A stretch of DNA of 64,000 nucleotides from an uncultured bacterium (GCA_963727525.1 CAVSGO010000007.1:352001-416000), one strand, 5' to 3'. Shown: positions 1 through 64,000, counted from the stretch's first letter. Program-made: numbers and translations. Notes: generated from the sequence alone by a model not told the origin.

Positions 1-278
1 TCGAGGTCGAGCAGGAAGAGGGCCTCCGGCACGGCCTCGATGATCTCGCGCAGCCGCAACTCGTTGGACAGCAGCTTCTTCTCGGCATTCCGGGTGAGGA
101 AGAACACGAGGAGCGCGCTGGCGGTGACGAAGCAGAGCCCCTTGAGCGTTTGGGCGCGGGCCAGGGATCCGAAGTCGGGAAACAGACCGGTCACGATGCG
201 GTCGGAAGCGAGGATCCAGAGTGCACTGAAGATGATGTATATGAGCGCGATGCGATGCGCATTCCAGCGTCCGGCCAA
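1..278 (-). CDS. N-terminal part of a membrane-anchored PAS-domain sensor (histidine kinase or diguanylate cyclase); runs off the window
   Basis: Manual translation from TTG at 278 (GGAGG upstream): MAGRWNAHRIALIYIIFSALWILASD...QTLKGLCFVTASALLVFFL...RLREIIEAVPEALFLLDL. Two TM helices followed by the start of a PAS domain; not in the ORF track because it is open at the edge. Confidence 0.75.
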   Translation of the reverse strand, partial: MAGRWNAHRIALIYIIFSALWILASDRIVTGLFPDFGSLARAQTLKGLCFVTASALLVFFLTRNAEKKLLSNELRLREIIEAVPEALFLLDL

Positions 279-480
279 GATCTCACCCTCCGTCTTTATC
301 ACCGCCGCGTGACGAATCTAGCACGATCACCCGGAAACGACCACGGATTCCCCCGGGCAACGGGAGGCCCGGGATCGAGGAGATATTGACTCCCACTACC
401 GGGGCCCTTAGGATCCGGGCCGGCGGGAGCCACGGTCAGCGGCTCAGCGAAACCCGGCGGGAACGAGGACGCGGTTGACG

Positions 481-2601
481 ATGGCACGTGCGCGCACAGG
501 GATGGCGAGCGTCGGTGTCGGATTGGCCCTGAGCGCGCTCGTGGCCTGCCGTACCGACACGCCGACGCCGCCGCAAGAAGACGGGGCCACCACCGGCGTA
601 CTGGACGTGCTCGTTCAGAACGGCGGCGGCCAGGCGATGGCGGGGGCCTCGATCGAGACCCGCCCCGCATCCCGGACCGCCGCGACCGACAGCCTCGGGC
701 GGGCCATTCTCGCCGACGTTCCGGTCGGTCTCTACAGTGTCTGGGCCGTGGTGTCCTCGGTCGGATCCGGTGTGGCTGTGGCCGAGGTGCGGGGCGATGC
801 CGTCACCTCCGTCACCGTCACCGTGCAGCCCGGCCAGTTTCCCCAGCCGGCCGCCTTCATCGCCGCCCCGCAGGACAGCACCGCGGTCTCGTACATCGAC
901 ACACTGACGTTCGTCGGGATCGTCACCGATCTTGCGGATCCGCCCTCCGCAATGCGCGTGCAATGGTGGAGCAACCGGGACGGCCTGCTCGCGGATCTGG
1001 CCGGCACCGCTGATGACGGCACCACCGGATTGACCACGGATCAGCTCAGCCGCGGCTGGCACTGGATCAAGCTCCAGGCAACGAATACGAGTGGGTTCAC
1101 CGGGGCCGACAGCATCCGCGTGGCCATCGTGGCGCGGCCTCCCGTGGCGACCTGTGACACGACGACCGTCGGTTACGCGCCTGGAGAGCTCGCGACCGTG
1201 ACGGCGCATGTGTCGGACCACGAAACCCCCGCGCCGGATCTGATGGCAACGTGGTCGAGCGACCGTGACGGCGATCTGGGCACCACCACTGTGGCGGCCG
1301 ACGGTACAACCCGGCTCGAGACGCGCGACCTGAGCTTCGGCGTGCATGCCATCACCGTCACCGTCACCGACCGGGACACGCTGCAGGCCAGGGCGACGGT
1401 GGCTCTGGTCAACGCACTGCCGCCGCCGCCGCAGGGATTCGTGGCCAGCGCTGCACGCGGCACCGTGTCGCTGTCCTGGCAAGCCACCGCGGCGCCGCGG
1501 TTCGTGCGCTACGAGATCTACCGCCGCGTGGGCGATGGTGTGCCGGCCGAGCTGATCGCGACCATCACCGACGCCGATGCGATGTCGTACACGGATACGC
1601 AGGCGCCGCTCGTCGTCGCAGCCGACTACGATCTGCGCGTCATCAACGATCTGGGCTACGTGCGGGCGAGCGCGTGGGTGACGGTGGCCGATCCCGGCGG
1701 TCTGCCGCTGGTCGATCTCCCGGACGATGCCGCGATGGATCCCGGCGGCACCTGGCTCTACCTGCGCACCGGCTCGCGTCTGAGCCAGATCGACCTCGCG
1801 ACGCTGACGCTGGTGGCCGAGACGACCGTGGGCGCCGTGGACGGCTGGCTCACGGTGGCCGATACGGGGGAGGGCGTGGAGGTCGTAGTACCGGGATCCG
1901 ACGGCGAGGTCCGCTTCTACGACGCGAAGATCCTCGCGTCCCATGGGAGCCTCGCCACCGGGCGTCCAGTGCGTAGCGTCGCCGTCGACACCGGAGGCTT
2001 GCTCTACACGTCGGTGCATCCGGCCACGGCCGACGACCTGCCCCTGCGGGTGTATCAGCGCGCCACGGGTTCGCTGATCGACGGCGGCGGCCACCGTGCG
2101 TCGGCGCGCATCTTACGTCTGCATGGCCGCCATGAGGCCGTGGAGATCAGCGTGGGTCAGACACCGGCCGATCTCGACTACTACCGCTTCGATGGGGAGG
2201 GGCACCTGGTCGATCACACCACCAGTCCCGAGACGATGCTCGATGCCGCCGTGATGCGCGTGGCGGAGAACGGCGGCTACCTGATCACCGGCGCGCGCGG
2301 CGCGATTTTCGTCGGGGACAGGAGCCTGGCCTACCGCGGCGACCTCACCGCGACCGAAGGCGCCTACCGGGACTTCGCCACCGTGGCCGACGGGTCCGTG
2401 ATCTACGCCGCCGCCGCGGAGGCCCCGCGGATCGACATCTACCGCTATCCCAACTCCGCGGTGACCGGCACCCGGACCACGCGTTGCCTCCCGGCGGTCA
2501 TCCTGCGCCACGGCGATGAGTTGGTGGTCGTGGGGACGCTCGCGCAGCCCTCGGGCGCGGCGACCGCCGGGGTCGAGGTCGTCCCCCTTTCCGGCGACTG
2601 A
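481..2601 (+). CDS. Putative lipoprotein: carboxypeptidase-regulatory-like beta-sandwich, two Ig-like repeats, FN3-like domain, C-terminal beta-propeller-like region
   Basis: Lipobox LSALVA-C; 'ATDSLGRAILADVPVGLY'; internal repeat W.S.RDG.L...DGTT.L.T..LS.G.H.I; 'VSLSW...YEIYR' FN3 pattern. Start could be 475, 481 or 502. Confidence 0.65.
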   Translation: MARARTGMASVGVGLALSALVACRTDTPTPPQEDGATTGVLDVLVQNGGGQAMAGASIETRPASRTAATDSLGRAILADVPVGLYSVWAVVSSVGSGVAVAEVRGDAVTSVTVTVQPGQFPQPAAFIAAPQDSTAVSYIDTLTFVGIVTDLADPPSAMRVQWWSNRDGLLADLAGTADDGTTGLTTDQLSRGWHWIKLQATNTSGFTGADSIRVAIVARPPVATCDTTTVGYAPGELATVTAHVSDHETPAPDLMATWSSDRDGDLGTTTVAADGTTRLETRDLSFGVHAITVTVTDRDTLQARATVALVNALPPPPQGFVASAARGTVSLSWQATAAPRFVRYEIYRRVGDGVPAELIATITDADAMSYTDTQAPLVVAADYDLRVINDLGYVRASAWVTVADPGGLPLVDLPDDAAMDPGGTWLYLRTGSRLSQIDLATLTLVAETTVGAVDGWLTVADTGEGVEVVVPGSDGEVRFYDAKILASHGSLATGRPVRSVAVDTGGLLYTSVHPATADDLPLRVYQRATGSLIDGGGHRASARILRLHGRHEAVEISVGQTPADLDYYRFDGEGHLVDHTTSPETMLDAAVMRVAENGGYLITGARGAIFVGDRSLAYRGDLTATEGAYRDFATVADGSVIYAAAAEAPRIDIYRYPNSAVTGTRTTRCLPAVILRHGDELVVVGTLAQPSGAATAGVEVVPLSGD

Positions 2602-2820
2602 TTCTCGATTTCGCATTCCCTCGCCTCGATTCCCCATTCTGATCCCTTTCGAGAAACGACGCCGACTGGCACGCGCCTTGAGGAAGGTGTGCAGGATCTG
2701 GGGACCGGCACACGGCAAACCCACATTCTCAACGGTTCTCGACGGTCGGCGTTCGCGAAATGCGGCGCGACCGCGACGACGAATCGCAAAACGCAAGCGT
2801 ACAGGGGATCGAGAGCACCC

Positions 2821-5800
2821 ATGAAGACACCCGAGCGCATCCTCCAGGGATTGATCTTGCTGGCCGTCGCGGTGGGCCTGCCTGCCGCCGCCCTGGCCTT
2901 CGATCACCTCGAGATCACGGTGGTCAATCCTCACATCGTGGCCGGAAGACCGGCGGTGACCGTGCAGACGCCCTTCAGCGTCCAGGTGCGCGCCGTCAAT
3001 GGTGACGGTTCCACGGACACCAATGCCGACTTCATCAACGCCCAGCTGCAGTCGCCTGACGTGGCCGCCAATCTTCCGGCGTCCGCGTATCTGCAGAACG
3101 GTGAGCGGCAGTTCGACGGGGTCACCTTCCTAGCGCCGGGACAGCCGGTGCGCCTGCGTGTGTTCGACGCCGACGACGCCTCGGTGCCGACGGCCGAGGT
3201 GCAGATCAACTGCTACAACTTCGTGCACCACTTCCAGATTGCGGTGCCAACGGGCAACAAGTACGTCGACCAGGCCGTGAACGTCACCATCACCGCCCTC
3301 GATCAGGCGGGCGGCACGGTGCTGAACTACCGCGACGACGTCGTACTGACCGCACTCGTCGGCCATTTCAGCACCGGACCCAGTATCACGGTGTCGGGCC
3401 TGTCGTTCGCCAACGGCCAGGTCACGGTGCCGGTGACATTCTGGGGCACCGATCCAGTGACGCGCGAGAATACGCTCACGGCCACCGCCACTGTGATGTA
3501 TCCCGGCCAGACGACGCCGGCCGTGGGCAGCGCCGTGGTGTCGCCCCTGCTGCCTGGCCCGCTATCCGACATCATGCTGCTACTGCCGGGCGAGACGCTG
3601 ACACCCGGCGTGAGTCCCGGCAAGTCGGGCACGCCGAACTCCCAGACCTCGGGTGCGAGCTTTGGCGGTATCCGGGTCTACGCCACGGACCAGCGCTGGA
3701 ATCCCGTGATGAGCGGCCCGTATCCGAGCATCGGCTGGAGCAGTGACGATCCGGACGCCGGGGTCGTGCTCCCGCCTGCGGCCGTGATGGTCGGCAACCC
3801 GGAGACGAGCTACACCGCCACCCTGATCCGCTCCGGCACAACCCGCGTGACCGCCGACGCGTCGGGGGCGGTCAGCGCCAACAGCCGCAGCGATGTGGTG
3901 ATCAATCCCGAGGGCCTCGATCACTTCGAGTTCGATACTGGCATCTGGAATCCGACGGATGTGCAGATCACCACGATCCCGTTCAATATCCGCGTCATCG
4001 CGCGCGACTCCAACGGCAACGTCTTTCCCCTGAACGGCCAGGTGAGCCTGCGCGTCCGTATCGGCACGAGCGACGAGAGCGCCGACTACATCATCACGAA
4101 CAACTCCACGTTCCACAACGGCCAGCTCGACGCGCTGATCCAGGTGACCAAGCGCGGATTCTCGGCGCGCATCATCGTGGACAGCGGCGTGGTGGGCGAG
4201 TCGCCGACGTTCCAGGTGAACAACGGCCCCTGCGAGAAGATCCTGATGACCTTCCCGGGCGAGACCTGGGTGAACGGACTCAACGATCCCACCTTCGGGG
4301 GCAATCAGGGCGTGCCCAATGCGGTGGTCGCGGGTTCCATCATCACGCCGGTGACGATCCGTCCGGTCGACCGTTTCAACAACCTCGCGCCGGGTAACCG
4401 CAACGTGACATTCACCTGCCCGACCGGCTGGTTCCAGCTCCCCGACTATCCCGGCAACATCGTCGCCATTTCCAACCCGACCGATATCCGCGTGGTCTTC
4501 CGCACCGCGGTGGGCGCGCAGGTGCTGCGTGCGCAGTCGAGCGGCATCACGGCGAACAACTCGAGCCAGGTGACGGTGGCCCCGGCGGCGTGGAACCGCA
4601 TCGTGGTGCAGGCCCCGGGCGAGACACTGTCGCCGGGCATCTTCGACAGCGTCGAGGACGACGGCAAGCTCGGCGATCCGTCGTCCCAGGACGCCGGCGT
4701 GCCCTTCAACGTGCGCGTGTACGCCACGGACGACTACTGGAACCCCGTGAGCGACAGCTCGCCGGCGCTGCCCATGAGCGTCGACTTCACGAGCAGCGAC
4801 GCGCTGGCGATACTGCCGAGCAACCCGCAGACGCTCAACGACAACGTGGGCGATTTCCAGGTGGCCCTCGTCACCCTGGCCGACCCGAACCGGCAGACCA
4901 TCGAGGTGACCGACCGCCTCACCGGCCACGGTGCGTACACCACGATTCCCGTGCGCGCGGGCGTGATCGATCACTTCGACATCGGCGTCAACAATCATTC
5001 CAATCCCACGCCGGGCGATGTTCTCGATCCGATTCCCGACCATCGCGCCGGAAGCTGGTTGCCCAACGTCACGATCATCGCGCGCGACGTGTTCGGGAAC
5101 CACATCTCCGACTACACCGACGATGTGACGCTGTGGGTGAGCCACGGCACCGGCATACTCACGCCGACCAGTGTCGACATGGGTGCCGGTCTCGGAAGCG
5201 GCACCTACCAGGGCGCCTGGCGCGGACCGATCCAGATCACGCGATCAGGCGTGGACGTGCGGTTATTCGTGCGGGAGGAGACGTACGCTCACACCGACAG
5301 TTCGAACACGTTCACGGTCTTCGCCCAGGCCCAGGACTACGCGAAGATGCTGGTGCTGCTTCCCGGTGAGACGCCGACGCCCGGCATCTTGCCCGGCAAG
5401 GTGGGTACGCCGCTGCCTGTGCAGGCCGGCGACCCCGTGCACGCCACGGTCATGGCTACCGATGCCTGGTTCAACCTGGTGCCGGCGCGGCCGCAAGCGC
5501 ACTTCGCCGACAGCGGCTTCTTCCAGATGGTCACGCCGAACGATCAGGTGCTCGACCCTGATGGCACCGGCGAGATGGACCTCTACTTCAAGAGTGCCGC
5601 GTCGCACGACCTGCGGGTGAACGACCTCGTGACCCCGGCGATCGCCGACACGTCGACGATCTCGGTCACGGCGGGCGCCTTCGACCGCTTGATGGTCCTG
5701 CTGCCTGGCGAGACTCCGCAGCCGGGCGGACCCGAGTCCGACGGCAAGATCGGTACGCCGGCGCCGCAGACGGCCAGCCTCGAGTTCGATGTGCACATCC

Positions 5801-8800
5801 TGGGGACCGACCAGTTCTGGAACCTGGTGACCAATGCCGCCGAGCACGTGCACCTGGCCAGCGACGACGGCTCGCTCACGCCGACCAACCCGCTGAACAA
5901 CGATCAGCCCCTCGTCAGCGGCGAGATCGTCATGCCTATCTACCTCACGTCGCCGGGCTTCGTGACCCTGGCGGGATCGGCCCTCGACCATACCGATATC
6001 ACCGGACAGCAGGTGACGCTGCAGGTGGAGCAGGGGGCGATGTACCAGATCGACACGCCGGCGACGGCCTATGTCGGTCCGCCGAGCAACTTCTCTGTCA
6101 CGATCTCGCTGGTGGACGAGTTTGGCGTGCCCATGCCCGCCGCGAACAATTGGGTCACCATCGAGGCCTTGCGCAGCAACCTCGAGCCGGCTAGCAGCAC
6201 CCTGCAGGTCACCAGCGCGCAGCTCGTGAACGGCACGGTGACGATCGCCGATGAAGCTTACAACACGGTCGAGGACATCGTTGTGCGTATCACCGACATC
6301 TCGGGGCGCACCAGCTACAGCTCGACGATCCAGATGCTGGCCAACGGCCTGGAGTACGTCGTCTCCGCCGGCGGCACGACGCCGCGGGTAGGACCGCCGG
6401 CCACGTTCCCGGTGGCCGTCGTCTTGCGCGACGTGGACACTCATACCGTGATCGACGACGACCGCCGCATCTACGTGGGCGTGAACTCGTCGCTGGGCGG
6501 CCCCGGTCAGGGCGTCGTGGGTGTGGTGAGCCAGCGGCTCGACCATGGCGTGGTGGCGTTCCAGCAGAGCTACACTCGGGCCGAGAACATCTACGTGACG
6601 ATCCAGGACACGACGGGTCTGGATGGGTCGAGTCCCGTGTTCGCCGTCCGTCCCGACGGCTACAAACGTCTCCAGCTCGTGGCGCCCGGCGAGGTGGTGC
6701 AGGCTGGCGTACCGGCCTTCGAGGAGACAGGCAAGTCGGGCATGCCTACCACGCAACGCTCGGGCGAGCCCTTCCCGATGACCGCACGCGCCGTCGATCA
6801 GTACTGGAACCTTGCCGACACCACGAGCGTGGGCATCCTGCGCCTCGTGGCGAGCGACGGATCGTTCAGCGAGGACGGCAACCCCGAAGAAAACTACGTG
6901 CCGTTCATCAATGGCCGGCGCACCTTCAATGGCTATCTCACCGACGAGGGTACGGTGGATGTGACGGTGTACGACGAGCAGGATCTCAACAAACCGTCGC
7001 AGACCACCCACGTGCCGGTGGATCCGCCTTACGAGTACGAGATCACCGTCCCGGCGCAGGCGAGCACGGGACCGGTGCCAGGCTTCCAGGTGACGGTGAA
7101 GCTCGTGGATCCGGTCACCGGCAACGTCGTGCCCACGGCGATGAACCGCTTCCGGCTCATGCCGCTGCTGCCCAATCATGGCGCGGCCAACGGAGTGCTT
7201 GGCACCGTGGAGGGCCAGCTCGTCGGTGGCGTGTGCGTGATCAACCAGCAGAGCTACAGCACGGTCGAGGACATCATCATCCGCGTGGATGACGATTACG
7301 GCCGCGAAGCGTTCAGCTCCGTCATCGAGATGGACAGTGGCGGCCTCTACTACGCGGTGTCGATACCCGATAGTGCCCTGGTCGGACCGCCGGAGACGTT
7401 CAACCTGCGGGTCGAGCTGATCGACAGCAATACCGGCCAGCGCGTCACGACGCAGGATCGTCTGTTCACCATCCAGGTCATGAGCGCCCAGACCGGGCTG
7501 CCGGGCGCGGGCCACCTCGAGGTGTCGCAGGGCATCCTGCAGGCGGGGCTGCGCAACGTGGCCGAGGCCTATAGCCGTTCCGAGGATATCTTCGTCGCCG
7601 TGAGCGACACCTTCGGCGTGACCGGGCTCTCCAACACCTGCCGCATGCTCGCCGACGGGTTCAAACGCATCCAGATCGTGGCGCCGGGCGAGACGCCGGC
7701 GCCCGGCGCGCAGACCGGCACGGGCAAGACCGGCACGCCGCTGACGCAGCAGGCGGAGGTGCCGTTCACCGTGGTCGTGCGCGCTGTCGACCAGTACTGG
7801 AACCTCGTGCGCACGATCGACGACGGCGCCATCCACCTGGCCAGCAGCGGGGGCAACCTTGACATCGTCGATGCCGACGACGTGGACGCGCCGTTCATCG
7901 GCGGCAGCCGCGACATCGGCATCGTGCTCGGCGACCCGGGCCTGGTCTCGGTCTTCGCCACCGACGCGGTGCACGCCGAGGTCAGCTCGGGCCGTGTGGA
8001 CGTACCGGTGAACGAGGCCGAGTACCGCGTGATCCTGCCCTCGCCGGCGGTGGTCACGGCCGGCCCGCCCGCCACGTTCACGCTCACCGTGCGGCTGGTG
8101 AACCCGCTCACGGAGGAGCGGATCAACGCCGGCGGTCAGTTCGAGATGTCAGCGTTGCGGCCCGATCGCTCCGCCGCCACGTCCCAGCTCGGCATCACCG
8201 CCGGCACGCTCGTGGGCGGGGAGGCCGTGATCAGCGGCGAATCATATGCCGCGAGCGAGCCGATCGTGGTGCGGGTCCGCGACACCCGCGGGCGCACCTC
8301 GTACAGCGACGTGCTCACCGTCGTACCGGAAGGCGTTCGTTACGCGGTGGACATGCCCGACAGCGTGATCGCGGGCGAGAGCTTCGAGATGTCGGTGCAG
8401 CGCATCGACATCGTCACTGGACAGCTCGTGACCAGCGACGATCGTACCTTCGTGCTCACGGCCTTCAGCGGTAACTCGCCGCGTCCGAACCCTGCGCTGC
8501 AGCCGGCGGGCATCCTCGCCGACACGGTGGGGACCACCTTGAATGGCGTGAAGGTGTTCGCGCACCAGTCCTACGATCGGGCAGAACCGATCTTCTTCAA
8601 GGTGTCGGATGATACCGGCGAGCAGTATTTCACGGGTGTGATGAACGTGCTGCCGGCGCCGGTCTCGGTGTGTGAACTCAGCGCCGAGGACGTGCCGGGC
8701 CACGAGCTCGATCGCCCGCTGCGGCCCGCGGACCTCGTGTACTTGCAGGTGCGCACCACGGACCGTTGCGGCAACGCCGTGGCCAACCTGCCCATCACCT

Positions 8801-9585
8801 TCGACGTGCTCGATGGTGACGGTGGACTCGGTTCCGTGCGCGCCGCCTCGGCGTCGTTGCCGGCCGACGTCGACGGGCACGCGACCTGCCAGCTCCACGT
8901 GAGCAACTTCGGCAGCGCTGATCTCATGGTGCAGGCGCACGCCGGCGACGCCTACTCGCAGGTGCTGCAGCTCGACGTCCAGGGGCCGCCAATCACCGCG
9001 CTCGAGCTGAACCCGGACGCCACGACCTTCAGCGACGGCTACTACGTGCTACCGGGCACCCGGATCACGCTTGCCACGCGCGTGGTGGGGCCGGATCCGG
9101 TACAGGGCGTGTGGTTCGACGTCGACGTGACCGATACGCCGCGTCCCGGCACCCTGTACGCCGGCGCCTTCAGCCTGGAGTCGCTGGGTGGTGATGCGGC
9201 GCAGCCCGGTGTGCACGTGCTGCGGTTCTTCGCCGAGGAGACCGGAGGCGTGGCCGAGGCGGTGAAGTCCGTGACGCTGTACACGGCGGCCGCCATGACC
9301 ACGGACAGGCAGATCACCAACCGGCCGAATCCGTTCCATGCGGGACGCGAGTCGACCGTCATCCTCTTCAAGCCGGCCGCATCGGGCCCGGTCTCCGTCA
9401 CCATCTACGACCTCTACGGTGATGTGGTACGGACCGACCAGCTCTCGGGGCAGGCCGGCGTGGACAACCAGTACGTCTGGGACGGCCGCAATGGCGATGG
9501 TCGCATCGTCGGCAACGGCGGCTATATCTGCCGCGTGCAAGGCAGCGGCTATGACCTGCGCCGCAAGATCGCGGTGGTGAAGTGA
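2821..9585 (+). CDS. Giant (~2254 aa) secreted repetitive Ig-like surface protein/adhesin with C-terminal FlgD-Ig (T9SS-like) domain
   Basis: Signal peptide MKTPERIL...AALA; about 7 PGET..PG..GK.G.P repeats and 6 Y...GPP..F repeats; C-terminus PNPF...IYDLYG...WDGRNGDG..VGNGGY...IAVVK. Confidence 0.85.
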   Translation: MKTPERILQGLILLAVAVGLPAAALAFDHLEITVVNPHIVAGRPAVTVQTPFSVQVRAVNGDGSTDTNADFINAQLQSPDVAANLPASAYLQNGERQFDGVTFLAPGQPVRLRVFDADDASVPTAEVQINCYNFVHHFQIAVPTGNKYVDQAVNVTITALDQAGGTVLNYRDDVVLTALVGHFSTGPSITVSGLSFANGQVTVPVTFWGTDPVTRENTLTATATVMYPGQTTPAVGSAVVSPLLPGPLSDIMLLLPGETLTPGVSPGKSGTPNSQTSGASFGGIRVYATDQRWNPVMSGPYPSIGWSSDDPDAGVVLPPAAVMVGNPETSYTATLIRSGTTRVTADASGAVSANSRSDVVINPEGLDHFEFDTGIWNPTDVQITTIPFNIRVIARDSNGNVFPLNGQVSLRVRIGTSDESADYIITNNSTFHNGQLDALIQVTKRGFSARIIVDSGVVGESPTFQVNNGPCEKILMTFPGETWVNGLNDPTFGGNQGVPNAVVAGSIITPVTIRPVDRFNNLAPGNRNVTFTCPTGWFQLPDYPGNIVAISNPTDIRVVFRTAVGAQVLRAQSSGITANNSSQVTVAPAAWNRIVVQAPGETLSPGIFDSVEDDGKLGDPSSQDAGVPFNVRVYATDDYWNPVSDSSPALPMSVDFTSSDALAILPSNPQTLNDNVGDFQVALVTLADPNRQTIEVTDRLTGHGAYTTIPVRAGVIDHFDIGVNNHSNPTPGDVLDPIPDHRAGSWLPNVTIIARDVFGNHISDYTDDVTLWVSHGTGILTPTSVDMGAGLGSGTYQGAWRGPIQITRSGVDVRLFVREETYAHTDSSNTFTVFAQAQDYAKMLVLLPGETPTPGILPGKVGTPLPVQAGDPVHATVMATDAWFNLVPARPQAHFADSGFFQMVTPNDQVLDPDGTGEMDLYFKSAASHDLRVNDLVTPAIADTSTISVTAGAFDRLMVLLPGETPQPGGPESDGKIGTPAPQTASLEFDVHILGTDQFWNLVTNAAEHVHLASDDGSLTPTNPLNNDQPLVSGEIVMPIYLTSPGFVTLAGSALDHTDITGQQVTLQVEQGAMYQIDTPATAYVGPPSNFSVTISLVDEFGVPMPAANNWVTIEALRSNLEPASSTLQVTSAQLVNGTVTIADEAYNTVEDIVVRITDISGRTSYSSTIQMLANGLEYVVSAGGTTPRVGPPATFPVAVVLRDVDTHTVIDDDRRIYVGVNSSLGGPGQGVVGVVSQRLDHGVVAFQQSYTRAENIYVTIQDTTGLDGSSPVFAVRPDGYKRLQLVAPGEVVQAGVPAFEETGKSGMPTTQRSGEPFPMTARAVDQYWNLADTTSVGILRLVASDGSFSEDGNPEENYVPFINGRRTFNGYLTDEGTVDVTVYDEQDLNKPSQTTHVPVDPPYEYEITVPAQASTGPVPGFQVTVKLVDPVTGNVVPTAMNRFRLMPLLPNHGAANGVLGTVEGQLVGGVCVINQQSYSTVEDIIIRVDDDYGREAFSSVIEMDSGGLYYAVSIPDSALVGPPETFNLRVELIDSNTGQRVTTQDRLFTIQVMSAQTGLPGAGHLEVSQGILQAGLRNVAEAYSRSEDIFVAVSDTFGVTGLSNTCRMLADGFKRIQIVAPGETPAPGAQTGTGKTGTPLTQQAEVPFTVVVRAVDQYWNLVRTIDDGAIHLASSGGNLDIVDADDVDAPFIGGSRDIGIVLGDPGLVSVFATDAVHAEVSSGRVDVPVNEAEYRVILPSPAVVTAGPPATFTLTVRLVNPLTEERINAGGQFEMSALRPDRSAATSQLGITAGTLVGGEAVISGESYAASEPIVVRVRDTRGRTSYSDVLTVVPEGVRYAVDMPDSVIAGESFEMSVQRIDIVTGQLVTSDDRTFVLTAFSGNSPRPNPALQPAGILADTVGTTLNGVKVFAHQSYDRAEPIFFKVSDDTGEQYFTGVMNVLPAPVSVCELSAEDVPGHELDRPLRPADLVYLQVRTTDRCGNAVANLPITFDVLDGDGGLGSVRAASASLPADVDGHATCQLHVSNFGSADLMVQAHAGDAYSQVLQLDVQGPPITALELNPDATTFSDGYYVLPGTRITLATRVVGPDPVQGVWFDVDVTDTPRPGTLYAGAFSLESLGGDAAQPGVHVLRFFAEETGGVAEAVKSVTLYTAAAMTTDRQITNRPNPFHAGRESTVILFKPAASGPVSVTIYDLYGDVVRTDQLSGQAGVDNQYVWDGRNGDGRIVGNGGYICRVQGSGYDLRRKIAVVK

Positions 9586-9608
9586 TGCAGCGTACGACCG
9601 GAGGCACG

Positions 9609-10919
9609 ATGAACGCAACGAGGAGCATCCACGGACGGCGCCTCGCCCCGACCCTCGCGGTGATTGGCCTGGCGACCACCCTGCTGGCGCTGCCGTGCCT
9701 GGCGGCGGATACCGGCGGCACTCCCGGCGGCTACCTGCGCTATGGCGCGAGCGCACGCAGTCTCGCGCTCGGCAACGCCGTGGGTGGTCTGGCCGACGAT
9801 GCCGCCACCAGCTACTGGAATCCGGCGGGTCTGGCCTGGCTGCGCACGATGGAGCTGTCGGCCATGGGCGCGACGCTGATCTCGGACACGAAGTACGGCT
9901 TCGTGACCCTGGGCCTGCCCACCGAGCACTGGGGCACATTCGCCCTCAGCGGCACCTATACCAGGAGCGCCGATTTCGAGCGCACGACTCTCTTCGAGGA
10001 TCTCGACGAGACCTTCAGCGAGGGCGAAGGCATCTTCTCTCTGGCCTACGCCCGCGGTGGGCGGCGCTGGTCGTTCGGCGCGGCGGTGAAGACCGTCAGC
10101 CAGAGCATTGCCGGGTCCCAGGCCAACGGCACCGGCCTCGACCTCGGCGTGTCCCTGCGACCGCACCGCTCGTTGAGCCTGGGCATGAGCGTGCAGAACG
10201 CCATCGCGCCGAAGATCACGCTCGTCGAGGACGAGGAGGAGCTGCCCTGGAGCGTGCGCGGCGGCTTCGCCCTTCATTTTTTCCGCAACAAGTTGCAGGT
10301 GTCGGCCGACGGTGTGAAGACGCGCTGGATGGACACCAGCTACCGGGCCGGCCTCGAGGTATGGCCCACGCGGCCAGTGGCCATGCGTGCCGGCTACGAC
10401 GGCGAAAAGGACCAGTGGTCCGTGGGCGCCGGCATGCGCTGGGAGAACCTGCAGTTCGATTACGCCTACGTGAACACCGACCTGGGCGGCCAGAATGTCG
10501 TGAGCGCGACGCTGCGCTTCGGCGTGCCGTACGGCGTGAAGGTGGACCGCAACAAGGCCCTCTTCAGTCCGTCCGGCGCCGATCGCGAAGTGACCTTCGG
10601 CATCCGCACCGCCGTGCGCGGCGTGGTGGAGTCGTGGCGCGTGGAGATTCGTGACGACCACGGCAAGTCGGTGAAGGTGCTCCAGGGCGCGGGCGATCCG
10701 CCGTCCGAGGTAGCCTGGAACGGCGAGGACGGCGACGGCCGCCTGGTGGGCGACGGCGTCTACACGGCGCACGTCACGATCATCGACGATCTGGGTCAGG
10801 ACTGGGACTACGAGAGTGACGTCGAGGTGCTGGGCTTCCAGGAACGGACCCGGGCGCCCATCCGAGTGGAGATCGGCAGCGGTGCGGCAGGCGCCGCGGC
10901 AGGGAGTGACCAGCGATGA
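9609..10919 (+). CDS. PorV/PorQ (FadL-like) outer-membrane beta-barrel fused to a C-terminal FlgD-like Ig domain
   Basis: Signal peptide; ARSLALG...DDAATSYWNPAGLA PorV/FadL-type N-terminal motif; alternating beta strands ending QFDYAY...SATLRF; then W.VEIRDD.G..V....WNGEDGDG..V.DGVY. Confidence 0.8.
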   Translation: MNATRSIHGRRLAPTLAVIGLATTLLALPCLAADTGGTPGGYLRYGASARSLALGNAVGGLADDAATSYWNPAGLAWLRTMELSAMGATLISDTKYGFVTLGLPTEHWGTFALSGTYTRSADFERTTLFEDLDETFSEGEGIFSLAYARGGRRWSFGAAVKTVSQSIAGSQANGTGLDLGVSLRPHRSLSLGMSVQNAIAPKITLVEDEEELPWSVRGGFALHFFRNKLQVSADGVKTRWMDTSYRAGLEVWPTRPVAMRAGYDGEKDQWSVGAGMRWENLQFDYAYVNTDLGGQNVVSATLRFGVPYGVKVDRNKALFSPSGADREVTFGIRTAVRGVVESWRVEIRDDHGKSVKVLQGAGDPPSEVAWNGEDGDGRLVGDGVYTAHVTIIDDLGQDWDYESDVEVLGFQERTRAPIRVEIGSGAAGAAAGSDQR

Positions 10920-13900
10920 AGCGCAACACCATGATGGGTCTGATCGCGGCGGTGTGTCTGGCGACGGCAGGAGCCGCCACCGTCCGCGCAGGCCAGGAAC
11001 TGGCCGTGCCCACCGAGGCCGCCCTCTGGGAGGCCGCAGGCCAGGCGTACGCGGTCGGCGTCGACAAGTCGGCGGCGATGCAGCAGTACCGCCTCTTCGT
11101 CCAGACCTACGGCAAGAGTGACAAGGCGGCCCGGGCGCAGTACATGGTGGGCGAGTGCTACTTCGCCGCCAAGGACTGGGCCGGCGCCGTGCGCGAGTAC
11201 GGGCGCGTGAAGGACTACCGCGGCCGCGATGACTACCTCGAGGCCTCGGTGCTCCTGCGGCAGGGCGAGTGCCAGTTCAATCTCGGGCAGTTCGCCGACG
11301 CCATCGCGCTGTACAACCGCCTCCTCGACAAGTACGACGACACTTTCCTGCTAGCCGAGGGGCTCTACGAGATCGGCCAGGCATACATCGTCGACGGCAA
11401 CTGGCTCAAGCTGCGCGCGGCCTACCGCGAGCTGCTGGAGCGGCGGCCCGGCTACGCTGATCTGCCGCAAGTGAAGTTCGCCCTCGGCCTGTTCGCCTAC
11501 CAGGAGCAGGACTATGAGACCGCGCGCACCTACTTCGAGCAGGTGCCGAGCGACCGCGGCCTCTACTATCTGGGCCGCACGCTCGAGGACACGGGCCAGT
11601 ACATCCTGGCCATCCAGCGCTACAAGCAGGTCTTGCGGCGCCATGCCGACAGCCCGCTCGCCGACGACGTGGCCTTCAGTATCGCCGAGGCCTTCTATCG
11701 CTCCGGCCAGAACGACGTGGCCGTGCGCAGCTACCACGACTTCATCGAGAAGTATCCGGACAGCCCGTTCGTGCCCAATGCGCGCTACAAGATGGCGTGC
11801 GTCACTTTTCGCGAGAATCGGTACGACGAGTCGATCCGACAGCTCGAGGAGATCGTCAAGTCGTTCCCAGACAAGCAGGTGAGCGCCTACGCGCAGTACC
11901 TGATCGGCGATTGCTACATGCAGCTCCAGCGCACGAGCGAAGCGATCTTCGCCTACACCGATGTCGTGCGCCGATTCCCGGAGAGCACCGTGGCCAGCGC
12001 CGCGCTGCACAAGGTCATCTACGCCTACGCCAAGGAAGACAACTACGCGCAGGCCATCGTCCTGGCCGACGAGTTCCTGCAGCGTTATCCCGGCGATCCC
12101 CTGGCTCCGCGCGTGCGGGTGCTCAAGGGCTTCGGGCACTTCCAGCAGGAGGAGTACCCCCAGGCGATCATGGCCTTCCAGAACGTCGTGGACAAGCACG
12201 TGAACACCGACGTGGCCGAGCGCGCCCTCTTCCTTTCGACGCTGGCGTACTTCCGCATCGGACAGCTCGATCGCGTGATCACGAACTACAACTACATCGC
12301 CAGCAAGCTGCTACCGACGCCGAGCTACTGGCGCGGCCGCACCTACTATTACCTCGGAGAGGCCTATTTCGCCCAGGGGCTGTACCGCGAGGCCACGAGC
12401 ATGTACCGACTCGTGCTCACGGGCTACCCGCGCAGCAATGTTGCGGCGCCGGCGCTCCAGGGTCTGGTGGCATCGCTGAGCCGCACCGGCCAGTACGACC
12501 TCGCTCTGGAAGAGCAGGAGAAGTTCCTGCTGGCGCTCGCCAACTCCGACAGCGAGGACGGCACGAACAGCCTGGCCGTGGGTTCGATCTACTTCAACCA
12601 GCACAAGTACGAGGAGGCTCTCCACGAGTTCGAGGACTTCCTGAGCAAGAATCCCGACGGTCCGGCGGCCGCGTCGGCGCTCGCCAACCAGGGGGATTGC
12701 TATTACCGCCTGCAGTACTACGAGCAGGCCCTCGAGTCCTGGCAGACCCTGCTCACGCGCTTCCCCGACGCGCCGGAGGCCGGCGAGGCGCTCTACCGCA
12801 TCGCGGATACGCAATTCGGCCTCGGCAGGTTCGACGCCGCGGCGCGCAGCTACAGCCGCGTGCAGGCGCAGTTCGCCCAGGGCGCCCACGCCGCCGACGC
12901 CTCCTTCGGTCTGGCCAACTGCGCCTACAACCAGGGCAAGAACGATGATGCGATCGCGGCCTTCTCGCGTTTCGTCGACACCTATCCCAAGGATCCTCGT
13001 GTGGAGGACGCCGAGCTGGGCATCCAGAGCTGCTACTACCGCAGCGGCAAGGACATGGAAGCCTATCTCCAGGGTCATCCCGACAGTCCGCTGGCGGCCG
13101 ACGTCTACTGGAGCAAGGGTCAGGACGCATTCGCGGCCGGCGACTTCGCCACTGCGGCGCGCAACTTCGAGCGTGTGACCCTGGACTACCCGGATAGCGA
13201 GTCGGGACCTGGCGCTCTCTTCTATCTCGCCGAGAGCTACTACCGCGCGGAGTCGTTCGAGCAGGCGCTGGCCGGGTTCAACAACTTCACGACCACGCAC
13301 CCCACCCACGAGCTGAGCGAGCTGGCGCACCTGCGGTCGGCCACGATCCTCTTCAAGCTCGAGCGGTTCTCGGAGGCGGCCGCTGCCTACGAAACGCTGA
13401 CCGACCTCTTCCCGAGCGGCGAGTACACGGCGCTGGCCGCCTACAACGCCGCGATCTGCTACCAGCAGCTCGAGGACTGGCATGCCGCGATCGGCAGCCT
13501 CGTACGCTTCGCCGCCGACTTCCCCGACAGCGAGAACGCGAAGGGCGTGTGGCTGCAGATCGCCGGCATCTATCAGGAAGAGCTGGGGGACTACCCGCGC
13601 GCCGTGGAGGCGTACGACAAGGCCGCCGAGCGCGGCGAGACCTCGCCGGTCGAGGCGCGTTATCGCCAGGGCGAGTCGCTCGAGAAGTCGGGCGACGTCG
13701 ATGGGGCTCTGGAGCATTTCCAGCAAGCGGCTGCGGCCACCGGCGGCGCCGACCAGTTCCGTATCGCCAGCCTCGCGCAGATCGGGCAGATCAGCGAGGA
13801 CCGCGGCGACTGGGCCACCGCGATCGCCGCGTACGAGAAGATCGTCGCGGCGGGCGGCAAGGAGGAGTGGACGGCGATGGCGCAGGGGCGCATCGCCGCC

Positions 13901-13933
13901 ATCAAGGAGATGCAGGTGTCGAGCGGTAGCTAG
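10916..13933 (+). CDS. Large periplasmic tetratricopeptide-repeat protein (CpoB/BamD-like TPR units)
   Basis: Signal peptide; more than 20 A.Y..G..Y......A...Y......YP.S repeats; start overlaps the upstream stop (ATGA). Confidence 0.9.
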   Translation: MKRNTMMGLIAAVCLATAGAATVRAGQELAVPTEAALWEAAGQAYAVGVDKSAAMQQYRLFVQTYGKSDKAARAQYMVGECYFAAKDWAGAVREYGRVKDYRGRDDYLEASVLLRQGECQFNLGQFADAIALYNRLLDKYDDTFLLAEGLYEIGQAYIVDGNWLKLRAAYRELLERRPGYADLPQVKFALGLFAYQEQDYETARTYFEQVPSDRGLYYLGRTLEDTGQYILAIQRYKQVLRRHADSPLADDVAFSIAEAFYRSGQNDVAVRSYHDFIEKYPDSPFVPNARYKMACVTFRENRYDESIRQLEEIVKSFPDKQVSAYAQYLIGDCYMQLQRTSEAIFAYTDVVRRFPESTVASAALHKVIYAYAKEDNYAQAIVLADEFLQRYPGDPLAPRVRVLKGFGHFQQEEYPQAIMAFQNVVDKHVNTDVAERALFLSTLAYFRIGQLDRVITNYNYIASKLLPTPSYWRGRTYYYLGEAYFAQGLYREATSMYRLVLTGYPRSNVAAPALQGLVASLSRTGQYDLALEEQEKFLLALANSDSEDGTNSLAVGSIYFNQHKYEEALHEFEDFLSKNPDGPAAASALANQGDCYYRLQYYEQALESWQTLLTRFPDAPEAGEALYRIADTQFGLGRFDAAARSYSRVQAQFAQGAHAADASFGLANCAYNQGKNDDAIAAFSRFVDTYPKDPRVEDAELGIQSCYYRSGKDMEAYLQGHPDSPLAADVYWSKGQDAFAAGDFATAARNFERVTLDYPDSESGPGALFYLAESYYRAESFEQALAGFNNFTTTHPTHELSELAHLRSATILFKLERFSEAAAAYETLTDLFPSGEYTALAAYNAAICYQQLEDWHAAIGSLVRFAADFPDSENAKGVWLQIAGIYQEELGDYPRAVEAYDKAAERGETSPVEARYRQGESLEKSGDVDGALEHFQQAAAATGGADQFRIASLAQIGQISEDRGDWATAIAAYEKIVAAGGKEEWTAMAQGRIAAIKEMQVSSGS

Positions 13934-13958
13934 GTCGCCGGCATCCGTTGGCGGTGCA

Positions 13959-13996
13959 CGATCCCCGGGGACCCGGTTCCCGGGGATCGCGTTTTT
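13959..13996 (+). terminator. Intrinsic terminator after the TPR gene
   Basis: CGATCCCCGGG / CCCGGGGATCG stem followed by CGTTTTT. Confidence 0.65.
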
Positions 13997-14243
13997 GGGC
14001 CACCACGACCGGGCGCCACGAGGAAAGGTCAGGAAGTTTCGACCCCTGCGTGGACGTGGCACGCTGGTTGCCGAGGGACGGGGTAGCAGAAGGAATATCG
14101 GCCGCAATCGGGTCATAACGGCGGTGCGCCGCCACGGGATCTGGCAAAGAGCAAGGCCCGGCCCCGGACCCGGATCGCGGGATTGCAGAACGCAACCGTC
14201 GGCGCGAGGACGCCGACGCCCCAACAGGAAAGGTCAGGCTGCC

Positions 14244-14954
14244 ATGTTCGGCGACATGTCCATCATCCAGGTCTTCCAGTCCTCCATGACCATGGTGGTG
14301 CTGCTGCTCTGCTCGATCGTGACGTTCGCGTACGTCGTGGAGCGCAGTCTCTACTTCCAGACGTCGTCGTGCAACGTGCGACGGTTCATGCAGGAGCTGT
14401 CCGGCCACATGAAGGCCGGCAACCCGCGCGCGGCTCTCGAGTACTGCCAGAAGACCAACAAGCCCATCGGGCGGGTCATGGCCCAGGCCCTGGCGACCAT
14501 GACGCGCAGCCGCGAGGAGCAGACCCAGCGGCTGGAGACGGCCATCGAGCTGGAGCAGGTGGAAATGGAGCGGCACCTGGGCGTGCTCGGCACCATGGCC
14601 AACATCGCCCCGCTGCTCGGCCTCTTCGGTACGGTGGTCGGCATCATCCGCGCCTTCGCCGACATCGCGCGCACCGGTTCCGGTGGCGGCGCCGTGGTGG
14701 CGATGGGCGTGTCCGAGGCTCTGCTTACGACCGCTGCGGGCATCATCATCGCCGTGCTGGCCACGGTGACGTTCAACTTCTTCGTGCGTCGCGTGCGCAC
14801 GCGCGTGGCGCAGCTCGAGGATGCCCGGGAGACCTGGTTCACCCTGTGGCACCAGTACCAACGCCAGACACGTAGCGGGGCGGCGCCGACGCGCGCCACC
14901 GCCGCCCAGACCAAGACGACGTCCCGTCCCGAGCCCGCTGGCATCCTGAGCTAA
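14244..14954 (+). CDS. exbB: MotA/TolQ/ExbB proton-channel family protein
   Basis: LGTMANIAPLLGLFGTVVGII.AF and GVSEALLTTAAG motifs; ATG at 14244 chosen over the long ORF-track extension. Confidence 0.9.
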   Translation: MFGDMSIIQVFQSSMTMVVLLLCSIVTFAYVVERSLYFQTSSCNVRRFMQELSGHMKAGNPRAALEYCQKTNKPIGRVMAQALATMTRSREEQTQRLETAIELEQVEMERHLGVLGTMANIAPLLGLFGTVVGIIRAFADIARTGSGGGAVVAMGVSEALLTTAAGIIIAVLATVTFNFFVRRVRTRVAQLEDARETWFTLWHQYQRQTRSGAAPTRATAAQTKTTSRPEPAGILS

Positions 14955-14968
14955 GACGAGGAGCCGAT

Positions 14969-15394
14969 ATGGCCCGCAAGAACAGCAGCCTGAACGACTC
15001 GCTCACAGACGCCAACATCACACCGCTGGCGGACGTGACGACAACCCTGATCGTGGTCTTCCTGATCACGATGCCCGCTCTCATGTGGAACGGCTTCGAC
15101 GTCAACCAGGCCGAGGCCGGGGGCAAGGACCCCGTGGTCCAGCCGACCGAAGAAGTCGATGAGGATCTGCTGACGATCGCCGTCACGCCGGCGGGGTACT
15201 TGCTCAACGGCAAGGCCACGGACGAGGCCGATCTCGGCGCGGAACTGCGCTCGCGCCTCCAGACGCGCGACGATCGCACCGTGGTGATCGTGCCGGACGA
15301 CGTCGTGCCCCTGGGCCGCGTCGTCACCGCCCTGGATATCGCCAAGGCCAGCGGGGCCTCGAGTCTGGCCCTGCTCAACCGGATCGGGGGCTAG
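14969..15394 (+). CDS. exbD: ExbD/TolR family protein with canonical Asp22
   Basis: ANITPLADV...LIVVFLI TM helix; C-terminal V.I.PD..VP.G.VV..LD..K..G. Confidence 0.88.
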   Translation: MARKNSSLNDSLTDANITPLADVTTTLIVVFLITMPALMWNGFDVNQAEAGGKDPVVQPTEEVDEDLLTIAVTPAGYLLNGKATDEADLGAELRSRLQTRDDRTVVIVPDDVVPLGRVVTALDIAKASGASSLALLNRIGG

Positions 15395-15396
15395 AC

Positions 15397-15813
15397 GTGG
15401 CACGCCGCAATGGTCTGAAAATCGAGACCCGGGTGACGGTGGTGCCCGTCATCAACGTCTCCCTGGTCGTGGTCCTCACGCTCATGGTGATCGCGCCGTT
15501 CCTCAGCGGTGAGGATCAGGAGATCGATCTGCCCCAGGCTATGGCTAGCCAGGCCGATGACACCGACAACATCGAGATCATGTTCACGCACGATCGGCGC
15601 GTGTTGATCGACGAGGCGGAGATCGCGATCGGCGACCTGCCCGACCTGCTGGCGAACACGTTCGCCATGATGCCGCACAGCGTGGCGGTGGTGAAGGCGG
15701 ACCAGAGCCTGCCCTATGGCGAGGTGGAGACGCTGATTGCCGCGATCGAGGAGGCCGGGGCGCCGCGCATCGCCCTCGCCACGAAACCCAAGCAGGAGGA
15801 GGCCGGTCGATGA
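15397..15813 (+). CDS. exbD: Second ExbD/TolR family protein; TM Asp replaced by Asn
   Basis: VVPVINVSLVVVLTLMV TM helix, IDLPQA, KADQSLPYGEV...GA..IAL. Confidence 0.85.
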   Translation: MARRNGLKIETRVTVVPVINVSLVVVLTLMVIAPFLSGEDQEIDLPQAMASQADDTDNIEIMFTHDRRVLIDEAEIAIGDLPDLLANTFAMMPHSVAVVKADQSLPYGEVETLIAAIEEAGAPRIALATKPKQEEAGR

Positions 15814-17123
15814 TGCAGTACGCCATCGACCGCCGGCGCCAGACCCGCGGCGGCTTCGCGGCGAGCTTGGGAGCGCACGTCCTGGCGATCCTGCTGCTCG
15901 GACTGATGATCGGGCACCAGGCCGTCCAGCGCCTGGAGGACGAACTCACCGAGATCTCCTATATCGAGGCGCGCTACGGCGAGGACGTGGCGGCCAAGGT
16001 GAAGCTGAAGGACCCCATGCTGAACAAGCCGGCGCCGCCGGGACCGGTCGGGCCTGGCATCACCACCGATTCGGCCGTGAAGCCCAAGGAAGCGCCACCG
16101 GGACCGCCGGCACCAGTGCTCGCGCCCGAGCTGCCGCCGGCGACGCCCCGGCCGCAACCGCAACTCGCACAGGCCGCGGCGCCGCAGATCGCGCCGGTCA
16201 CGAAGCCGGTGCGCACGCTCGAACAGGCGCCGGTGCTCGATGCGCGTGACGCGCCCGCACCCGCGCGGCGTGTGATCGATACCGACAAGCTGAAAGACAG
16301 CCTGGCCGGCAAGCTCGTCGAGGCTCAGCCGAGGACGCTGCGCCCGACTCCGGTCGCCGACCGCGAGGCTTTCAAGCCCGTCAACGGCAATCTCCGCGAC
16401 CGCGGCGGCCGCGGACCCTCGGGAGCCGACCCGGTTGTCTCGGCGGCACCCCGGCAGGATCCCGGCACCGTGGTCGAGGCTCCGGCATCCCTCGGCGGGG
16501 CCAGCCTCAGCAGCCGAGCCTCGGCCGGCAGCTATGTGGCCCCGGCATCGTCCCTCGCCCCGGCCGGGGTGACGCAGGGCTCGATGGCCGGCGGCGCCGT
16601 GCTCGACATCGCCGGGCCGGCATCAGGCGGCGGCGGCGGCGCTCGCAAGGGCCGCAAGACGATCCTCAATTACGGGTCCGGCGGTGGCGGCGGCGGCGGG
16701 CTCGTGGGCCGCAGCGGTCGTCTCGCCGAACCCCCGGCCAGCCGGGCCATCGTCAACGACCCCGCGCCGGCGACCAGCGACGACAAGGCCCAGGTGGCCG
16801 AGGCCAAGGTGTCCGCGGAGAAGGGCGTCGGCATGACCATCACTGGCCAGATCGCCGGCCGCAAGATCCTGCACCGGGTAGCCCCGGGGTACTCGGATGC
16901 GGCGCGTCGCAATGGCTGGGAAGGCGTGGTGGCCGTGCGTTTCACCGTGCTGCCCGACGGCCGCGTGAAGGACAACATGTTCTTCGAGCAGACCTCTGTG
17001 CACCGCGATCTCAACCAGGCCGCCATGGCGGCCATCAAGCAGTTCCGGTTCGCATCACTGCCCTCGGACCAGTCGGCCGTCGAGCAGTGGGGCGTGATCA
17101 CCATCGTCTTCCGATTGAACTAG
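15810..17123 (+). CDS. tonB: TonB family energy transducer
   Basis: N-terminal TM helix with S-x3-H (ASLGAH), long Pro/Ala/Gly-rich linker, TonB_C P.Y...ARR.G.EG.V.V.F.V..DG.V ending VFRLN. Confidence 0.88.
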   Translation: MMQYAIDRRRQTRGGFAASLGAHVLAILLLGLMIGHQAVQRLEDELTEISYIEARYGEDVAAKVKLKDPMLNKPAPPGPVGPGITTDSAVKPKEAPPGPPAPVLAPELPPATPRPQPQLAQAAAPQIAPVTKPVRTLEQAPVLDARDAPAPARRVIDTDKLKDSLAGKLVEAQPRTLRPTPVADREAFKPVNGNLRDRGGRGPSGADPVVSAAPRQDPGTVVEAPASLGGASLSSRASAGSYVAPASSLAPAGVTQGSMAGGAVLDIAGPASGGGGGARKGRKTILNYGSGGGGGGGLVGRSGRLAEPPASRAIVNDPAPATSDDKAQVAEAKVSAEKGVGMTITGQIAGRKILHRVAPGYSDAARRNGWEGVVAVRFTVLPDGRVKDNMFFEQTSVHRDLNQAAMAAIKQFRFASLPSDQSAVEQWGVITIVFRLN

Positions 17124-17143
17124 AGCTTCAGGAGCAGACGACC

Positions 17144-18091
17144 ATGAGCAAGCGCATCACGATTTCCGGTCTCGCGACCGCATTGATCCTGCTGGCGGGC
17201 GGGGCCGTGGCCCAGACGGCGACCAACGACTCCACGGGTGCACAGTGGACGCAGGCCGGCGAATCGGGCGCGGCCCTGCCGGAGATGGTGGTCGAGGCGC
17301 AGAACAAGGTGCGGCAGCAGATCGAGAAGACGAACTTCGCCATGGAGCTGAGCGCGGCCGTGGTCGATACATTCTACACGCCCATGGACGATCAGGCTCT
17401 CGGCGTGAGTCCGGTGAGCGGGTTGCAGCCGTACCTCAACAACCTCGAGCCGCTGTCCAGCGACCAGCCGCCGCACTGCTGGCTGCCGGAGATGACGAGA
17501 ACCCCGGTGGCGACCTTCTATCCCGGTGAACCCGAGGGCCACAAGATCAAGCAGTGGAACCTCACGGTCACCGATTTTCGCGGTAGCCCCTGCCGCACGT
17601 ACCAGGGCGGCGGCAACCCGCCGAAAGCCGTGTCCTGGGATGGGCACACCAACGCGGGCGAGATCCTGCGTGTCGGCTACCCGTACAGCTACGTCTTCCA
17701 GCTCACCGACAAGGGCACCAACACGTACAACTACGCCGGCGCCAGTTTCCGCATCCCGGCGCTCGACTACCGTAGGGACGGCGACCGCATGCTCGAGATC
17801 GCGGGCGGGGAGATCTTCGCGCGAGAACAAAGCGAGCTGACGGATTCTGGCAAGGCGTGGCTCACCCGGGCCGCCGACGAGATCCGGCGCCATCCCTACT
17901 CGCCGGTGCGCGTCACGGTGACCGCCGAGACCAAGGACCTCGCCGCCCGGCGCGCGGATGCCGCCGCGGGCTTCCTCGCCACGACGATGATCCTGCCCCG
18001 GGAGCAGGTGGAGACGGAGGCGGTGCAGAAGGCGGATCTGCGGGCGGAGATGGACGGCACGGTCGCCATCGCCATCCAGCACGCGGATTGA
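17144..18091 (+). CDS. Periplasmic protein: TonB-box-like N-terminus, FlgD-like Ig domain, degenerate OmpA_C-like domain
   Basis: AGGAG RBS; signal peptide ending AVA; LPEMVVEA; W.LTVTDFRG...GNPPKAVSWDG; IF....SEL.....L...A..I..HP...LAARRA..A..FL. Confidence 0.6.
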   Translation: MSKRITISGLATALILLAGGAVAQTATNDSTGAQWTQAGESGAALPEMVVEAQNKVRQQIEKTNFAMELSAAVVDTFYTPMDDQALGVSPVSGLQPYLNNLEPLSSDQPPHCWLPEMTRTPVATFYPGEPEGHKIKQWNLTVTDFRGSPCRTYQGGGNPPKAVSWDGHTNAGEILRVGYPYSYVFQLTDKGTNTYNYAGASFRIPALDYRRDGDRMLEIAGGEIFAREQSELTDSGKAWLTRAADEIRRHPYSPVRVTVTAETKDLAARRADAAAGFLATTMILPREQVETEAVQKADLRAEMDGTVAIAIQHAD

Positions 18092-18111
18092 CGTCCCGCG
18101 ATGGGAGTCAC

Positions 18112-18140
18112 CAGGGCCGGGACCACGGGTCCCGGCCCTG
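18112..18140. terminator. Hairpin between convergent genes (probable bidirectional terminator)
   Basis: CAGGGCCGGGACC-ACG-GGTCCCGGCCCTG perfect 13-bp stem. Confidence 0.6.
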
Positions 18141-18147
18141 ATCTCGT

Positions 18148-19374
18148 TCAGACCGCGCCCGGCCCACCCGCATGGGCGCGCTCCACGGTCTCGTAGTAGT
18201 CGATGATCTGCCGCACGTAGTTCCGTTTCTCCATGTACGAACCGGGGAAGAAGCTACGCTTGAAGCCGTAGATCACCAGATTCTTGAGCACATGAGGGTC
18301 GAGGGCGAATCCCTCGACGGCCAGCATGATTTCCTGCGTGACCGTGGTGTTGGACATCAGGCGATTGTCCGTGCACAGGGTGATCGACAGGCGGCGTTCG
18401 AGCATCCTGCGCAGCATGTGGTTGGCGACCGTACCGATGGAGGGATTCGTCTGCAGGTTGCTGGTCAGGCACACCTCGAGGGTAATGCGCCGGTCGGCGA
18501 TGTACTCGGCGAGATCGCGCACATAGGCCTCGCGATCGGCCACCTTGCCGCCCACGATCAGCTCGGCGCTGAACAGGTGGTAACCGTGTCCGATGCGGTC
18601 GGCGTGCAGGGCGGTGATGGCCTGGAAGATCGACTCCGGACCGTAGGCCTCGCCTGCGTGCACCGTCTTCTTGAGAAAGTGGCGGTGGGCATAGCGGTAG
18701 GCCTCCACGTGGTCGATGGCGGGGTAGCCATTCTCCTGGCCGGCCAGGTCGAAGCCGACGATGGGCACCCCATGCTCGTCGCGGATGCGCACGGCGGCGC
18801 GCGCCAGTTCGAGCGAGGCGAGCCCGGTGACCTGGTTGCGTGGCGATTCGCGGTGGACGGAGAGGATCTGCCCGAAGTACGGCGCTGAGGTCTCGGTGAA
18901 CATGCGCATGGCGCAGACGATGAGTCCGTAGTGGAAGGGCGGCTCGTGGCCGTCGCGCACGGCGGGCAGCCGGTCGTGCTCGGCCTTGGCGCGCCGCAGG
19001 CCGCGGTCCACCGCCTGGCAGACCGCGAGCATGTCGAGGTCGCCGTTCACGTGGAGCTGCGGGGCGAAGCGCACCTCGATGTACCGGACGCCCTCGGCGA
19101 GGTTGTCCAGCGCCAGTTCGTAGGCGGCGCGTTCGAGCGCCTCGGAGTCCTGGAGCACGGCAACGGTGTAGCGGAACCCCTCCAGGTACTCCGCGAGGCT
19201 GCCGTATCGGTCCTTGAACACGAGATCGCGCAAGCCCTCCGCCGAGGTCGCCGGTAGGGCGATCCCGCGCTCTCTGGCGAGCTCGATCAGCGTGGACAGG
19301 CGCAGCGACCCGTCGAGGTGGACGTGCAGGTCGGTCTTGGGCAAAGCCTTGACGAGGGACGCAGTGAGGGGCAC
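18148..19374 (-). CDS. add: Adenosine deaminase family protein
   Basis: LPKTDLHVHLDGS, YIEVRFAP, GFDLAG.E, TVHAGE, RIGHG, E.C.TSN, TDN; GTG start after AAGGAG. Confidence 0.9.
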   Translation of the reverse strand: MPLTASLVKALPKTDLHVHLDGSLRLSTLIELARERGIALPATSAEGLRDLVFKDRYGSLAEYLEGFRYTVAVLQDSEALERAAYELALDNLAEGVRYIEVRFAPQLHVNGDLDMLAVCQAVDRGLRRAKAEHDRLPAVRDGHEPPFHYGLIVCAMRMFTETSAPYFGQILSVHRESPRNQVTGLASLELARAAVRIRDEHGVPIVGFDLAGQENGYPAIDHVEAYRYAHRHFLKKTVHAGEAYGPESIFQAITALHADRIGHGYHLFSAELIVGGKVADREAYVRDLAEYIADRRITLEVCLTSNLQTNPSIGTVANHMLRRMLERRLSITLCTDNRLMSNTTVTQEIMLAVEGFALDPHVLKNLVIYGFKRSFFPGSYMEKRNYVRQIIDYYETVERAHAGGPGAV

Positions 19375-19549
19375 GGTCGATCTCCTTGCCGAGAGTCCTG
19401 AGAATCGTGGCATCAAGTTGCCACCGACGGGAACGGCGCGCAACCTTGCATTCGGTGGCGCCGGGTTGCGGTGGTGGCGAGTTCTGTCCATCTTACGGCG
19501 CTGCCTGCCAGGTGGAAGTCAGACCATGGACGCCAGTCCAGGGAGCCCC

Positions 19550-21364
<1,815 letters not shown>

Positions 21365-21479
21365 GCCCCGTGGGCGGCGTTTCGTCGCTGAAAATCGTCT
21401 TCACCATCCCTATTCCCACCGGCATTGCTCTGTGATATGATCACGACAATATGACGCGCTGTGATCAATTGGTGTTACG

Positions 21480-21499
21480 ATCGTGACACTTTCGTGACA
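21480..21499. promoter_or_regulatory. 11-bp-period direct repeat (PHO-box/OmpR-family-like operator), copy 1
   Basis: ATCGTGACACTTTCGTGACA (reverse complement TGTCACGAAAGTGTCACGAT); 18/20 identical to 55710-55729. Confidence 0.5.
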
Positions 21500-21566
21500 T
21501 TGCATGATCTCGCGCGCATTGGCACGTGAGCCACCACGCGGGTTGCGTCCGAAAGGGGAATCGCTC

Positions 21567-24500
21567 ATGAGAATGGTCAAGGCCATCACGCTCCTCACCT
21601 TGCTGGTTCTGGTCGGCCAGACGGCACTGGCGGGGACATTCTCTCCTGGACTGGAGAAACAGGTCCGGAACCTTCGCGGCAGCGACGAGATCAAGGTGCT
21701 CGTCGTCCTGCGCGACCAGGCGGACATCGCTACCCTGAACCACGACCTCCACGTCAGCAAGGCCACGCGGATGGTGCGGCACGCGACTGTCATGGGCGTG
21801 CTCCAGGATACCGCCGATCGTAGCCAGGGTGCGCTGCTGAGCGACCTCGCGGCGCACAAGGCGGCGGGCGGCATCGTCGGCTACACGCCGCACTGGCTTG
21901 TCAACGCGGTGGTGGTGCGCGGCACGGTCGACGCGCTGCGGGAGATCGCCGCGCGTGCCGACGTCGAGACCATCGAGCCCGACCTGCAGGTCGAGCTGAT
22001 CGAACCGATCCCCTCCGAGAAACCGCATCCTTCCAGCCCGCTACTGGGCATCGGCACCACGCCCGGCGTCCAGTCCATCAACGCGCCGCGCGTGTGGAAC
22101 GAGCTGGGCATCAACGGCACCGGCGTCATCGTGGGCGAGCTGGACACGGGTGTCGACGGCAACCACCCCGCGCTGGCCGCGCGCTGGCAGGGAAACTTCG
22201 CCGATCCGAGCACCGCGTGGTACGACGCTGCCAACCTCGGCGACCCCAGCTTTCCCGTCGATCGCCACTACCACGGCACGCACACGATGGGCACCGTCAC
22301 CGGTCTTGCGCCGGACGACACCATCGGCGTGGCTCCGGGGGCGCACTGGATCGCCACCAATTGCATCAACATGAGCACGGGCCCGGAATTCGACAACGCG
22401 GTCATCGCGTCGTTCGAGTTCATGGCCGACCCCGACGGCGACCCCAACACCACGGCTGACGTGCCCTGCGTCGTCCAGAATAGCTGGGGCGTCAACGAGG
22501 GCTTCACGGGCTATTTCGATTGCGACAGCCGCTGGTGGGCCGCCATCGACAACTGTGAGGCCGCCGGCGTGTGCGTGACCTGGTCGGCCGGTAACGAGGG
22601 GCCGGGCGGCACCTCGCTGCGTTCGCCCGCCGATCGCGCCGAGACGCCGTACAACTGCTTCAGCGTGGGCGCGACCATCACCACCGCCCCCTTCACCATC
22701 GCCGACTTCTCCAGCCGCGGTCCCAGCGGTTGCGGCGGCGCCTTCGCCACCAAGCCCGAGGTTTCCGCGCCCGGCGTGGACGTGTACAGCGCCGAGCCGG
22801 GCGGCGGCTACCAGTACCTCAGCGGTACGTCGATGGCGGGTCCGCACGTGGCCGGCATCGTGGCCCTGATGTGCTCGGCGAACCCCGACCTCGACGTCGA
22901 CACCATCAAGCAGGTGCTCATGGACACGGCCCACGACCTGGGCACGCCCGGTGAGGACAACACCTACGGCTGGGGCTTCGTCGACGCCTACGACGCCGTG
23001 CTGGCCGTGATCAGCGGCTACGGCCGTGCGCAGGGTGTCATCTCCGACGCCAGCACCGGCAATCCCATCGCCGGGGCCACCGTGAGCGTCGACGGCCGTC
23101 CGAACTTCACGACGACCCAGGCCGACGGCTCCTATTTCCTCATGCTCCCGGCCGATTCCTACACGTTCCGCGTCAACGCGTTCGGCTACGCCGAGGGCAC
23201 CATCAACGTGACCGTGCTCGCGGACGATGTCGTGGACGCCTCGGGCCAGCTCACCGCGCTGCCGTCGGCCATGATCTCGGGCCGCGTCTACGACTACACC
23301 GGCGCCCTCGTCCCCGGTGCGACGGTACGCGCCCTCGACACGCCGGTTCCCGCCGCCGTGGCCGATGGCAGCGGGTTCTACTCGCTGTCATTGCCGATCG
23401 GTGCGACCTACGACCTCGTGGGCCGTGCCGTTGGCTTCGGCGCGCAGCTGCAGACCGTCAACCTCACGGGCAACCTGACGCTCGACTTCACGCTGCCCGA
23501 GCTGACGGCCGAGGACTTCGAGACCGGCGACTTCCTGCAGTATCCGTGGGAGATGAGCGGGAACGCGCCGTGGGTCACGACCACGAACGATCCCTACGAG
23601 GGCACCTACTGCGCCATGAGCGGCGACATCAACGACAGCCAGTCCTCGACCATGTCCGTCACGGTCGACATCCTGGCGCCGCAGGATCTGACCTTCGCCT
23701 ACAAGGTGTCGTCCGAGGCCACCTACGACTTCCTGCGCTTCTTCGACAACGGCACCGAGATCGTGAACTGGTCGGGCACGGTGCCCTGGGCCGTGTACAC
23801 CTACGCGGCCACGGCGGGTATCCACACCTTCCAGTGGTCGTACACGAAGGACGGGAGCTTGTCGACCGGCGACGATGCCGGCTACGTCGACTTCATCGAG
23901 TTCCCGACGCTGGGCGAGGCGCAGCTGGTCATGGACACCAGCGGTTTCGACGTGACGGCGGCGCCGGGCTCGGTGGTGCAGCGGACGCTCGACATCGGCA
24001 ACGCCGGTGACGGTACCCTCACCTATCTGTTCACGACGCAGTACGATCCGCAGGGCGTGCCGGACCGTGTGGCGGACGTGCCCTTCCATGAGGTCGAGAA
24101 GGGCAAGGACGATCCCAACAGCGGCACGTCGCCCGTCGCGAACTTCGGCGGGCCGGACGGCTTCGGCTACTCCTGGATCGACTCCAACGAGCCGAACGGG
24201 CCGGTCTTCGACTGGGTCGACATCACCGGCGTCGGGACCAACCCGGGCGGCGGGGACGACAGCAACTACGGTCCGTTCAACCTGGGCTTCGACTTCCCGT
24301 TCTACGGCCAGGCCTACTCGTCGGTGCGCGTGTGCACCAACGGCTTTATCTCGTTCACCTCGACGGTGGCGACCTACACCAACCAGGCGATCCCGCTGAC
24401 GGACGAGCCGAACTGCCTGATCGCCCCGTTCTGGGACGATCTCAACCTGAACAACGCCGGCACGATGTATTACTACGCGGACACGGCGAACTCACGCTTC

Positions 24501-25220
24501 ATCGTGGAATGGGCGGGCGTGGATCACTACAACCCCATCGGCAATCCGGAGACCTTCGAGGTCATCCTCAACGCCGACGGGTCGATCGTCTACCAGTACG
24601 CCACGGTGGCGGTCGGCAATAGCTGCACGATCGGCATCGAGAACGCCGACGGCACCGACGGTCTGCAGGCGGTGTACAACGCGGATTACGTCACCAGCGG
24701 CATGGCGATCCGCTTCGCGGTGGATCCCACGCTGCGCTGGCTGAGCGTGAGTCCGGTGTCCGGCAGTGTTCCGGCCGGCGGCTCGACCCAGGTCACCCTC
24801 CAGTTCGATGCGACGGAACTGCCGGTGGGTGTGTACTCGGCGAACCTGCTGGTGGGAACCAATGACCAGGCCAACCGGCTCGTGACGCTTCCCGTCACGT
24901 TCTCCGTCGGCGACGCGACGGCGGTCACCGACGCATTGCCGCGCAGCCTGGTGTTCTCCGGCGCCGCGCCGAACCCGTTCAATCCCATGACTAGCCTCAA
25001 GTTCGCGTTGCCGCACAGCGCGCACGTGGATCTGAGGATCTACGACATCAGCGGCCGGCTGGTGCGCTCGCTCGTGAGCGACGTGCGGCCGGCGGGCGAC
25101 AACGAGGTGCAGTGGAACGGCACCGACGCGGCCGGTCGCGGCGTGGCGTCGGGCACGTACTACGCGCGCCTGACCTACGAGGGCACGGTGGCGACCCGGT
25201 CGCTCGTACTCGTGCGCTAG
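21567..25220 (+). CDS. Secreted S8 subtilisin-like (bacillopeptidase F-like) serine protease with carboxypeptidase-regulatory-like domains and FlgD-Ig CTD
   Basis: Catalytic motifs LDTG, HGTHTMG, GTSMAGPHVAG; SAGNEG; C-terminal PNPFNP...WNGTD.AGR.VASGTY...LVR. Confidence 0.92.
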   Translation: MRMVKAITLLTLLVLVGQTALAGTFSPGLEKQVRNLRGSDEIKVLVVLRDQADIATLNHDLHVSKATRMVRHATVMGVLQDTADRSQGALLSDLAAHKAAGGIVGYTPHWLVNAVVVRGTVDALREIAARADVETIEPDLQVELIEPIPSEKPHPSSPLLGIGTTPGVQSINAPRVWNELGINGTGVIVGELDTGVDGNHPALAARWQGNFADPSTAWYDAANLGDPSFPVDRHYHGTHTMGTVTGLAPDDTIGVAPGAHWIATNCINMSTGPEFDNAVIASFEFMADPDGDPNTTADVPCVVQNSWGVNEGFTGYFDCDSRWWAAIDNCEAAGVCVTWSAGNEGPGGTSLRSPADRAETPYNCFSVGATITTAPFTIADFSSRGPSGCGGAFATKPEVSAPGVDVYSAEPGGGYQYLSGTSMAGPHVAGIVALMCSANPDLDVDTIKQVLMDTAHDLGTPGEDNTYGWGFVDAYDAVLAVISGYGRAQGVISDASTGNPIAGATVSVDGRPNFTTTQADGSYFLMLPADSYTFRVNAFGYAEGTINVTVLADDVVDASGQLTALPSAMISGRVYDYTGALVPGATVRALDTPVPAAVADGSGFYSLSLPIGATYDLVGRAVGFGAQLQTVNLTGNLTLDFTLPELTAEDFETGDFLQYPWEMSGNAPWVTTTNDPYEGTYCAMSGDINDSQSSTMSVTVDILAPQDLTFAYKVSSEATYDFLRFFDNGTEIVNWSGTVPWAVYTYAATAGIHTFQWSYTKDGSLSTGDDAGYVDFIEFPTLGEAQLVMDTSGFDVTAAPGSVVQRTLDIGNAGDGTLTYLFTTQYDPQGVPDRVADVPFHEVEKGKDDPNSGTSPVANFGGPDGFGYSWIDSNEPNGPVFDWVDITGVGTNPGGGDDSNYGPFNLGFDFPFYGQAYSSVRVCTNGFISFTSTVATYTNQAIPLTDEPNCLIAPFWDDLNLNNAGTMYYYADTANSRFIVEWAGVDHYNPIGNPETFEVILNADGSIVYQYATVAVGNSCTIGIENADGTDGLQAVYNADYVTSGMAIRFAVDPTLRWLSVSPVSGSVPAGGSTQVTLQFDATELPVGVYSANLLVGTNDQANRLVTLPVTFSVGDATAVTDALPRSLVFSGAAPNPFNPMTSLKFALPHSAHVDLRIYDISGRLVRSLVSDVRPAGDNEVQWNGTDAAGRGVASGTYYARLTYEGTVATRSLVLVR

Positions 25221-25248
25221 TCGCACCGATCCTGTCTCCTCTCACGCG

Positions 25249-25280
25249 GCGGCCCCCGGGACATACCGGGGGCCGCTTTC
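25249..25280 (+). terminator. Intrinsic terminator
   Basis: GCGGCCCCCGG / CCGGGGGCCGC stem followed by TTTC. Confidence 0.6.
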
Positions 25281-25385
25281 TCGCCGCCAAGTCGCGCGGG
25301 CGGTGCAACTTCGGCGATCCTGTCGACGTATGCACGGTTCGTCGTCGCTCTCGGCACACGGAAACCGGAAACTGGAAGGACTCCC

Positions 25386-28300
25386 ATGCGTCGCGTTCAT
25401 GTTCTCGAATGGCGTTGGTCGCTACCGCTGGCCGCGCTCCTCGCCTTGCTGGTCTCCGCTGCCCACGCGGCCCCCGCCTACATCATGCAACCCGATCTGC
25501 AGGGCGACCGGCTCGTGTTCTGCGCCGAGTCGGACCTGTGGACCAGCACCGTCGAGGGGCGCGACGTGCGGCGCCTCACGACGCACGACGGCAACGAGTA
25601 CTTCCCCGCCTTCTCGCCCGACGGCTCGCGCATCGCGTTCACGGGCGAGTACGACGGTAACCGCGACGTCTACGTGATCCCCGCCGACGGCGGCGAGCCG
25701 CAGCGCCTCACCTGGCACCCCGGTTCCGACGAGGTGATCGGCTGGTGGCCCGACGGCAGCAAGATCATCTTCCGCAGCCAGCGCAGCGATCCCCTGCACA
25801 CCTGGCACCTGTTCACGGTGGCCGTGGCCGGGGGCGACCCGCAGGAACTGCCGCTGGGCTGGGCGAGCCGGCTCGACGTCGACCCGGCCACCGGGCGCTG
25901 GGCCTTCAACCGCAAGGACCGCGAGCGCGCCACCTGGAAGCGCTACCGTGGCGGCACGGCGGCCAACATCTGGGTGGGCGATCCCGGGCGCGCCGACTTC
26001 AAGCAGGTCACCGACTTCGCCGGCGGTGAGAACTTCCCAATGTGGCACGACGGCAAGATCGTCTTCCTGTGCGATCAGGGCGGCACGGCCGACCTGTGGC
26101 GCATCGCGGCCGACGGTTCGGGCCGTGAGCAGCTCACACACTACACCGACTGGGACATCTGCTGGCCGTCGATGGCGCCCGATGGGCGCGTGGTCTACAC
26201 GGTGGCGGCCGACGTCTACCTCTGGGACCCCGCCACGGGGAAGGACCACAAGATCGCCATCGACCTGCCGAGCGATCGCACGCTCACCCGCACGCGCTAC
26301 CCCAACCCCGACCAGTCGCTCACCGAGTTCGCCCTGGCGCCCGATGGCGAACGTCTGGCCGTCGTCACGCGCGGCGAGGTGTATTCCGTGGCCGTGGAGA
26401 AGGGCATCACCCTGCCGCTGACCCGGGGCACGGGCGCGCGGGAACGCGCGGTGGCCTTCGATCCCAAGGGGGAGAAGGTCGTCTACTTCACCGACGCCAC
26501 GCACGAGGAGGAGATCCGCACGCTCGACGCCTGGGGCCGCGGCGAGGCCGCGACGGTGCGCAAGATCGCGCCGGGGCCGTGGACCTACCAGCCGCTGTGG
26601 TCGCCCGACGGACAGTGGCTGGCCTGGGGCGATAGCGACTACCGCCTGTGGCTGATGCCCGCCAAGGGCGGCGACCCACGCGAGATCGACCGCGGCACCG
26701 AGGACGAGATCCGGCAGTACGCCTGGAGCCCCGATGGCCGCTGGCTCGCGTACACGAAGACGCTGCCGAACCAGTTCCAGACCATCTTCCTCTACGACAC
26801 GCAGAAGAAGTCGATCACGGCGGTGACCTCGCCCTACACGCAGGACTACTCGCCGGCCTGGGATCCCGACGGACGCTACCTCTACTTCGTCTCCTCGCGC
26901 GGCACGAATCCGCTGCTCGGTCAGACCGACTGGGACAACATCGAGGCCAAGAGCGACATGCTCTACCTGGTGCTGCTGCGCAAGGACGTCGACGATCCCC
27001 TGCAGGATCGCAATGGCCTGCCGCCGGTGGACGACGCGAAGAAGAAGGACGACAAGAAGAAGGACGACGACAAGAAGGCGGACGCTGCCGATGCGCCGCC
27101 CGAGCCGGTGGCGATCGATCTCGACGGCCTCGCCGACCGCGTGGTCGAGCTGCCGGTGCCGCGCGGCAACTACTACGGGCTGGCGGCCACGAGCACGCAT
27201 CTGTTCTACCTGGCCGGAACGCTGAAGGGTATGTCCGAGCAGCCGGGTCTGTTCGAGGAGGGCGGTCCCGACGGCACGCTCATGAGCTTCAGCCTCGACG
27301 ACCGCGAGGCCAAGCCCTTCGTCGAGGGCATGAGCAGCTACGACCTGCAGGCCAAGGCCGGCAAGGTGGCCGTGCAGAAGAAGCCGGGGGAGATCTACGT
27401 CGTCGACGCGGGTGCGCCTCCGGGTGGCGATCTCGGCGAGCGCAAGGTCGACCTCGGTAACGTGGTCGTGGAGCTGGACCCGCGCGAGGAGTGGGAGCAG
27501 GAGTACTGGGAGGCGTGGCGGCAGATGCGCGCCTTCTACTGGGATCCCAAGATGTCGGGCCTCGACTGGCCGGCCATCGGCAAGCAGTACGCCACGCTGC
27601 TGCCGCGCGTGGCCAGCCGCGCCGACCTGGGCGATCTCATCGGCCAGCTCTTCGGCGAGGTGAACACCAGCCACAGCTACGTGTGGGGCGGCGATCCCGG
27701 CGTGCACGTGGCCCACGTGGGCACGGGCCTGCTCGGCTGCGACCTCGTGCGCGAGGGCGACGCCTACAAGGTCACCCGGATCTACCGCGGCGATGCCGCC
27801 GACCGCGTGCGCTCGCCCCTCGACGAACCCGGCGTGGGCGTGAAGGAGGGACAGTACATCCTCGCGGTCGGTCGCGTCTCCACCGCGGGGGCGCCCTCCT
27901 TCCACGCCCTGCTCGCCAACCATGCCGGCAAGGAGATCCTGCTCACGGTGAACGACAAGCCCAGCCGCGAGGGCGCGCGCGACGTGCTCGTCACGCCTCT
28001 GCGCGGCGACAGCGATCTGCGCTACGCCGACTGGGTGCGCCGCAACCGCGAGTACGTGGCCGAGAAGACCGGCGGCAAGATCGGCTACCTCCACGTGCCT
28101 GACATGTGGACCGACGGTCTCGTGGCCTTCAACCGCTGGTTCTATCCGCAGCTCGACAAGGAGGGCCTCATCGTCGACGTGCGCTGGAACGGCGGCGGCG
28201 CCGTGAGCCAGATGCTCGTGGAGCGCCTGCAGCGCAAGCTGCTGAGCTTCGACCTCGCCCGTGGCGGGGCGATCAACACCTACCCGGCGCGCGTGCTCAA

Positions 28301-28703
28301 CGGTCCGTTCGTGGTGCTGACCAACGAGTTCGCCGGCAGCGACGGCGACATCTTCCCGCAAGCCGTCCAGATCGCCCACCTGGCGCCGGTGATCGGCATG
28401 CGCTCCTGGGGCGGCGTGATCGGCATCTCCGGCGTGCGGCCCCTGCAGGACGGCGGCATCGTCACCAACCCGGTGTCGGCCTGGTGGGACTTCAAGGACG
28501 GCTGGAACCTCGAGAACCGCGGCGTGATCCCCGACATCGAGGTGCAGAATCTGCCGCAGGACCTCGCGCGGGGCGTGGACACGCAGCTCGATCGCGGCAT
28601 CGCGGAGGTCATGAAGCTGCACGCCGAGCATCCGCCGCTGAAGCCGGGGTTCGGGAAGATCCGGGATCGCAGCCGGAGGGGGTTCGCTGGCGAGATCCGT
28701 TGA
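25386..28703 (+). CDS. Tricorn protease homolog (S41 family; PD40 propellers, PDZ)
   Basis: WSPDG repeats, WKRYRGG, IGYLHVPDM, DVRWNGGG, AGSDGD, G.RSWGG. Confidence 0.95.
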   Translation: MRRVHVLEWRWSLPLAALLALLVSAAHAAPAYIMQPDLQGDRLVFCAESDLWTSTVEGRDVRRLTTHDGNEYFPAFSPDGSRIAFTGEYDGNRDVYVIPADGGEPQRLTWHPGSDEVIGWWPDGSKIIFRSQRSDPLHTWHLFTVAVAGGDPQELPLGWASRLDVDPATGRWAFNRKDRERATWKRYRGGTAANIWVGDPGRADFKQVTDFAGGENFPMWHDGKIVFLCDQGGTADLWRIAADGSGREQLTHYTDWDICWPSMAPDGRVVYTVAADVYLWDPATGKDHKIAIDLPSDRTLTRTRYPNPDQSLTEFALAPDGERLAVVTRGEVYSVAVEKGITLPLTRGTGARERAVAFDPKGEKVVYFTDATHEEEIRTLDAWGRGEAATVRKIAPGPWTYQPLWSPDGQWLAWGDSDYRLWLMPAKGGDPREIDRGTEDEIRQYAWSPDGRWLAYTKTLPNQFQTIFLYDTQKKSITAVTSPYTQDYSPAWDPDGRYLYFVSSRGTNPLLGQTDWDNIEAKSDMLYLVLLRKDVDDPLQDRNGLPPVDDAKKKDDKKKDDDKKADAADAPPEPVAIDLDGLADRVVELPVPRGNYYGLAATSTHLFYLAGTLKGMSEQPGLFEEGGPDGTLMSFSLDDREAKPFVEGMSSYDLQAKAGKVAVQKKPGEIYVVDAGAPPGGDLGERKVDLGNVVVELDPREEWEQEYWEAWRQMRAFYWDPKMSGLDWPAIGKQYATLLPRVASRADLGDLIGQLFGEVNTSHSYVWGGDPGVHVAHVGTGLLGCDLVREGDAYKVTRIYRGDAADRVRSPLDEPGVGVKEGQYILAVGRVSTAGAPSFHALLANHAGKEILLTVNDKPSREGARDVLVTPLRGDSDLRYADWVRRNREYVAEKTGGKIGYLHVPDMWTDGLVAFNRWFYPQLDKEGLIVDVRWNGGGAVSQMLVERLQRKLLSFDLARGGAINTYPARVLNGPFVVLTNEFAGSDGDIFPQAVQIAHLAPVIGMRSWGGVIGISGVRPLQDGGIVTNPVSAWWDFKDGWNLENRGVIPDIEVQNLPQDLARGVDTQLDRGIAEVMKLHAEHPPLKPGFGKIRDRSRRGFAGEIR

Positions 28704-28885
28704 GCGCTGGCTGACAGACCGGGTGATAGGAACATCCCGGGGAGCTCGGTCCTCGCAAAGCCTGCGGAGACGCTCCCCGGGATGTTCCTATCACCCGGTC
28801 TGTCAGGGAGCGTCAGGGGATCGCAGGTGAACGCGGAGGGGGGGTGGGGAGGAGGGTGGTCACGGGACCAGTGGTGCCGGCGCCA
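28701..28885. repeat. Structured palindromic element, copy 1
   Basis: Perfect 35-bp inverted repeat 28711-28745/28772-28806 with a 26-nt loop, plus downstream GTGGTC..GAC.AGTGGTGCCGGC.CCA; homologous to 31107-31292. Confidence 0.85.
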
Positions 28886-28967
28886 GGGGTGGGGTTGATC
28901 GGGGGGCAGGGAATCCGGACATTGAGGGAGGGGCGGCACCGGGGGCGAGAGGGCGAGGGAGAAGGCC

Positions 28968-31109
28968 ATGGTTCGAATGACTGTTATCACCGTGATCGTC
29001 GCGCTGCTCGGGTGCGGGGGAGTGGCGCACGCGGTCGAGGTGAGCGACCTCGACGCCATGCTCGTGCGTACGGATACGCACGACGTGCTGGTGTTGCGGC
29101 CTTGGATCCCTGCCGACGCAGCGCACGGCGTGTGGTTGTGGCCGGTGCCGCCAGGGACGCGTGTGGAGGTCCGGGGCGACATCGGGATCGATGCGTTGCG
29201 CAGCGCCGTGTGGATGGGGTCCATTCCGCTGAGTCCGACGAACGGTACTCGGCTGTCCCCGCTGTGCGGCATGGCGATCTTCCTCGGCGTCGTGGTGCAG
29301 CCGGTACGCGCCTATGGCATCTGCCGCGATGGGACCGAGTTCACGACGTTGTTACGCAGGGCCGGTCTGGTGCCTGAGTCCACCGACCGGGCGCGGTTCG
29401 AGGCCATCGTCGCCGGGGGCGACGAGGTTGCCGTCATCGCCTGGCAGCTCGGCGATGATCCGGCATCGGGGCGTCCAGCCGGACACGACCCGAAACCCCT
29501 CGAAGCCGTCGTCTTGTTTCTGCCCGGATACGCTGACGGAATCGCGATGCCGGCACCTGGTCTGCGACGCGGCTGCCTCGGCGATCTCCTGACCATCGGG
29601 CGGCGACCGGTCGTGCCCGACCCGGCCAGCGGTTCCCCGTGGGAGACGAGCCTGCTCGTGCGCGACGAGGCTGCCGATGCGCGCGCGGCGGCTCGCCTCG
29701 CGGGCGTCACCGACGTCGACGATGCCTGGTGCGTCTGTGCCTGGACGTTGCAGTACTGCGACGATGCGACGACCTTGCGGCCGGTGCTCCTCGACCCGGC
29801 GCGCGATCTCCTGGGTCCGGCGGCCCGGACCGCGGCGAGCTGGTGTGCCCTCGGGGACGATCCGCGCCGCATCGACGCCCTGCGCGGCGTGCTGGCCGAT
29901 ACGACACGCAGCGGTATGGCGCTCGCGTTTGCCGTCTGGGCCTGGTCGCAGCACGACACCGCCGACCGGATCGCACAGCTCGAGCGGTGGTCTCATCACC
30001 GAGATCCTCTCGTGCGCAGCGAGGCCTTGCTGGCTCTCGCCGACGTCGATTCGTCGCACGCGCTGGACCGCGACATCGCCATCCTCGGCGGGATCACTGC
30101 CACGGATCCGATCTATCAAGTCCTCATCAATCAGGCCGGCATGCGGGTCGTCGCCGGAGTGGATCGACAGCACCGCCAGCAGTTGCGGGCGCTAGCCGAC
30201 GCTGACGGTGGCTGGATCGACTGGGCGATCGGTGAATCGGTCTGGCGAACGCAATGCGATCTCGCGCGTGGACCCGTCGACTCGCCGACGGCCGACAACC
30301 TGACGCCGGGCGACTGGGCCGTCGCGGCGCTCGCCGTCGTGGCCGATGGCGATGCGGCGCGCATGCTACCGCGTGGGCTCGTCGAATCCGCGCTTCTGAA
30401 CGTCGCCAGAGCGAGATTCGGGTGCCGTTACCGGCAGAGTGGTCACGGCTTTTCGGATGGCTACTGGAACGGTGATCAGATCCTGCGGCCGCGGGATCCG
30501 GGCACCAGCTGGCCGACACTCACGCGGCTCGAAATCGCCCTGGCGACGCAGCCTCGCACGCGGGACGTGGTCATTCGCGCGGCTCTGGATGACCGACGCT
30601 TGCCTGACATCGCGGCTACGGTCTTGCTGGCGAGTCTCATCGCCTGGCGTCCCGAGGACGAGGCCATGGCGATCGCCATCCTCGGCACGGCCACGACGAT
30701 CCGCGATGTGATTCCGACGCGTTTCCGGACCGCGGGACAGCGGGATGTCGTGGTGGGCATCCCGTGGGCAGCCGCTGGTGCGGCGTACGTCCTCGCCCAG
30801 CACGGTCTCGTAGCGCCGATCCTCGCGGCACTCGCCCGCAACCCGACGCCGGAACTGCGCGCGGAACTCGTATTCGCTCTCGCGCTCGTCCGGGAGGAAG
30901 ACCCACGGGCGACTGCCGCCATCGAGGCTTGGCGCGACGACGTCGCCGCGCTCGCCAGCGATGCGCGGCACCGTGCGATCGCGGACGTCGTCACGGAGCG
31001 ATTGCGGCACATCGGTGACCGCGATCCGCAAGCCCGGCTCATCTGCGAGCCCCGATTCGGCTGTGCTTTCGAGCGGATGTGGATGCGGGCACGAGGGGCC
31101 CGACGCTGA
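28968..31109 (+). CDS. Hypothetical exported protein with HEAT-like helical repeats
   Basis: 713-aa ORF with a signal-like N-terminus and H.DPLVRSEALLAL; no family recognised. Confidence 0.6.
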   Translation: MVRMTVITVIVALLGCGGVAHAVEVSDLDAMLVRTDTHDVLVLRPWIPADAAHGVWLWPVPPGTRVEVRGDIGIDALRSAVWMGSIPLSPTNGTRLSPLCGMAIFLGVVVQPVRAYGICRDGTEFTTLLRRAGLVPESTDRARFEAIVAGGDEVAVIAWQLGDDPASGRPAGHDPKPLEAVVLFLPGYADGIAMPAPGLRRGCLGDLLTIGRRPVVPDPASGSPWETSLLVRDEAADARAAARLAGVTDVDDAWCVCAWTLQYCDDATTLRPVLLDPARDLLGPAARTAASWCALGDDPRRIDALRGVLADTTRSGMALAFAVWAWSQHDTADRIAQLERWSHHRDPLVRSEALLALADVDSSHALDRDIAILGGITATDPIYQVLINQAGMRVVAGVDRQHRQQLRALADADGGWIDWAIGESVWRTQCDLARGPVDSPTADNLTPGDWAVAALAVVADGDAARMLPRGLVESALLNVARARFGCRYRQSGHGFSDGYWNGDQILRPRDPGTSWPTLTRLEIALATQPRTRDVVIRAALDDRRLPDIAATVLLASLIAWRPEDEAMAIAILGTATTIRDVIPTRFRTAGQRDVVVGIPWAAAGAAYVLAQHGLVAPILAALARNPTPELRAELVFALALVREEDPRATAAIEAWRDDVAALASDARHRAIADVVTERLRHIGDRDPQARLICEPRFGCAFERMWMRARGARR

Positions 31110-31292
31110 GCGCTCGCTGACAAGCCCGGTGATGAGACACGCTCAGGGAGCTCGGTCCTCGCAGAGCCTGCGGAGACGCTCCCTGGGCGTGTCTCATCAC
31201 CGGGCTTGTCAGGGGGCGTCGGGAGGGCGCGCGGGGAATCCCGCAGCTCGTTGGGACGGGGAGTGGTCCCGAGACGAGTGGTGCCGGCACCA
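31107..31292. repeat. Structured palindromic element, copy 2
   Basis: 35-bp inverted repeat 31117-31151/31178-31212 (one G.T pair); loop 25/26 identical to copy 1; followed by TGGTGCCGGCACCA palindromes. Confidence 0.85.
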
Positions 31293-31322
31293 CGATCGGT
31301 GCCGGCACCAGACGTTGCGCAG

Positions 31323-34300
31323 CTAGCGGTTCGACCGCAGGGCCGCCAGCGGGATGTCCTGCTTGTCGAGGCCGGGGCCGGCCCACTTCAGGTCGAGGCC
31401 GATGCCGCCCAGGTGCTGGAAGTACTCCAGGTGCAGCTTGTGGGGGCCGGCAGCGAGAGGCGCGTCGAAGGTGTGCTCGGTGGCGCCATGCAGGCCGTCG
31501 GCGTCGACGGCGAGCTGGTCGTCGATCCAGAGGCGGCTGCCGTCGTCGCTGGCGAGGTAGAGGCGGTACATGGCGGTTTGCGGGGCCACGAGCCAGCCGT
31601 CGAAGACCAGGCCGATCTCCTCCTCGCGCGCCTGATCGGGCAGGCCCACCGTCTGGCCTTGCAGGGTGGCGACGGGGGTGAGGGTCGTGAAGTCGGGTAG
31701 CTTCACCCACGAGCCCTCGTAGTAGCGCGCCGTCAGGCCCGCGGCCGCATCGCCGCGCGGGGCTTCGGCGGGCAGCGGCCACGGAGCCACCTTCGTGAAG
31801 GTGGTGCGCCGCGTGGTCGTGGTCGGGAAGCCATCGGCGCTGAGGGTGGCGGCGAGGGTCGCCGTGTCCGTCACGTGGATGGGGCCGGTGTACACGTCCG
31901 ACTTCTCGGTGGGCTCGCTGCCATCGAGGGTGTAGCGGATCACGGCGCCGGGGTTGGGGCTGGCGAGCACCACGTCGATGGCGTCGCAGAAGGCGCGGCT
32001 CGAGATGCGAATGGCGAGCGACGGGCGCGAGGGCTGGTCGAGCAGCGGCGTGGCGGGCTCGGCGTGCGTGTTGGCGTCGTCGGTGACGGTGGCGGCGAGC
32101 ACGAGCAGGCGCGGGTCGTCGGGCAGGTGGAGCTTGCCGTCCTTCACCGTGAAGGGCGCGCCGTCGAAGCGGTAGAAGTTGGTGAACACATAGGGCTCGT
32201 TGTGGCCGTCGGCGGCGTGGCGGTGGGTGACCACCAGGCCGAGGTCGGCGTGCTGCACGTAGGCCGGCACCATCTCGTCGGGGTCGTGCACGATCTCGTG
32301 GCCGACGACGCGGCTGTCCCACTGGCCGAAGAAGGCGCGACCGTCGGGCACGCCGGCCACGTTGCCAACGCCCGTGGGCGTGACGGCGCAGGCGAGCACC
32401 TGGACGCGGCCATCACGGGGCAGGTCGATCACCTGGCCGCGGCACGCCACCAGGTTCTTCGCGCCCTGCGCGCGAGGGCCGGTCCGGAACGTCACGCCGT
32501 CGCGCACGAAGGTGGCGGGCACGATCTCCGACGGCAGGCTGTGGCCCTGGCCGTCGAAGTCGCCGTCGGCGGGGGCGGCGTCGCTGCTGATGCCGTCGAG
32601 GTTCCAGGGCAGGTCGATAGGCGTGCTCGTGGGTGGCGCGAGTCGCTGGTCCACGGGCGCGAGGTCGAGGGCGAAGGTGCGCACGCCGAATGCCGGCAGG
32701 GTGCAGTGCAGCAGGCCGTCGGTGACGGTCACGTCCTTGCCGGTGTCGATCGCCACCTCGTCGCCGCGCAGCTCGCGCACGGCGGTGATCGGCACGATCG
32801 CCTGCAGCTCGACGCTGGCGTCGGGCCTGCCGCTGGTTTCGACCAGCCGCACCACCAGACCGCGACCGTCCTCGGCCATCTTGAGGGCCTTGATCGCGAT
32901 CTGCGGGTCGTCGCCCTTCAGGCTCACGAACGAGACGCTGCGACCGAGCGGCCCCGGGTGTTTCTGGTCGCAGGCGAAGGCCAGCAGCGGCTGGTTGAGG
33001 CGGTCGGCCTGACGCGGCGCCTCCGGGTGCCAGGTCGGGCCGTGGCCCATCATGCCGAGGCGAATGAGGTGGTGGCCCAGGTCCATCGACTTCTGGTCCT
33101 CCACCCATTGCCACTTCGCGTTGATGGCCGGCGTGTGGATGAGGCTCAGGCGCAGGGTGCCGGCGTCGGGCCGGTCCCAGCCGAAGCGACAGTCGTTCAT
33201 CACGGTGAAACCGAACGTGCCGGACGCATCGGTGACGTCGGCCCAGCGCTGCGCGGGCACCTCGTAGAGCTTGGGTCGATCGAGGCCGCGCTCGATGACG
33301 CCCAGGCCGAGGTCGTACGTCGCCTGCGTGTCGCGCGCCGCGGGGAAGAAGGCGGCTTTGAGCAGCGCACCCTTGGTGCGCCAGTCGATGTCCAGGTCCC
33401 AGACGAGGCGGTCGCCGGCATCGCCGGCCGCCACCGTGAGCGTCTCCTCGATCGTCGATCCGGCCACCTCGTGGTGGAAAGTGAGGCGGCTCATCGCGGC
33501 ACCGGTCTCGACGTGGTCGGGCACGCCGCCCAGGGGCACCTGGGCGTAGGCAGCGGCCAGGAGGTCGTCATAGTCGACCTCCCAGGCGGGCCACTTCGTG
33601 GGCTCATCGTGCAGGAGCTGGAGCATGGGCGGCGCGGCGAGAAGCTCGCGATCGAGCTGCTTGTCGTGTAGCGACACGAGGCCTTCGCTCGCGAAGCGCA
33701 GGCGGTAGCGGTCGGTCTCGAGCGTTCCCGTGGCGGCATCCCAGCGCGAACCAGCCGCGGTCGGCTTCGCTGTGCGCAGGTCATACACGGACTGCCCGCA
33801 CCCGGGGACGCGGGCGAGGAACGTCGTCGCCCCGTCCGCGCTCTGGGCGGGCACCTCGCGGCCGTCGGGGCCGTACACGCGCCCTGCACCGGGCACCGTC
33901 ACGAGATCCTCGCGCGCGAAGCCGAGGGGATTGACCACGATGAACGGCGTGCCGTCGGCCCGCGTATCCAGCCCCCGACTGATTGCCCCCACCGCGTCGG
34001 TGAGCACCTGGGCGAACTCCTGCTGGCTGAGCAGCTCGTCGTTCCAGGAGAAGGGGTAGGCCTCGGGGATCGACGTGCCTGTGAGGTCGTCGTGGAACTC
34101 GTGCCAGAGGAAGCGGGTCCAGGCGCGCTCGAGGGTCTCGCGGGGATAGATCTTGCCGCCAAGCCAGGCGGCAAACGAGGCGGCGCCCTCGGCGGCGCTT
34201 GCGAGCATCTCGTTGCGGCGGTTCCAGCGCTTCATGGCGGCCTCGCTGGTGTAGCAGCCGGCGCCGTGGCTGGTCATGACCAGCTCGCCGTCGTAGCGGG

Positions 34301-35165
34301 GCAGGCTCGCCACCTGGGCCGGGGTCAGCTCGCGGAAGAGCTGGTCGGCGCCCGACGAGACCACCTGGACCGGGCCGTCCGAGGCGAGGCTCTGCTCGAG
34401 CATCTGCACCGAACCCTCGGAGGGGCCGCCGCCCACGTCGCCGGTGCCGTAGTACTTCATCGCCACGGCGGGGCCGCCGGCCGCGGTAGTGCGGGCCAGG
34501 GCGGCGACGACGGTGGAATCGCGGCTCACGTCCGACGTGAGGTCGTTGTCGTAAGCTCCTGGATTCAAAGCCGCTACGACCTCGGCACCGCCGACTCCGC
34601 GCCACACGCCCACATCGAAAGGCACGCCGTAGGCCGAGCCCCAGGTGAGCTTCTGGCTGGAGAAGCCGGTCAGACCGCAGTGGCGCATCACGGCCGGCAG
34701 GGCGTAGCCGAAGCCGAAGCAGTCGGGCAGGAAGACGTCGATGCTGCTCACGCCCAGTTCGCGTTTGAACCAGCCGTTGCCGTAGAGTACCTGGCGCATG
34801 AGGGTCTCGGGGGCGGGCATGTTGGTGTCGACGGCGTCCACCCACGAGCCGCACACCTGCCAGCGGCCGGCCTTCACGTAGTCGACCAGACGGGCGTACT
34901 CGGCCGGGTAGTACTCCTGCATGAGCTGATAGCGGAATGCGCCCTCGAAGTTGAAGACGTAGTCGGGGTACTTCTCGAGCAGCGCGAAGTTGTCGTGCAG
35001 CGTGTTGCGGAGGTACTCGTCGATGGTGGTCTGGATGGTCCAGCGCCACTGGGTGTCCAGGTGGGCTGTGGCTACGGTGTAGACCTTGCCGTCCTCGCCG
35101 GCGGCGCGAACCGCCAGGGGAGCCAGCATCACCGCCAGGAACACGACCACGATCAGCTTGCGCAT
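31323..35165 (-). CDS. Exported GH38 alpha-mannosidase with Fn3-associated/chitobiase-like and PA14 domains
   Basis: AHLDTQWRW, FLPDCFGF, FHDDLTGTS; IRYTLDGSEPT; LASDDGSRLWID...HLEYFQ (PA14); ATG after GGAGG. Confidence 0.9.
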   Translation of the reverse strand: MRKLIVVVFLAVMLAPLAVRAAGEDGKVYTVATAHLDTQWRWTIQTTIDEYLRNTLHDNFALLEKYPDYVFNFEGAFRYQLMQEYYPAEYARLVDYVKAGRWQVCGSWVDAVDTNMPAPETLMRQVLYGNGWFKRELGVSSIDVFLPDCFGFGYALPAVMRHCGLTGFSSQKLTWGSAYGVPFDVGVWRGVGGAEVVAALNPGAYDNDLTSDVSRDSTVVAALARTTAAGGPAVAMKYYGTGDVGGGPSEGSVQMLEQSLASDGPVQVVSSGADQLFRELTPAQVASLPRYDGELVMTSHGAGCYTSEAAMKRWNRRNEMLASAAEGAASFAAWLGGKIYPRETLERAWTRFLWHEFHDDLTGTSIPEAYPFSWNDELLSQQEFAQVLTDAVGAISRGLDTRADGTPFIVVNPLGFAREDLVTVPGAGRVYGPDGREVPAQSADGATTFLARVPGCGQSVYDLRTAKPTAAGSRWDAATGTLETDRYRLRFASEGLVSLHDKQLDRELLAAPPMLQLLHDEPTKWPAWEVDYDDLLAAAYAQVPLGGVPDHVETGAAMSRLTFHHEVAGSTIEETLTVAAGDAGDRLVWDLDIDWRTKGALLKAAFFPAARDTQATYDLGLGVIERGLDRPKLYEVPAQRWADVTDASGTFGFTVMNDCRFGWDRPDAGTLRLSLIHTPAINAKWQWVEDQKSMDLGHHLIRLGMMGHGPTWHPEAPRQADRLNQPLLAFACDQKHPGPLGRSVSFVSLKGDDPQIAIKALKMAEDGRGLVVRLVETSGRPDASVELQAIVPITAVRELRGDEVAIDTGKDVTVTDGLLHCTLPAFGVRTFALDLAPVDQRLAPPTSTPIDLPWNLDGISSDAAPADGDFDGQGHSLPSEIVPATFVRDGVTFRTGPRAQGAKNLVACRGQVIDLPRDGRVQVLACAVTPTGVGNVAGVPDGRAFFGQWDSRVVGHEIVHDPDEMVPAYVQHADLGLVVTHRHAADGHNEPYVFTNFYRFDGAPFTVKDGKLHLPDDPRLLVLAATVTDDANTHAEPATPLLDQPSRPSLAIRISSRAFCDAIDVVLASPNPGAVIRYTLDGSEPTEKSDVYTGPIHVTDTATLAATLSADGFPTTTTRRTTFTKVAPWPLPAEAPRGDAAAGLTARYYEGSWVKLPDFTTLTPVATLQGQTVGLPDQAREEEIGLVFDGWLVAPQTAMYRLYLASDDGSRLWIDDQLAVDADGLHGATEHTFDAPLAAGPHKLHLEYFQHLGGIGLDLKWAGPGLDKQDIPLAALRSNR

Positions 35166-35170
35166 GCGCT

Positions 35171-36505
35171 CTACCTCCGCCTCAGTTTGTCCAGCAGCAC
35201 CGCGCCCAGGATCACCAGGCCCAGCACCACTTTCTGGGTGTAGCTCTCGACGTTCGTCAGGTTCATGCCGTTCTGGATGACGGCGATGATGAAGGCCCCG
35301 ATGAGGGTGCCCAGGATCTTGCCCTCGCCGCCGGACAGGCTGGTGCCGCCCACGACCACGGCGGCGATCACGTAAAGCTCGTACATGAGCCCGTAAGTGG
35401 GCGCTCCGCTCTTGAGTTGTGAGGCCATGACCACGCCGCCCAGACCGGCCAGCGCGCCGCACACCACGTAGGCGAAGAGTAGCACCGCGCCCGTCCGAAC
35501 GCCCGCCAGGCGCGCCGCCTCCTCGTTGCCGCCCACGGCGTAGATGGCGCGGCCCAGAGCCGTGCGTGTCATGAGCAGGTGGCCCAAGGCGTAGAGCAGG
35601 AGCATGAGCCACACGGCCCAGGGGACGCCCAGCCAGGGGTCGTCGCCGCGGCCGAGGGCCGTGGCCATTTCCGGAGCGTCGTAGATGGGGCGTCCGCGCG
35701 CGACGATGTAGGCCACGCCGCTGGCCACCTGCATCATCGCGAGGGTGGCGATGAACGGCGGCAGCCGGAAGCGCACGATCATCGCGCCCGAGAAGGCGCC
35801 GGCCAGACCGCAGAGCGCGATGGCGCCGGCGGCGCCCAGCAGGAGGGCGCCGGCCGAGGCGCCCGCGCCGCCGAGGCCGCGCACGAACCAGGCGCAGACC
35901 ACGGCCGACAGCGCGATGAGGCTACCCACCGAGAGGTCGATGCCGCCGGTCACGATGACCAGGGTCATGCCCACCGCCACGATGGCGATGACGGCGATCT
36001 GACCGGCCACGTTGCGCAGGTTTTCGGCGAGCAGGAAGGTGGGCCAGCGTCGAGACGCCGGCACGACCACCGTCGCGTCGGCCAGACCAGGTAGCGCTCC
36101 ACGTACGGCCTTCGCCACCGGTCGGCTCGCCTCCACGGTGACGAGCCAGCGCCGGTGCGCCGGGGCCGCGGCGAGTCGCTCGGCGGCGGCGCGGATGGCG
36201 GCCGGATCGCCGCTCGCGGTGGCCACTGGCGGGTGTCCGGCATCACGCAGATGGCGTGCGAGGTCGGTGACGAAGAGGCGATCGTCCTCGGTGTCGCGCC
36301 CGACGACGGCCACGGCGTCGTCGGCCTGCAGGTTGCGCGCGAGGTGTTTCGCCACCTGCGTGGCCGCGCCGGCGCCGCTGGGATGCTGATCGGCGATGGT
36401 GAGGACGGAGAACATCGCGCAGAGCAGCAGCAGCACGCCGAGCATGCCATAGCCGGACACCATGCGGCTGGCCAGGCCCGCGAGCGATGTCCGCGAGGCG
36501 TTCAT
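35171..36505 (-). CDS. Sugar ABC transporter permease (RbsC family) with an inserted soluble domain
   Basis: GMTLVIVTGGIDLSVGS, PPFIATL, GR.IYAVGGNEEAARLAG, YELYVIAAVVVGGTSLSGG. Confidence 0.9.
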   Translation of the reverse strand: MNASRTSLAGLASRMVSGYGMLGVLLLLCAMFSVLTIADQHPSGAGAATQVAKHLARNLQADDAVAVVGRDTEDDRLFVTDLARHLRDAGHPPVATASGDPAAIRAAAERLAAAPAHRRWLVTVEASRPVAKAVRGALPGLADATVVVPASRRWPTFLLAENLRNVAGQIAVIAIVAVGMTLVIVTGGIDLSVGSLIALSAVVCAWFVRGLGGAGASAGALLLGAAGAIALCGLAGAFSGAMIVRFRLPPFIATLAMMQVASGVAYIVARGRPIYDAPEMATALGRGDDPWLGVPWAVWLMLLLYALGHLLMTRTALGRAIYAVGGNEEAARLAGVRTGAVLLFAYVVCGALAGLGGVVMASQLKSGAPTYGLMYELYVIAAVVVGGTSLSGGEGKILGTLIGAFIIAVIQNGMNLTNVESYTQKVVLGLVILGAVLLDKLRRR

Positions 36506-37986
36506 GCCGACACCGCGAGGGCCATGACGTCTTCCTGGGTGGCGCCGGGCACGTCGGTGATCTCGCCGGCGATGCGCCCCTCGCGCATCACCACGATGCG
36601 GTCGCTCATGCCGAGGATCTCCGGCAGCTCGGAGCTGATCATGAGGATGGCCTTGCCGCGATCGGCCAGCTCGTGCATGAGCCGGTAGATCTCGTGCTTG
36701 GCGCCCACGTCGATGCCGCGGGTGGGCTCGTCGAAGATGACGACCTGCGCGTCGCGCTCCAGCCACCGCGCCACGAGCAGCTTCTGCTGGTTGCCGCCCG
36801 AGAGCTGGCCGGCGGGCTGCTGCGGGCCGGTGACCTTCAGGTTCAGACGCGCTGCGTGGCCGGCGAAGGCGGCTGATTCGCGGCGCCGGTCGAGCCAACC
36901 CCAGCGCGACCAGCGGTCGAGATTGCCGAGGGCGAAGTTTTCCAGAGCGCTCAGGCCCAGCACCAATCCCGCGCCCTTGCGGTCCTCCGGCAGCAGGGCC
37001 ACGCCGTGGGCGATCGCGGCGCGGGGCGAGGCTGGGCGCACGGCCTGCCCGTGCAGCGTCACAGTGCCGGACGTGCGCCGCGCGGCCCCGAAGAGGAGGC
37101 GCGCGAGTTCGGTGCGTCCTGCGCCGACGAGTCCGGCCAGTCCGACGATCTCGCCGGCCCGCAACGTGAGGTCGGCGTCCTGCACCGGTCCGCCGCCCAG
37201 TCCGCGCGCGGCGAGCACCACGTCGCCGGGGCGAGCGGTGTGCACGGGAAACTCCTGTTCCAGCGATCGGCCCACCATCAGCTCGATGAGGCGGCGGCGA
37301 TCCAGCTCGGCGCGCGGCCACGTGCCGAGGCAATCGCCGTCACGCATCACGGCGATGCGGTCGGCGAGCGCCAGGATCTCGTTCAGGCGATGGCTCACGA
37401 AGACGAGGCCCAGGCCCTCGTCCCGCAGCGCGCGCAGCACGGCGAAGAGTCGGTCCACCTCCGTGGGCGTGAGCGTGGCGGTGGGTTCATCGAGGATGAG
37501 CACGCGCGCGTCGCCGAGCAGGGCGCGCGCGACCTCCACGAGCTGGCGTTGTGCCACGTCGAGCCGGGCCACGGGAGTCTCGGGATCGAGGCTCAGGCCC
37601 AGGCGGGCGAGAGCCGCCGCGGCCTGTGCGCGCTCATGGCGCGCGGGCAGCAGACGCAGGGCGCCGCGTTCGCGCCCGAGCAGCAGATTGGCGCGCACGC
37701 TGAGGTTGGGCAGCAGGTTCAGCTCCTGGTGCACCACGCTGATCCCGGCCGCGGCCACCTGCCGCGGGGAGAGCCCGGTGACGTCGCGCCCGGCCAGCGT
37801 GATCGTCCCGGCATCGGGACGCGTCGCGCCCGCGCAAATCCTGATCAGCGTGCTCTTGCCGGCTCCGTTCTCGCCGACGAGGGCCACGATCTCGCCGCTA
37901 CCGACGGCGAGGTCGGCCCCCCGCACGGCGACGACGCCGGGATACGCCTTGCGCACGTCGCGTAGCGCGAGCAGCGGCGCGGTCAT
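36502..37986 (-). CDS. Sugar ABC transporter ATP-binding protein (RbsA family)
   Basis: GENGAGKST, LILDEPTA, LSGGNQQK, DEPTRGIDVGAK, ISSELPE. Confidence 0.93.
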   Translation of the reverse strand: MTAPLLALRDVRKAYPGVVAVRGADLAVGSGEIVALVGENGAGKSTLIRICAGATRPDAGTITLAGRDVTGLSPRQVAAAGISVVHQELNLLPNLSVRANLLLGRERGALRLLPARHERAQAAAALARLGLSLDPETPVARLDVAQRQLVEVARALLGDARVLILDEPTATLTPTEVDRLFAVLRALRDEGLGLVFVSHRLNEILALADRIAVMRDGDCLGTWPRAELDRRRLIELMVGRSLEQEFPVHTARPGDVVLAARGLGGGPVQDADLTLRAGEIVGLAGLVGAGRTELARLLFGAARRTSGTVTLHGQAVRPASPRAAIAHGVALLPEDRKGAGLVLGLSALENFALGNLDRWSRWGWLDRRRESAAFAGHAARLNLKVTGPQQPAGQLSGGNQQKLLVARWLERDAQVVIFDEPTRGIDVGAKHEIYRLMHELADRGKAILMISSELPEILGMSDRIVVMREGRIAGEITDVPGATQEDVMALAVSA

Positions 37987-38933
37987 CGCGTGTAGAGCTG
38001 GCACGGGATCAGGATCTGTGGTGGCACCGTCTTGCCGGCCAGGTAGTCGGCCACCGCGCCGATCGTGCGCCGGCCGATCTCGAGCGGCTGCTGGACGACG
38101 TCGGCGCTGATCTTGCCGTCGGCGATGGCCTGCCGCGCCTCGGGCACCGCGTCGAAACCGACGATCGCGATCTGACCCGATTTGCCCGCCTTCTCCACGG
38201 CCGCGAGGGCGCCAAGCGCGGAGTCGTCGTTGATGCCGAAGATCGCGTCGAGATCGGGGTGGGACTGCAGGATGTCCTCGGCGGTGCGGAATGCGGTGTC
38301 CTTCATGCCCTTGCCCGAGAGCTTGGCCACGACGTGCACGTCGGGATACGCGGAGGCCAGCTCGCTCTCGAACCCGGCCACGCGCTGGATGACGGACTCG
38401 ACCTCGGGATGATCGATGATGGCCACGTCACCCTGGTTGTTGATGGCCTGCGCCACGGCCTGGGCCGCCAGCTTGCCGCCCGCCACGTTGTCGCTCGCCA
38501 CGTGGCATACGATCTGCGCACCCTCGGCGAGCACGGCGATGTCGGCCGTGAACACGGGGATGCCCGCAGCGTTCGCCGCGGCGATCGCCGTGCCGATCGA
38601 CCGCGAGTCGCACGGGCTGACGATGATCGCGTCGACCTTGCGCACGATGAAGTTCTCGAGCTGATCCTTCTGCCGCGCCACATCGAACTCGCCGGCCTGC
38701 ACGAGCAGTTCGTAGCGATGCGACTCGGCGCCCTCGCGCAGCCCCTGCTCGAGGTCCTGGTAGAACGGATGTGTGCGCGTGAGCAGAGAGACGCCGATCG
38801 TGGCGGCCGGGGCGGCGCGCTGGTCGTCCGCCTTCTTGCCGCCGCCGCAGCCCGCGAGTCCACTCAGGACGAGCAACAGCGGCACACCCAGGAGGCAGAG
38901 CCGGGAACACGGTGAGACGGGGCGGCGGCGCAT
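37983..38933 (-). CDS. Sugar ABC transporter substrate-binding lipoprotein (RbsB family)
   Basis: Lipobox LAGC; HPFY, SDN..GG, NDDSALGA, IVGFDA. Confidence 0.92.
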   Translation of the reverse strand: MRRRPVSPCSRLCLLGVPLLLVLSGLAGCGGGKKADDQRAAPAATIGVSLLTRTHPFYQDLEQGLREGAESHRYELLVQAGEFDVARQKDQLENFIVRKVDAIIVSPCDSRSIGTAIAAANAAGIPVFTADIAVLAEGAQIVCHVASDNVAGGKLAAQAVAQAINNQGDVAIIDHPEVESVIQRVAGFESELASAYPDVHVVAKLSGKGMKDTAFRTAEDILQSHPDLDAIFGINDDSALGALAAVEKAGKSGQIAIVGFDAVPEARQAIADGKISADVVQQPLEIGRRTIGAVADYLAGKTVPPQILIPCQLYTR

Positions 38934-39079
38934 GGTACCTCCTGGCCGGCAGTGGCGGCCGGGTCCGGGCGACGTGTGGCGGGCGATGCACGCAAAGCTA
39001 GCACCCGGGCCGCGGAGGGTAAAGCGGACCGTCTCGGCAGCGTCGTCTCGGCGGCGTCGTCTCCGCGGAAGCGCGGCGT

Positions 39080-39643
39080 TCAGTCCCAGCCGGCCAGCAG
39101 CACGTCGCGCAACCGCTCGGCCGCGCCGGTCGCGAACGTGGCCGACTCGAGCGAGGCGCGGACGTCATCGAGGTGGCGATTGCCGGTCGTCCAGCGGTAC
39201 TGGCGGGCTTGCAGGCCGAATTCGAGCTGGTCGGCATCGTGGACGAGTCTGGCCTCGATGGTCCGGTTTTCCTTGTATTCCCGCATGAGGTCCGCCCACG
39301 GGGTCGCAACCGGCAGGTCCGCGACGAGCACATCGAGGGCCGCGGTCTCGGCCGTCTCCTTCGCGCCAGGGGGCAGGAGTCGCCCGCCCCGGCGCGGAAT
39401 GTCGCCCACGATGCTCTCGGCGAGATCGTGGATCAGCGCCAGGGTGAGGAGCTTCTCGCGGTCGACGGGCAGGTCGGCCATCGCGCTCAGCACCAGCGCG
39501 ACCATGGCCGTGGCGTAGCTGTGGTCTGCCACCGATTCGGGCTGGGGCACGCCCCTCAGGTGCCAGCCGGTGCGTGGCGTCGTCTTGAGGATGCTGGCCT
39601 GTTGCAACAGCTCCAGCCAGCGCTGGTCATCGCGAATGGACAT
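39080..39643 (-). CDS. HD-domain 5'-deoxynucleotidase-like hydrolase (YfbR/HDDC2 family)
   Basis: LK...RTGW...ESVADHS...ALIHDLAESIVGDI...DAD.LE. Confidence 0.88.
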   Translation of the reverse strand: MSIRDDQRWLELLQQASILKTTPRTGWHLRGVPQPESVADHSYATAMVALVLSAMADLPVDREKLLTLALIHDLAESIVGDIPRRGGRLLPPGAKETAETAALDVLVADLPVATPWADLMREYKENRTIEARLVHDADQLEFGLQARQYRWTTGNRHLDDVRASLESATFATGAAERLRDVLLAGWD

Positions 39644-39768
39644 CGGCTCGTCTCCCGGGTAGGATGCTCGTCGAGCGGGCCGGCGGGCGGCGCAGCGGGT
39701 GCGCTGCGACCCAGACGATAACGCGCCGTGACACCGATGGCCACGCGCTGGCAGGAAGGAGATGGCTC

Positions 39769-40602
39769 GTGAGCGAGCAACCAGGACCGCGGGATGCCCG
39801 GACACGCATCGCCGATCTGATCACGGCGCGCACGGCGACGTCGGCGGGCGATTGGGTGAGTCACGGCGACGCGCCCGAGTTCTGGGGTGACCTCCAGCTC
39901 CTCGCCGGCCCGGATCTGGACGACGATCTCGTGTATCGCGCCTGGGATCCCGAACTCATGCGCCGTATCGTCGTGAAGCTGCTGCCCACGTCGCCAGAGC
40001 TCGCCACCCAGGTCGACACGTACATGGCCCGGGCGCTGGCGCTGGCGACAATCGCGCATCGCCACCTGCTGGGCGTCCTCGGCGCCGAGGTCCACGCCGG
40101 GCGCGCCGGTCTGCGCCTCGAACTGGTGGAGGGGTACGACCTCGCCCATCTGGTACGGCGTGGCGGTCCGCTCCCGGCGGCCGACGTCACCCGCGTCGCT
40201 GCGGAGATCGGTAGCGCGCTGGCGGCCGTGCACGCGGCCGGTCAGATCCATGGGTCCGTGTCGGCCCGTCACGTTCGCACGCGTCCCGACGGCTCGCTCG
40301 TGCTCATGGAGCCAAGCCTCGGTGAGCCGGCGGCGCCGGTGCGCCCGAGCGTGCCGCGCGGCTTCATCGCGTGCGAGGTGCTGGCCGGAGCAATACCGAA
40401 CGCGGCGACCGACGTGTTCGGGCTCGGGGCCACGCTCTGCTACGCGCTTTGCGGCCACACGCCCGACGAGGCCGGCGACGTCGATCTGGAAGCCTTGCGA
40501 CCCGACGTGGCGCCGTCCCTGCTCGCGGCCGCGCGGCGCGCCATCGCCGTCGATCCGGCCGAGCGCGGATCCGCCGCCGACGCCGCCGCGGCCGCCGCGT
40601 AG
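39769..40602 (+). CDS. Hanks-type Ser/Thr kinase-fold protein, probably a pseudokinase
   Basis: VYRAWD..L.R.VVK, HRHL, ELVEG.DL, DVFGLG.TL retained; HRD and DFG degenerate; GTG after AGGAG. Confidence 0.7.
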   Translation: MSEQPGPRDARTRIADLITARTATSAGDWVSHGDAPEFWGDLQLLAGPDLDDDLVYRAWDPELMRRIVVKLLPTSPELATQVDTYMARALALATIAHRHLLGVLGAEVHAGRAGLRLELVEGYDLAHLVRRGGPLPAADVTRVAAEIGSALAAVHAAGQIHGSVSARHVRTRPDGSLVLMEPSLGEPAAPVRPSVPRGFIACEVLAGAIPNAATDVFGLGATLCYALCGHTPDEAGDVDLEALRPDVAPSLLAAARRAIAVDPAERGSAADAAAAAA

Positions 40603-40668
40603 TGCCCGCGCTCGCGATGTGGTAGACTCTCGGGTGTCGGTACGGTCCCCGGCATGGGAGAGTCGATC

Positions 40669-43600
40669 ATGCGCGTTTGCCTATGGTTTTGCGCGGTCCT
40701 GGCGTGCGGCGCGGCCACGAACGCCCTCGCGGTCGGTCGCGGCGTCGTCATTGCGGATTTCGAGTCGGGCAGCGTGGCGTTGCAGAGCTACCCGGGGCAG
40801 GATGCCGACCCGGAAGGCTGGGCCCTCGTCGACGAGAACACCCACGACGGCTCGGCCTGGAGTCTGCGCCTCACCGGCAACACCTGGAAGATCATGCCAG
40901 TCGCCCCGGTCGCGCTCACCGACACCACGGTGTGGCAGGTGGCGGTGTTCTGCGAGGACCTCGGCGAGATGCACGCCTTCGGCGTGGGGGACGGGCAGCA
41001 CGAGCTGTTCTACACCGCCTGGGGCGAGGATCTGCCGCCGGACACGAACTGGTGGACCGTGTACCAGGGCGCTTTTCCGCGTCGCGCGTGGCACGTGTTC
41101 CTGCTGCCTCTTGGCGAGGACTGGCAGACGACGTTCGGGTACGCGCCGACCCTCGATCGTCTCTTCTTCGTGAACGACGACGACGCCGACGATGCCGCGA
41201 CCACGCTCTTCGACACGGTCGTCGACGTCACCGGCGATCTGCCGCATTCGCCGCGCTGCCGCATCCTCTACACCATCGACTCGCAGCGCAAGGTGGCGGC
41301 CGACCTCTACCAGGTGGGCGTGCAGTTCCACGCCGAGGTCTTCGATCCCGACAGTGACACCGTCACCCTGGCCTGGGACTTCGGCGACAGCACGGGCAGC
41401 GACGAGACGGATCCAGTGCACGAGTTCCTCGTGCACGCCAGCTATCCCTACACCGTGAGCCTCGCCGCCACCGACCCCGATGGCCTGGCGGCGGGCGACA
41501 CCTGCCAGGTGGAGGTGGATCCGGGCGCACCGGACCGCCCGCTCACCGTGAACTTCGTGGGCGACATCATGACGGGGCGCAGCTACGAGGCGCCGGGCGG
41601 CATCATCGACGCCGATGGCGTGGAATCGATCTTCGCGCCCACCCTGCCCATCCTGGGCGACGCCGCCGACGTCAGCGTCGCCAACCTGGAGGTCTCGTAC
41701 ACGGATCGCGGCACGCCCCATCCCACGAAGAGCGTGGTGTTCCGCAGCCGCCCGGAGAACCTCGACGGCATCCGGTTCGCCGGCATCGACCTCGTGACCA
41801 TCGGCAACAACCACATCATCGACTACGGCGAGATCGGCATGCTCGACACGATGGCCGGACTCGACGAACGCGGCATTCGCTACAGCGGCGCCGGCGTGAA
41901 CGAGTACTTCGCACTGCTACCCTGCTACTGGACCGAGCGCGGCGTACGCCTCGCGTTCCTGGGCCAGAGCAACCGCACCGGTCGCCAGTGGAACTACCAG
42001 CCGTTCCTCGATGCCGGTTACGACAAGCCCGGCTTCGCGTACGAGCTGCCCGCCAACCTCGAGAAGGCCATCGACCACGTGCGCGACCTCGCCGATGTCG
42101 TGATCGTGCAGACCCACAGCGGCGACGAGTACCAGATCACGCCGCCGGACGATCGCGCCGGGCCGCCACCGCGGGTGGAAGACCCGGTGTTGCTTCCCGG
42201 TGCGCCCGACATCCGCTTCCGCAACGAGCCCACGCCGGGCGAGCGCGAGCTGCGTCGTCTCGCCGTCGATCTGGGCGCCGACGTGCTCATCAACCATCAT
42301 CCGCATGTGCTGCAGGGTTTCGAGAGCTACCACGGCAAGCTCATCATGCACAGCCTCGGCAACTTCGTCTTCGACCTCTACTACCCCGAGACCATGCCCA
42401 CCCTGGTGCTCACCCTGGAGATCACGAAGGACGGCATCGTGGGTCAGCGCTTCGCGCCGGCCTGGATCGATCGTTATATCCCGCGGCCGGCCACCGGGCA
42501 GCTCGCGCGCGAGATCATCGACCGCATGGCCGACTACTCGCGGCCCATGAACGCGCTCGTGGTGCCGGACTACGCGCATTCCACGGCGCGTGTGCTTCTC
42601 GCGCGCGACGAGGTCGACTCCCTCGTCGTGTCGCGCGCCTATGAGCTGGCGCTCGTCGCCCAGGACGGATGGGCCACGAGCGCTCCCGTGCGGGCTGCGG
42701 GCGATGGATACCTCAGCGGCATCACGTCGGTGACTGGCGACGGTGCGGGTTGGGAAGTGCGCTGGGGTCGTGAGATCCTCTGGCACGGCGGCTTCGAGGC
42801 CGAGGGCGCGTCGCTCTGGGACATCAACACGTCCGACGAGTGGCTCGACACGACGGTGGCCCACGACGGCACGACGAGCCTCGCGTTGCGGCGAGATCAT
42901 GACGGTGGCGGCCAGACGGGCACTGACCTGATCCGCCACCTGCCCTGCGACCCCGCGCGCGAGCACAGCGCCGGCGGCTGGTTGCGCACCGAGAACGCCG
43001 GACAGGCGCGCACCATGGTGCGCTTCTACGACAGCCGCGGCAGCGAGTCGCCCCTGTCGAGCACCGATCTCGCCGACCCCGTCGATGGCACCACCGGCTG
43101 GACGTACCAGTGGCGCGACCTCGCGACACCCTCCGGTGCGATCTACTTCGAGCTACGTGCTGGCCTGGAGCCGCCCTCAGCCGGGTCGGCGCTGGCCTGG
43201 TACGACGACCTCGCCCTCGTGGAATGGGAGCCCTGGCAGCCGGCCGGCGCGGCTCTCGCGATCGCCGCGCCCAACAACCAGCGCTACCTGCAGGTGCGGT
43301 GCGGCACACCCGAAGCGACCAGCGCCGTGCTCGTCACCAGCGAGACCGTCTACGATGCGGTGCTGACGCCTGCGCCGGACGCAGCGCCGGTGCCGGCGCG
43401 TCCGCGTCTGACGAACCAGCCCAATCCGTTCAACCCCCGGACGACGATCGTGCTCGACCTGCCCGCGGGCGCATCCGTCGTGCCCGTGACCCTGGCGGTC
43501 TTCGACCTGCGCGGCCATCGGGTGGCGACGCTGTATCGCGGCGATCTGGCCGCCGGTCGCACGCACGGATTCACGTGGGACGGCCGTGATGAATCCGGGC

Positions 43601-43683
43601 GCGGACTGGCCAGCGGCGCCTATTTCGCGCGCGCCGAGATGGGCGAGACGGTATGGACGCGCAAGCTGCTCCTCGTCCGTTGA
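40669..43683 (+). CDS. Secreted CapA/PGA_cap-family metallophosphoesterase with PKD domain and FlgD-Ig CTD
   Basis: VGDIM, ANLE, GNNHIIDYG, HSGDEY, HHPHVLQG, SLGNFVFD; WDFGD (PKD); PNPFNP...WDGRDESGR.LASG.Y. Confidence 0.9.
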   Translation: MRVCLWFCAVLACGAATNALAVGRGVVIADFESGSVALQSYPGQDADPEGWALVDENTHDGSAWSLRLTGNTWKIMPVAPVALTDTTVWQVAVFCEDLGEMHAFGVGDGQHELFYTAWGEDLPPDTNWWTVYQGAFPRRAWHVFLLPLGEDWQTTFGYAPTLDRLFFVNDDDADDAATTLFDTVVDVTGDLPHSPRCRILYTIDSQRKVAADLYQVGVQFHAEVFDPDSDTVTLAWDFGDSTGSDETDPVHEFLVHASYPYTVSLAATDPDGLAAGDTCQVEVDPGAPDRPLTVNFVGDIMTGRSYEAPGGIIDADGVESIFAPTLPILGDAADVSVANLEVSYTDRGTPHPTKSVVFRSRPENLDGIRFAGIDLVTIGNNHIIDYGEIGMLDTMAGLDERGIRYSGAGVNEYFALLPCYWTERGVRLAFLGQSNRTGRQWNYQPFLDAGYDKPGFAYELPANLEKAIDHVRDLADVVIVQTHSGDEYQITPPDDRAGPPPRVEDPVLLPGAPDIRFRNEPTPGERELRRLAVDLGADVLINHHPHVLQGFESYHGKLIMHSLGNFVFDLYYPETMPTLVLTLEITKDGIVGQRFAPAWIDRYIPRPATGQLAREIIDRMADYSRPMNALVVPDYAHSTARVLLARDEVDSLVVSRAYELALVAQDGWATSAPVRAAGDGYLSGITSVTGDGAGWEVRWGREILWHGGFEAEGASLWDINTSDEWLDTTVAHDGTTSLALRRDHDGGGQTGTDLIRHLPCDPAREHSAGGWLRTENAGQARTMVRFYDSRGSESPLSSTDLADPVDGTTGWTYQWRDLATPSGAIYFELRAGLEPPSAGSALAWYDDLALVEWEPWQPAGAALAIAAPNNQRYLQVRCGTPEATSAVLVTSETVYDAVLTPAPDAAPVPARPRLTNQPNPFNPRTTIVLDLPAGASVVPVTLAVFDLRGHRVATLYRGDLAAGRTHGFTWDGRDESGRGLASGAYFARAEMGETVWTRKLLLVR

Positions 43684-43699
43684 GGGGCCGCGACTCTCA

Positions 43700-43879
43700 G
43701 CCCACCTTATTCATGCTATCGCTACTGCGGCGGCGTCACGGTCTCTGTGAGCGGGCTTTCTCGGGTTTGCTTCGGTCACCGTACCCCAGCGGGTACGGCT
43801 CCCTCACAAACCCTGCGAGATCCCGCTCACAGAGACCGTTCCACTCGCCTCGCTACACGATAGCATGAATAAGGTGGGC
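43700..43879. mobile_element. MITE-like nested inverted-repeat element
   Basis: Perfect terminal inverted repeat (43699-43721/43858-43880), inner stems, flanked by direct TCA (or CTCAG) duplications; no coding capacity. Confidence 0.65.
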
Positions 43880-45775
43880 TCAGCGCGAGCACCCGATGGA
43901 CAGGGCGCCAATCCGGCCGCAGCCGCTGCCACCGGGATGGTTGCCCTCCGCGCAAGGACTGTCCGCCCGCAGGTGGTAGTCGCCGCCCGCCACGTCGCAG
44001 ACCAGGGGATCGTCGGCGAGGTTGCCCTCGCCGATCGCCACCTCCGGCGGCCAGGCATCGGCGGTGTTGCCGAAGACGTCGCCGCAGGTCACGCCGAGAT
44101 GGGCGCCCGCGAACAGATCGCATACGCCGCCGCCAGTATTCCAGGCCACGAGGCACGCCGACATCTCGACCTGCCCCTCCCGCTGGGTTCCGTACTGATC
44201 GGTGGCGTAGCCCACGCGCAGGGCGGCGCCGAGAGGGGCGCTATTGGCCACGAGAGAGCAGCGGTCGATCCGCGTGGGCGCAGTCGGGTCGCCGGTGATG
44301 CCGTAGCCGTAGACAGCCACGCCGCCGCCGCGCTCGCTGGCCTCGTTGCCGGCCACGACGCAATCCTCGAGGTGGAGGATGAGGTTGAGACCGGCCACGC
44401 CGCCGCCGCCACCGCCGCTGGTGTTGTCGGTGATCACGCAGCGGCGGACCACGGGTGCGTCGGCGGCGCTGCCCCCATCGCCAGGGCTGTTGACGAGGAA
44501 CACGCCGCCGCCGAAGTCGGTGGCGCTGTTGCCTGTGATGACGCAGTCCTCGATGATCGTGTGACCCCGGCCTCCGTAATAGATGGCGCCGCCATGGCCG
44601 CCGCTGTTCGTGGTGAAGACGCAGTTGCGCACGATGCAATTGTTCAGGTGGTAGGTGAGCCCGCCGGCCTTGGGGCTGTCACCGTCCGCCGGTGTGGACG
44701 TGCCGTTGGTGATCGTGAAGCCGTCGATGATCACGCCATCGTTGTAGCCCTGGATGAAGAGCACGCGACCCCGTCCCTCGGCGTCGAGAATCGTCGCCCC
44801 GGGGCCGGCGTCGCTCGCGAGCGTGATGCCGGTGCGGTTGCGCGCGATGAAGATCATGCCGAGGTCGTGCATCGGGCCGCCCTGATTCGTCCACGTGTAC
44901 CGGCCCGGCCCCACGAGGATGAGGTCGCCGTCGGCGGCCAGCGTGAGGGCGGCGGCGATGGTGGGCGTATCGCCTGAGCCGTCGGCCGTGACGCGCCAGG
45001 TCTGACCGCCGGGCGGCGTGGATGTGACGATGTCGGACAACGCGCTGACGTTGCCGGCGTCGTCGCCGGCGCGGACCGCGACGTAGTATGTCGTGGCGGC
45101 GTCGAGCTGGTCCAGGGTGGCGCGCAGGCGTCCCGCCACCGGCCCGGGCTGCACGGTCGCGGCCGCCGCCGCGTCCCAGTTTGCCGCCGAGAGTGGTGTG
45201 GATGCGTAGCGGACGTCGTAGAGAGTCGCGTCGCCATACGGACCGTCATCGCCGGTGGTGCTCCACTCCACCATGAGCTGGTTCCCGCTGCGCCAGCGGG
45301 CCTCGAGATCGGGGACGGCTGCGGGCGGCGTGAGATCGAGCCGGGAGTCGGCACTGGCGACCACGAGGTTCGAGAGGTCGGACCACTGCGCGTGATCGAC
45401 CGTCGCACGTAAGCGGAACACGTACGTGGCGCCGGTCGCGAGGCCGTCGACGGTGGCCGACTGGCCGGTGCCGGGAGCGGCGGGTGCCGGCACGCCGGCG
45501 ACCGGGCTCCAGTGGGCGAAATCATCGCTCTGCTGGCCGTAGAGGGCCCGACGCAGGTCGTATCCCGCCACGGGGCCATCGCCGCTGGCGAGGCCGGGGG
45601 CCGTCCAGGTCAGGGTTATGGAGGTCGCGGAGCCAGCCGTGGCGTGCAGGTCGTTGACCCGGGCCGGCGTGCCGGTCGGTCCGGGGGCGGAACCGCCGTC
45701 GTTGCTTCCTCCGCAACCAGTTGCCAGGAAATATATTAGAACAATCAATGCGGAACTTCGGCGGCCATCGATCAT
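43880..45775 (-). CDS. Lipoprotein with two FN3 domains and a right-handed parallel beta-helix
   Basis: Lipobox LATGC; LTWTAPG...YDLR and WSTTGDDG...YDVRY...YYVAVRA.D.AGN.S.LS; repeated C....N.....GGG; DYHLRADSPC. Confidence 0.85.
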   Translation of the reverse strand: MIDGRRSSALIVLIYFLATGCGGSNDGGSAPGPTGTPARVNDLHATAGSATSITLTWTAPGLASGDGPVAGYDLRRALYGQQSDDFAHWSPVAGVPAPAAPGTGQSATVDGLATGATYVFRLRATVDHAQWSDLSNLVVASADSRLDLTPPAAVPDLEARWRSGNQLMVEWSTTGDDGPYGDATLYDVRYASTPLSAANWDAAAAATVQPGPVAGRLRATLDQLDAATTYYVAVRAGDDAGNVSALSDIVTSTPPGGQTWRVTADGSGDTPTIAAALTLAADGDLILVGPGRYTWTNQGGPMHDLGMIFIARNRTGITLASDAGPGATILDAEGRGRVLFIQGYNDGVIIDGFTITNGTSTPADGDSPKAGGLTYHLNNCIVRNCVFTTNSGGHGGAIYYGGRGHTIIEDCVITGNSATDFGGGVFLVNSPGDGGSAADAPVVRRCVITDNTSGGGGGGVAGLNLILHLEDCVVAGNEASERGGGVAVYGYGITGDPTAPTRIDRCSLVANSAPLGAALRVGYATDQYGTQREGQVEMSACLVAWNTGGGVCDLFAGAHLGVTCGDVFGNTADAWPPEVAIGEGNLADDPLVCDVAGGDYHLRADSPCAEGNHPGGSGCGRIGALSIGCSR

Positions 45776-45975
45776 CGTCCATTCCTCCGTCGCTCGCCGG
45801 CGACCACCACCGGGGACCATCATGGTACGGAATTCGAATCGCTCCGAGAATACTCTCCCCAATTTTGCAGAGATGTGCTATCATCGTCCGACGAGTTGAA
45901 TCCCCAGGGGGATCATTTGCAGTTCTGTGCACAACCCTGGATCCGAGAGCCCCGTGTAGCGTAAGGAGAGATGCC

Positions 45976-46596
45976 ATGTTCCGGAACCCCACCGTCGTGT
46001 TCACGATTGTCGTTGCACTCGTCCTGTCGACGGCTGTCGCCTTCGCCGAGATTCCCGACCTGGACCTGAGCACGGCCAGCGTCGCCACGTCGGGCGCGGT
46101 GCTCTTCAGCCGGATCGACGGCAACGGCGATGCCTTCACCATGGCCCACATGGGCGGCGTCGAGGTCGACGCGACCATCACCCTGAACCTGCACAACTAC
46201 CTCGACGATCCGCTGGTGAACTACCCGGCCGAGGACCTGTGGCTGGAGACCAGCGCGGGCGGCCTGATGGGATGCACGCCGCTGATCGCCGACGCGCCGA
46301 CGGATGCGGCTGGCCAGACGATGTGGCAGCAGCCGATTCCGGCCGGTGGCTGCAGCATCGGCGAGACCGTGAACGTGATGGTGGCGGGCAACCCGCTGAA
46401 CCATGCGGGCATGGCTCTGGAGTTCGTGTCTGGCGACCTGAACAGCGACTTCGTGGTGAACCTGGCGGACCTTTCGGTGTTCGCGACCGCGTACCAGGGC
46501 ACCTACAGCGCCTGCTCGGACCTGTTCGCCGACGGTATCATGAACCTGACGGACCTGTCGTACTTCGCGGCTTCGTACGGCAACGTCTGCCCGTAG
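45976..46596 (+). CDS. Small secreted protein with C-terminal dockerin/EF-hand-like Ca-binding repeats
   Basis: AAGGAG RBS; signal peptide ending AFA; DLNSDFVVNLADLS.F and DLFADGIMNLTDLS.F. Confidence 0.75.
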   Translation: MFRNPTVVFTIVVALVLSTAVAFAEIPDLDLSTASVATSGAVLFSRIDGNGDAFTMAHMGGVEVDATITLNLHNYLDDPLVNYPAEDLWLETSAGGLMGCTPLIADAPTDAAGQTMWQQPIPAGGCSIGETVNVMVAGNPLNHAGMALEFVSGDLNSDFVVNLADLSVFATAYQGTYSACSDLFADGIMNLTDLSYFAASYGNVCP

Positions 46597-46622
46597 TTCC
46601 CGCGCTCACGGCGGAACGTACG

Positions 46623-46662
46623 GCCGGAGGAAGAGACCAGTCTCTTCCTCCGGCTTTTTTTT
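46623..46662 (+). terminator. Intrinsic terminator
   Basis: GCCGGAGGAAGAGA / TCTCTTCCTCCGGC stem followed by T8. Confidence 0.9.
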
Positions 46663-46803
46663 GCTCCGGATCGACGACCCGGGAGCGAACACGCGTTGGG
46701 AGTTGGATTTCCGCCCTCGCGTGTTCTATCGTTGGCGGACCGAAACAGGCCGGCGCCGGATCCCCGGTGCCGTTGCCAGGCCCGCCATATCAGGAGGTCG
46801 TCC

Positions 46804-48042
46804 GTGTCCGATGTCCGTCCGTTCCGGGGGCTGCGGCCCCGGCCCGATCTGGTCGCGCAGGTCGCCAGCCCACCGTATGACGTGCTGAACTCGGCCGAGG
46901 CGCGCGAGATGGCCGCCGGCAATCCCTTCAGTTTCCTGCACGTGACCAAGGCGGAGATCGACCTTCCCGTCGACCTGGACGTGCACAGCGACGTCGTCTA
47001 CGAGAAGAGCGCGGAGGCCTTCCGCCGCATGTGCGACGAGGGCATCTTCGTGCGTGACGCCGCGCCGAGCTTCTACGTGTACAAGCTGCGCATGGGTGAC
47101 CACGAGCAGCGCGGCCTCGTCATCGGGGCGAGCGTGCAGGAATACGAGGACGGCCTGATCAAGAAGCACGAGCTCACGCGACGCGAGAAGGAAGATGACC
47201 GGGCGCAGCATGTGGAGAAGCTGCGCGCCAATGCCGGGCCCGTGTTGCTCACCTGCCGGCGCCAGGCCGACATCGCCGCCATCGTCGCGCGGGTCTGCGC
47301 CGATGCGCCCACGGTGGATTTCACGGCGCCGGACGGCATCGGGCACACGCTATGGCCGATCTGCGACGTGCAGACGGTGGCGGATCTGCAGGCCGCCTTC
47401 GCGCGGGTCGACGCGCTCTACGTGGCCGATGGCCACCACCGCACGGCTTCCGCGTTCCGGGTGCGCAACCTCATGCGCGAGCGCAATCCGCATCACCGCG
47501 GCGACGAGGCGTACAACCATTTCCTGGCCGTGGTCTTTCCCGACGACGAGCTGCAGATCATGGGCTACCATCGCGTGGTCCAGGACTTGGGCGGGCTGAG
47601 CGGCGAGGACTTCCTCGGGCGCGTGCGCGAGCGCTTCGACGTGGCGCCCACCACCAAGCCCGAGCCGGCGGACGCGCGTCGCTATGGCATGTACCTCGAT
47701 GGTCAGTGGTACCGACTGACGGCACGGGAGGGCACGTTCCCCGCCGACCATCCCGTGCGCAGCCTCGACGCGAGCATCCTGCAGGAGAACCTGCTGGCGC
47801 CCATACTCGGCATTCAGGATCCGCGCACGGACAATCGCATCGACTTCGTCGGCGGCATTCGCGGGACGCGCGAACTGGAGCGCCGCTGCCAGCACGACAT
47901 GCGCGTGGCCTTCGCACTGTATCCCGTGAGCTGTGCTCAACTCATGGCGATCGCGGATGCGGGCGAGATCATGCCGCCGAAATCGACCTGGTTCGAACCC
48001 AAGCTGCGCTCGGGCGTCGTGGTGAGAACACTCGACGACTGA
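46804..48042 (+). CDS. DUF1015 family protein
   Basis: SPPYDV, KKHELT, YVADGHHR.A, MPPKSTWFEPKL.SG; GTG after AGGAGG; adjacent to serA and serC. Confidence 0.9.
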   Translation: MSDVRPFRGLRPRPDLVAQVASPPYDVLNSAEAREMAAGNPFSFLHVTKAEIDLPVDLDVHSDVVYEKSAEAFRRMCDEGIFVRDAAPSFYVYKLRMGDHEQRGLVIGASVQEYEDGLIKKHELTRREKEDDRAQHVEKLRANAGPVLLTCRRQADIAAIVARVCADAPTVDFTAPDGIGHTLWPICDVQTVADLQAAFARVDALYVADGHHRTASAFRVRNLMRERNPHHRGDEAYNHFLAVVFPDDELQIMGYHRVVQDLGGLSGEDFLGRVRERFDVAPTTKPEPADARRYGMYLDGQWYRLTAREGTFPADHPVRSLDASILQENLLAPILGIQDPRTDNRIDFVGGIRGTRELERRCQHDMRVAFALYPVSCAQLMAIADAGEIMPPKSTWFEPKLRSGVVVRTLDD

Positions 48043-48078
48043 GCCCCGTCGCGTCACGGGACGTGAAAGGAGAGTCAC

Positions 48079-48963
48079 ATGTTGATTCTGATCTCCGATG
48101 CCTTCGACTCGTCCTTGCCTCAGAGACTCGCACGTTTCGGCGAGGTGACCGACGATCAGGCCCGGCTGGCCGACGCCGACGTCGTCCTCATCCGCAGCAA
48201 GACGAAGTGCACGCCCGAGTGGTTCGCCAGGGCGCCGAAGGTGAAGCTCATCATCCGCGGCGGCGTGGGCATGGACAACATCGACCGCGAGTATGCCAAG
48301 GCCCACGGCATCGCGGCCGTCAACACGCCGAAAGCCTCGAGCGTGGCGGTGGCCGAGCTCGCCTTCGGTTTGATGCTCGCCGTACCGAACCATCTCGTCG
48401 CAGCCCATACGAGCATGGCGCGGGGCGAGTTCCTCAAGAAAGAACTCAAGCGCACGGAACTGATGGGCAAGACGCTCGGCCTCATCGGCATCGGCAATAT
48501 CGCTCGCGAGGTGGCGATCCGCGCCAAGGCCTTCGGTATGACGGTGAACTACTACGACCCGTTCGTCCCCAGCAGCGACGTCGCCACGGCGGTGCCGAGC
48601 CTGGAGGCGCTGGTCGCCGACGCCGACTACATCTCGATGCACGTGCCGCTGACGCCGGCCACCGAGAACATGATCGACGCGGCGCTCCTGGCGAAGGCGA
48701 AGAAGGGGGTCGTCATCGTGAACACCGGCCGCGGAAAGTGCGTCGCCGCCGCCGACATGGTCGCTGCACTCGCGAGCGGTCAGGTGGCCACCTACGCCAC
48801 CGACGTGTGGCCGAGCGACCCGCCGCCCGCCGACTACCCGTTGCTCAAGGCGCCCAACGTGCTGATGGCGCCCCATATCGGCGCCAGCACGAAGGAGAAC
48901 CTCGGACGCATCGGCAACGAGGTGGAGTCGATCATCGCGGAATTCGTCCAGGGAGGCAAGTAG
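48079..48963 (+). CDS. serA: D-3-phosphoglycerate dehydrogenase (short form) / D-2-hydroxyacid dehydrogenase
   Basis: RGGVGMDNID, VAEL, GKTLGLIGIGNI, NTGRG, PHIGAST; next to serC. Confidence 0.8.
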   Translation: MLILISDAFDSSLPQRLARFGEVTDDQARLADADVVLIRSKTKCTPEWFARAPKVKLIIRGGVGMDNIDREYAKAHGIAAVNTPKASSVAVAELAFGLMLAVPNHLVAAHTSMARGEFLKKELKRTELMGKTLGLIGIGNIAREVAIRAKAFGMTVNYYDPFVPSSDVATAVPSLEALVADADYISMHVPLTPATENMIDAALLAKAKKGVVIVNTGRGKCVAAADMVAALASGQVATYATDVWPSDPPPADYPLLKAPNVLMAPHIGASTKENLGRIGNEVESIIAEFVQGGK

Positions 48964-48965
48964 CC

Positions 48966-50051
48966 ATGGCCCGCATCTACAACTTCAGTGCCGGTCCGTC
49001 CACCCTGCCGCTGCCCGTGCTCGAGACGGTGCGCGACGAGATGGTCGACTACCATGCCAGCGGCTTGTCGCTGATCGAGGCCAGCCACCGTGGCCCCGAG
49101 TACAGCGAGGTGCATGCGAACGCCGGCAAGCTCATGCGCGAGATACTCGGCGTGCCGGAGAACTACAAGATCCTCTTCATCCAGGGCGGCGCCACGCTAC
49201 AGTTCGCCATGATTCCCATGAACTTGCTCCATGGCGGCAAGCCGTGCGACTTCACCGTCACCGGCACCTGGGCCAAGAAGGCCCTCGCCGACACGAAACT
49301 GATCGGCAAGCCGCGCGTGATCTTCGACGGCAAGGAGCGGGACTTCATGACCCTGCCCGCCGCGAAGGATCTCGCGGTCGATCCCGAGGCCGTCTACCTG
49401 CACATGACCAGCAACGAGACCATCGGCGGCGTGCAGTGGCAGGAGTGGCCCGACACCGGCGCCGTGCCCATCGTCTGCGACATGAGCAGCGACTTCCTGA
49501 GCCGGCAAGTGCCGATCGAGAAGTTCGGCCTCATCTACGCCGGCGCCCAGAAGAACCTCGGGCCCGCCGGCATGGCCGTGGTGATCATCCGCGACGACCT
49601 GCTGGCCCGGTGCTCCGACGAGTTGCCCGCGTACCTGCGCTTCAAGATCCACGCGGAGAACGACTCGCTCTACAACACGCCGCCGGTGTTCCCGATCTGG
49701 GTGTCGGCGCTCGTGCTCGCACACGTCAAGGCCAACGGTGGGCTGCCCTGGGCCCAGAAGCTGGCCGAGCAGCGCTCGCAGCTCATCTACGGCATGATCG
49801 CCAAGCACGGCGGCTTCTATCGCTGCCCGGTGGCGGAGCATTGCCGCAGCAAGATGAACATCGTGTGGCGCCTGCCCAGCGAGGATCTCGAGAAGCAGTT
49901 CATCAGCGAGGCCAAGAAGGCCGGTCTGAGCGGCCTCAAGGGCCACCGCAGCGTGGGCGGCTGTCGGGCGAGCATCTACAACGCCATGCCGGTGGAGGGC
50001 GCCCAGGCTCTGGCCGGGTTCATGGACGAATTCGCGCGCAAGAACGGTTAG
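48966..50051 (+). CDS. serC: Phosphoserine aminotransferase
   Basis: YNFSAGPS.LP, QGGATLQF, NETIGG, DMSS, YAGAQKNLGP, GHRSVGG.RASIYNA. Confidence 0.97.
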   Translation: MARIYNFSAGPSTLPLPVLETVRDEMVDYHASGLSLIEASHRGPEYSEVHANAGKLMREILGVPENYKILFIQGGATLQFAMIPMNLLHGGKPCDFTVTGTWAKKALADTKLIGKPRVIFDGKERDFMTLPAAKDLAVDPEAVYLHMTSNETIGGVQWQEWPDTGAVPIVCDMSSDFLSRQVPIEKFGLIYAGAQKNLGPAGMAVVIIRDDLLARCSDELPAYLRFKIHAENDSLYNTPPVFPIWVSALVLAHVKANGGLPWAQKLAEQRSQLIYGMIAKHGGFYRCPVAEHCRSKMNIVWRLPSEDLEKQFISEAKKAGLSGLKGHRSVGGCRASIYNAMPVEGAQALAGFMDEFARKNG

Positions 50052-50086
50052 GTCGCATCCGGCCGGTTTCTGGTCGCGATCGCGTC

Positions 50087-50120
50087 GCCGGGCGAGGGGA
50101 TCCCTCGCCCGGCTTTTCTT
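50087..50120 (+). terminator. Intrinsic terminator after serC
   Basis: GCCGGGCGAGGG / CCCTCGCCCGGC stem followed by TTTTCTT. Confidence 0.8.
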
Positions 50121-50279
50121 GAAAACCATTTCCAAAGTGGTTCTCGACCTGCCCATGTGGTAAAATCGCTAGCGTTCCTGCAAGTGAGCCCGGGCGTGGC
50201 ACCTGCGTGGATCGGTCCGCGATTCTGTGGTCCTGCGCAAGGCAGGGTTGCCCGCCCATCGGATTAAGGAGACCAGCGA

Positions 50280-53243
50280 ATGCACAAGTGGGTCAAGCCA
50301 TTCGCACTGGGTGTGCTCGTCGCGGCGCTCGCGGCCAGTGCCCTCGCAGTCGTGCCCGTGGCGCAGAACCGTGCGTACGAGATCCCCATACCGGAGTTCG
50401 ATACAGTCGGACAGCGCACCTTCGCCGGCGAACAGGCAAGCCGGATGGTGGAGCAGACGCTCAGCCAGCGGTACGGCGGGCAGTGGGACGTCCAGGCCTG
50501 GAACGGCCAGGCCCGCACGCCGCACTGGGTCTACGGCAAGTCCGTCAAGGTGGCCGGAGACCTGCGTGACGCCGCCACGGTCGAGCAGATCGCGCGGCAG
50601 GTCGTGTCCGCCAACGCCGATGTGCTTCGGGCGGACGTGAATGACCTTGTCGTGACGGCCACGCCGCACGCTCTCGGCAAGTGGGCCGTGCACTTCCAGC
50701 AGCAGTGGCATGGCTTGCCCGTGTGGGAGGCCAAGGTCCGGACCGTCTTCAGCGACGACGGCAAGCTCATGCTCATGGGGTCGGACTACTACCAGGACAT
50801 CGAGCTGGATCCACAGCCCTCGCTCAGTGCCGACGCGGCCATCGCGGTGGCGAAGCAGGGACTGCCCTTCGATCCGCTCGTCGACTCCATCGAGGCGGCG
50901 CCCGAACTGATGGTGCTGCCGGTACCGCAGTCCGGCGACCTGGTCGAATTCCACCTCGTGTGGCGCGTGCGGGTACGCACGCACGATCCTCTCGGCGCGT
51001 GGGTGACCCATGTCGACGCCCACGATGGCCAGGTGATCTGGCGCTACAATGACATCCACTTCGACTACGAGGGTGGCACCACGTCCACTGTCCGACCGCG
51101 GACGAACTGCAATCCCGACGAGCAGCTCCCGATGCCTTACGTCGACGTCACCGTGACCGGCGTGGGGACGGCGACCACGGACGACGCGGGCAACTGGAGC
51201 CTCGCCGGCACGGGTGGCGACCGCAGCGTGTCCGCATTTTTGCGCGGGCCGTGGATCAACATCCAGAACTACAACGGTGTCGAGGGGCAGTACACGGGCA
51301 CGGTGCAGGAGAACGTACCGCTGGACATCGACTTCAACGACACCAACTCGCGCGCCGACGAGCGGTACACCTTCGACGCCTTCGGTCGGCTGCACGATCT
51401 CTTCCTGGCCATTGATCCCACGTTCTCCTACATCAACGAGCTGAAGAACGACTACGTGAATCGCACGGACGGCTACTGCCCGGGCAACGCGTGGTGGGAT
51501 CCGGTCGACGACTCCACGAATCTCTGCGCGGCCGGCGGGCAGTATGCCAACACCGGTGAGATCCAGCAGGTCGTCGAGCATGAGTTCGGCCACGGCGTGC
51601 AGAATCGTGTCCTGGGCGGTACCCAGGGCGGCCAGGGACTCGGGGAGGGCAACGGCGACATCCTCGGCAACCTGATCACGCAGGACCATGTCATCGGCCT
51701 CGGCTTCTATGTGGGCAACTGCGTGTCGGGAATCCGGGATTCGCAGAACAACCTGCAGTATCCCGGCGACGTGGTCGGCCAGGAGATCCACTACGCCGGC
51801 CAGGTCATCGCGGGCTTCAACTGGGACGCGATGCAGCTGCTGCAGGCGCAGTACGGCATGGAGCAGGGCACGCTCATGTCGGCCGCACGCTGGCACTTCG
51901 GGCGCGTGCTGATGCAACCCACGACCCAGCCGGATCAGGTCCTGGCGACCTTCCTCGCCGACGACGACAACGGTGATCTCAGCGACGGCACGCCGAATCA
52001 CGCCATCTTCTGCGAGGCGGCCACCAACCACGGCTTCGAGTGCCCCGAGATCCTGGTGGGCGTCTTCGTGTATCACGACGGCATCCCGTACCAGACCGGC
52101 GACTTCGGCAGCTACGACGTCGCGTGCACCTCGGCCTCTCTGGGCGGCGGCACCGTCGTGCCGTCCACGGTCACGCTTCATTACCGGGTCGACGGCGGGG
52201 CCTTCATGGACATGCCCATGACGGACGAGGGCGGCGGCGCCTCCGACGCGATGATTCCGGCACAATCCCGCGGCTCGGTGGTGGAATATTACATCTCCGC
52301 CATAAACGATATCGGCGGTGAGGGCACCAGCCCCCGCAATGCGCCGGACGAGCTGCACTACTTCCAGGTGAACGATAACTTCCCGGACGACATGGAAGTG
52401 CAGACGGCGTGGTCGGTCGGCGACGCAGGCGACGACGCGTCCACGGGCATCTGGGAACGTGGCGATCCTGAACCGACCTACTCCAGCGGGGGTGCGCCGG
52501 TACAGCCGGGCGACGATCACACTCCCGCACCGGGTGTCGACTGCTGGGTGACCGGCGCGGCGGCCGGCTCTGGAGTCGGCGCCGACGACGTCGACGGCGG
52601 CCACACAACGCTCTTCAGCCCAAAGTTCGACCTCACCGGCGGCAGCAACATCTCGATCAGCTACTGGCGCTGGTACTGCAACAACGGCGGCAATGCGCCG
52701 AACGAGGACTACTGGACCGTCCAGATCTCGAACGACGGCGGTGCGAACTGGACCGACGTCGAGAACACCAACGTCACCAACACCACGTGGCAGCAGGTCA
52801 CGCTGGATCTGAGCACCTACTTCCCGGTGGCGGGCGTGGTGCAGCTGCGCTTCGTCGCCGACGACTCCGGTAGCGGCTCCATCGTGGAAGCCGCGGTCGA
52901 CGACTTCCTGCTCGTGGGCACCTTCGAGCAGTCGACACCGGTGGAGGACGCGCCCCAGCTCCAGCTGCGGTTCGACCTCGCGCAGAACCATCCCAACCCG
53001 TTCAATCCGCGCACGACGGTGAGCTTCGCGCTCGACCGGCGGGGCCCGGCCAGTCTCAAGGTCTTCGATGCGGCGGGCCGCCTGGTGAAGGTGCTGCTGC
53101 ACGACAACCTCGAGGCGGGCGCGCACAGCGTGGTGTGGGCGGGCGACGACGACGCGGGTCGTCCCGTGGCCTCGGGCGTGTATTTCTACCGCCTCGAGGC
53201 GAACGGTCGCACCCTCGGCAAGCGCATGCTGCTGGTGAAGTAG
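50280..53243 (+). CDS. Secreted M4/M36-like zinc metalloprotease (FTP/PepSY propeptide) with FlgD-Ig CTD
   Basis: F.Q...GLPV and VDA.DG.V propeptide motifs; HEFGH...EG..D; EIHYAG; PNPFNP...GR.VASGVYFYRL...LVK. Confidence 0.85.
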   Translation: MHKWVKPFALGVLVAALAASALAVVPVAQNRAYEIPIPEFDTVGQRTFAGEQASRMVEQTLSQRYGGQWDVQAWNGQARTPHWVYGKSVKVAGDLRDAATVEQIARQVVSANADVLRADVNDLVVTATPHALGKWAVHFQQQWHGLPVWEAKVRTVFSDDGKLMLMGSDYYQDIELDPQPSLSADAAIAVAKQGLPFDPLVDSIEAAPELMVLPVPQSGDLVEFHLVWRVRVRTHDPLGAWVTHVDAHDGQVIWRYNDIHFDYEGGTTSTVRPRTNCNPDEQLPMPYVDVTVTGVGTATTDDAGNWSLAGTGGDRSVSAFLRGPWINIQNYNGVEGQYTGTVQENVPLDIDFNDTNSRADERYTFDAFGRLHDLFLAIDPTFSYINELKNDYVNRTDGYCPGNAWWDPVDDSTNLCAAGGQYANTGEIQQVVEHEFGHGVQNRVLGGTQGGQGLGEGNGDILGNLITQDHVIGLGFYVGNCVSGIRDSQNNLQYPGDVVGQEIHYAGQVIAGFNWDAMQLLQAQYGMEQGTLMSAARWHFGRVLMQPTTQPDQVLATFLADDDNGDLSDGTPNHAIFCEAATNHGFECPEILVGVFVYHDGIPYQTGDFGSYDVACTSASLGGGTVVPSTVTLHYRVDGGAFMDMPMTDEGGGASDAMIPAQSRGSVVEYYISAINDIGGEGTSPRNAPDELHYFQVNDNFPDDMEVQTAWSVGDAGDDASTGIWERGDPEPTYSSGGAPVQPGDDHTPAPGVDCWVTGAAAGSGVGADDVDGGHTTLFSPKFDLTGGSNISISYWRWYCNNGGNAPNEDYWTVQISNDGGANWTDVENTNVTNTTWQQVTLDLSTYFPVAGVVQLRFVADDSGSGSIVEAAVDDFLLVGTFEQSTPVEDAPQLQLRFDLAQNHPNPFNPRTTVSFALDRRGPASLKVFDAAGRLVKVLLHDNLEAGAHSVVWAGDDDAGRPVASGVYFYRLEANGRTLGKRMLLVK

Positions 53244-53273
53244 GCGCCTCGGCGTCATTTCTTCAACGCCGAT

Positions 53274-53304
53274 CCGGACCCGGGGCCTCGTGCCCCGGGT
53301 CCGG
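53274..53304 (+). terminator. GC-rich hairpin after the protease gene
   Basis: CCGGACCCGGGGC / GCCCCGGGTCCGG stem, weak U-tail. Confidence 0.5.
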
Positions 53305-53417
53305 CTCTGCCCTGGGCGCCATGCTTGCGCGTTTGGTGCTGGACGCTCCGGTGCGAGTCTGAGAAGGTCATCCGAGATGCTCAACGGGGCGCTCGCGACG
53401 AAGCAGGAGGTCTCGCG

Positions 53418-53960
53418 ATGGTCTCTCCGTCGCTGCAGGCGGCCATCACACGGAACAAGCGGACGCTGCTGGTGATCTGGCTCGCGTTTCTGGCCGCGCC
53501 GGTGATCTACCTCGTCGTGGCTTATTACGTGCTCGCCGGATCGCGCGCCGGCGCCACCATGCATCTGCCGGCATTCCTGCCCTACGTCGTCCTCGTCGGG
53601 GGACTGGGGCTGGCGGGAATGGTGTACACTATCAGCCGGAAGCAGATGGCGCGGGCCGCGAAGGGCGACGTGGCGCCGAGCGGCGCCGGCGGCTCGGTGG
53701 TGGCGCCACCCGAGCTCGACGCCGACGAGCGGACGCTCTACTTCCGCCTGGCGCTCTACCAGACCGCGATGATCATCCGCTGGGCTGGTTTCGAGGCGCT
53801 GGCCGTGTATGGTCTGGTGCTGGTCGTCGTCATGCACACGTATCCACCGATCGTGTACGGCGCGGCGTTGGCGCTCCTGTTGATCCTGCTCAACCGTCCG
53901 GCTGCGGACGACTTCCTCGAGGCGTGCCAGTGGCGTGGGCACGACCACTACCAGCAATGA
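53418..53960 (+). CDS. Hypothetical membrane protein (about 4 TM)
   Basis: AGGAGG RBS; hydrophobic segments; stop overlaps the next start. Confidence 0.75.
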   Translation: MVSPSLQAAITRNKRTLLVIWLAFLAAPVIYLVVAYYVLAGSRAGATMHLPAFLPYVVLVGGLGLAGMVYTISRKQMARAAKGDVAPSGAGGSVVAPPELDADERTLYFRLALYQTAMIIRWAGFEALAVYGLVLVVVMHTYPPIVYGAALALLLILLNRPAADDFLEACQWRGHDHYQQ

Positions 53961-55456
53961 ACGACGCAACGCGTGGAGGCGAGATGGAGACGGGACACCC
54001 GAGAGGGCTGTACGTGTGCTTCGGGGCGGAGATGTTCGAGCGTCTCTGCTACTACGGCATGCGCGGCCTGCTCACGCTGTATCTGACGAAGGCCCTGCTC
54101 ATGGGCGACGAGAAGGCGTTCGGCATCTACGGCGCATACACCGCGCTCGTGTATGCCGCGCCGGTCTGGGGCGGCAAGCTGGCCGATGCCGTGCTCGGGT
54201 ATCGCAGGGCCGTCGTCTTCGGCGGCATCGTCATGGCCCTAGGCGAGTTCATGATCCTCGGCGGCAGCGAGACGTGGCTCTTCCTGGGCATGGCTGCCAT
54301 CATCATCGGCAACGGCTACTTCAAGGCCAACATCTCGACGATCGTGGGCAGGCTCTACAAGGAGGGCGATCCGCGGCGCGACTCGGGTTTCACGATCTTC
54401 TACATGGGCATCAACGTGGGCGCGCTGCTGGCCACGCTGGTCGTGGCGCCGGTCGGCGAGACCCACGGCTACGTGCTGGGCTTCGGTCTGGCCGGGGTGG
54501 GTATGCTCTGCGGGGTGGGCATCTTCCTCGGCGGCGCGAAGCTGCTGGAAGGGCACGGGGAGCCGGCCTATCCCGAGCGCTATCGCAAGTACGGCATGCT
54601 CACCTACATCGTCTCCATCCTGGCCATCCCCATGATCTACGCGCTGATCAACTGGGGCACCAGCATCCGCTTCATCGGGCAGGACCTGCTGTTCTGGATC
54701 CTCATCGGCCTCCTCTCCTTCGTCTGTTTCACCCTGCTCAAGGAAGCATTCAGTGGGAACGACCCGGCCAAGCGCGACCGTATCCTCGTGTTGATGATTC
54801 TCATGGTCTTCAATGTCGTGTTCTGGGCGTGCTTCGAGCAGGCGGGCAGCTCGCTCACGCTCTTCGCTGACCGCAACGTCGACCGTGACGTGTTTGGCAT
54901 GTTCACCATGCCGGCGTCGATGACGCAGTTCTTCAACCCAGCTTTCATCATCATCTTCGGCAGCGTGTTTTCGTGGCTGTGGGTGAAGCTCGATCGCATG
55001 AAGAAGAACCCGAGCATCCCCATGAAGTTCGGCCTGGGCATCGTGCAACTCGGCCTGGGCTACCTGCTGCTGCTCGTCGGCTCGGCGCTGGCGGGCGACC
55101 GCGCCCTGGTGCCGCTCTACGTCCTGGCTTTCATGTACCTTCTGCACACGACAGGCGAGCTGTTCCTCTCGCCCATCGGCCTTTCCATGGTCACCAAGCT
55201 GGCGCCTCGGCACATGACCGGCTCGGTGATGGGCGCCTGGTTCCTCTCCTGGGCCTTCAGCAACTATCTCGCCTCGGTGCTGGCCAAGCTCACCGGCGGT
55301 GGTGAGGGCGTGACCATGGCGGCCCTACCCCCGGCCGAGAGCCTCGCCAAGTACGTCGACGTCTTCGGCGACATGGGATTCATCACCGTGGGCATCGGCG
55401 TCTTGCTCGTGCTCCTCTCACGCCCCCTGAACAAGATGATGCATGGCGTGACGTGA
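53957..55456 (+). CDS. POT/PTR family proton-dependent oligopeptide transporter
   Basis: HPRGL...EMFERLCYYGMR, GG.LAD..LG, GNGYFKANIS, FYMGINVG, GELFLSPIGLS. Confidence 0.95.
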   Translation: MNDATRGGEMETGHPRGLYVCFGAEMFERLCYYGMRGLLTLYLTKALLMGDEKAFGIYGAYTALVYAAPVWGGKLADAVLGYRRAVVFGGIVMALGEFMILGGSETWLFLGMAAIIIGNGYFKANISTIVGRLYKEGDPRRDSGFTIFYMGINVGALLATLVVAPVGETHGYVLGFGLAGVGMLCGVGIFLGGAKLLEGHGEPAYPERYRKYGMLTYIVSILAIPMIYALINWGTSIRFIGQDLLFWILIGLLSFVCFTLLKEAFSGNDPAKRDRILVLMILMVFNVVFWACFEQAGSSLTLFADRNVDRDVFGMFTMPASMTQFFNPAFIIIFGSVFSWLWVKLDRMKKNPSIPMKFGLGIVQLGLGYLLLLVGSALAGDRALVPLYVLAFMYLLHTTGELFLSPIGLSMVTKLAPRHMTGSVMGAWFLSWAFSNYLASVLAKLTGGGEGVTMAALPPAESLAKYVDVFGDMGFITVGIGVLLVLLSRPLNKMMHGVT

Positions 55457-55709
55457 TCCTCGGCAGGTCAGGCTCGGTCCAGGGTAGGCGACCGGGTGAC
55501 AGGTCGCCCGTTCCTGGTCCGTGCCCAGGCGGTGGGCAGACCCTTGTGGGCACCGAGGGTTCGGCCGACGGGACATGATTTGATTTTTCGGTATATCGCC
55601 GGCCGTATTCGTGTGATACTCACGCAAAGCGCCGATTCCGGGCGCAATCGAGCATTATTTCGACTCGACGATTTCTCGCTTTCGTCCCAATGGATGAATC
55701 CGTTCCTTC

Positions 55710-55729
55710 ATCGTGAAGCTTTCGTGACA
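55710..55729. promoter_or_regulatory. 11-bp-period direct repeat (PHO-box/OmpR-family-like operator), copy 2
   Basis: ATCGTGAAGCTTTCGTGACA, 30 nt upstream of the ATG at 55760. Confidence 0.45.
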
Positions 55730-55759
55730 AAGATTGATGCGCGCAGAGGGGGATTCAGC

Positions 55760-58700
55760 ATGAAGCGGGTGGTCATTGCAGCAGTGATCGTCGCGTGCGG
55801 GGTCGGGGCTGGTCTCGCGGCCGCGATGGATGTCAGGATGATCCCGAGCGGTGGTCGGGGCGACGTGGTCGTGGGAGGCGCACCGACCACGAGCAAGGCG
55901 ACCACCGACACCACTTATCTCCTTGGCGGGCCCGGCGCCTTCGACGGTCGCTTCGAGAACGCGTCGGGCGCACCCGACTGGCAGGGCTGGACTCATGCCG
56001 ACGCCTCCGTCGACATGACGCCGCGCTGGCGCATCAGCGACTACCACGTGCCGACCGGCGGCGGCGCGGCCGCGATGTGGTGCGGTCAGGTCTTCCCCAA
56101 TGGTTGCGGGCCCGGCTACGGCAACGAGTGGAACGCGCGTCTCATGTTCCGGCGCGCCGTCGCCGATCCGGCGCAGGCGACTGTCGTCACCTTTCGTGCC
56201 GTCCTGAGCTGCGACTCGGAACCGGGCTTCGACGAGGTCCGCATCCAGGCAAACCGTGGTGGAGCCTGGCAGGACATCCTGCCGGCGACCACGGGAACCC
56301 ATCCCAACCTCTCGTTCGACGTCGACGTCAACTTCAACCCGGCCGACTACGTGGGCGACGCGGGCGATGAGGTGCAACTTCGCTTCCTCGGCACCTCCGA
56401 TATCGCGTGGTCGGACGAGGATTGCGCCTGGGACACCCAGGGCCTCGTCCAGGTGGATAACCTGCAGGTGACAATCGACGGCGTGACCTACGCCGAGGAC
56501 TTCGAGGACGGCGATGCGGGCGACTGGGCCGAGGTCGTCGACACCGGCGCGGGCGACTTCGCCCATCTCTGGACCGGCCTGAACGAGCTCGACATTTGCC
56601 GGAGCGACTACACCGCGCAGGTCGCCTTCGTCGACGATGGCGTCGTGGTGCCAGGCACGGGCGGCGAGCCGTGCACAACGTGGTGTTACGGCCCGCAGGG
56701 CTACATCGTCAACAACACAGGCGGGCTCGTCGGCGATCCCTACGCCGTGAACAATCTCGTGATCAGCCCGGCCCTCACCATGCCCGTGGGGGCGAGCGCC
56801 GCCTATCTCGAGTTCCAGGTCTATCGGCACGGCGCTCTCACGCCGCCGTTCCCGGGCGTCGTCTACCAGTGGCACGTCCGCTCCGTGGACACCGGGGATC
56901 CGGCAGACCTCGTGAGCGCGCCGTGGGTCGATCGCGGCTTCGTCTATACAGGTGATTCTTTGTACCTGCGCCAGCACGAGTCCCTGAGCGACCTGCTCGT
57001 GCCCGGATGCACGCACCTGCAGGTGGCGCTGCGCTGCCGCGATCTTGGCCTCTCCGCCGATACCGATGGTACGCCGGCGCCCTATTTCGATAACGTCGCG
57101 GTGGTGGCTTATGCACAGGCCGGTCCGTCCGTCGCGGCCCGCGAGGCCGATCTGGCTCAGGACAGCTTTCCCGAGCGCGGCGTGATCGATCTCGCCAACC
57201 TCGCCAACGACTGGGTGCGCTTCGACATGGCGCGAAACATCGCGGCGCCGGGCGACCTGCGCAACGATCCCGGCGACTCCATCGTCGCCTCCATCACGCC
57301 CACGCGGCCGGGCTCCGTGCTCATCGGCCTGCCCCGCATGATCGTCAAGATGAAGGCCAACCCGCTCTTCGACGGCGTGCGCGTGCTGCCGACTGGTTTC
57401 ACGCAATCCGGCGATGTCATCGACGGCTTCGTGTACGGCGACTCGATCTTCCTGCCGAACGGCCAGCCCGTCGCGAACCGCTACAGCTTCGACCTGCCGG
57501 ATTCGAGCTTCTTCTTCCCGGGCGACGTGGTGCACTATTACATCGAGGCGCACGATGTCGTCGACGGCAATGGAGGCGTGACCACACTGCCGGCAAAGCT
57601 CGATGGATTCGAGATGTTCCAGGGCATCATGCCGTACCAGGCGATGTTCACCGTGCGTGCCTTGCCAACGCTCCTCGGCCCGGTCGGCGATCAGCCAGAT
57701 ATCCTCTTCTGGAACGATGCCCCCGGTCCCGGCGGCGACGACGAGTGGCTATTCGCGCTGAACAACCTCGGATATCGCCAGGGGGATGACTTCGACTATT
57801 ACATCACGCACGCACCCGAGGCCGGCGCGGGCAACGGCCTCGGCGGCCACGCCACGACGGCGACCATCAATGGCTACGATATGTTGCTGTATACGTGCGG
57901 CGATCTCGACCGCGACACGCTCGGCAACGGCGACTACGCCGCCGATCCCTCGAACGACATCGGCCTGCTGGACCTGTGGTTCCAGCAAGGAGGCAAGCAT
58001 GCCTTCCTCGCGGGGGACAATGTCGTCTCGAGCTTGACGGCCTCGGGTGGGGCAGCGCTGACATTCGTGGATACGTATCTCGGCGTGCAACTCGTCGTCG
58101 ACGACGTTTTTTCCCGCATCGGCAACCAGATCGCGCCGCGCGTGCGCGCCATCGGCGGCAACTCCGTGTTCTCGTCGATCAACGAATGGTGGGCCGCTGG
58201 AGGGTGCCCGCAGATCCGCAAGTACGATGCCTTGACCACGACCGTCTCCACGGAACGTGTCGCAGAGTTCCTGTCTCCCTCGAACCATTCCGGCGAGTAT
58301 CCCTACGCGGCCGTGGCGCGGAAAACCGGGGTTGCCGACGTCGTGACGATGCCGATCGACTTCGCGACGATCATACCGATCCCGGGCTGGACGCCGCCGT
58401 GGCCTGGCGTCCCGGCGCGAGGCTTCATTCTGCAGGACATCCTCGTCGAATTCGGCGTGTGGCCGCAGAGCGTGCCGATCGGCGTGCCCGATGGGGCCGG
58501 CGCCCTGTCGGTGAGCGCCCATCCCAACCCCTTCAACCCGCGCACGACCGTGGCGCTGGACCTGCCGCGGGCCGAAGCGGCAAGTGTGACGCTCTATGAC
58601 CTGCGGGGCGCGCACGTACGCACGCTGCAGAACGGCCGGCTCGCGGCCGGGCATCACGAGTTTATCTGGGATGGCAACGACGGCTGCGGCCGCGCCGTGG

Positions 58701-58774
58701 CCGCGGGCGTGTACTTCTGCGCCGTGCGGGCGGGCGAGCAGGAACGGGTGACGAAGCTCGTGCTCGTCCGCTAG
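55760..58774 (+). CDS. Large secreted protein of unknown function with FlgD-Ig CTD
   Basis: Signal peptide; Asp/Gly/Trp/Cys-rich beta-domain character; HPNPFNPRT...WDGND..GRAVAAGVY...LVLVR. Confidence 0.85.
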   Translation: MKRVVIAAVIVACGVGAGLAAAMDVRMIPSGGRGDVVVGGAPTTSKATTDTTYLLGGPGAFDGRFENASGAPDWQGWTHADASVDMTPRWRISDYHVPTGGGAAAMWCGQVFPNGCGPGYGNEWNARLMFRRAVADPAQATVVTFRAVLSCDSEPGFDEVRIQANRGGAWQDILPATTGTHPNLSFDVDVNFNPADYVGDAGDEVQLRFLGTSDIAWSDEDCAWDTQGLVQVDNLQVTIDGVTYAEDFEDGDAGDWAEVVDTGAGDFAHLWTGLNELDICRSDYTAQVAFVDDGVVVPGTGGEPCTTWCYGPQGYIVNNTGGLVGDPYAVNNLVISPALTMPVGASAAYLEFQVYRHGALTPPFPGVVYQWHVRSVDTGDPADLVSAPWVDRGFVYTGDSLYLRQHESLSDLLVPGCTHLQVALRCRDLGLSADTDGTPAPYFDNVAVVAYAQAGPSVAAREADLAQDSFPERGVIDLANLANDWVRFDMARNIAAPGDLRNDPGDSIVASITPTRPGSVLIGLPRMIVKMKANPLFDGVRVLPTGFTQSGDVIDGFVYGDSIFLPNGQPVANRYSFDLPDSSFFFPGDVVHYYIEAHDVVDGNGGVTTLPAKLDGFEMFQGIMPYQAMFTVRALPTLLGPVGDQPDILFWNDAPGPGGDDEWLFALNNLGYRQGDDFDYYITHAPEAGAGNGLGGHATTATINGYDMLLYTCGDLDRDTLGNGDYAADPSNDIGLLDLWFQQGGKHAFLAGDNVVSSLTASGGAALTFVDTYLGVQLVVDDVFSRIGNQIAPRVRAIGGNSVFSSINEWWAAGGCPQIRKYDALTTTVSTERVAEFLSPSNHSGEYPYAAVARKTGVADVVTMPIDFATIIPIPGWTPPWPGVPARGFILQDILVEFGVWPQSVPIGVPDGAGALSVSAHPNPFNPRTTVALDLPRAEAASVTLYDLRGAHVRTLQNGRLAAGHHEFIWDGNDGCGRAVAAGVYFCAVRAGEQERVTKLVLVR

Positions 58775-58784
58775 GGCGAGAGCG

Positions 58785-59522
58785 TCAGTCCCAGACCGTG
58801 CGGGCGCGGAAGATCTCCTTTCCGTCGCCCGCGCGGGTCAGGCTGTGCCGGAACGCGTGGTCGTCCTCGCTCTGGCGGCGGCTGACGATCGTGTCCCCGC
58901 GACGACCCTCGGCCAGGAACGTCATTTCCACCTCGCGCAGGTTTCGCTGCAGCAGCCAGTCCTGGTCGAAATTCTCCAGGATCAGGTCGAGGAAGTGCGT
59001 GTTGTTGAGGTGTCCATTCATGTCGAGGTCGCCCCAGCGCACGGCAGTCGACGTCTCGCTGTCGCCGCCGGTGATGGGGGTGATCGTGCTCGGGTCGCGA
59101 TCGAGCACGCGTTCCGGGTGCCATGGGCGGTCGAGGTAGGCCTCCGGGCGCACGGGTCGGCGCGTGCTCACATCCATCACCAGCCAGGTGCTGCTGGCCC
59201 GGGCGATCTCGGCACCCCCGCTGTCGGTGACGAGGAACTCGCGTTTCGCCTGCAGTCGGTCCAGTTCCCGCGGCCAGGTCGCCACCACGAAGCGCGCGTC
59301 ATAGGCTGGGCGACGGGCGAGTAGCATGCGCAGACCCACGAGGACCCAGGTGTGGCCGTGTTCCAGCATGGCCGAGAAACCGAAGCCCAGGGCCTCGGCG
59401 CTGTCCGCGGCGGCATCCTGCAAGTACCGCGCGAGCGCGGCGGGGGAGAGACGGTTGCCGGCGTCGGCATCGGAGGTGCGAACGCGGGCCTGGGCGCGCA
59501 GGATCAGGTCGTCGGTGGTCAT
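58785..59522 (-). CDS. Acyl-ACP thioesterase (FatA/FatB-type double hotdog)
   Basis: YLQDAA...LG, W.L, TWP, SSTW..MD..TRRP, DLDMNGHLNN. Confidence 0.88.
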   Translation of the reverse strand: MTTDDLILRAQARVRTSDADAGNRLSPAALARYLQDAAADSAEALGFGFSAMLEHGHTWVLVGLRMLLARRPAYDARFVVATWPRELDRLQAKREFLVTDSGGAEIARASSTWLVMDVSTRRPVRPEAYLDRPWHPERVLDRDPSTITPITGGDSETSTAVRWGDLDMNGHLNNTHFLDLILENFDQDWLLQRNLREVEMTFLAEGRRGDTIVSRRQSEDDHAFRHSLTRAGDGKEIFRARTVWD

Positions 59523-59684
59523 CGCGTCGTCCTCGGGTTGAGTGCCGGCCCCAGTATTGCCGGACCGTCGACCGGGAGCAAGCCGCGTTCTGCATACGCG
59601 ATGTTCCGTCTTTGTCGGCTCCGCATTCCGCGTTACCATGAAGGCGCACGCCGGTGGGCGACGTGCGGTGCATGGGTGGGGCCC

Positions 59685-60830
59685 GTGGCGAAGAAGCAGC
59701 GACCTGGCGAGCTGGCAAAGATCCGCGACGACGCCGCGGCCGAGCGGCCCGCCGTTCGTGTGCGGCCCGGCGTGCCCGGCGCGAGTGGCGGCCTCGTATC
59801 GCCGGTGAGTCCGCGGCGGCGCACGTTGGCCGTCGAGGACTACGTGAACGGCGTGCGCAGCGGCGACCGCTCCCTGCTCGCGCGCGCGATCACACTCGTC
59901 GAATCGAATGCGCCGGCCCATTTCGAACCGGCTCAGGCCGTGGTCAAGGCGCTCCTGCCGTACGCGGGCAGCGCGGCGCGGGTCGGCATCACCGGCATTC
60001 CCGGCGCGGGCAAGAGCACGTTCATCGAGACCCTCGGCACTCTGCTCACCGCACAGGGCCATCGGGTCGCCGTCACGGCGGTCGATCCCTCGAGCAGTGT
60101 CAGCGGTGGCAGTGTGCTGGGCGACAAGACGCGTATGGAAGAGCTGGCCACCGATCCGCGCGCCTTCGTGCGGCCGTCGCCGTCGGGCGGCACGCTGGGC
60201 GGCGTCACCCGCAAGACACGCGAGACCATCCTTCTCTTCGAGGCCGCGGGGTACGACGTGGTACTGGTGGAGACCATGGGGGTGGGCCAGAGCGAGACCG
60301 TGGTGCGTTCGATGGTCGATTTCTTCCTGCTGCTGCTGGCTCCGAGCGGCGGCGACGAGTTGCAAGGCATCAAGAAGGGTGTGGTGGAGCTGGCCGATGC
60401 CATCGTCATCAACAAGGCTGACGGTGAGCGCAAGACGGAGGCCCAGCTCGCGCGGGCCGAGTACGAGCATGCCCTGCACTACCTGCGGCCGGCCACCGCG
60501 GGCTGGCAGACGCGCGCCTTCACCTGCTCGGCGCTCACCGGCGACGGCGTGTCCGACGTGTGGGACGTGATCGCCCGGTTCCTCGCACAGGCTCGTGAGA
60601 GCGGGGTACTCGCACGCCGCCGCCAGGCCCAGGAGCGCGAGTGGTTGCACGCCCTCGTGCGCGAGCAGCTGCTGGAGCGCTTCGGCCGCCATCCGGCGGT
60701 GCGCGCGTTGCTGCCGACGCTGGAGCAGCAGGTGGAGGCAGGGGAAGTGCCCGCCGTGACCGCCGCGCGGCAACTGCTCGCAGCCTTCGCGGCGGCGGCG
60801 GCACCTCCGGATAGGGGCAATCCGGACTAG
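59685..60830 (+). CDS. meaB: Methylmalonyl-CoA mutase-associated GTPase MeaB/ArgK
   Basis: LARAITLVES, GITGIPGAGKST, AVDPSS..SGGS.LGDKTRM, ETMGVGQSE, GDELQGIKKG, NKAD; start uncertain. Confidence 0.93.
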   Translation: MAKKQRPGELAKIRDDAAAERPAVRVRPGVPGASGGLVSPVSPRRRTLAVEDYVNGVRSGDRSLLARAITLVESNAPAHFEPAQAVVKALLPYAGSAARVGITGIPGAGKSTFIETLGTLLTAQGHRVAVTAVDPSSSVSGGSVLGDKTRMEELATDPRAFVRPSPSGGTLGGVTRKTRETILLFEAAGYDVVLVETMGVGQSETVVRSMVDFFLLLLAPSGGDELQGIKKGVVELADAIVINKADGERKTEAQLARAEYEHALHYLRPATAGWQTRAFTCSALTGDGVSDVWDVIARFLAQARESGVLARRRQAQEREWLHALVREQLLERFGRHPAVRALLPTLEQQVEAGEVPAVTAARQLLAAFAAAAAPPDRGNPD

Positions 60831-60933
60831 TCACCGGCACGGTCGCTGTGTACATTTCCCTACCGACATCCTTCGCCGTGCCAGGACATCTTGCGTCTTG
60901 GCATCTTGCCAACCCGAGTCCGAGGACGCCGCC

Positions 60934-62538
60934 ATGTGCTCGCTGGATCCCGCCGCTCTGCCCACCGTGCAGCTCTCCGACACCCTCACCGGACGCAAGG
61001 TCGCGTTGACCACCGTGGAGCCGGGCAAGGTCGGGATCTACTGCTGCGGGCCGACGGTGTACGACATGAGCCACATCGGTCACGCCCGCGCGGCCCTCGC
61101 CCCGGACATCATCGTGCGCGCCCTGCGCTGGCTTGGCTACACCGTCACCTACGTGCGCAACATCACGGACATCGACGACAAGATCATCGCTCGGGCCCAG
61201 CAACAGGGCGTGCCGGCGGCCGAGGTTGCGGCGCGCTACACGGCCGAGTACCACAAGGATCTCGACGCGCTCGGCATGATCGAGCCCGACGTGGAGCCAC
61301 GCGTGAGCGAGCACATCCCCGAGATCCTCGACCTCGTGGACGCGCTCCTGCACCAGGGCCTCGCCTACCAGGTCGACGGCGACGTGTATTTCCGTGTCGG
61401 GGCATTCCGTTCGTACGGCCAGCTCAGCAAGCGCAATCTCGACGAGATGCTCGACGGCGCCGGCAGCCGCGTGGGCGTGGACGAGCGCAAGGAGAGTCCC
61501 CTGGACTTCGCCCTCTGGAAGGCGGCCAAGCCCGGCGAGCCGTTCTGGCAGAGCCCGTGGGGGCCGGGCCGGCCGGGCTGGCACATCGAATGTTCGGCCA
61601 TGAGTTCCACCCATCTCGGCGAGACTTTCGATATCCACACGGGCGGGCGCGACCTCATCTTTCCCCACCACGAGAACGAGATCGCCCAGAGCCAGGGCGC
61701 GCACGGCGAGGGCACCTTCGCCCGCCACTGGGTGCACAATGGCTTCATCAACTTCGCGGGCGAGAAGATGTCCAAGAGCCTGGGCAACTTCTCCACCATC
61801 CGCGAGATCCTCACGCGCTACCCGGGCGAGTCGTTGCGCTACTTCCTGCTGACCGTGCACTACCGCAGCGGGCTGAACTTCGATGTCGAGGTCACCTGTC
61901 CAGCCTGCGGCGCCGAGATGGGGGAGGCCGCCCAGGACGCCGGGCTTTGCGACGCGTGCCAGCACCAGTGCGACGCGGCGCAGATCAAGCAGCGGATGCG
62001 CTTCCCGAGCCTCGAGGAGGCCGACGATCGCGCGTCCTACGTCTATACGACCCTCCTCGGTGTGCGGCAGGCGCTGGCCAGCGGCGCGCCGTCCGATCTC
62101 GAGGGCGAGGTCACCGAGGGCGTCGCCGGTCTGCGCGAGGGATTCCGGGAGGCCATGCTCAATGATTTCAACGCCCCGGCGGCCCTGGGCGTGCTCAGCA
62201 AGCCCCTGAGCGAGGTCAACGGCCTGCTGGCTTCGGCCAAGGGCGTCGACAAGCAGAGACGCCGGCGTACGCTGGCCCGCTTCGCGGCCGAGATCGCGGA
62301 GGTGGGCGATGTGCTGGGGCTCTTCCGGGCCGATCCGGAGGCCTGGCTCGCCCGACGGCGCGACCTCAAGGCGGCGCGTATGGGGCTGGATGTGGCGCGG
62401 GTCGAGAGCCTGGTCGCCGAGCGCGCGGCCGCCAGGCAGGCGCGCGATTTCGCCGGCGCGGATCGTGTGCGTGACGAGTTGCTCGCCCTCGGGGTGACCG
62501 TCCAGGATGGCGCCGACGGCACGGGGTGGTCCCTCTGA
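60934..62538 (+). CDS. cysS: Cysteine--tRNA ligase
   Basis: CGPTVY, HIGH, DFALWK, GRPGWHIECSAM, FPHHENE, KMSKS, DF..AD.VRD.L. Confidence 0.97.
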   Translation: MCSLDPAALPTVQLSDTLTGRKVALTTVEPGKVGIYCCGPTVYDMSHIGHARAALAPDIIVRALRWLGYTVTYVRNITDIDDKIIARAQQQGVPAAEVAARYTAEYHKDLDALGMIEPDVEPRVSEHIPEILDLVDALLHQGLAYQVDGDVYFRVGAFRSYGQLSKRNLDEMLDGAGSRVGVDERKESPLDFALWKAAKPGEPFWQSPWGPGRPGWHIECSAMSSTHLGETFDIHTGGRDLIFPHHENEIAQSQGAHGEGTFARHWVHNGFINFAGEKMSKSLGNFSTIREILTRYPGESLRYFLLTVHYRSGLNFDVEVTCPACGAEMGEAAQDAGLCDACQHQCDAAQIKQRMRFPSLEEADDRASYVYTTLLGVRQALASGAPSDLEGEVTEGVAGLREGFREAMLNDFNAPAALGVLSKPLSEVNGLLASAKGVDKQRRRRTLARFAAEIAEVGDVLGLFRADPEAWLARRRDLKAARMGLDVARVESLVAERAAARQARDFAGADRVRDELLALGVTVQDGADGTGWSL

Positions 62539-62699
62539 CACGGTCGCCTTTTCGCGAAAGTCCCTGACGTACTGGCCGATAATCCTTTTGCAACGCCGAC
62601 TCCTGTCCAGCGGTCAGGCGTCGCGTGAACAATTGGGAGATCTCATCGGCCCGTACCGGTCCGGACGGCTGCGCCCAGCGTCCGGCGGGAGACGTAGCG

Positions 62700-64000
62700 A
62701 TGATTCGGCAGGGTTCACACTCCCGTTCGGCAACGAGAACGCTCCTGGCTCTGGTAGCGCTTCTGAGCATCCCCGGAGCACATGCCTATGCCGGCGACGG
62801 GCCGGCGGGCCTCGTGCTCAAGCCGGCGTTCCGCCATCTCACCATCGAGGACGGGCTCTCGCAGAGTAGTGTGAACGCCATGCTCCAGGACCGTCAGGGG
62901 TTCATCTGGCTCGGCACCCAGGATGGCTTGAACCGCTACGACGGCAATGAATTCAAGGTCTGGAAAACAGATCCCAACGATCCGCACAGCTTGCGCGACG
63001 CCTACATCACGGCCGTGGCCGAGGCACCCGATGGGACCCTGTGGCTCGGTACCGACGCCGCGGGATTCTGTCGCTTCGATCAAGTGACCGGTGCCAGTCA
63101 GACGGTGCGCATCGATCCGTCCCACACCGCCGAACTCGATGTTTACGCCGTGACTCACCTCATCGTCGATGAGAATGGCATCGTGTGGGTGGCGACGCAG
63201 GGCCGCGGTCTGATCCGCCACGATCCCGAGAGTGGCGAGAGCCTCGTCTACCGCCACGATCCGTCGAACCCGTCCACGCTACCCGACGACGAGGTCCTCG
63301 CCCTGGCGCGTGATGGCGATGGGCACATCTGGGCCGCGACGGTCGGGGGGCTCGCGGAGCTGGATCTAGCGTCAGGCGGCTTGCGCGTGTTCCGTCACGA
63401 GGACCGCGACGCGAGCAGCCTGGCCAGCAACCGCGTGACGGCCTTGCTCTTCGGTCAGCGGGGGCAACTCTGGGTCGGCACCGACGCCGGGCTCGATCGT
63501 TTCACGCCCGCGGACGGGACGTTCCGGCATATCTTCGGCGGTCGGGAGAGGGAACTCGGTCTGGCCGGCAACGACATCCAGGCACTGGTGGAGGATTCGG
63601 CCAACCATCTCTGGATCGGTGGCGAGATCGTCGGCCTACTGCGTTACGAACCCGAGTCGGAGCACGTGACGCGGTTCGAGCGCAACACATCCGATCCGCT
63701 CAGCCTACATGACGATCAGGTCCATGCCATCATGCTCGACCGTACCGGTGTTCTCTGGGTCGGCAACGATCTCGGCGTGAGCGTGCTCGACAGCCATGCC
63801 AAGCCGTTCTACCACTTTCGGCAAGACGTCAGCAACCCCAGTGGTCTGAGCAACAACTCGGTCTGGTCGATCTGGGAGGACCGGCGCGGCAACGCCTGGA
63901 TCGCCACAGACGATGGTGTCGACGTCCTCGACCCGCGAACGGGGAGCTTCCGCGTCTACCGCTCGCACGGGGCGGACGACTCCGACGGTCCGGCCGGCGA
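62700..64000 (+). CDS. Ligand-binding sensor with two-component regulator propeller (Reg_prop) repeats; partial
   Basis: Manual translation: signal peptide, then FRHLTIEDGLSQSSV...QDRQGFIWLGTQDGLNRYDG and repeated SL..N.V....D..G.LWVGT; open at the window end. Confidence 0.9.
   Translation, partial: MIRQGSHSRSATRTLLALVALLSIPGAHAYAGDGPAGLVLKPAFRHLTIEDGLSQSSVNAMLQDRQGFIWLGTQDGLNRYDGNEFKVWKTDPNDPHSLRDAYITAVAEAPDGTLWLGTDAAGFCRFDQVTGASQTVRIDPSHTAELDVYAVTHLIVDENGIVWVATQGRGLIRHDPESGESLVYRHDPSNPSTLPDDEVLALARDGDGHIWAATVGGLAELDLASGGLRVFRHEDRDASSLASNRVTALLFGQRGQLWVGTDAGLDRFTPADGTFRHIFGGRERELGLAGNDIQALVEDSANHLWIGGEIVGLLRYEPESEHVTRFERNTSDPLSLHDDQVHAIMLDRTGVLWVGNDLGVSVLDSHAKPFYHFRQDVSNPSGLSNNSVWSIWEDRRGNAWIATDDGVDVLDPRTGSFRVYRSHGADDSDGPAG

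Follow-up and report, generated by a model that had tools for sequence, protein, structure and literature searches.

How energy passes from the inner membrane to T9SS carriers and gliding adhesins is an open mechanistic question. To our knowledge, the one known answer, GldLM, is confined to the Bacteroidota. Gliding in Myxococcus uses the Agl-Glt system. Its stator consists of one TolQ-like and two TolR-like proteins, which work with TonB-like and TPR partners, with barrels in the outer membrane and with an adhesin at the surface. The usual task of ExbB/ExbD/TonB sets is import. In the Tol-Pal system, TolB carries a disordered N-terminal TolA box.

One account of T9SS describes cargo genes as frequently linked genetically to shuttle genes (PMC12618676), and another proposes that the energy-requiring step is release of the carrier-substrate complex from SprA (PMC10994853). 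PopC secretion in Myxococcus is reported to require a Ton-dependent outer-membrane protein (PMC6434023). Here we describe a locus that combines parts resembling each of these systems. The reading we favour, at a probability of roughly 45%, is that it is a conserved eight-gene envelope module, energised by the proton-motive force (PMF) and dedicated to displaying or moving one surface protein, by a mechanism that we infer.

Gene order, conservation and distribution

The DNA analysed (the window) is a stretch of 64,000 nucleotides from a metagenome-assembled genome of the phylum Krumholzibacteriota; positions are counted from its first letter. ORF calling recovered all nine genes of the first-pass annotation where it had placed them, co-directional on the + strand and tightly packed. 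Eight of them form the conserved module, in the order CTD-bearing Ig-repeat protein, PorV-like barrel with Ig tail, 1005-aa TPR protein, ExbB, ExbD, ExbD', TonB and a protein termed P9. Within the module there are 4-base overlaps at 9582, 10916 and 15810, and the other junctions are 2 to 20 bases, except before exbB. The cluster had been described as lacking a TonB-dependent receptor, and none of the nine products matches Plug or TonB_dep_Rec in a profile search; the genome has 10 Plug matches, none inside the window.

Gene 1 had been counted as part of the unit. It encodes a putative lipoprotein of 708 aa (475..2601) with LVAC, a lipobox-like motif, near its N-terminus and a weak CarboxypepD_reg match only. 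None of the 8 relatives examined has it upstream of the giant gene, so we treat it as a neighbour and not as a module part. An ORF at 14183 was also rejected as exbB, being in the wrong frame with no family match; exbB lies in the frame of the ORF at 13482, with its start at 14244.

The module order is kept in all 20 Krumholzibacteriota loci fetched (13 type-A and 7 type-B), which come from at least seven families and go down to 25-30% identity. It is also found in records labelled Eisenbacteria, Latescibacterota, Zixibacteria, Calditrichota, WOR-3 and FCPU426. Loci beyond the phylum were collected by an ExbB alignment search (n = 80). The full set is present in 17 of these, and four more are broken by the contig end after the big-protein, PorV, TPR and ExbB genes. 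P9 is encoded in 36 of the 80 and at least one partner besides ExbD in 44; the 36 loci without any such partner are mostly from Vulcanimicrobiota. Given this conservation of order inside and outside the phylum, the arrangement is far beyond chance.

The two halves of the cluster are separated in the source genome by a 310-base gap between the TPR gene and exbB, which holds a terminator-like hairpin with a 14-bp stem followed by a T run (13959..13989), both as first annotated. This separation would suit a cargo and PorV pair that happens to lie beside an unrelated TPR-ExbBD-TonB-OmpA cluster. We regard such an accident as very improbable, since the synteny data contradict it: the same order recurs in several phyla, the parts are lost jointly, and some relatives have no more than 25-82 bases at this point, which marks the split as a local feature of the source genome. 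The suggestion that these genes are one unit, joining a T9SS-type CTD cargo and a PorV-fold barrel to ExbB/ExbD/ExbD'/TonB, is thus borne out by conserved synteny.

Joint loss was seen in 151 Krumholzibacteriota genomes, for which the match lists of P9 (E<=1e-40) and of the PorV-like gene (E<=1e-32) were compared by eye. Both genes are present in 98 genomes and neither in 49; one genome has P9 only and three have the PorV-like gene only, all four being fragmented assemblies. P9 and the PorV-like gene come and go as a pair. The module itself is present in 102 of 151 Krumholzibacteriota, 18 of 51 Eisenbacteria and 6 of 51 Elusimicrobiota genomes, and its presence is patchy inside genera (1 of 6 genomes in g4, for example). 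A SprA_N match is carried by 16 of the 20 module-less genomes examined individually. The module is accessory, occurring in about two thirds of the phylum's genomes, while SprA looks universal.

Cargo, carrier and T9SS parts

The first gene of the module (2689..9585) is a 2298-aa ORF for a giant Ig-repeat surface protein. Translation probably begins at M45 (2821) and opens with a signal peptide, and a PGE[TV] repeat motif occurs in seven copies. Orthologues of 2239-2433 aa occupy the same position in the 13 type-A loci. In six of the seven type-B loci a homologous protein of about 1000-1050 aa is found there; in the other, L029, only a 411-aa ORF was called. The T9SS type-A-like CTD (9298..9585) matches FlgD_ig at residues 2213-2295 with 33.5 bits (cut-off 27), and the same residues match Por_Secre_tail with 22.3 bits, just under the cut-off of 23. 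BLASTP finds this CTD in 150 proteins of the genome's crude ORF set, with 134 match rows at the extreme C-terminus. All four other big proteins scanned, two of them from other phyla, have a C-terminal FlgD_ig. Judged by these matches, the module CTD is the general sorting signal of the genome, shared by the 150 proteins.

The adjoining gene (9582..10919) encodes a PorV-like outer-membrane barrel of 445 aa. It scores 133 bits with PorV_fam (cut-off 90) and 38.6 bits against a cut-off of 250 with the strict PorV equivalog model. The barrel is of the 14-strand type (about residues 51-317) and is followed by a C-terminal Ig domain (about 334-416, with a FlgD_ig match at 334-399). The top fold matches of the predicted structure (pLDDT 80.8) are Flavobacterium johnsoniae PorV chains from SprA complexes, 8gl6_F and 6h3i_F (TM 0.64-0.66), with FadL-family chains ranking next. 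The Ig tail and the Ig domain of P9 are mutual best non-self matches within the genome and are paralogous.

The FadL-family matches would be expected if the module served Ton-dependent uptake, the usual task of its motor type, with a FadL/PorV-type channel replacing the plug-barrel receptor and the Ig-repeat protein acting as a capture device. A second PorV paralogue of the genome, which adjoins a TonB-dependent receptor, points the same way. We consider uptake improbable, as the barrel has neither a plug domain nor a TonB box, and the conserved TonB-box-like motif sits on the soluble P9. The flanking genes also differ between module loci, with no binding-protein or inner-membrane transporter genes conserved alongside.

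The likeness to T9SS is closer. The module cargo bears a C-terminal beta-sandwich sorting domain, and the barrel has the PorV fold and scores above the PorV_fam cut-off. The cargo gene lies beside the carrier gene, as in SprB/SprF-type pairs (PMC12618676), and for T9SS a PMF motor has been proposed to work on the complex of carrier and cargo (PMC10994853). The module differs in having ExbB/ExbD/ExbD'/TonB as its motor instead of GldLM, with no GldK/N ring found in searches whose control genomes included no T9SS organism. Its carrier is extended by a periplasmic Ig tail, no named T9SS counterpart exists for P9 or for the 1005-aa TPR protein, and the module is accessory and serves one cargo.

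Elsewhere, the genome encodes a SprA translocon (SprA_N 70.1 bits in a 2280-aa open frame at C7:610109, outside the locus) and a canonical porU-porV pair at C7:789-794 kb. SprA_N matches are also found in module-bearing Eisenbacteria, Latescibacterota, Calditrichota and WOR-3 genomes. The GldL and GldM models TIGR03513 and TIGR03517 have no match in the genome, with a sensitivity left unproven by controls that lack a T9SS organism. The same limit on controls applies to GldM_1st (above cut-off in 0 of 41 genomes), GldN (0 of 5 genomes) and GldK (generic matches of at most 100 bits against a cut-off of 350). The absence of GldLM is thus weakly shown, the Gld searches having had no positive control genome. 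The check proposed at first pass therefore gave a partial answer: SprA, PorU and PorV are present, while GldL, GldM and GldN went undetected.

Together with the roughly 150 CTD proteins, this inventory would fit a general energy chain for T9SS in phyla without GldLM, in which the motor and TonB release all PorV-bound cargo from SprA. We think such a general role unlikely by a wide measure. The module is missing from 49 of the 151 genomes, SprA occurs without it and its presence varies within genera, so it is not a general GldLM replacement or the T9SS motor of the phylum. The near-universal cluster is a different one, TBDR-983aa-PorV-546aa-ExbB-ExbD-ExbD-TonB.

The motor and the TPR protein

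The periplasmic TPR protein (1005 aa, 10916..13933) has a signal peptide and TPR throughout, and holds the same position in all module loci. Its repeats are CpoB/YbgF- and BamD-like, with tol_pal_ybgF repeats in 11 stretches, below the equivalog cut-off. The PorW/SprE and PorE models stayed below their cut-offs in an NCBIfam-type profile search of the locus products.

The ExbB/TolQ-type proton channel (236 aa, 14244..14954) matches MotA_ExbB with 104.5 bits; its TolQ and ExbB scores, 102.8 and 92.9 bits, are both below the equivalog cut-offs. ExbD1 (14969..15394; Pfam ExbD 59.9 bits) keeps the transmembrane Asp, which is present in all 16 ExbD1 rows aligned. In ExbD2, or ExbD' (15397..15813; Pfam ExbD 64.4 bits), Asn replaces this residue, and the Asp is missing in 10 of 15 rows, including all seven type-A rows. 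The 437-aa TonB (15810..17123) has TonB_C at residues 358-436 (51.6 bits; tonB_Cterm 54.8 bits, cut-off 27.1). Conserved S19 and H23 were found by alignment in its N-terminal anchor, which is followed by a Pro/Gly-rich linker of about 300 residues.

These proteins resemble a Ton system in their ExbB, ExbD and TonB_C domains, all above Pfam cut-offs, in the conserved Ser and His of the TonB anchor and in the TonB-box-like motif on a partner protein, P9. Unlike Ton systems, the module has no plug-barrel receptor, its candidate target is a soluble Ig/OmpA-like protein, it has two ExbD paralogues of which the second often lacks the transmembrane Asp, and its TonB is very long. With Agl-Glt the module shares only the gene pattern of one TolQ-like and two TolR-like proteins with TonB-like and TPR partners, a barrel and an adhesin. 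The GltE model reaches 18.9 bits (cut-off 225) and the AgmX/PglI tail (myxo_SS_tail) 21.6 bits (cut-off 40) in the module. The module also differs in having a PorV-type outer-membrane part and a CTD protein as its adhesin, and at eight genes it is far smaller.

In the ExbB tree, 61 module rows fall within one group of 65 (SH-aLRT 94). The module label needs four changes on the tree; among 500 shuffles the mean was 31, and none came down to four. The four non-module rows inside the group are L053, L092, L103 and L095, the last on a 1.9-kb contig (ORF listing). The module ExbB proteins form a clade of their own on this tree, apart from the other ExbB paralogs of the genome, one of which adjoins an ordinary TonB-dependent receptor. 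Of the two outcomes proposed at first pass as refuting, a gene order that varies among relatives and exbBD-tonB homologs that consistently accompany ordinary TonB-dependent receptors whether or not adhesin/PorV genes are there, neither was observed.

P9 and the comparison with Tol-Pal

The last gene of the module (17144..18091, its annotated start being upheld) encodes P9, a periplasmic protein of 315 aa. Its N-terminus carries a signal peptide and, in the model (pLDDT 76.7), about 90 disordered residues; an Ig domain follows at about 115-200, and residues from about 206 to 311 take an OmpA/MotB-like fold. The signal is of the signal-peptidase-I type, with no lipobox. The OmpA match is weak by sequence (18.8 bits); by fold, Foldseek matches OmpA-like domains with E 3e-7 and probability 1.00. 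The OmpA-like motif of type-B P9 looks degenerate in the alignment. A conserved short hydrophobic, beta-prone motif (17276..17305; PEMVVEAQ in type A) is found in the N-terminal region in a 22-row alignment that spans several phyla. The motif is TonB-box-like, and this short stretch suggests that P9 is a candidate TonB target. A predicted complex of TonB_C (335-437) with the P9 N-terminus (25-120) gave a score of 0.00 and a mark of 0.32, which weighs neither way.

The module has a TolQ/R-like stator, a TolA/TonB-like arm, an OmpA-like peptidoglycan-binding partner that also has a disordered N-terminal box, and a CpoB-like TPR protein, all features shared with Tol-Pal. It might therefore tether the envelope. 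An ancient core of TPR protein, ExbB, two ExbDs, TolA-like TonB and P9 would use the PMF to mobilise a peptidoglycan-binding OmpA-like protein, as TolA acts on TolB-Pal, with the TPR protein corresponding to CpoB. Individual lineages would have attached the CTD protein and PorV-like barrel to it at the outer membrane, and its primary task would be to stabilise or remodel that membrane and not to secrete. The best NCBIfam matches (TolQ, TolR and the tol_pal_ybgF repeats, all below equivalog cut-offs) are consistent with this, as is the resemblance of P9, with its OmpA/Pal-like fold and N-terminal motif, to the TolA box of TolB. So are the Elusimicrobia, which have the core but lack both the CTD protein and a clear PorV, with a multi-Ig OmpA protein in their place. 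The motor-TonB-P9-TPR core can thus work without the CTD protein and PorV, and its primary job may be something other than secretion.

We nevertheless hold tethering to be doubtful. The module's accessory spread would be odd for a housekeeping envelope function, and phyla of the FCB type always have the CTD protein and the PorV-like barrel, which disappear along with P9. A separate tolQ-tolR-tolB cluster lies at C7:1053-1056 kb (TolB 267 bits), which rules out the module as the organism's own Tol-Pal system. The module has no TolB propeller, whereas a TolB-like gene is next to that other TolQ/R pair. P9 is no lipoprotein, the module scores are 102.8 bits against 221 for TolQ, 62.8 against 127 for TolR and 24.2 against 59 for TolA, and Tol-Pal has no counterpart to its PorV-like barrel and CTD adhesin.

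Proposed function and wider context

In the dedicated display module that we favour, Sec would export the Ig-repeat protein, and the SprA translocon of the genome would let it pass the outer membrane in complex with a PorV-like carrier of its own. The ExbB-ExbD1-ExbD2 motor, powered by the PMF, would then use the long TonB to pull on P9 at its N-terminal motif, on the carrier at its Ig tail, or on both. The pull would extract, move or re-anchor the carrier-adhesin complex relative to the cell wall, with the TPR protein as a periplasmic scaffold and the OmpA-like domain of P9 as the hold on peptidoglycan. One adhesin would thus have a private energy chain. By analogy, the role would be like that of GldLM for carrier-bound cargo and gliding adhesins in Bacteroidota, and like that of Agl-Glt in Myxococcus. 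General cargo export needs no module, because about a third of the phylum's genomes lack it and keep SprA and CTD cargo. These genomes count against the display reading, as do the Elusimicrobia core, the degenerate OmpA-like motif of type-B P9 and the hairpin that splits the cluster in the source genome.

A bolder version, which we rate as unlikely, is a self-standing energy chain, an alternative one, serving export in type-IX style as well as movement at the surface. Its stator, of the Ton/Tol-type 5:2 kind with a heteromeric ExbD pair, would act via the long TonB and the adaptor P9 directly on the PorV-type carrier, stripping the adhesin from SprA and then driving it across the cell surface or anchoring it there. 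Extraction of carriers by a PMF motor that spans the periplasm would in that case have evolved at least twice, once as GldLM and once from Ton-like parts. The module would then be a small, tractable model of carrier extraction, and many uncultured FCB-related phyla would have in it a candidate engine for gliding or adhesion.

The much better understood ExbB/ExbD/TonB motor family is tied here by gene order to a PorV-type carrier, a cargo and a new adaptor. The link spans records labelled nine or more candidate phyla, with SprA seen and GldLM undetected, its absence being weakly shown. It yields a testable hypothesis, that force passes from TonB to P9 to the carrier, in a compact eight-gene system that is possibly reconstitutable. 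Should the function prove to be tethering of the envelope and not secretion, the Ton/Tol family would still gain a new branch, one whose target is not a receptor.

No prior description of the cluster was found in the main text of literature on T9SS, Krumholzibacteriota and Eisenbacteria, whose supplementary gene tables may hold it. By titles and abstract openings, literature on PorV, ExbD and TonB with tetratricopeptide concerns oral and gut Bacteroidota and Brachyspira, not this cluster. The Caldithrix abyssi genome paper, in the portions consulted, reports that Bacteroidetes-type gliding machinery was not found there and says nothing more on the subject. The comparison suggests that the module is a variant branch of Ton/Tol-type envelope machines, previously undescribed in the literature found. 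It also supplies a protein family, P9, without a name in databases; its relatives comprise 432 cluster representatives at E<=1e-30, with larger multi-Ig proteins among them besides those of P9 size.

Gene content and order of the module

All nine co-directional ORFs that the first-pass annotation had grouped together are present in the window, which spans C7:352001-416000. They lie on the plus strand of a 4.66-Mb genome (96.7% complete, 67% G+C) whose close relatives are public records labelled Candidatus Krumholzibacteriota. The first encodes a lipoprotein candidate of 708 aa (475-2601) with weak profile matches only and a lipobox-like LVAC. The second encodes a giant protein of 2298 aa (2689-9585); its terminal ~85 residues match FlgD_ig (33.5 bits), and in a profile search its C-terminus scores slightly below the cut-off for the T9SS type-A sorting domain. 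The third, a PorV/PorQ-family protein (9582-10919), scores 133 bits against a cut-off of 90, and its residues 334-399 form a FlgD_ig-like domain; it is followed by a TPR protein of 1005 aa (10916-13933) with TPRs throughout, the repeats being CpoB- and BamD-like. ExbB starts at 14244, in the frame of the ORF at 13482. Profile searches assigned the remaining genes as two ExbDs, a TonB of 437 aa and the 315-aa product P9 (start at 17144). Neighboring genes of the module overlap by 4 bases or are separated by 2-20 bases, except at exbB, which is preceded by a 310-base gap that contains a terminator-like hairpin.

To survey gene order, we used the PorV-like protein, which has matches in all 151 sampled genomes of the phylum. 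These fall into three strength classes: the strong ones come from orthologues (type A), those at ~30% identity form type B, and the remainder are generic PorV paralogues. We fetched 20-kb stretches around 20 matches from at least seven families, in which genes were called by crude filtering on ORFs and GC3. The synteny that the earlier annotation had proposed as a check was found: the order big protein, PorV-like, TPR, ExbB, ExbD(s), TonB, P9 is present at 20 of 20 loci, and full sets exist in other phyla. TonB was missed by tblastn at one locus (L031), and the first ExbD at several of type B, each of which has an interval of matching size. We consider it very improbable that the genes are neighbors by chance. 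Type-A giant proteins are 2239-2433 aa long. Six of the seven type-B loci encode a homologue of ~1000-1050 aa in which the repeat motif of the giant protein recurs; the position in the seventh, L029, holds only a called 411-aa ORF. A C-terminal FlgD_ig domain is present in the sole type-B big protein scanned (L026). The lipoprotein gene, which had been counted as part of the unit, is upstream of the giant gene in none of eight type-A relatives and the flanking genes vary between loci, so the unit comprises eight genes rather than nine.

Distribution of P9 and the PorV-like protein

By profile, P9 is encoded in 102 of the 151 phylum genomes and in 81 of the 117 of high quality. It is absent from the six genomes of family f7 and patchy within genera, with one of six genomes positive in g4 and one of six in g27. 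Comparing the two sets of matches by eye (P9 at E<=1e-40, PorV-like at E<=1e-32), we found both proteins in 98 genomes and neither in 49. P9 occurs alone in one genome (G119) and the PorV-like protein alone in three (G103, G120, G127); all four are fragmented assemblies. As related genomes are not independent, this count should be read as descriptive, not as a test. Elsewhere, the Eisenbacteria-type phylum has P9 in 18 of 51 genomes including the unpublished G170 (17 of 50 without it), and Elusimicrobiota in 6 of 51.

Searching 1.84 billion cluster representatives with the P9 profile returned 432 matches at E<=1e-30, a mixture of P9-sized (~300 aa) and large multi-Ig proteins. Among the 120 close homologues listed, the source names are nearly all "hypothetical protein" with two named differently, and one has a precomputed OmpA Pfam match. 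The source genome also encodes a 349-aa P9-like paralogue on another contig (C3:285402-286451; 89.7 bits, the profile match spanning the Ig and OmpA-like part). Its context is unrelated, adjoining ORFs of 799 aa and 2848 aa.

Folds of the PorV-like protein and P9, and features of the motor

In the model of the PorV-like protein, built from a 24-row alignment (pLDDT 80.8), an Ig sandwich comes after the barrel. The PDB structures that match it best are the PorV chains 8gl6_F and 6h3i_F of F. johnsoniae SprA complexes (TM 0.64-0.66, 20-22% identity), with FadL-family channels ranked next. P9 (pLDDT 76.7) is modeled with ~110 disordered initial residues, then an Ig domain, and finally an alpha/beta domain resembling the peptidoglycan-binding domains of OmpA, Pal and MotB type (Foldseek E 3e-7, probability 1.00). 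The sole conserved feature of the disordered region, in a 22-row alignment from several phyla, is a short hydrophobic strand-prone motif, which we take to resemble TonB boxes. The earlier description of this product as "TonB-box/FlgD/OmpA-like" is thus correct as anatomy, with the TonB box putative. Within the source genome, the Ig tail of the PorV-like protein has its best non-self match in the Ig domain of P9, and the reverse is also true.

The TonB anchor has one conserved Ser and one invariant His in the alignment, as in the anchors of TonB and TolA. The transmembrane Asp is retained in all 16 ExbD1 rows, whereas 10 of 15 rows are without it in ExbD2 (15397-15813 in the window, with orthologues): 7/7 type-A rows have Asn at that position, and the rows from Calditrichota, WOR-3 and L051, a locus labelled Clostridia, have other residues. 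This pattern suggests that the ExbD pair is heteromeric and that one of its subunits carries the protons.

Profile searches found no Plug or TonB-dependent-receptor barrel in any of the nine products, in agreement with the earlier claim that the locus encodes no such receptor, and none of the ten Plug matches in the genome is inside the window. The motor set is of Ton type, and an uptake system is an improbable reading of the module.

The module in other phyla and its relation to Tol-Pal

We scanned the ExbB alignment against one genome per GTDB species, which gave 80 loci, and sought partners there by tblastn with type-A and type-B queries. The full set is encoded at 17 loci, and four more are cut by a contig end after big protein, PorV-like, TPR and ExbB. 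P9 was detected at 36 loci and at least one partner besides ExbD at 44. The other 36, mostly from Vulcanimicrobiota/Eremiobacterota, showed by tblastn ExbB with or without ExbD only. Many loci are from MAGs, whose taxon labels may be wrong. Full sets are in records labelled Krumholzibacteriota, Eisenbacteria, Latescibacterota, Calditrichota and WOR-3, and likewise in bins labelled Clostridia, Methylomirabilota, Binatia and Fibrobacteraceae. Zixibacteria and FCPU426 records carry big protein, PorV-like, TPR and ExbB up to the contig end.

A quick maximum likelihood tree of ExbB with 100 rows places 61 module-linked rows within one group of 65 (SH-aLRT 94, not bootstrapped, a careful search being unfinished). 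This group is separate from the Vulcanimicrobiota clade and from four other paralogues of the source genome. Matches under 120 residues (L052, L054, L058, L101, L104) were omitted, as were three of the eight source-genome paralogues, with no BLASTP match or one under 120 residues. The oddly labelled module-carrying bins, which include Limnocylindrales, are L046, L047, L051, L066, L069, L073 and L077. In the tree, L046 and L047 fall in a Krumholzibacteria clade, L066, L069 and L073 in an Eisenbacteria clade and L077 in an Elusimicrobia clade. Three of the full-set bins are placed in this way among Krumholzibacteria or Eisenbacteria; L051 is not, and forms a long branch as the sister of the type-A clade. 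Such bins may be mislabelled; alternatively, transfer may have brought the module into these taxa. Three ExbBs inside the module clade (L053, L092, L103) had no TPR, TonB or P9 neighbors detected by tblastn; at L103 an ORF of 1483 aa lies upstream.

The Elusimicrobia core is TPR-ExbB-ExbD-ExbD-TonB-P9. Five of these loci (L056, L060, L062, L063, L068) have an ORF of ~1018-1094 aa between the TPR gene and exbB. The two products scanned, from L056 and L063, have several Ig domains of FlgD_ig/CHU_C/Big type and a true C-terminal OmpA domain, and take the place of the CTD protein and the PorV-like barrel. The Elusimicrobia core speaks for the main rival explanation, in which a Tol-like tethering system was joined later by a cargo and carrier pair. 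In logic the module core is like Tol-Pal: it combines a stator and a long arm with a CpoB-like TPR protein and an OmpA-like partner whose N-terminal box is disordered. The stator and TPR proteins score highest against the TolQ, TolR and CpoB models, yet far under the equivalog cut-offs. On balance, we regard a tethering system as unlikely, though the most plausible of the alternatives. As for the module being the organism's own Tol-Pal system, this is ruled out by a separate cluster at 1053-1056 kb of contig C7 (C7:1053263-1056239), which encodes a canonical-looking tolQ-tolR pair and a TolB-like protein (267 bits, equivalog cut-off 343).

T9SS components and a second PorV-motor cluster

The first-pass annotation had suggested checking the genome for sprA, gldL, gldM, porK and porN. 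SprA is present as a 2280-aa open frame; PorU scores 436.5 bits (equivalog cut-off 420) with a PorV after it. There are 12 PorV_fam matches and ~150 CTD proteins. The control genomes were without T9SS, and so the following negatives are weak: GldL and GldM models found no match in the source genome, GldN none in five genomes, GldK only generic sulfatase-modifying-type domains, and GldM_1st none above cut-off in 41 genomes (the source genome and 40 relatives).

Of the 151 genomes, 117 have an SprA_N match. All five Pfam-negative genomes searched with the source SprA protein hold a full-length homologue, so SprA probably occurs throughout the phylum. The one Elusimicrobia genome checked also has an open frame of 1822 aa that matches SprA_N weakly. 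An SprA_N match is present in 16 of 20 listed module-less genomes, which argues against the module as the general T9SS motor of the phylum and makes that role improbable.

A second PorV-motor cluster, L033, is encoded outside the window (C7:666975-680913). Its order is a TonB-dependent receptor, a 983-aa protein, a PorV paralogue, a 546-aa protein, ExbB, ExbD, ExbD, TonB, a 487-aa protein and an ABC ATPase. The receptor is SusC-like (CarboxypepD_reg, Plug and barrel), the TonB is short (224 aa), and the PorV paralogue (ORF of 310 aa) is the best PorV_fam match of the genome in a six-frame search (205.6 bits). Of the 151 genomes, 143 carry the gene for the 546-aa protein. The PorV-to-ABC order is kept at all eight loci examined, six of them from module-less genomes, with the receptor missed at one and the 983-aa protein at two. 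This cluster is a candidate for a general link from PorV to a Ton motor in a phylum where GldLM was not detected.

A possible mode of action

In Bacteroidota, type-A CTD cargo is described as bound by PorV within SprA, and release of the carrier-cargo complex is proposed as the energy-requiring step (PMC10994853). Genes for cargo are described as often linked to those of their own shuttle proteins (PMC12618676). From the parts, folds and co-inheritance shown here, we infer a mode of action by analogy. The Ig-repeat protein would engage its private PorV-like carrier at SprA. A private Ton-type motor, via the long TonB, would act on P9 and/or the periplasmic Ig tail of the carrier, and so might extract, move or anchor the carrier-cargo complex. 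The TPR protein could be a scaffold and the OmpA-like domain of P9 a wall anchor. We give this reading, a private carrier at SprA energized by a private motor through TonB/P9, a probability of roughly 0.45.

Because for each a defining feature was looked for and not found, the module falls outside the T9SS core, Ton import, Tol-Pal and Agl-Glt. Each domain family in it is already known; no description of the gene combination or of the P9 family was found in the literature searched (supplementary files excepted). We regard the module as a Ton/Tol-type energized envelope system in a new combination.

About 150 other proteins of the genome have C-termini similar to the CTD of the giant protein, and this CTD is therefore the organism's general sorting signal. 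Further CTD cargo is encoded in the window. A C-terminal FlgD_ig-type domain is found both in an S8 peptidase (21504-25220), which has CarboxypepD_reg and NIDO domains too, and in a PGA_cap/PKD protein (40654-43683), and a 1092-aa protein (55496-58774) was assigned by its BLASTP match to the giant protein CTD only. Downstream of the S8 peptidase is a tricorn-type protease (25386-28703) with PD40 propellers, Tricorn C1 and PDZ domains and an S41 peptidase.
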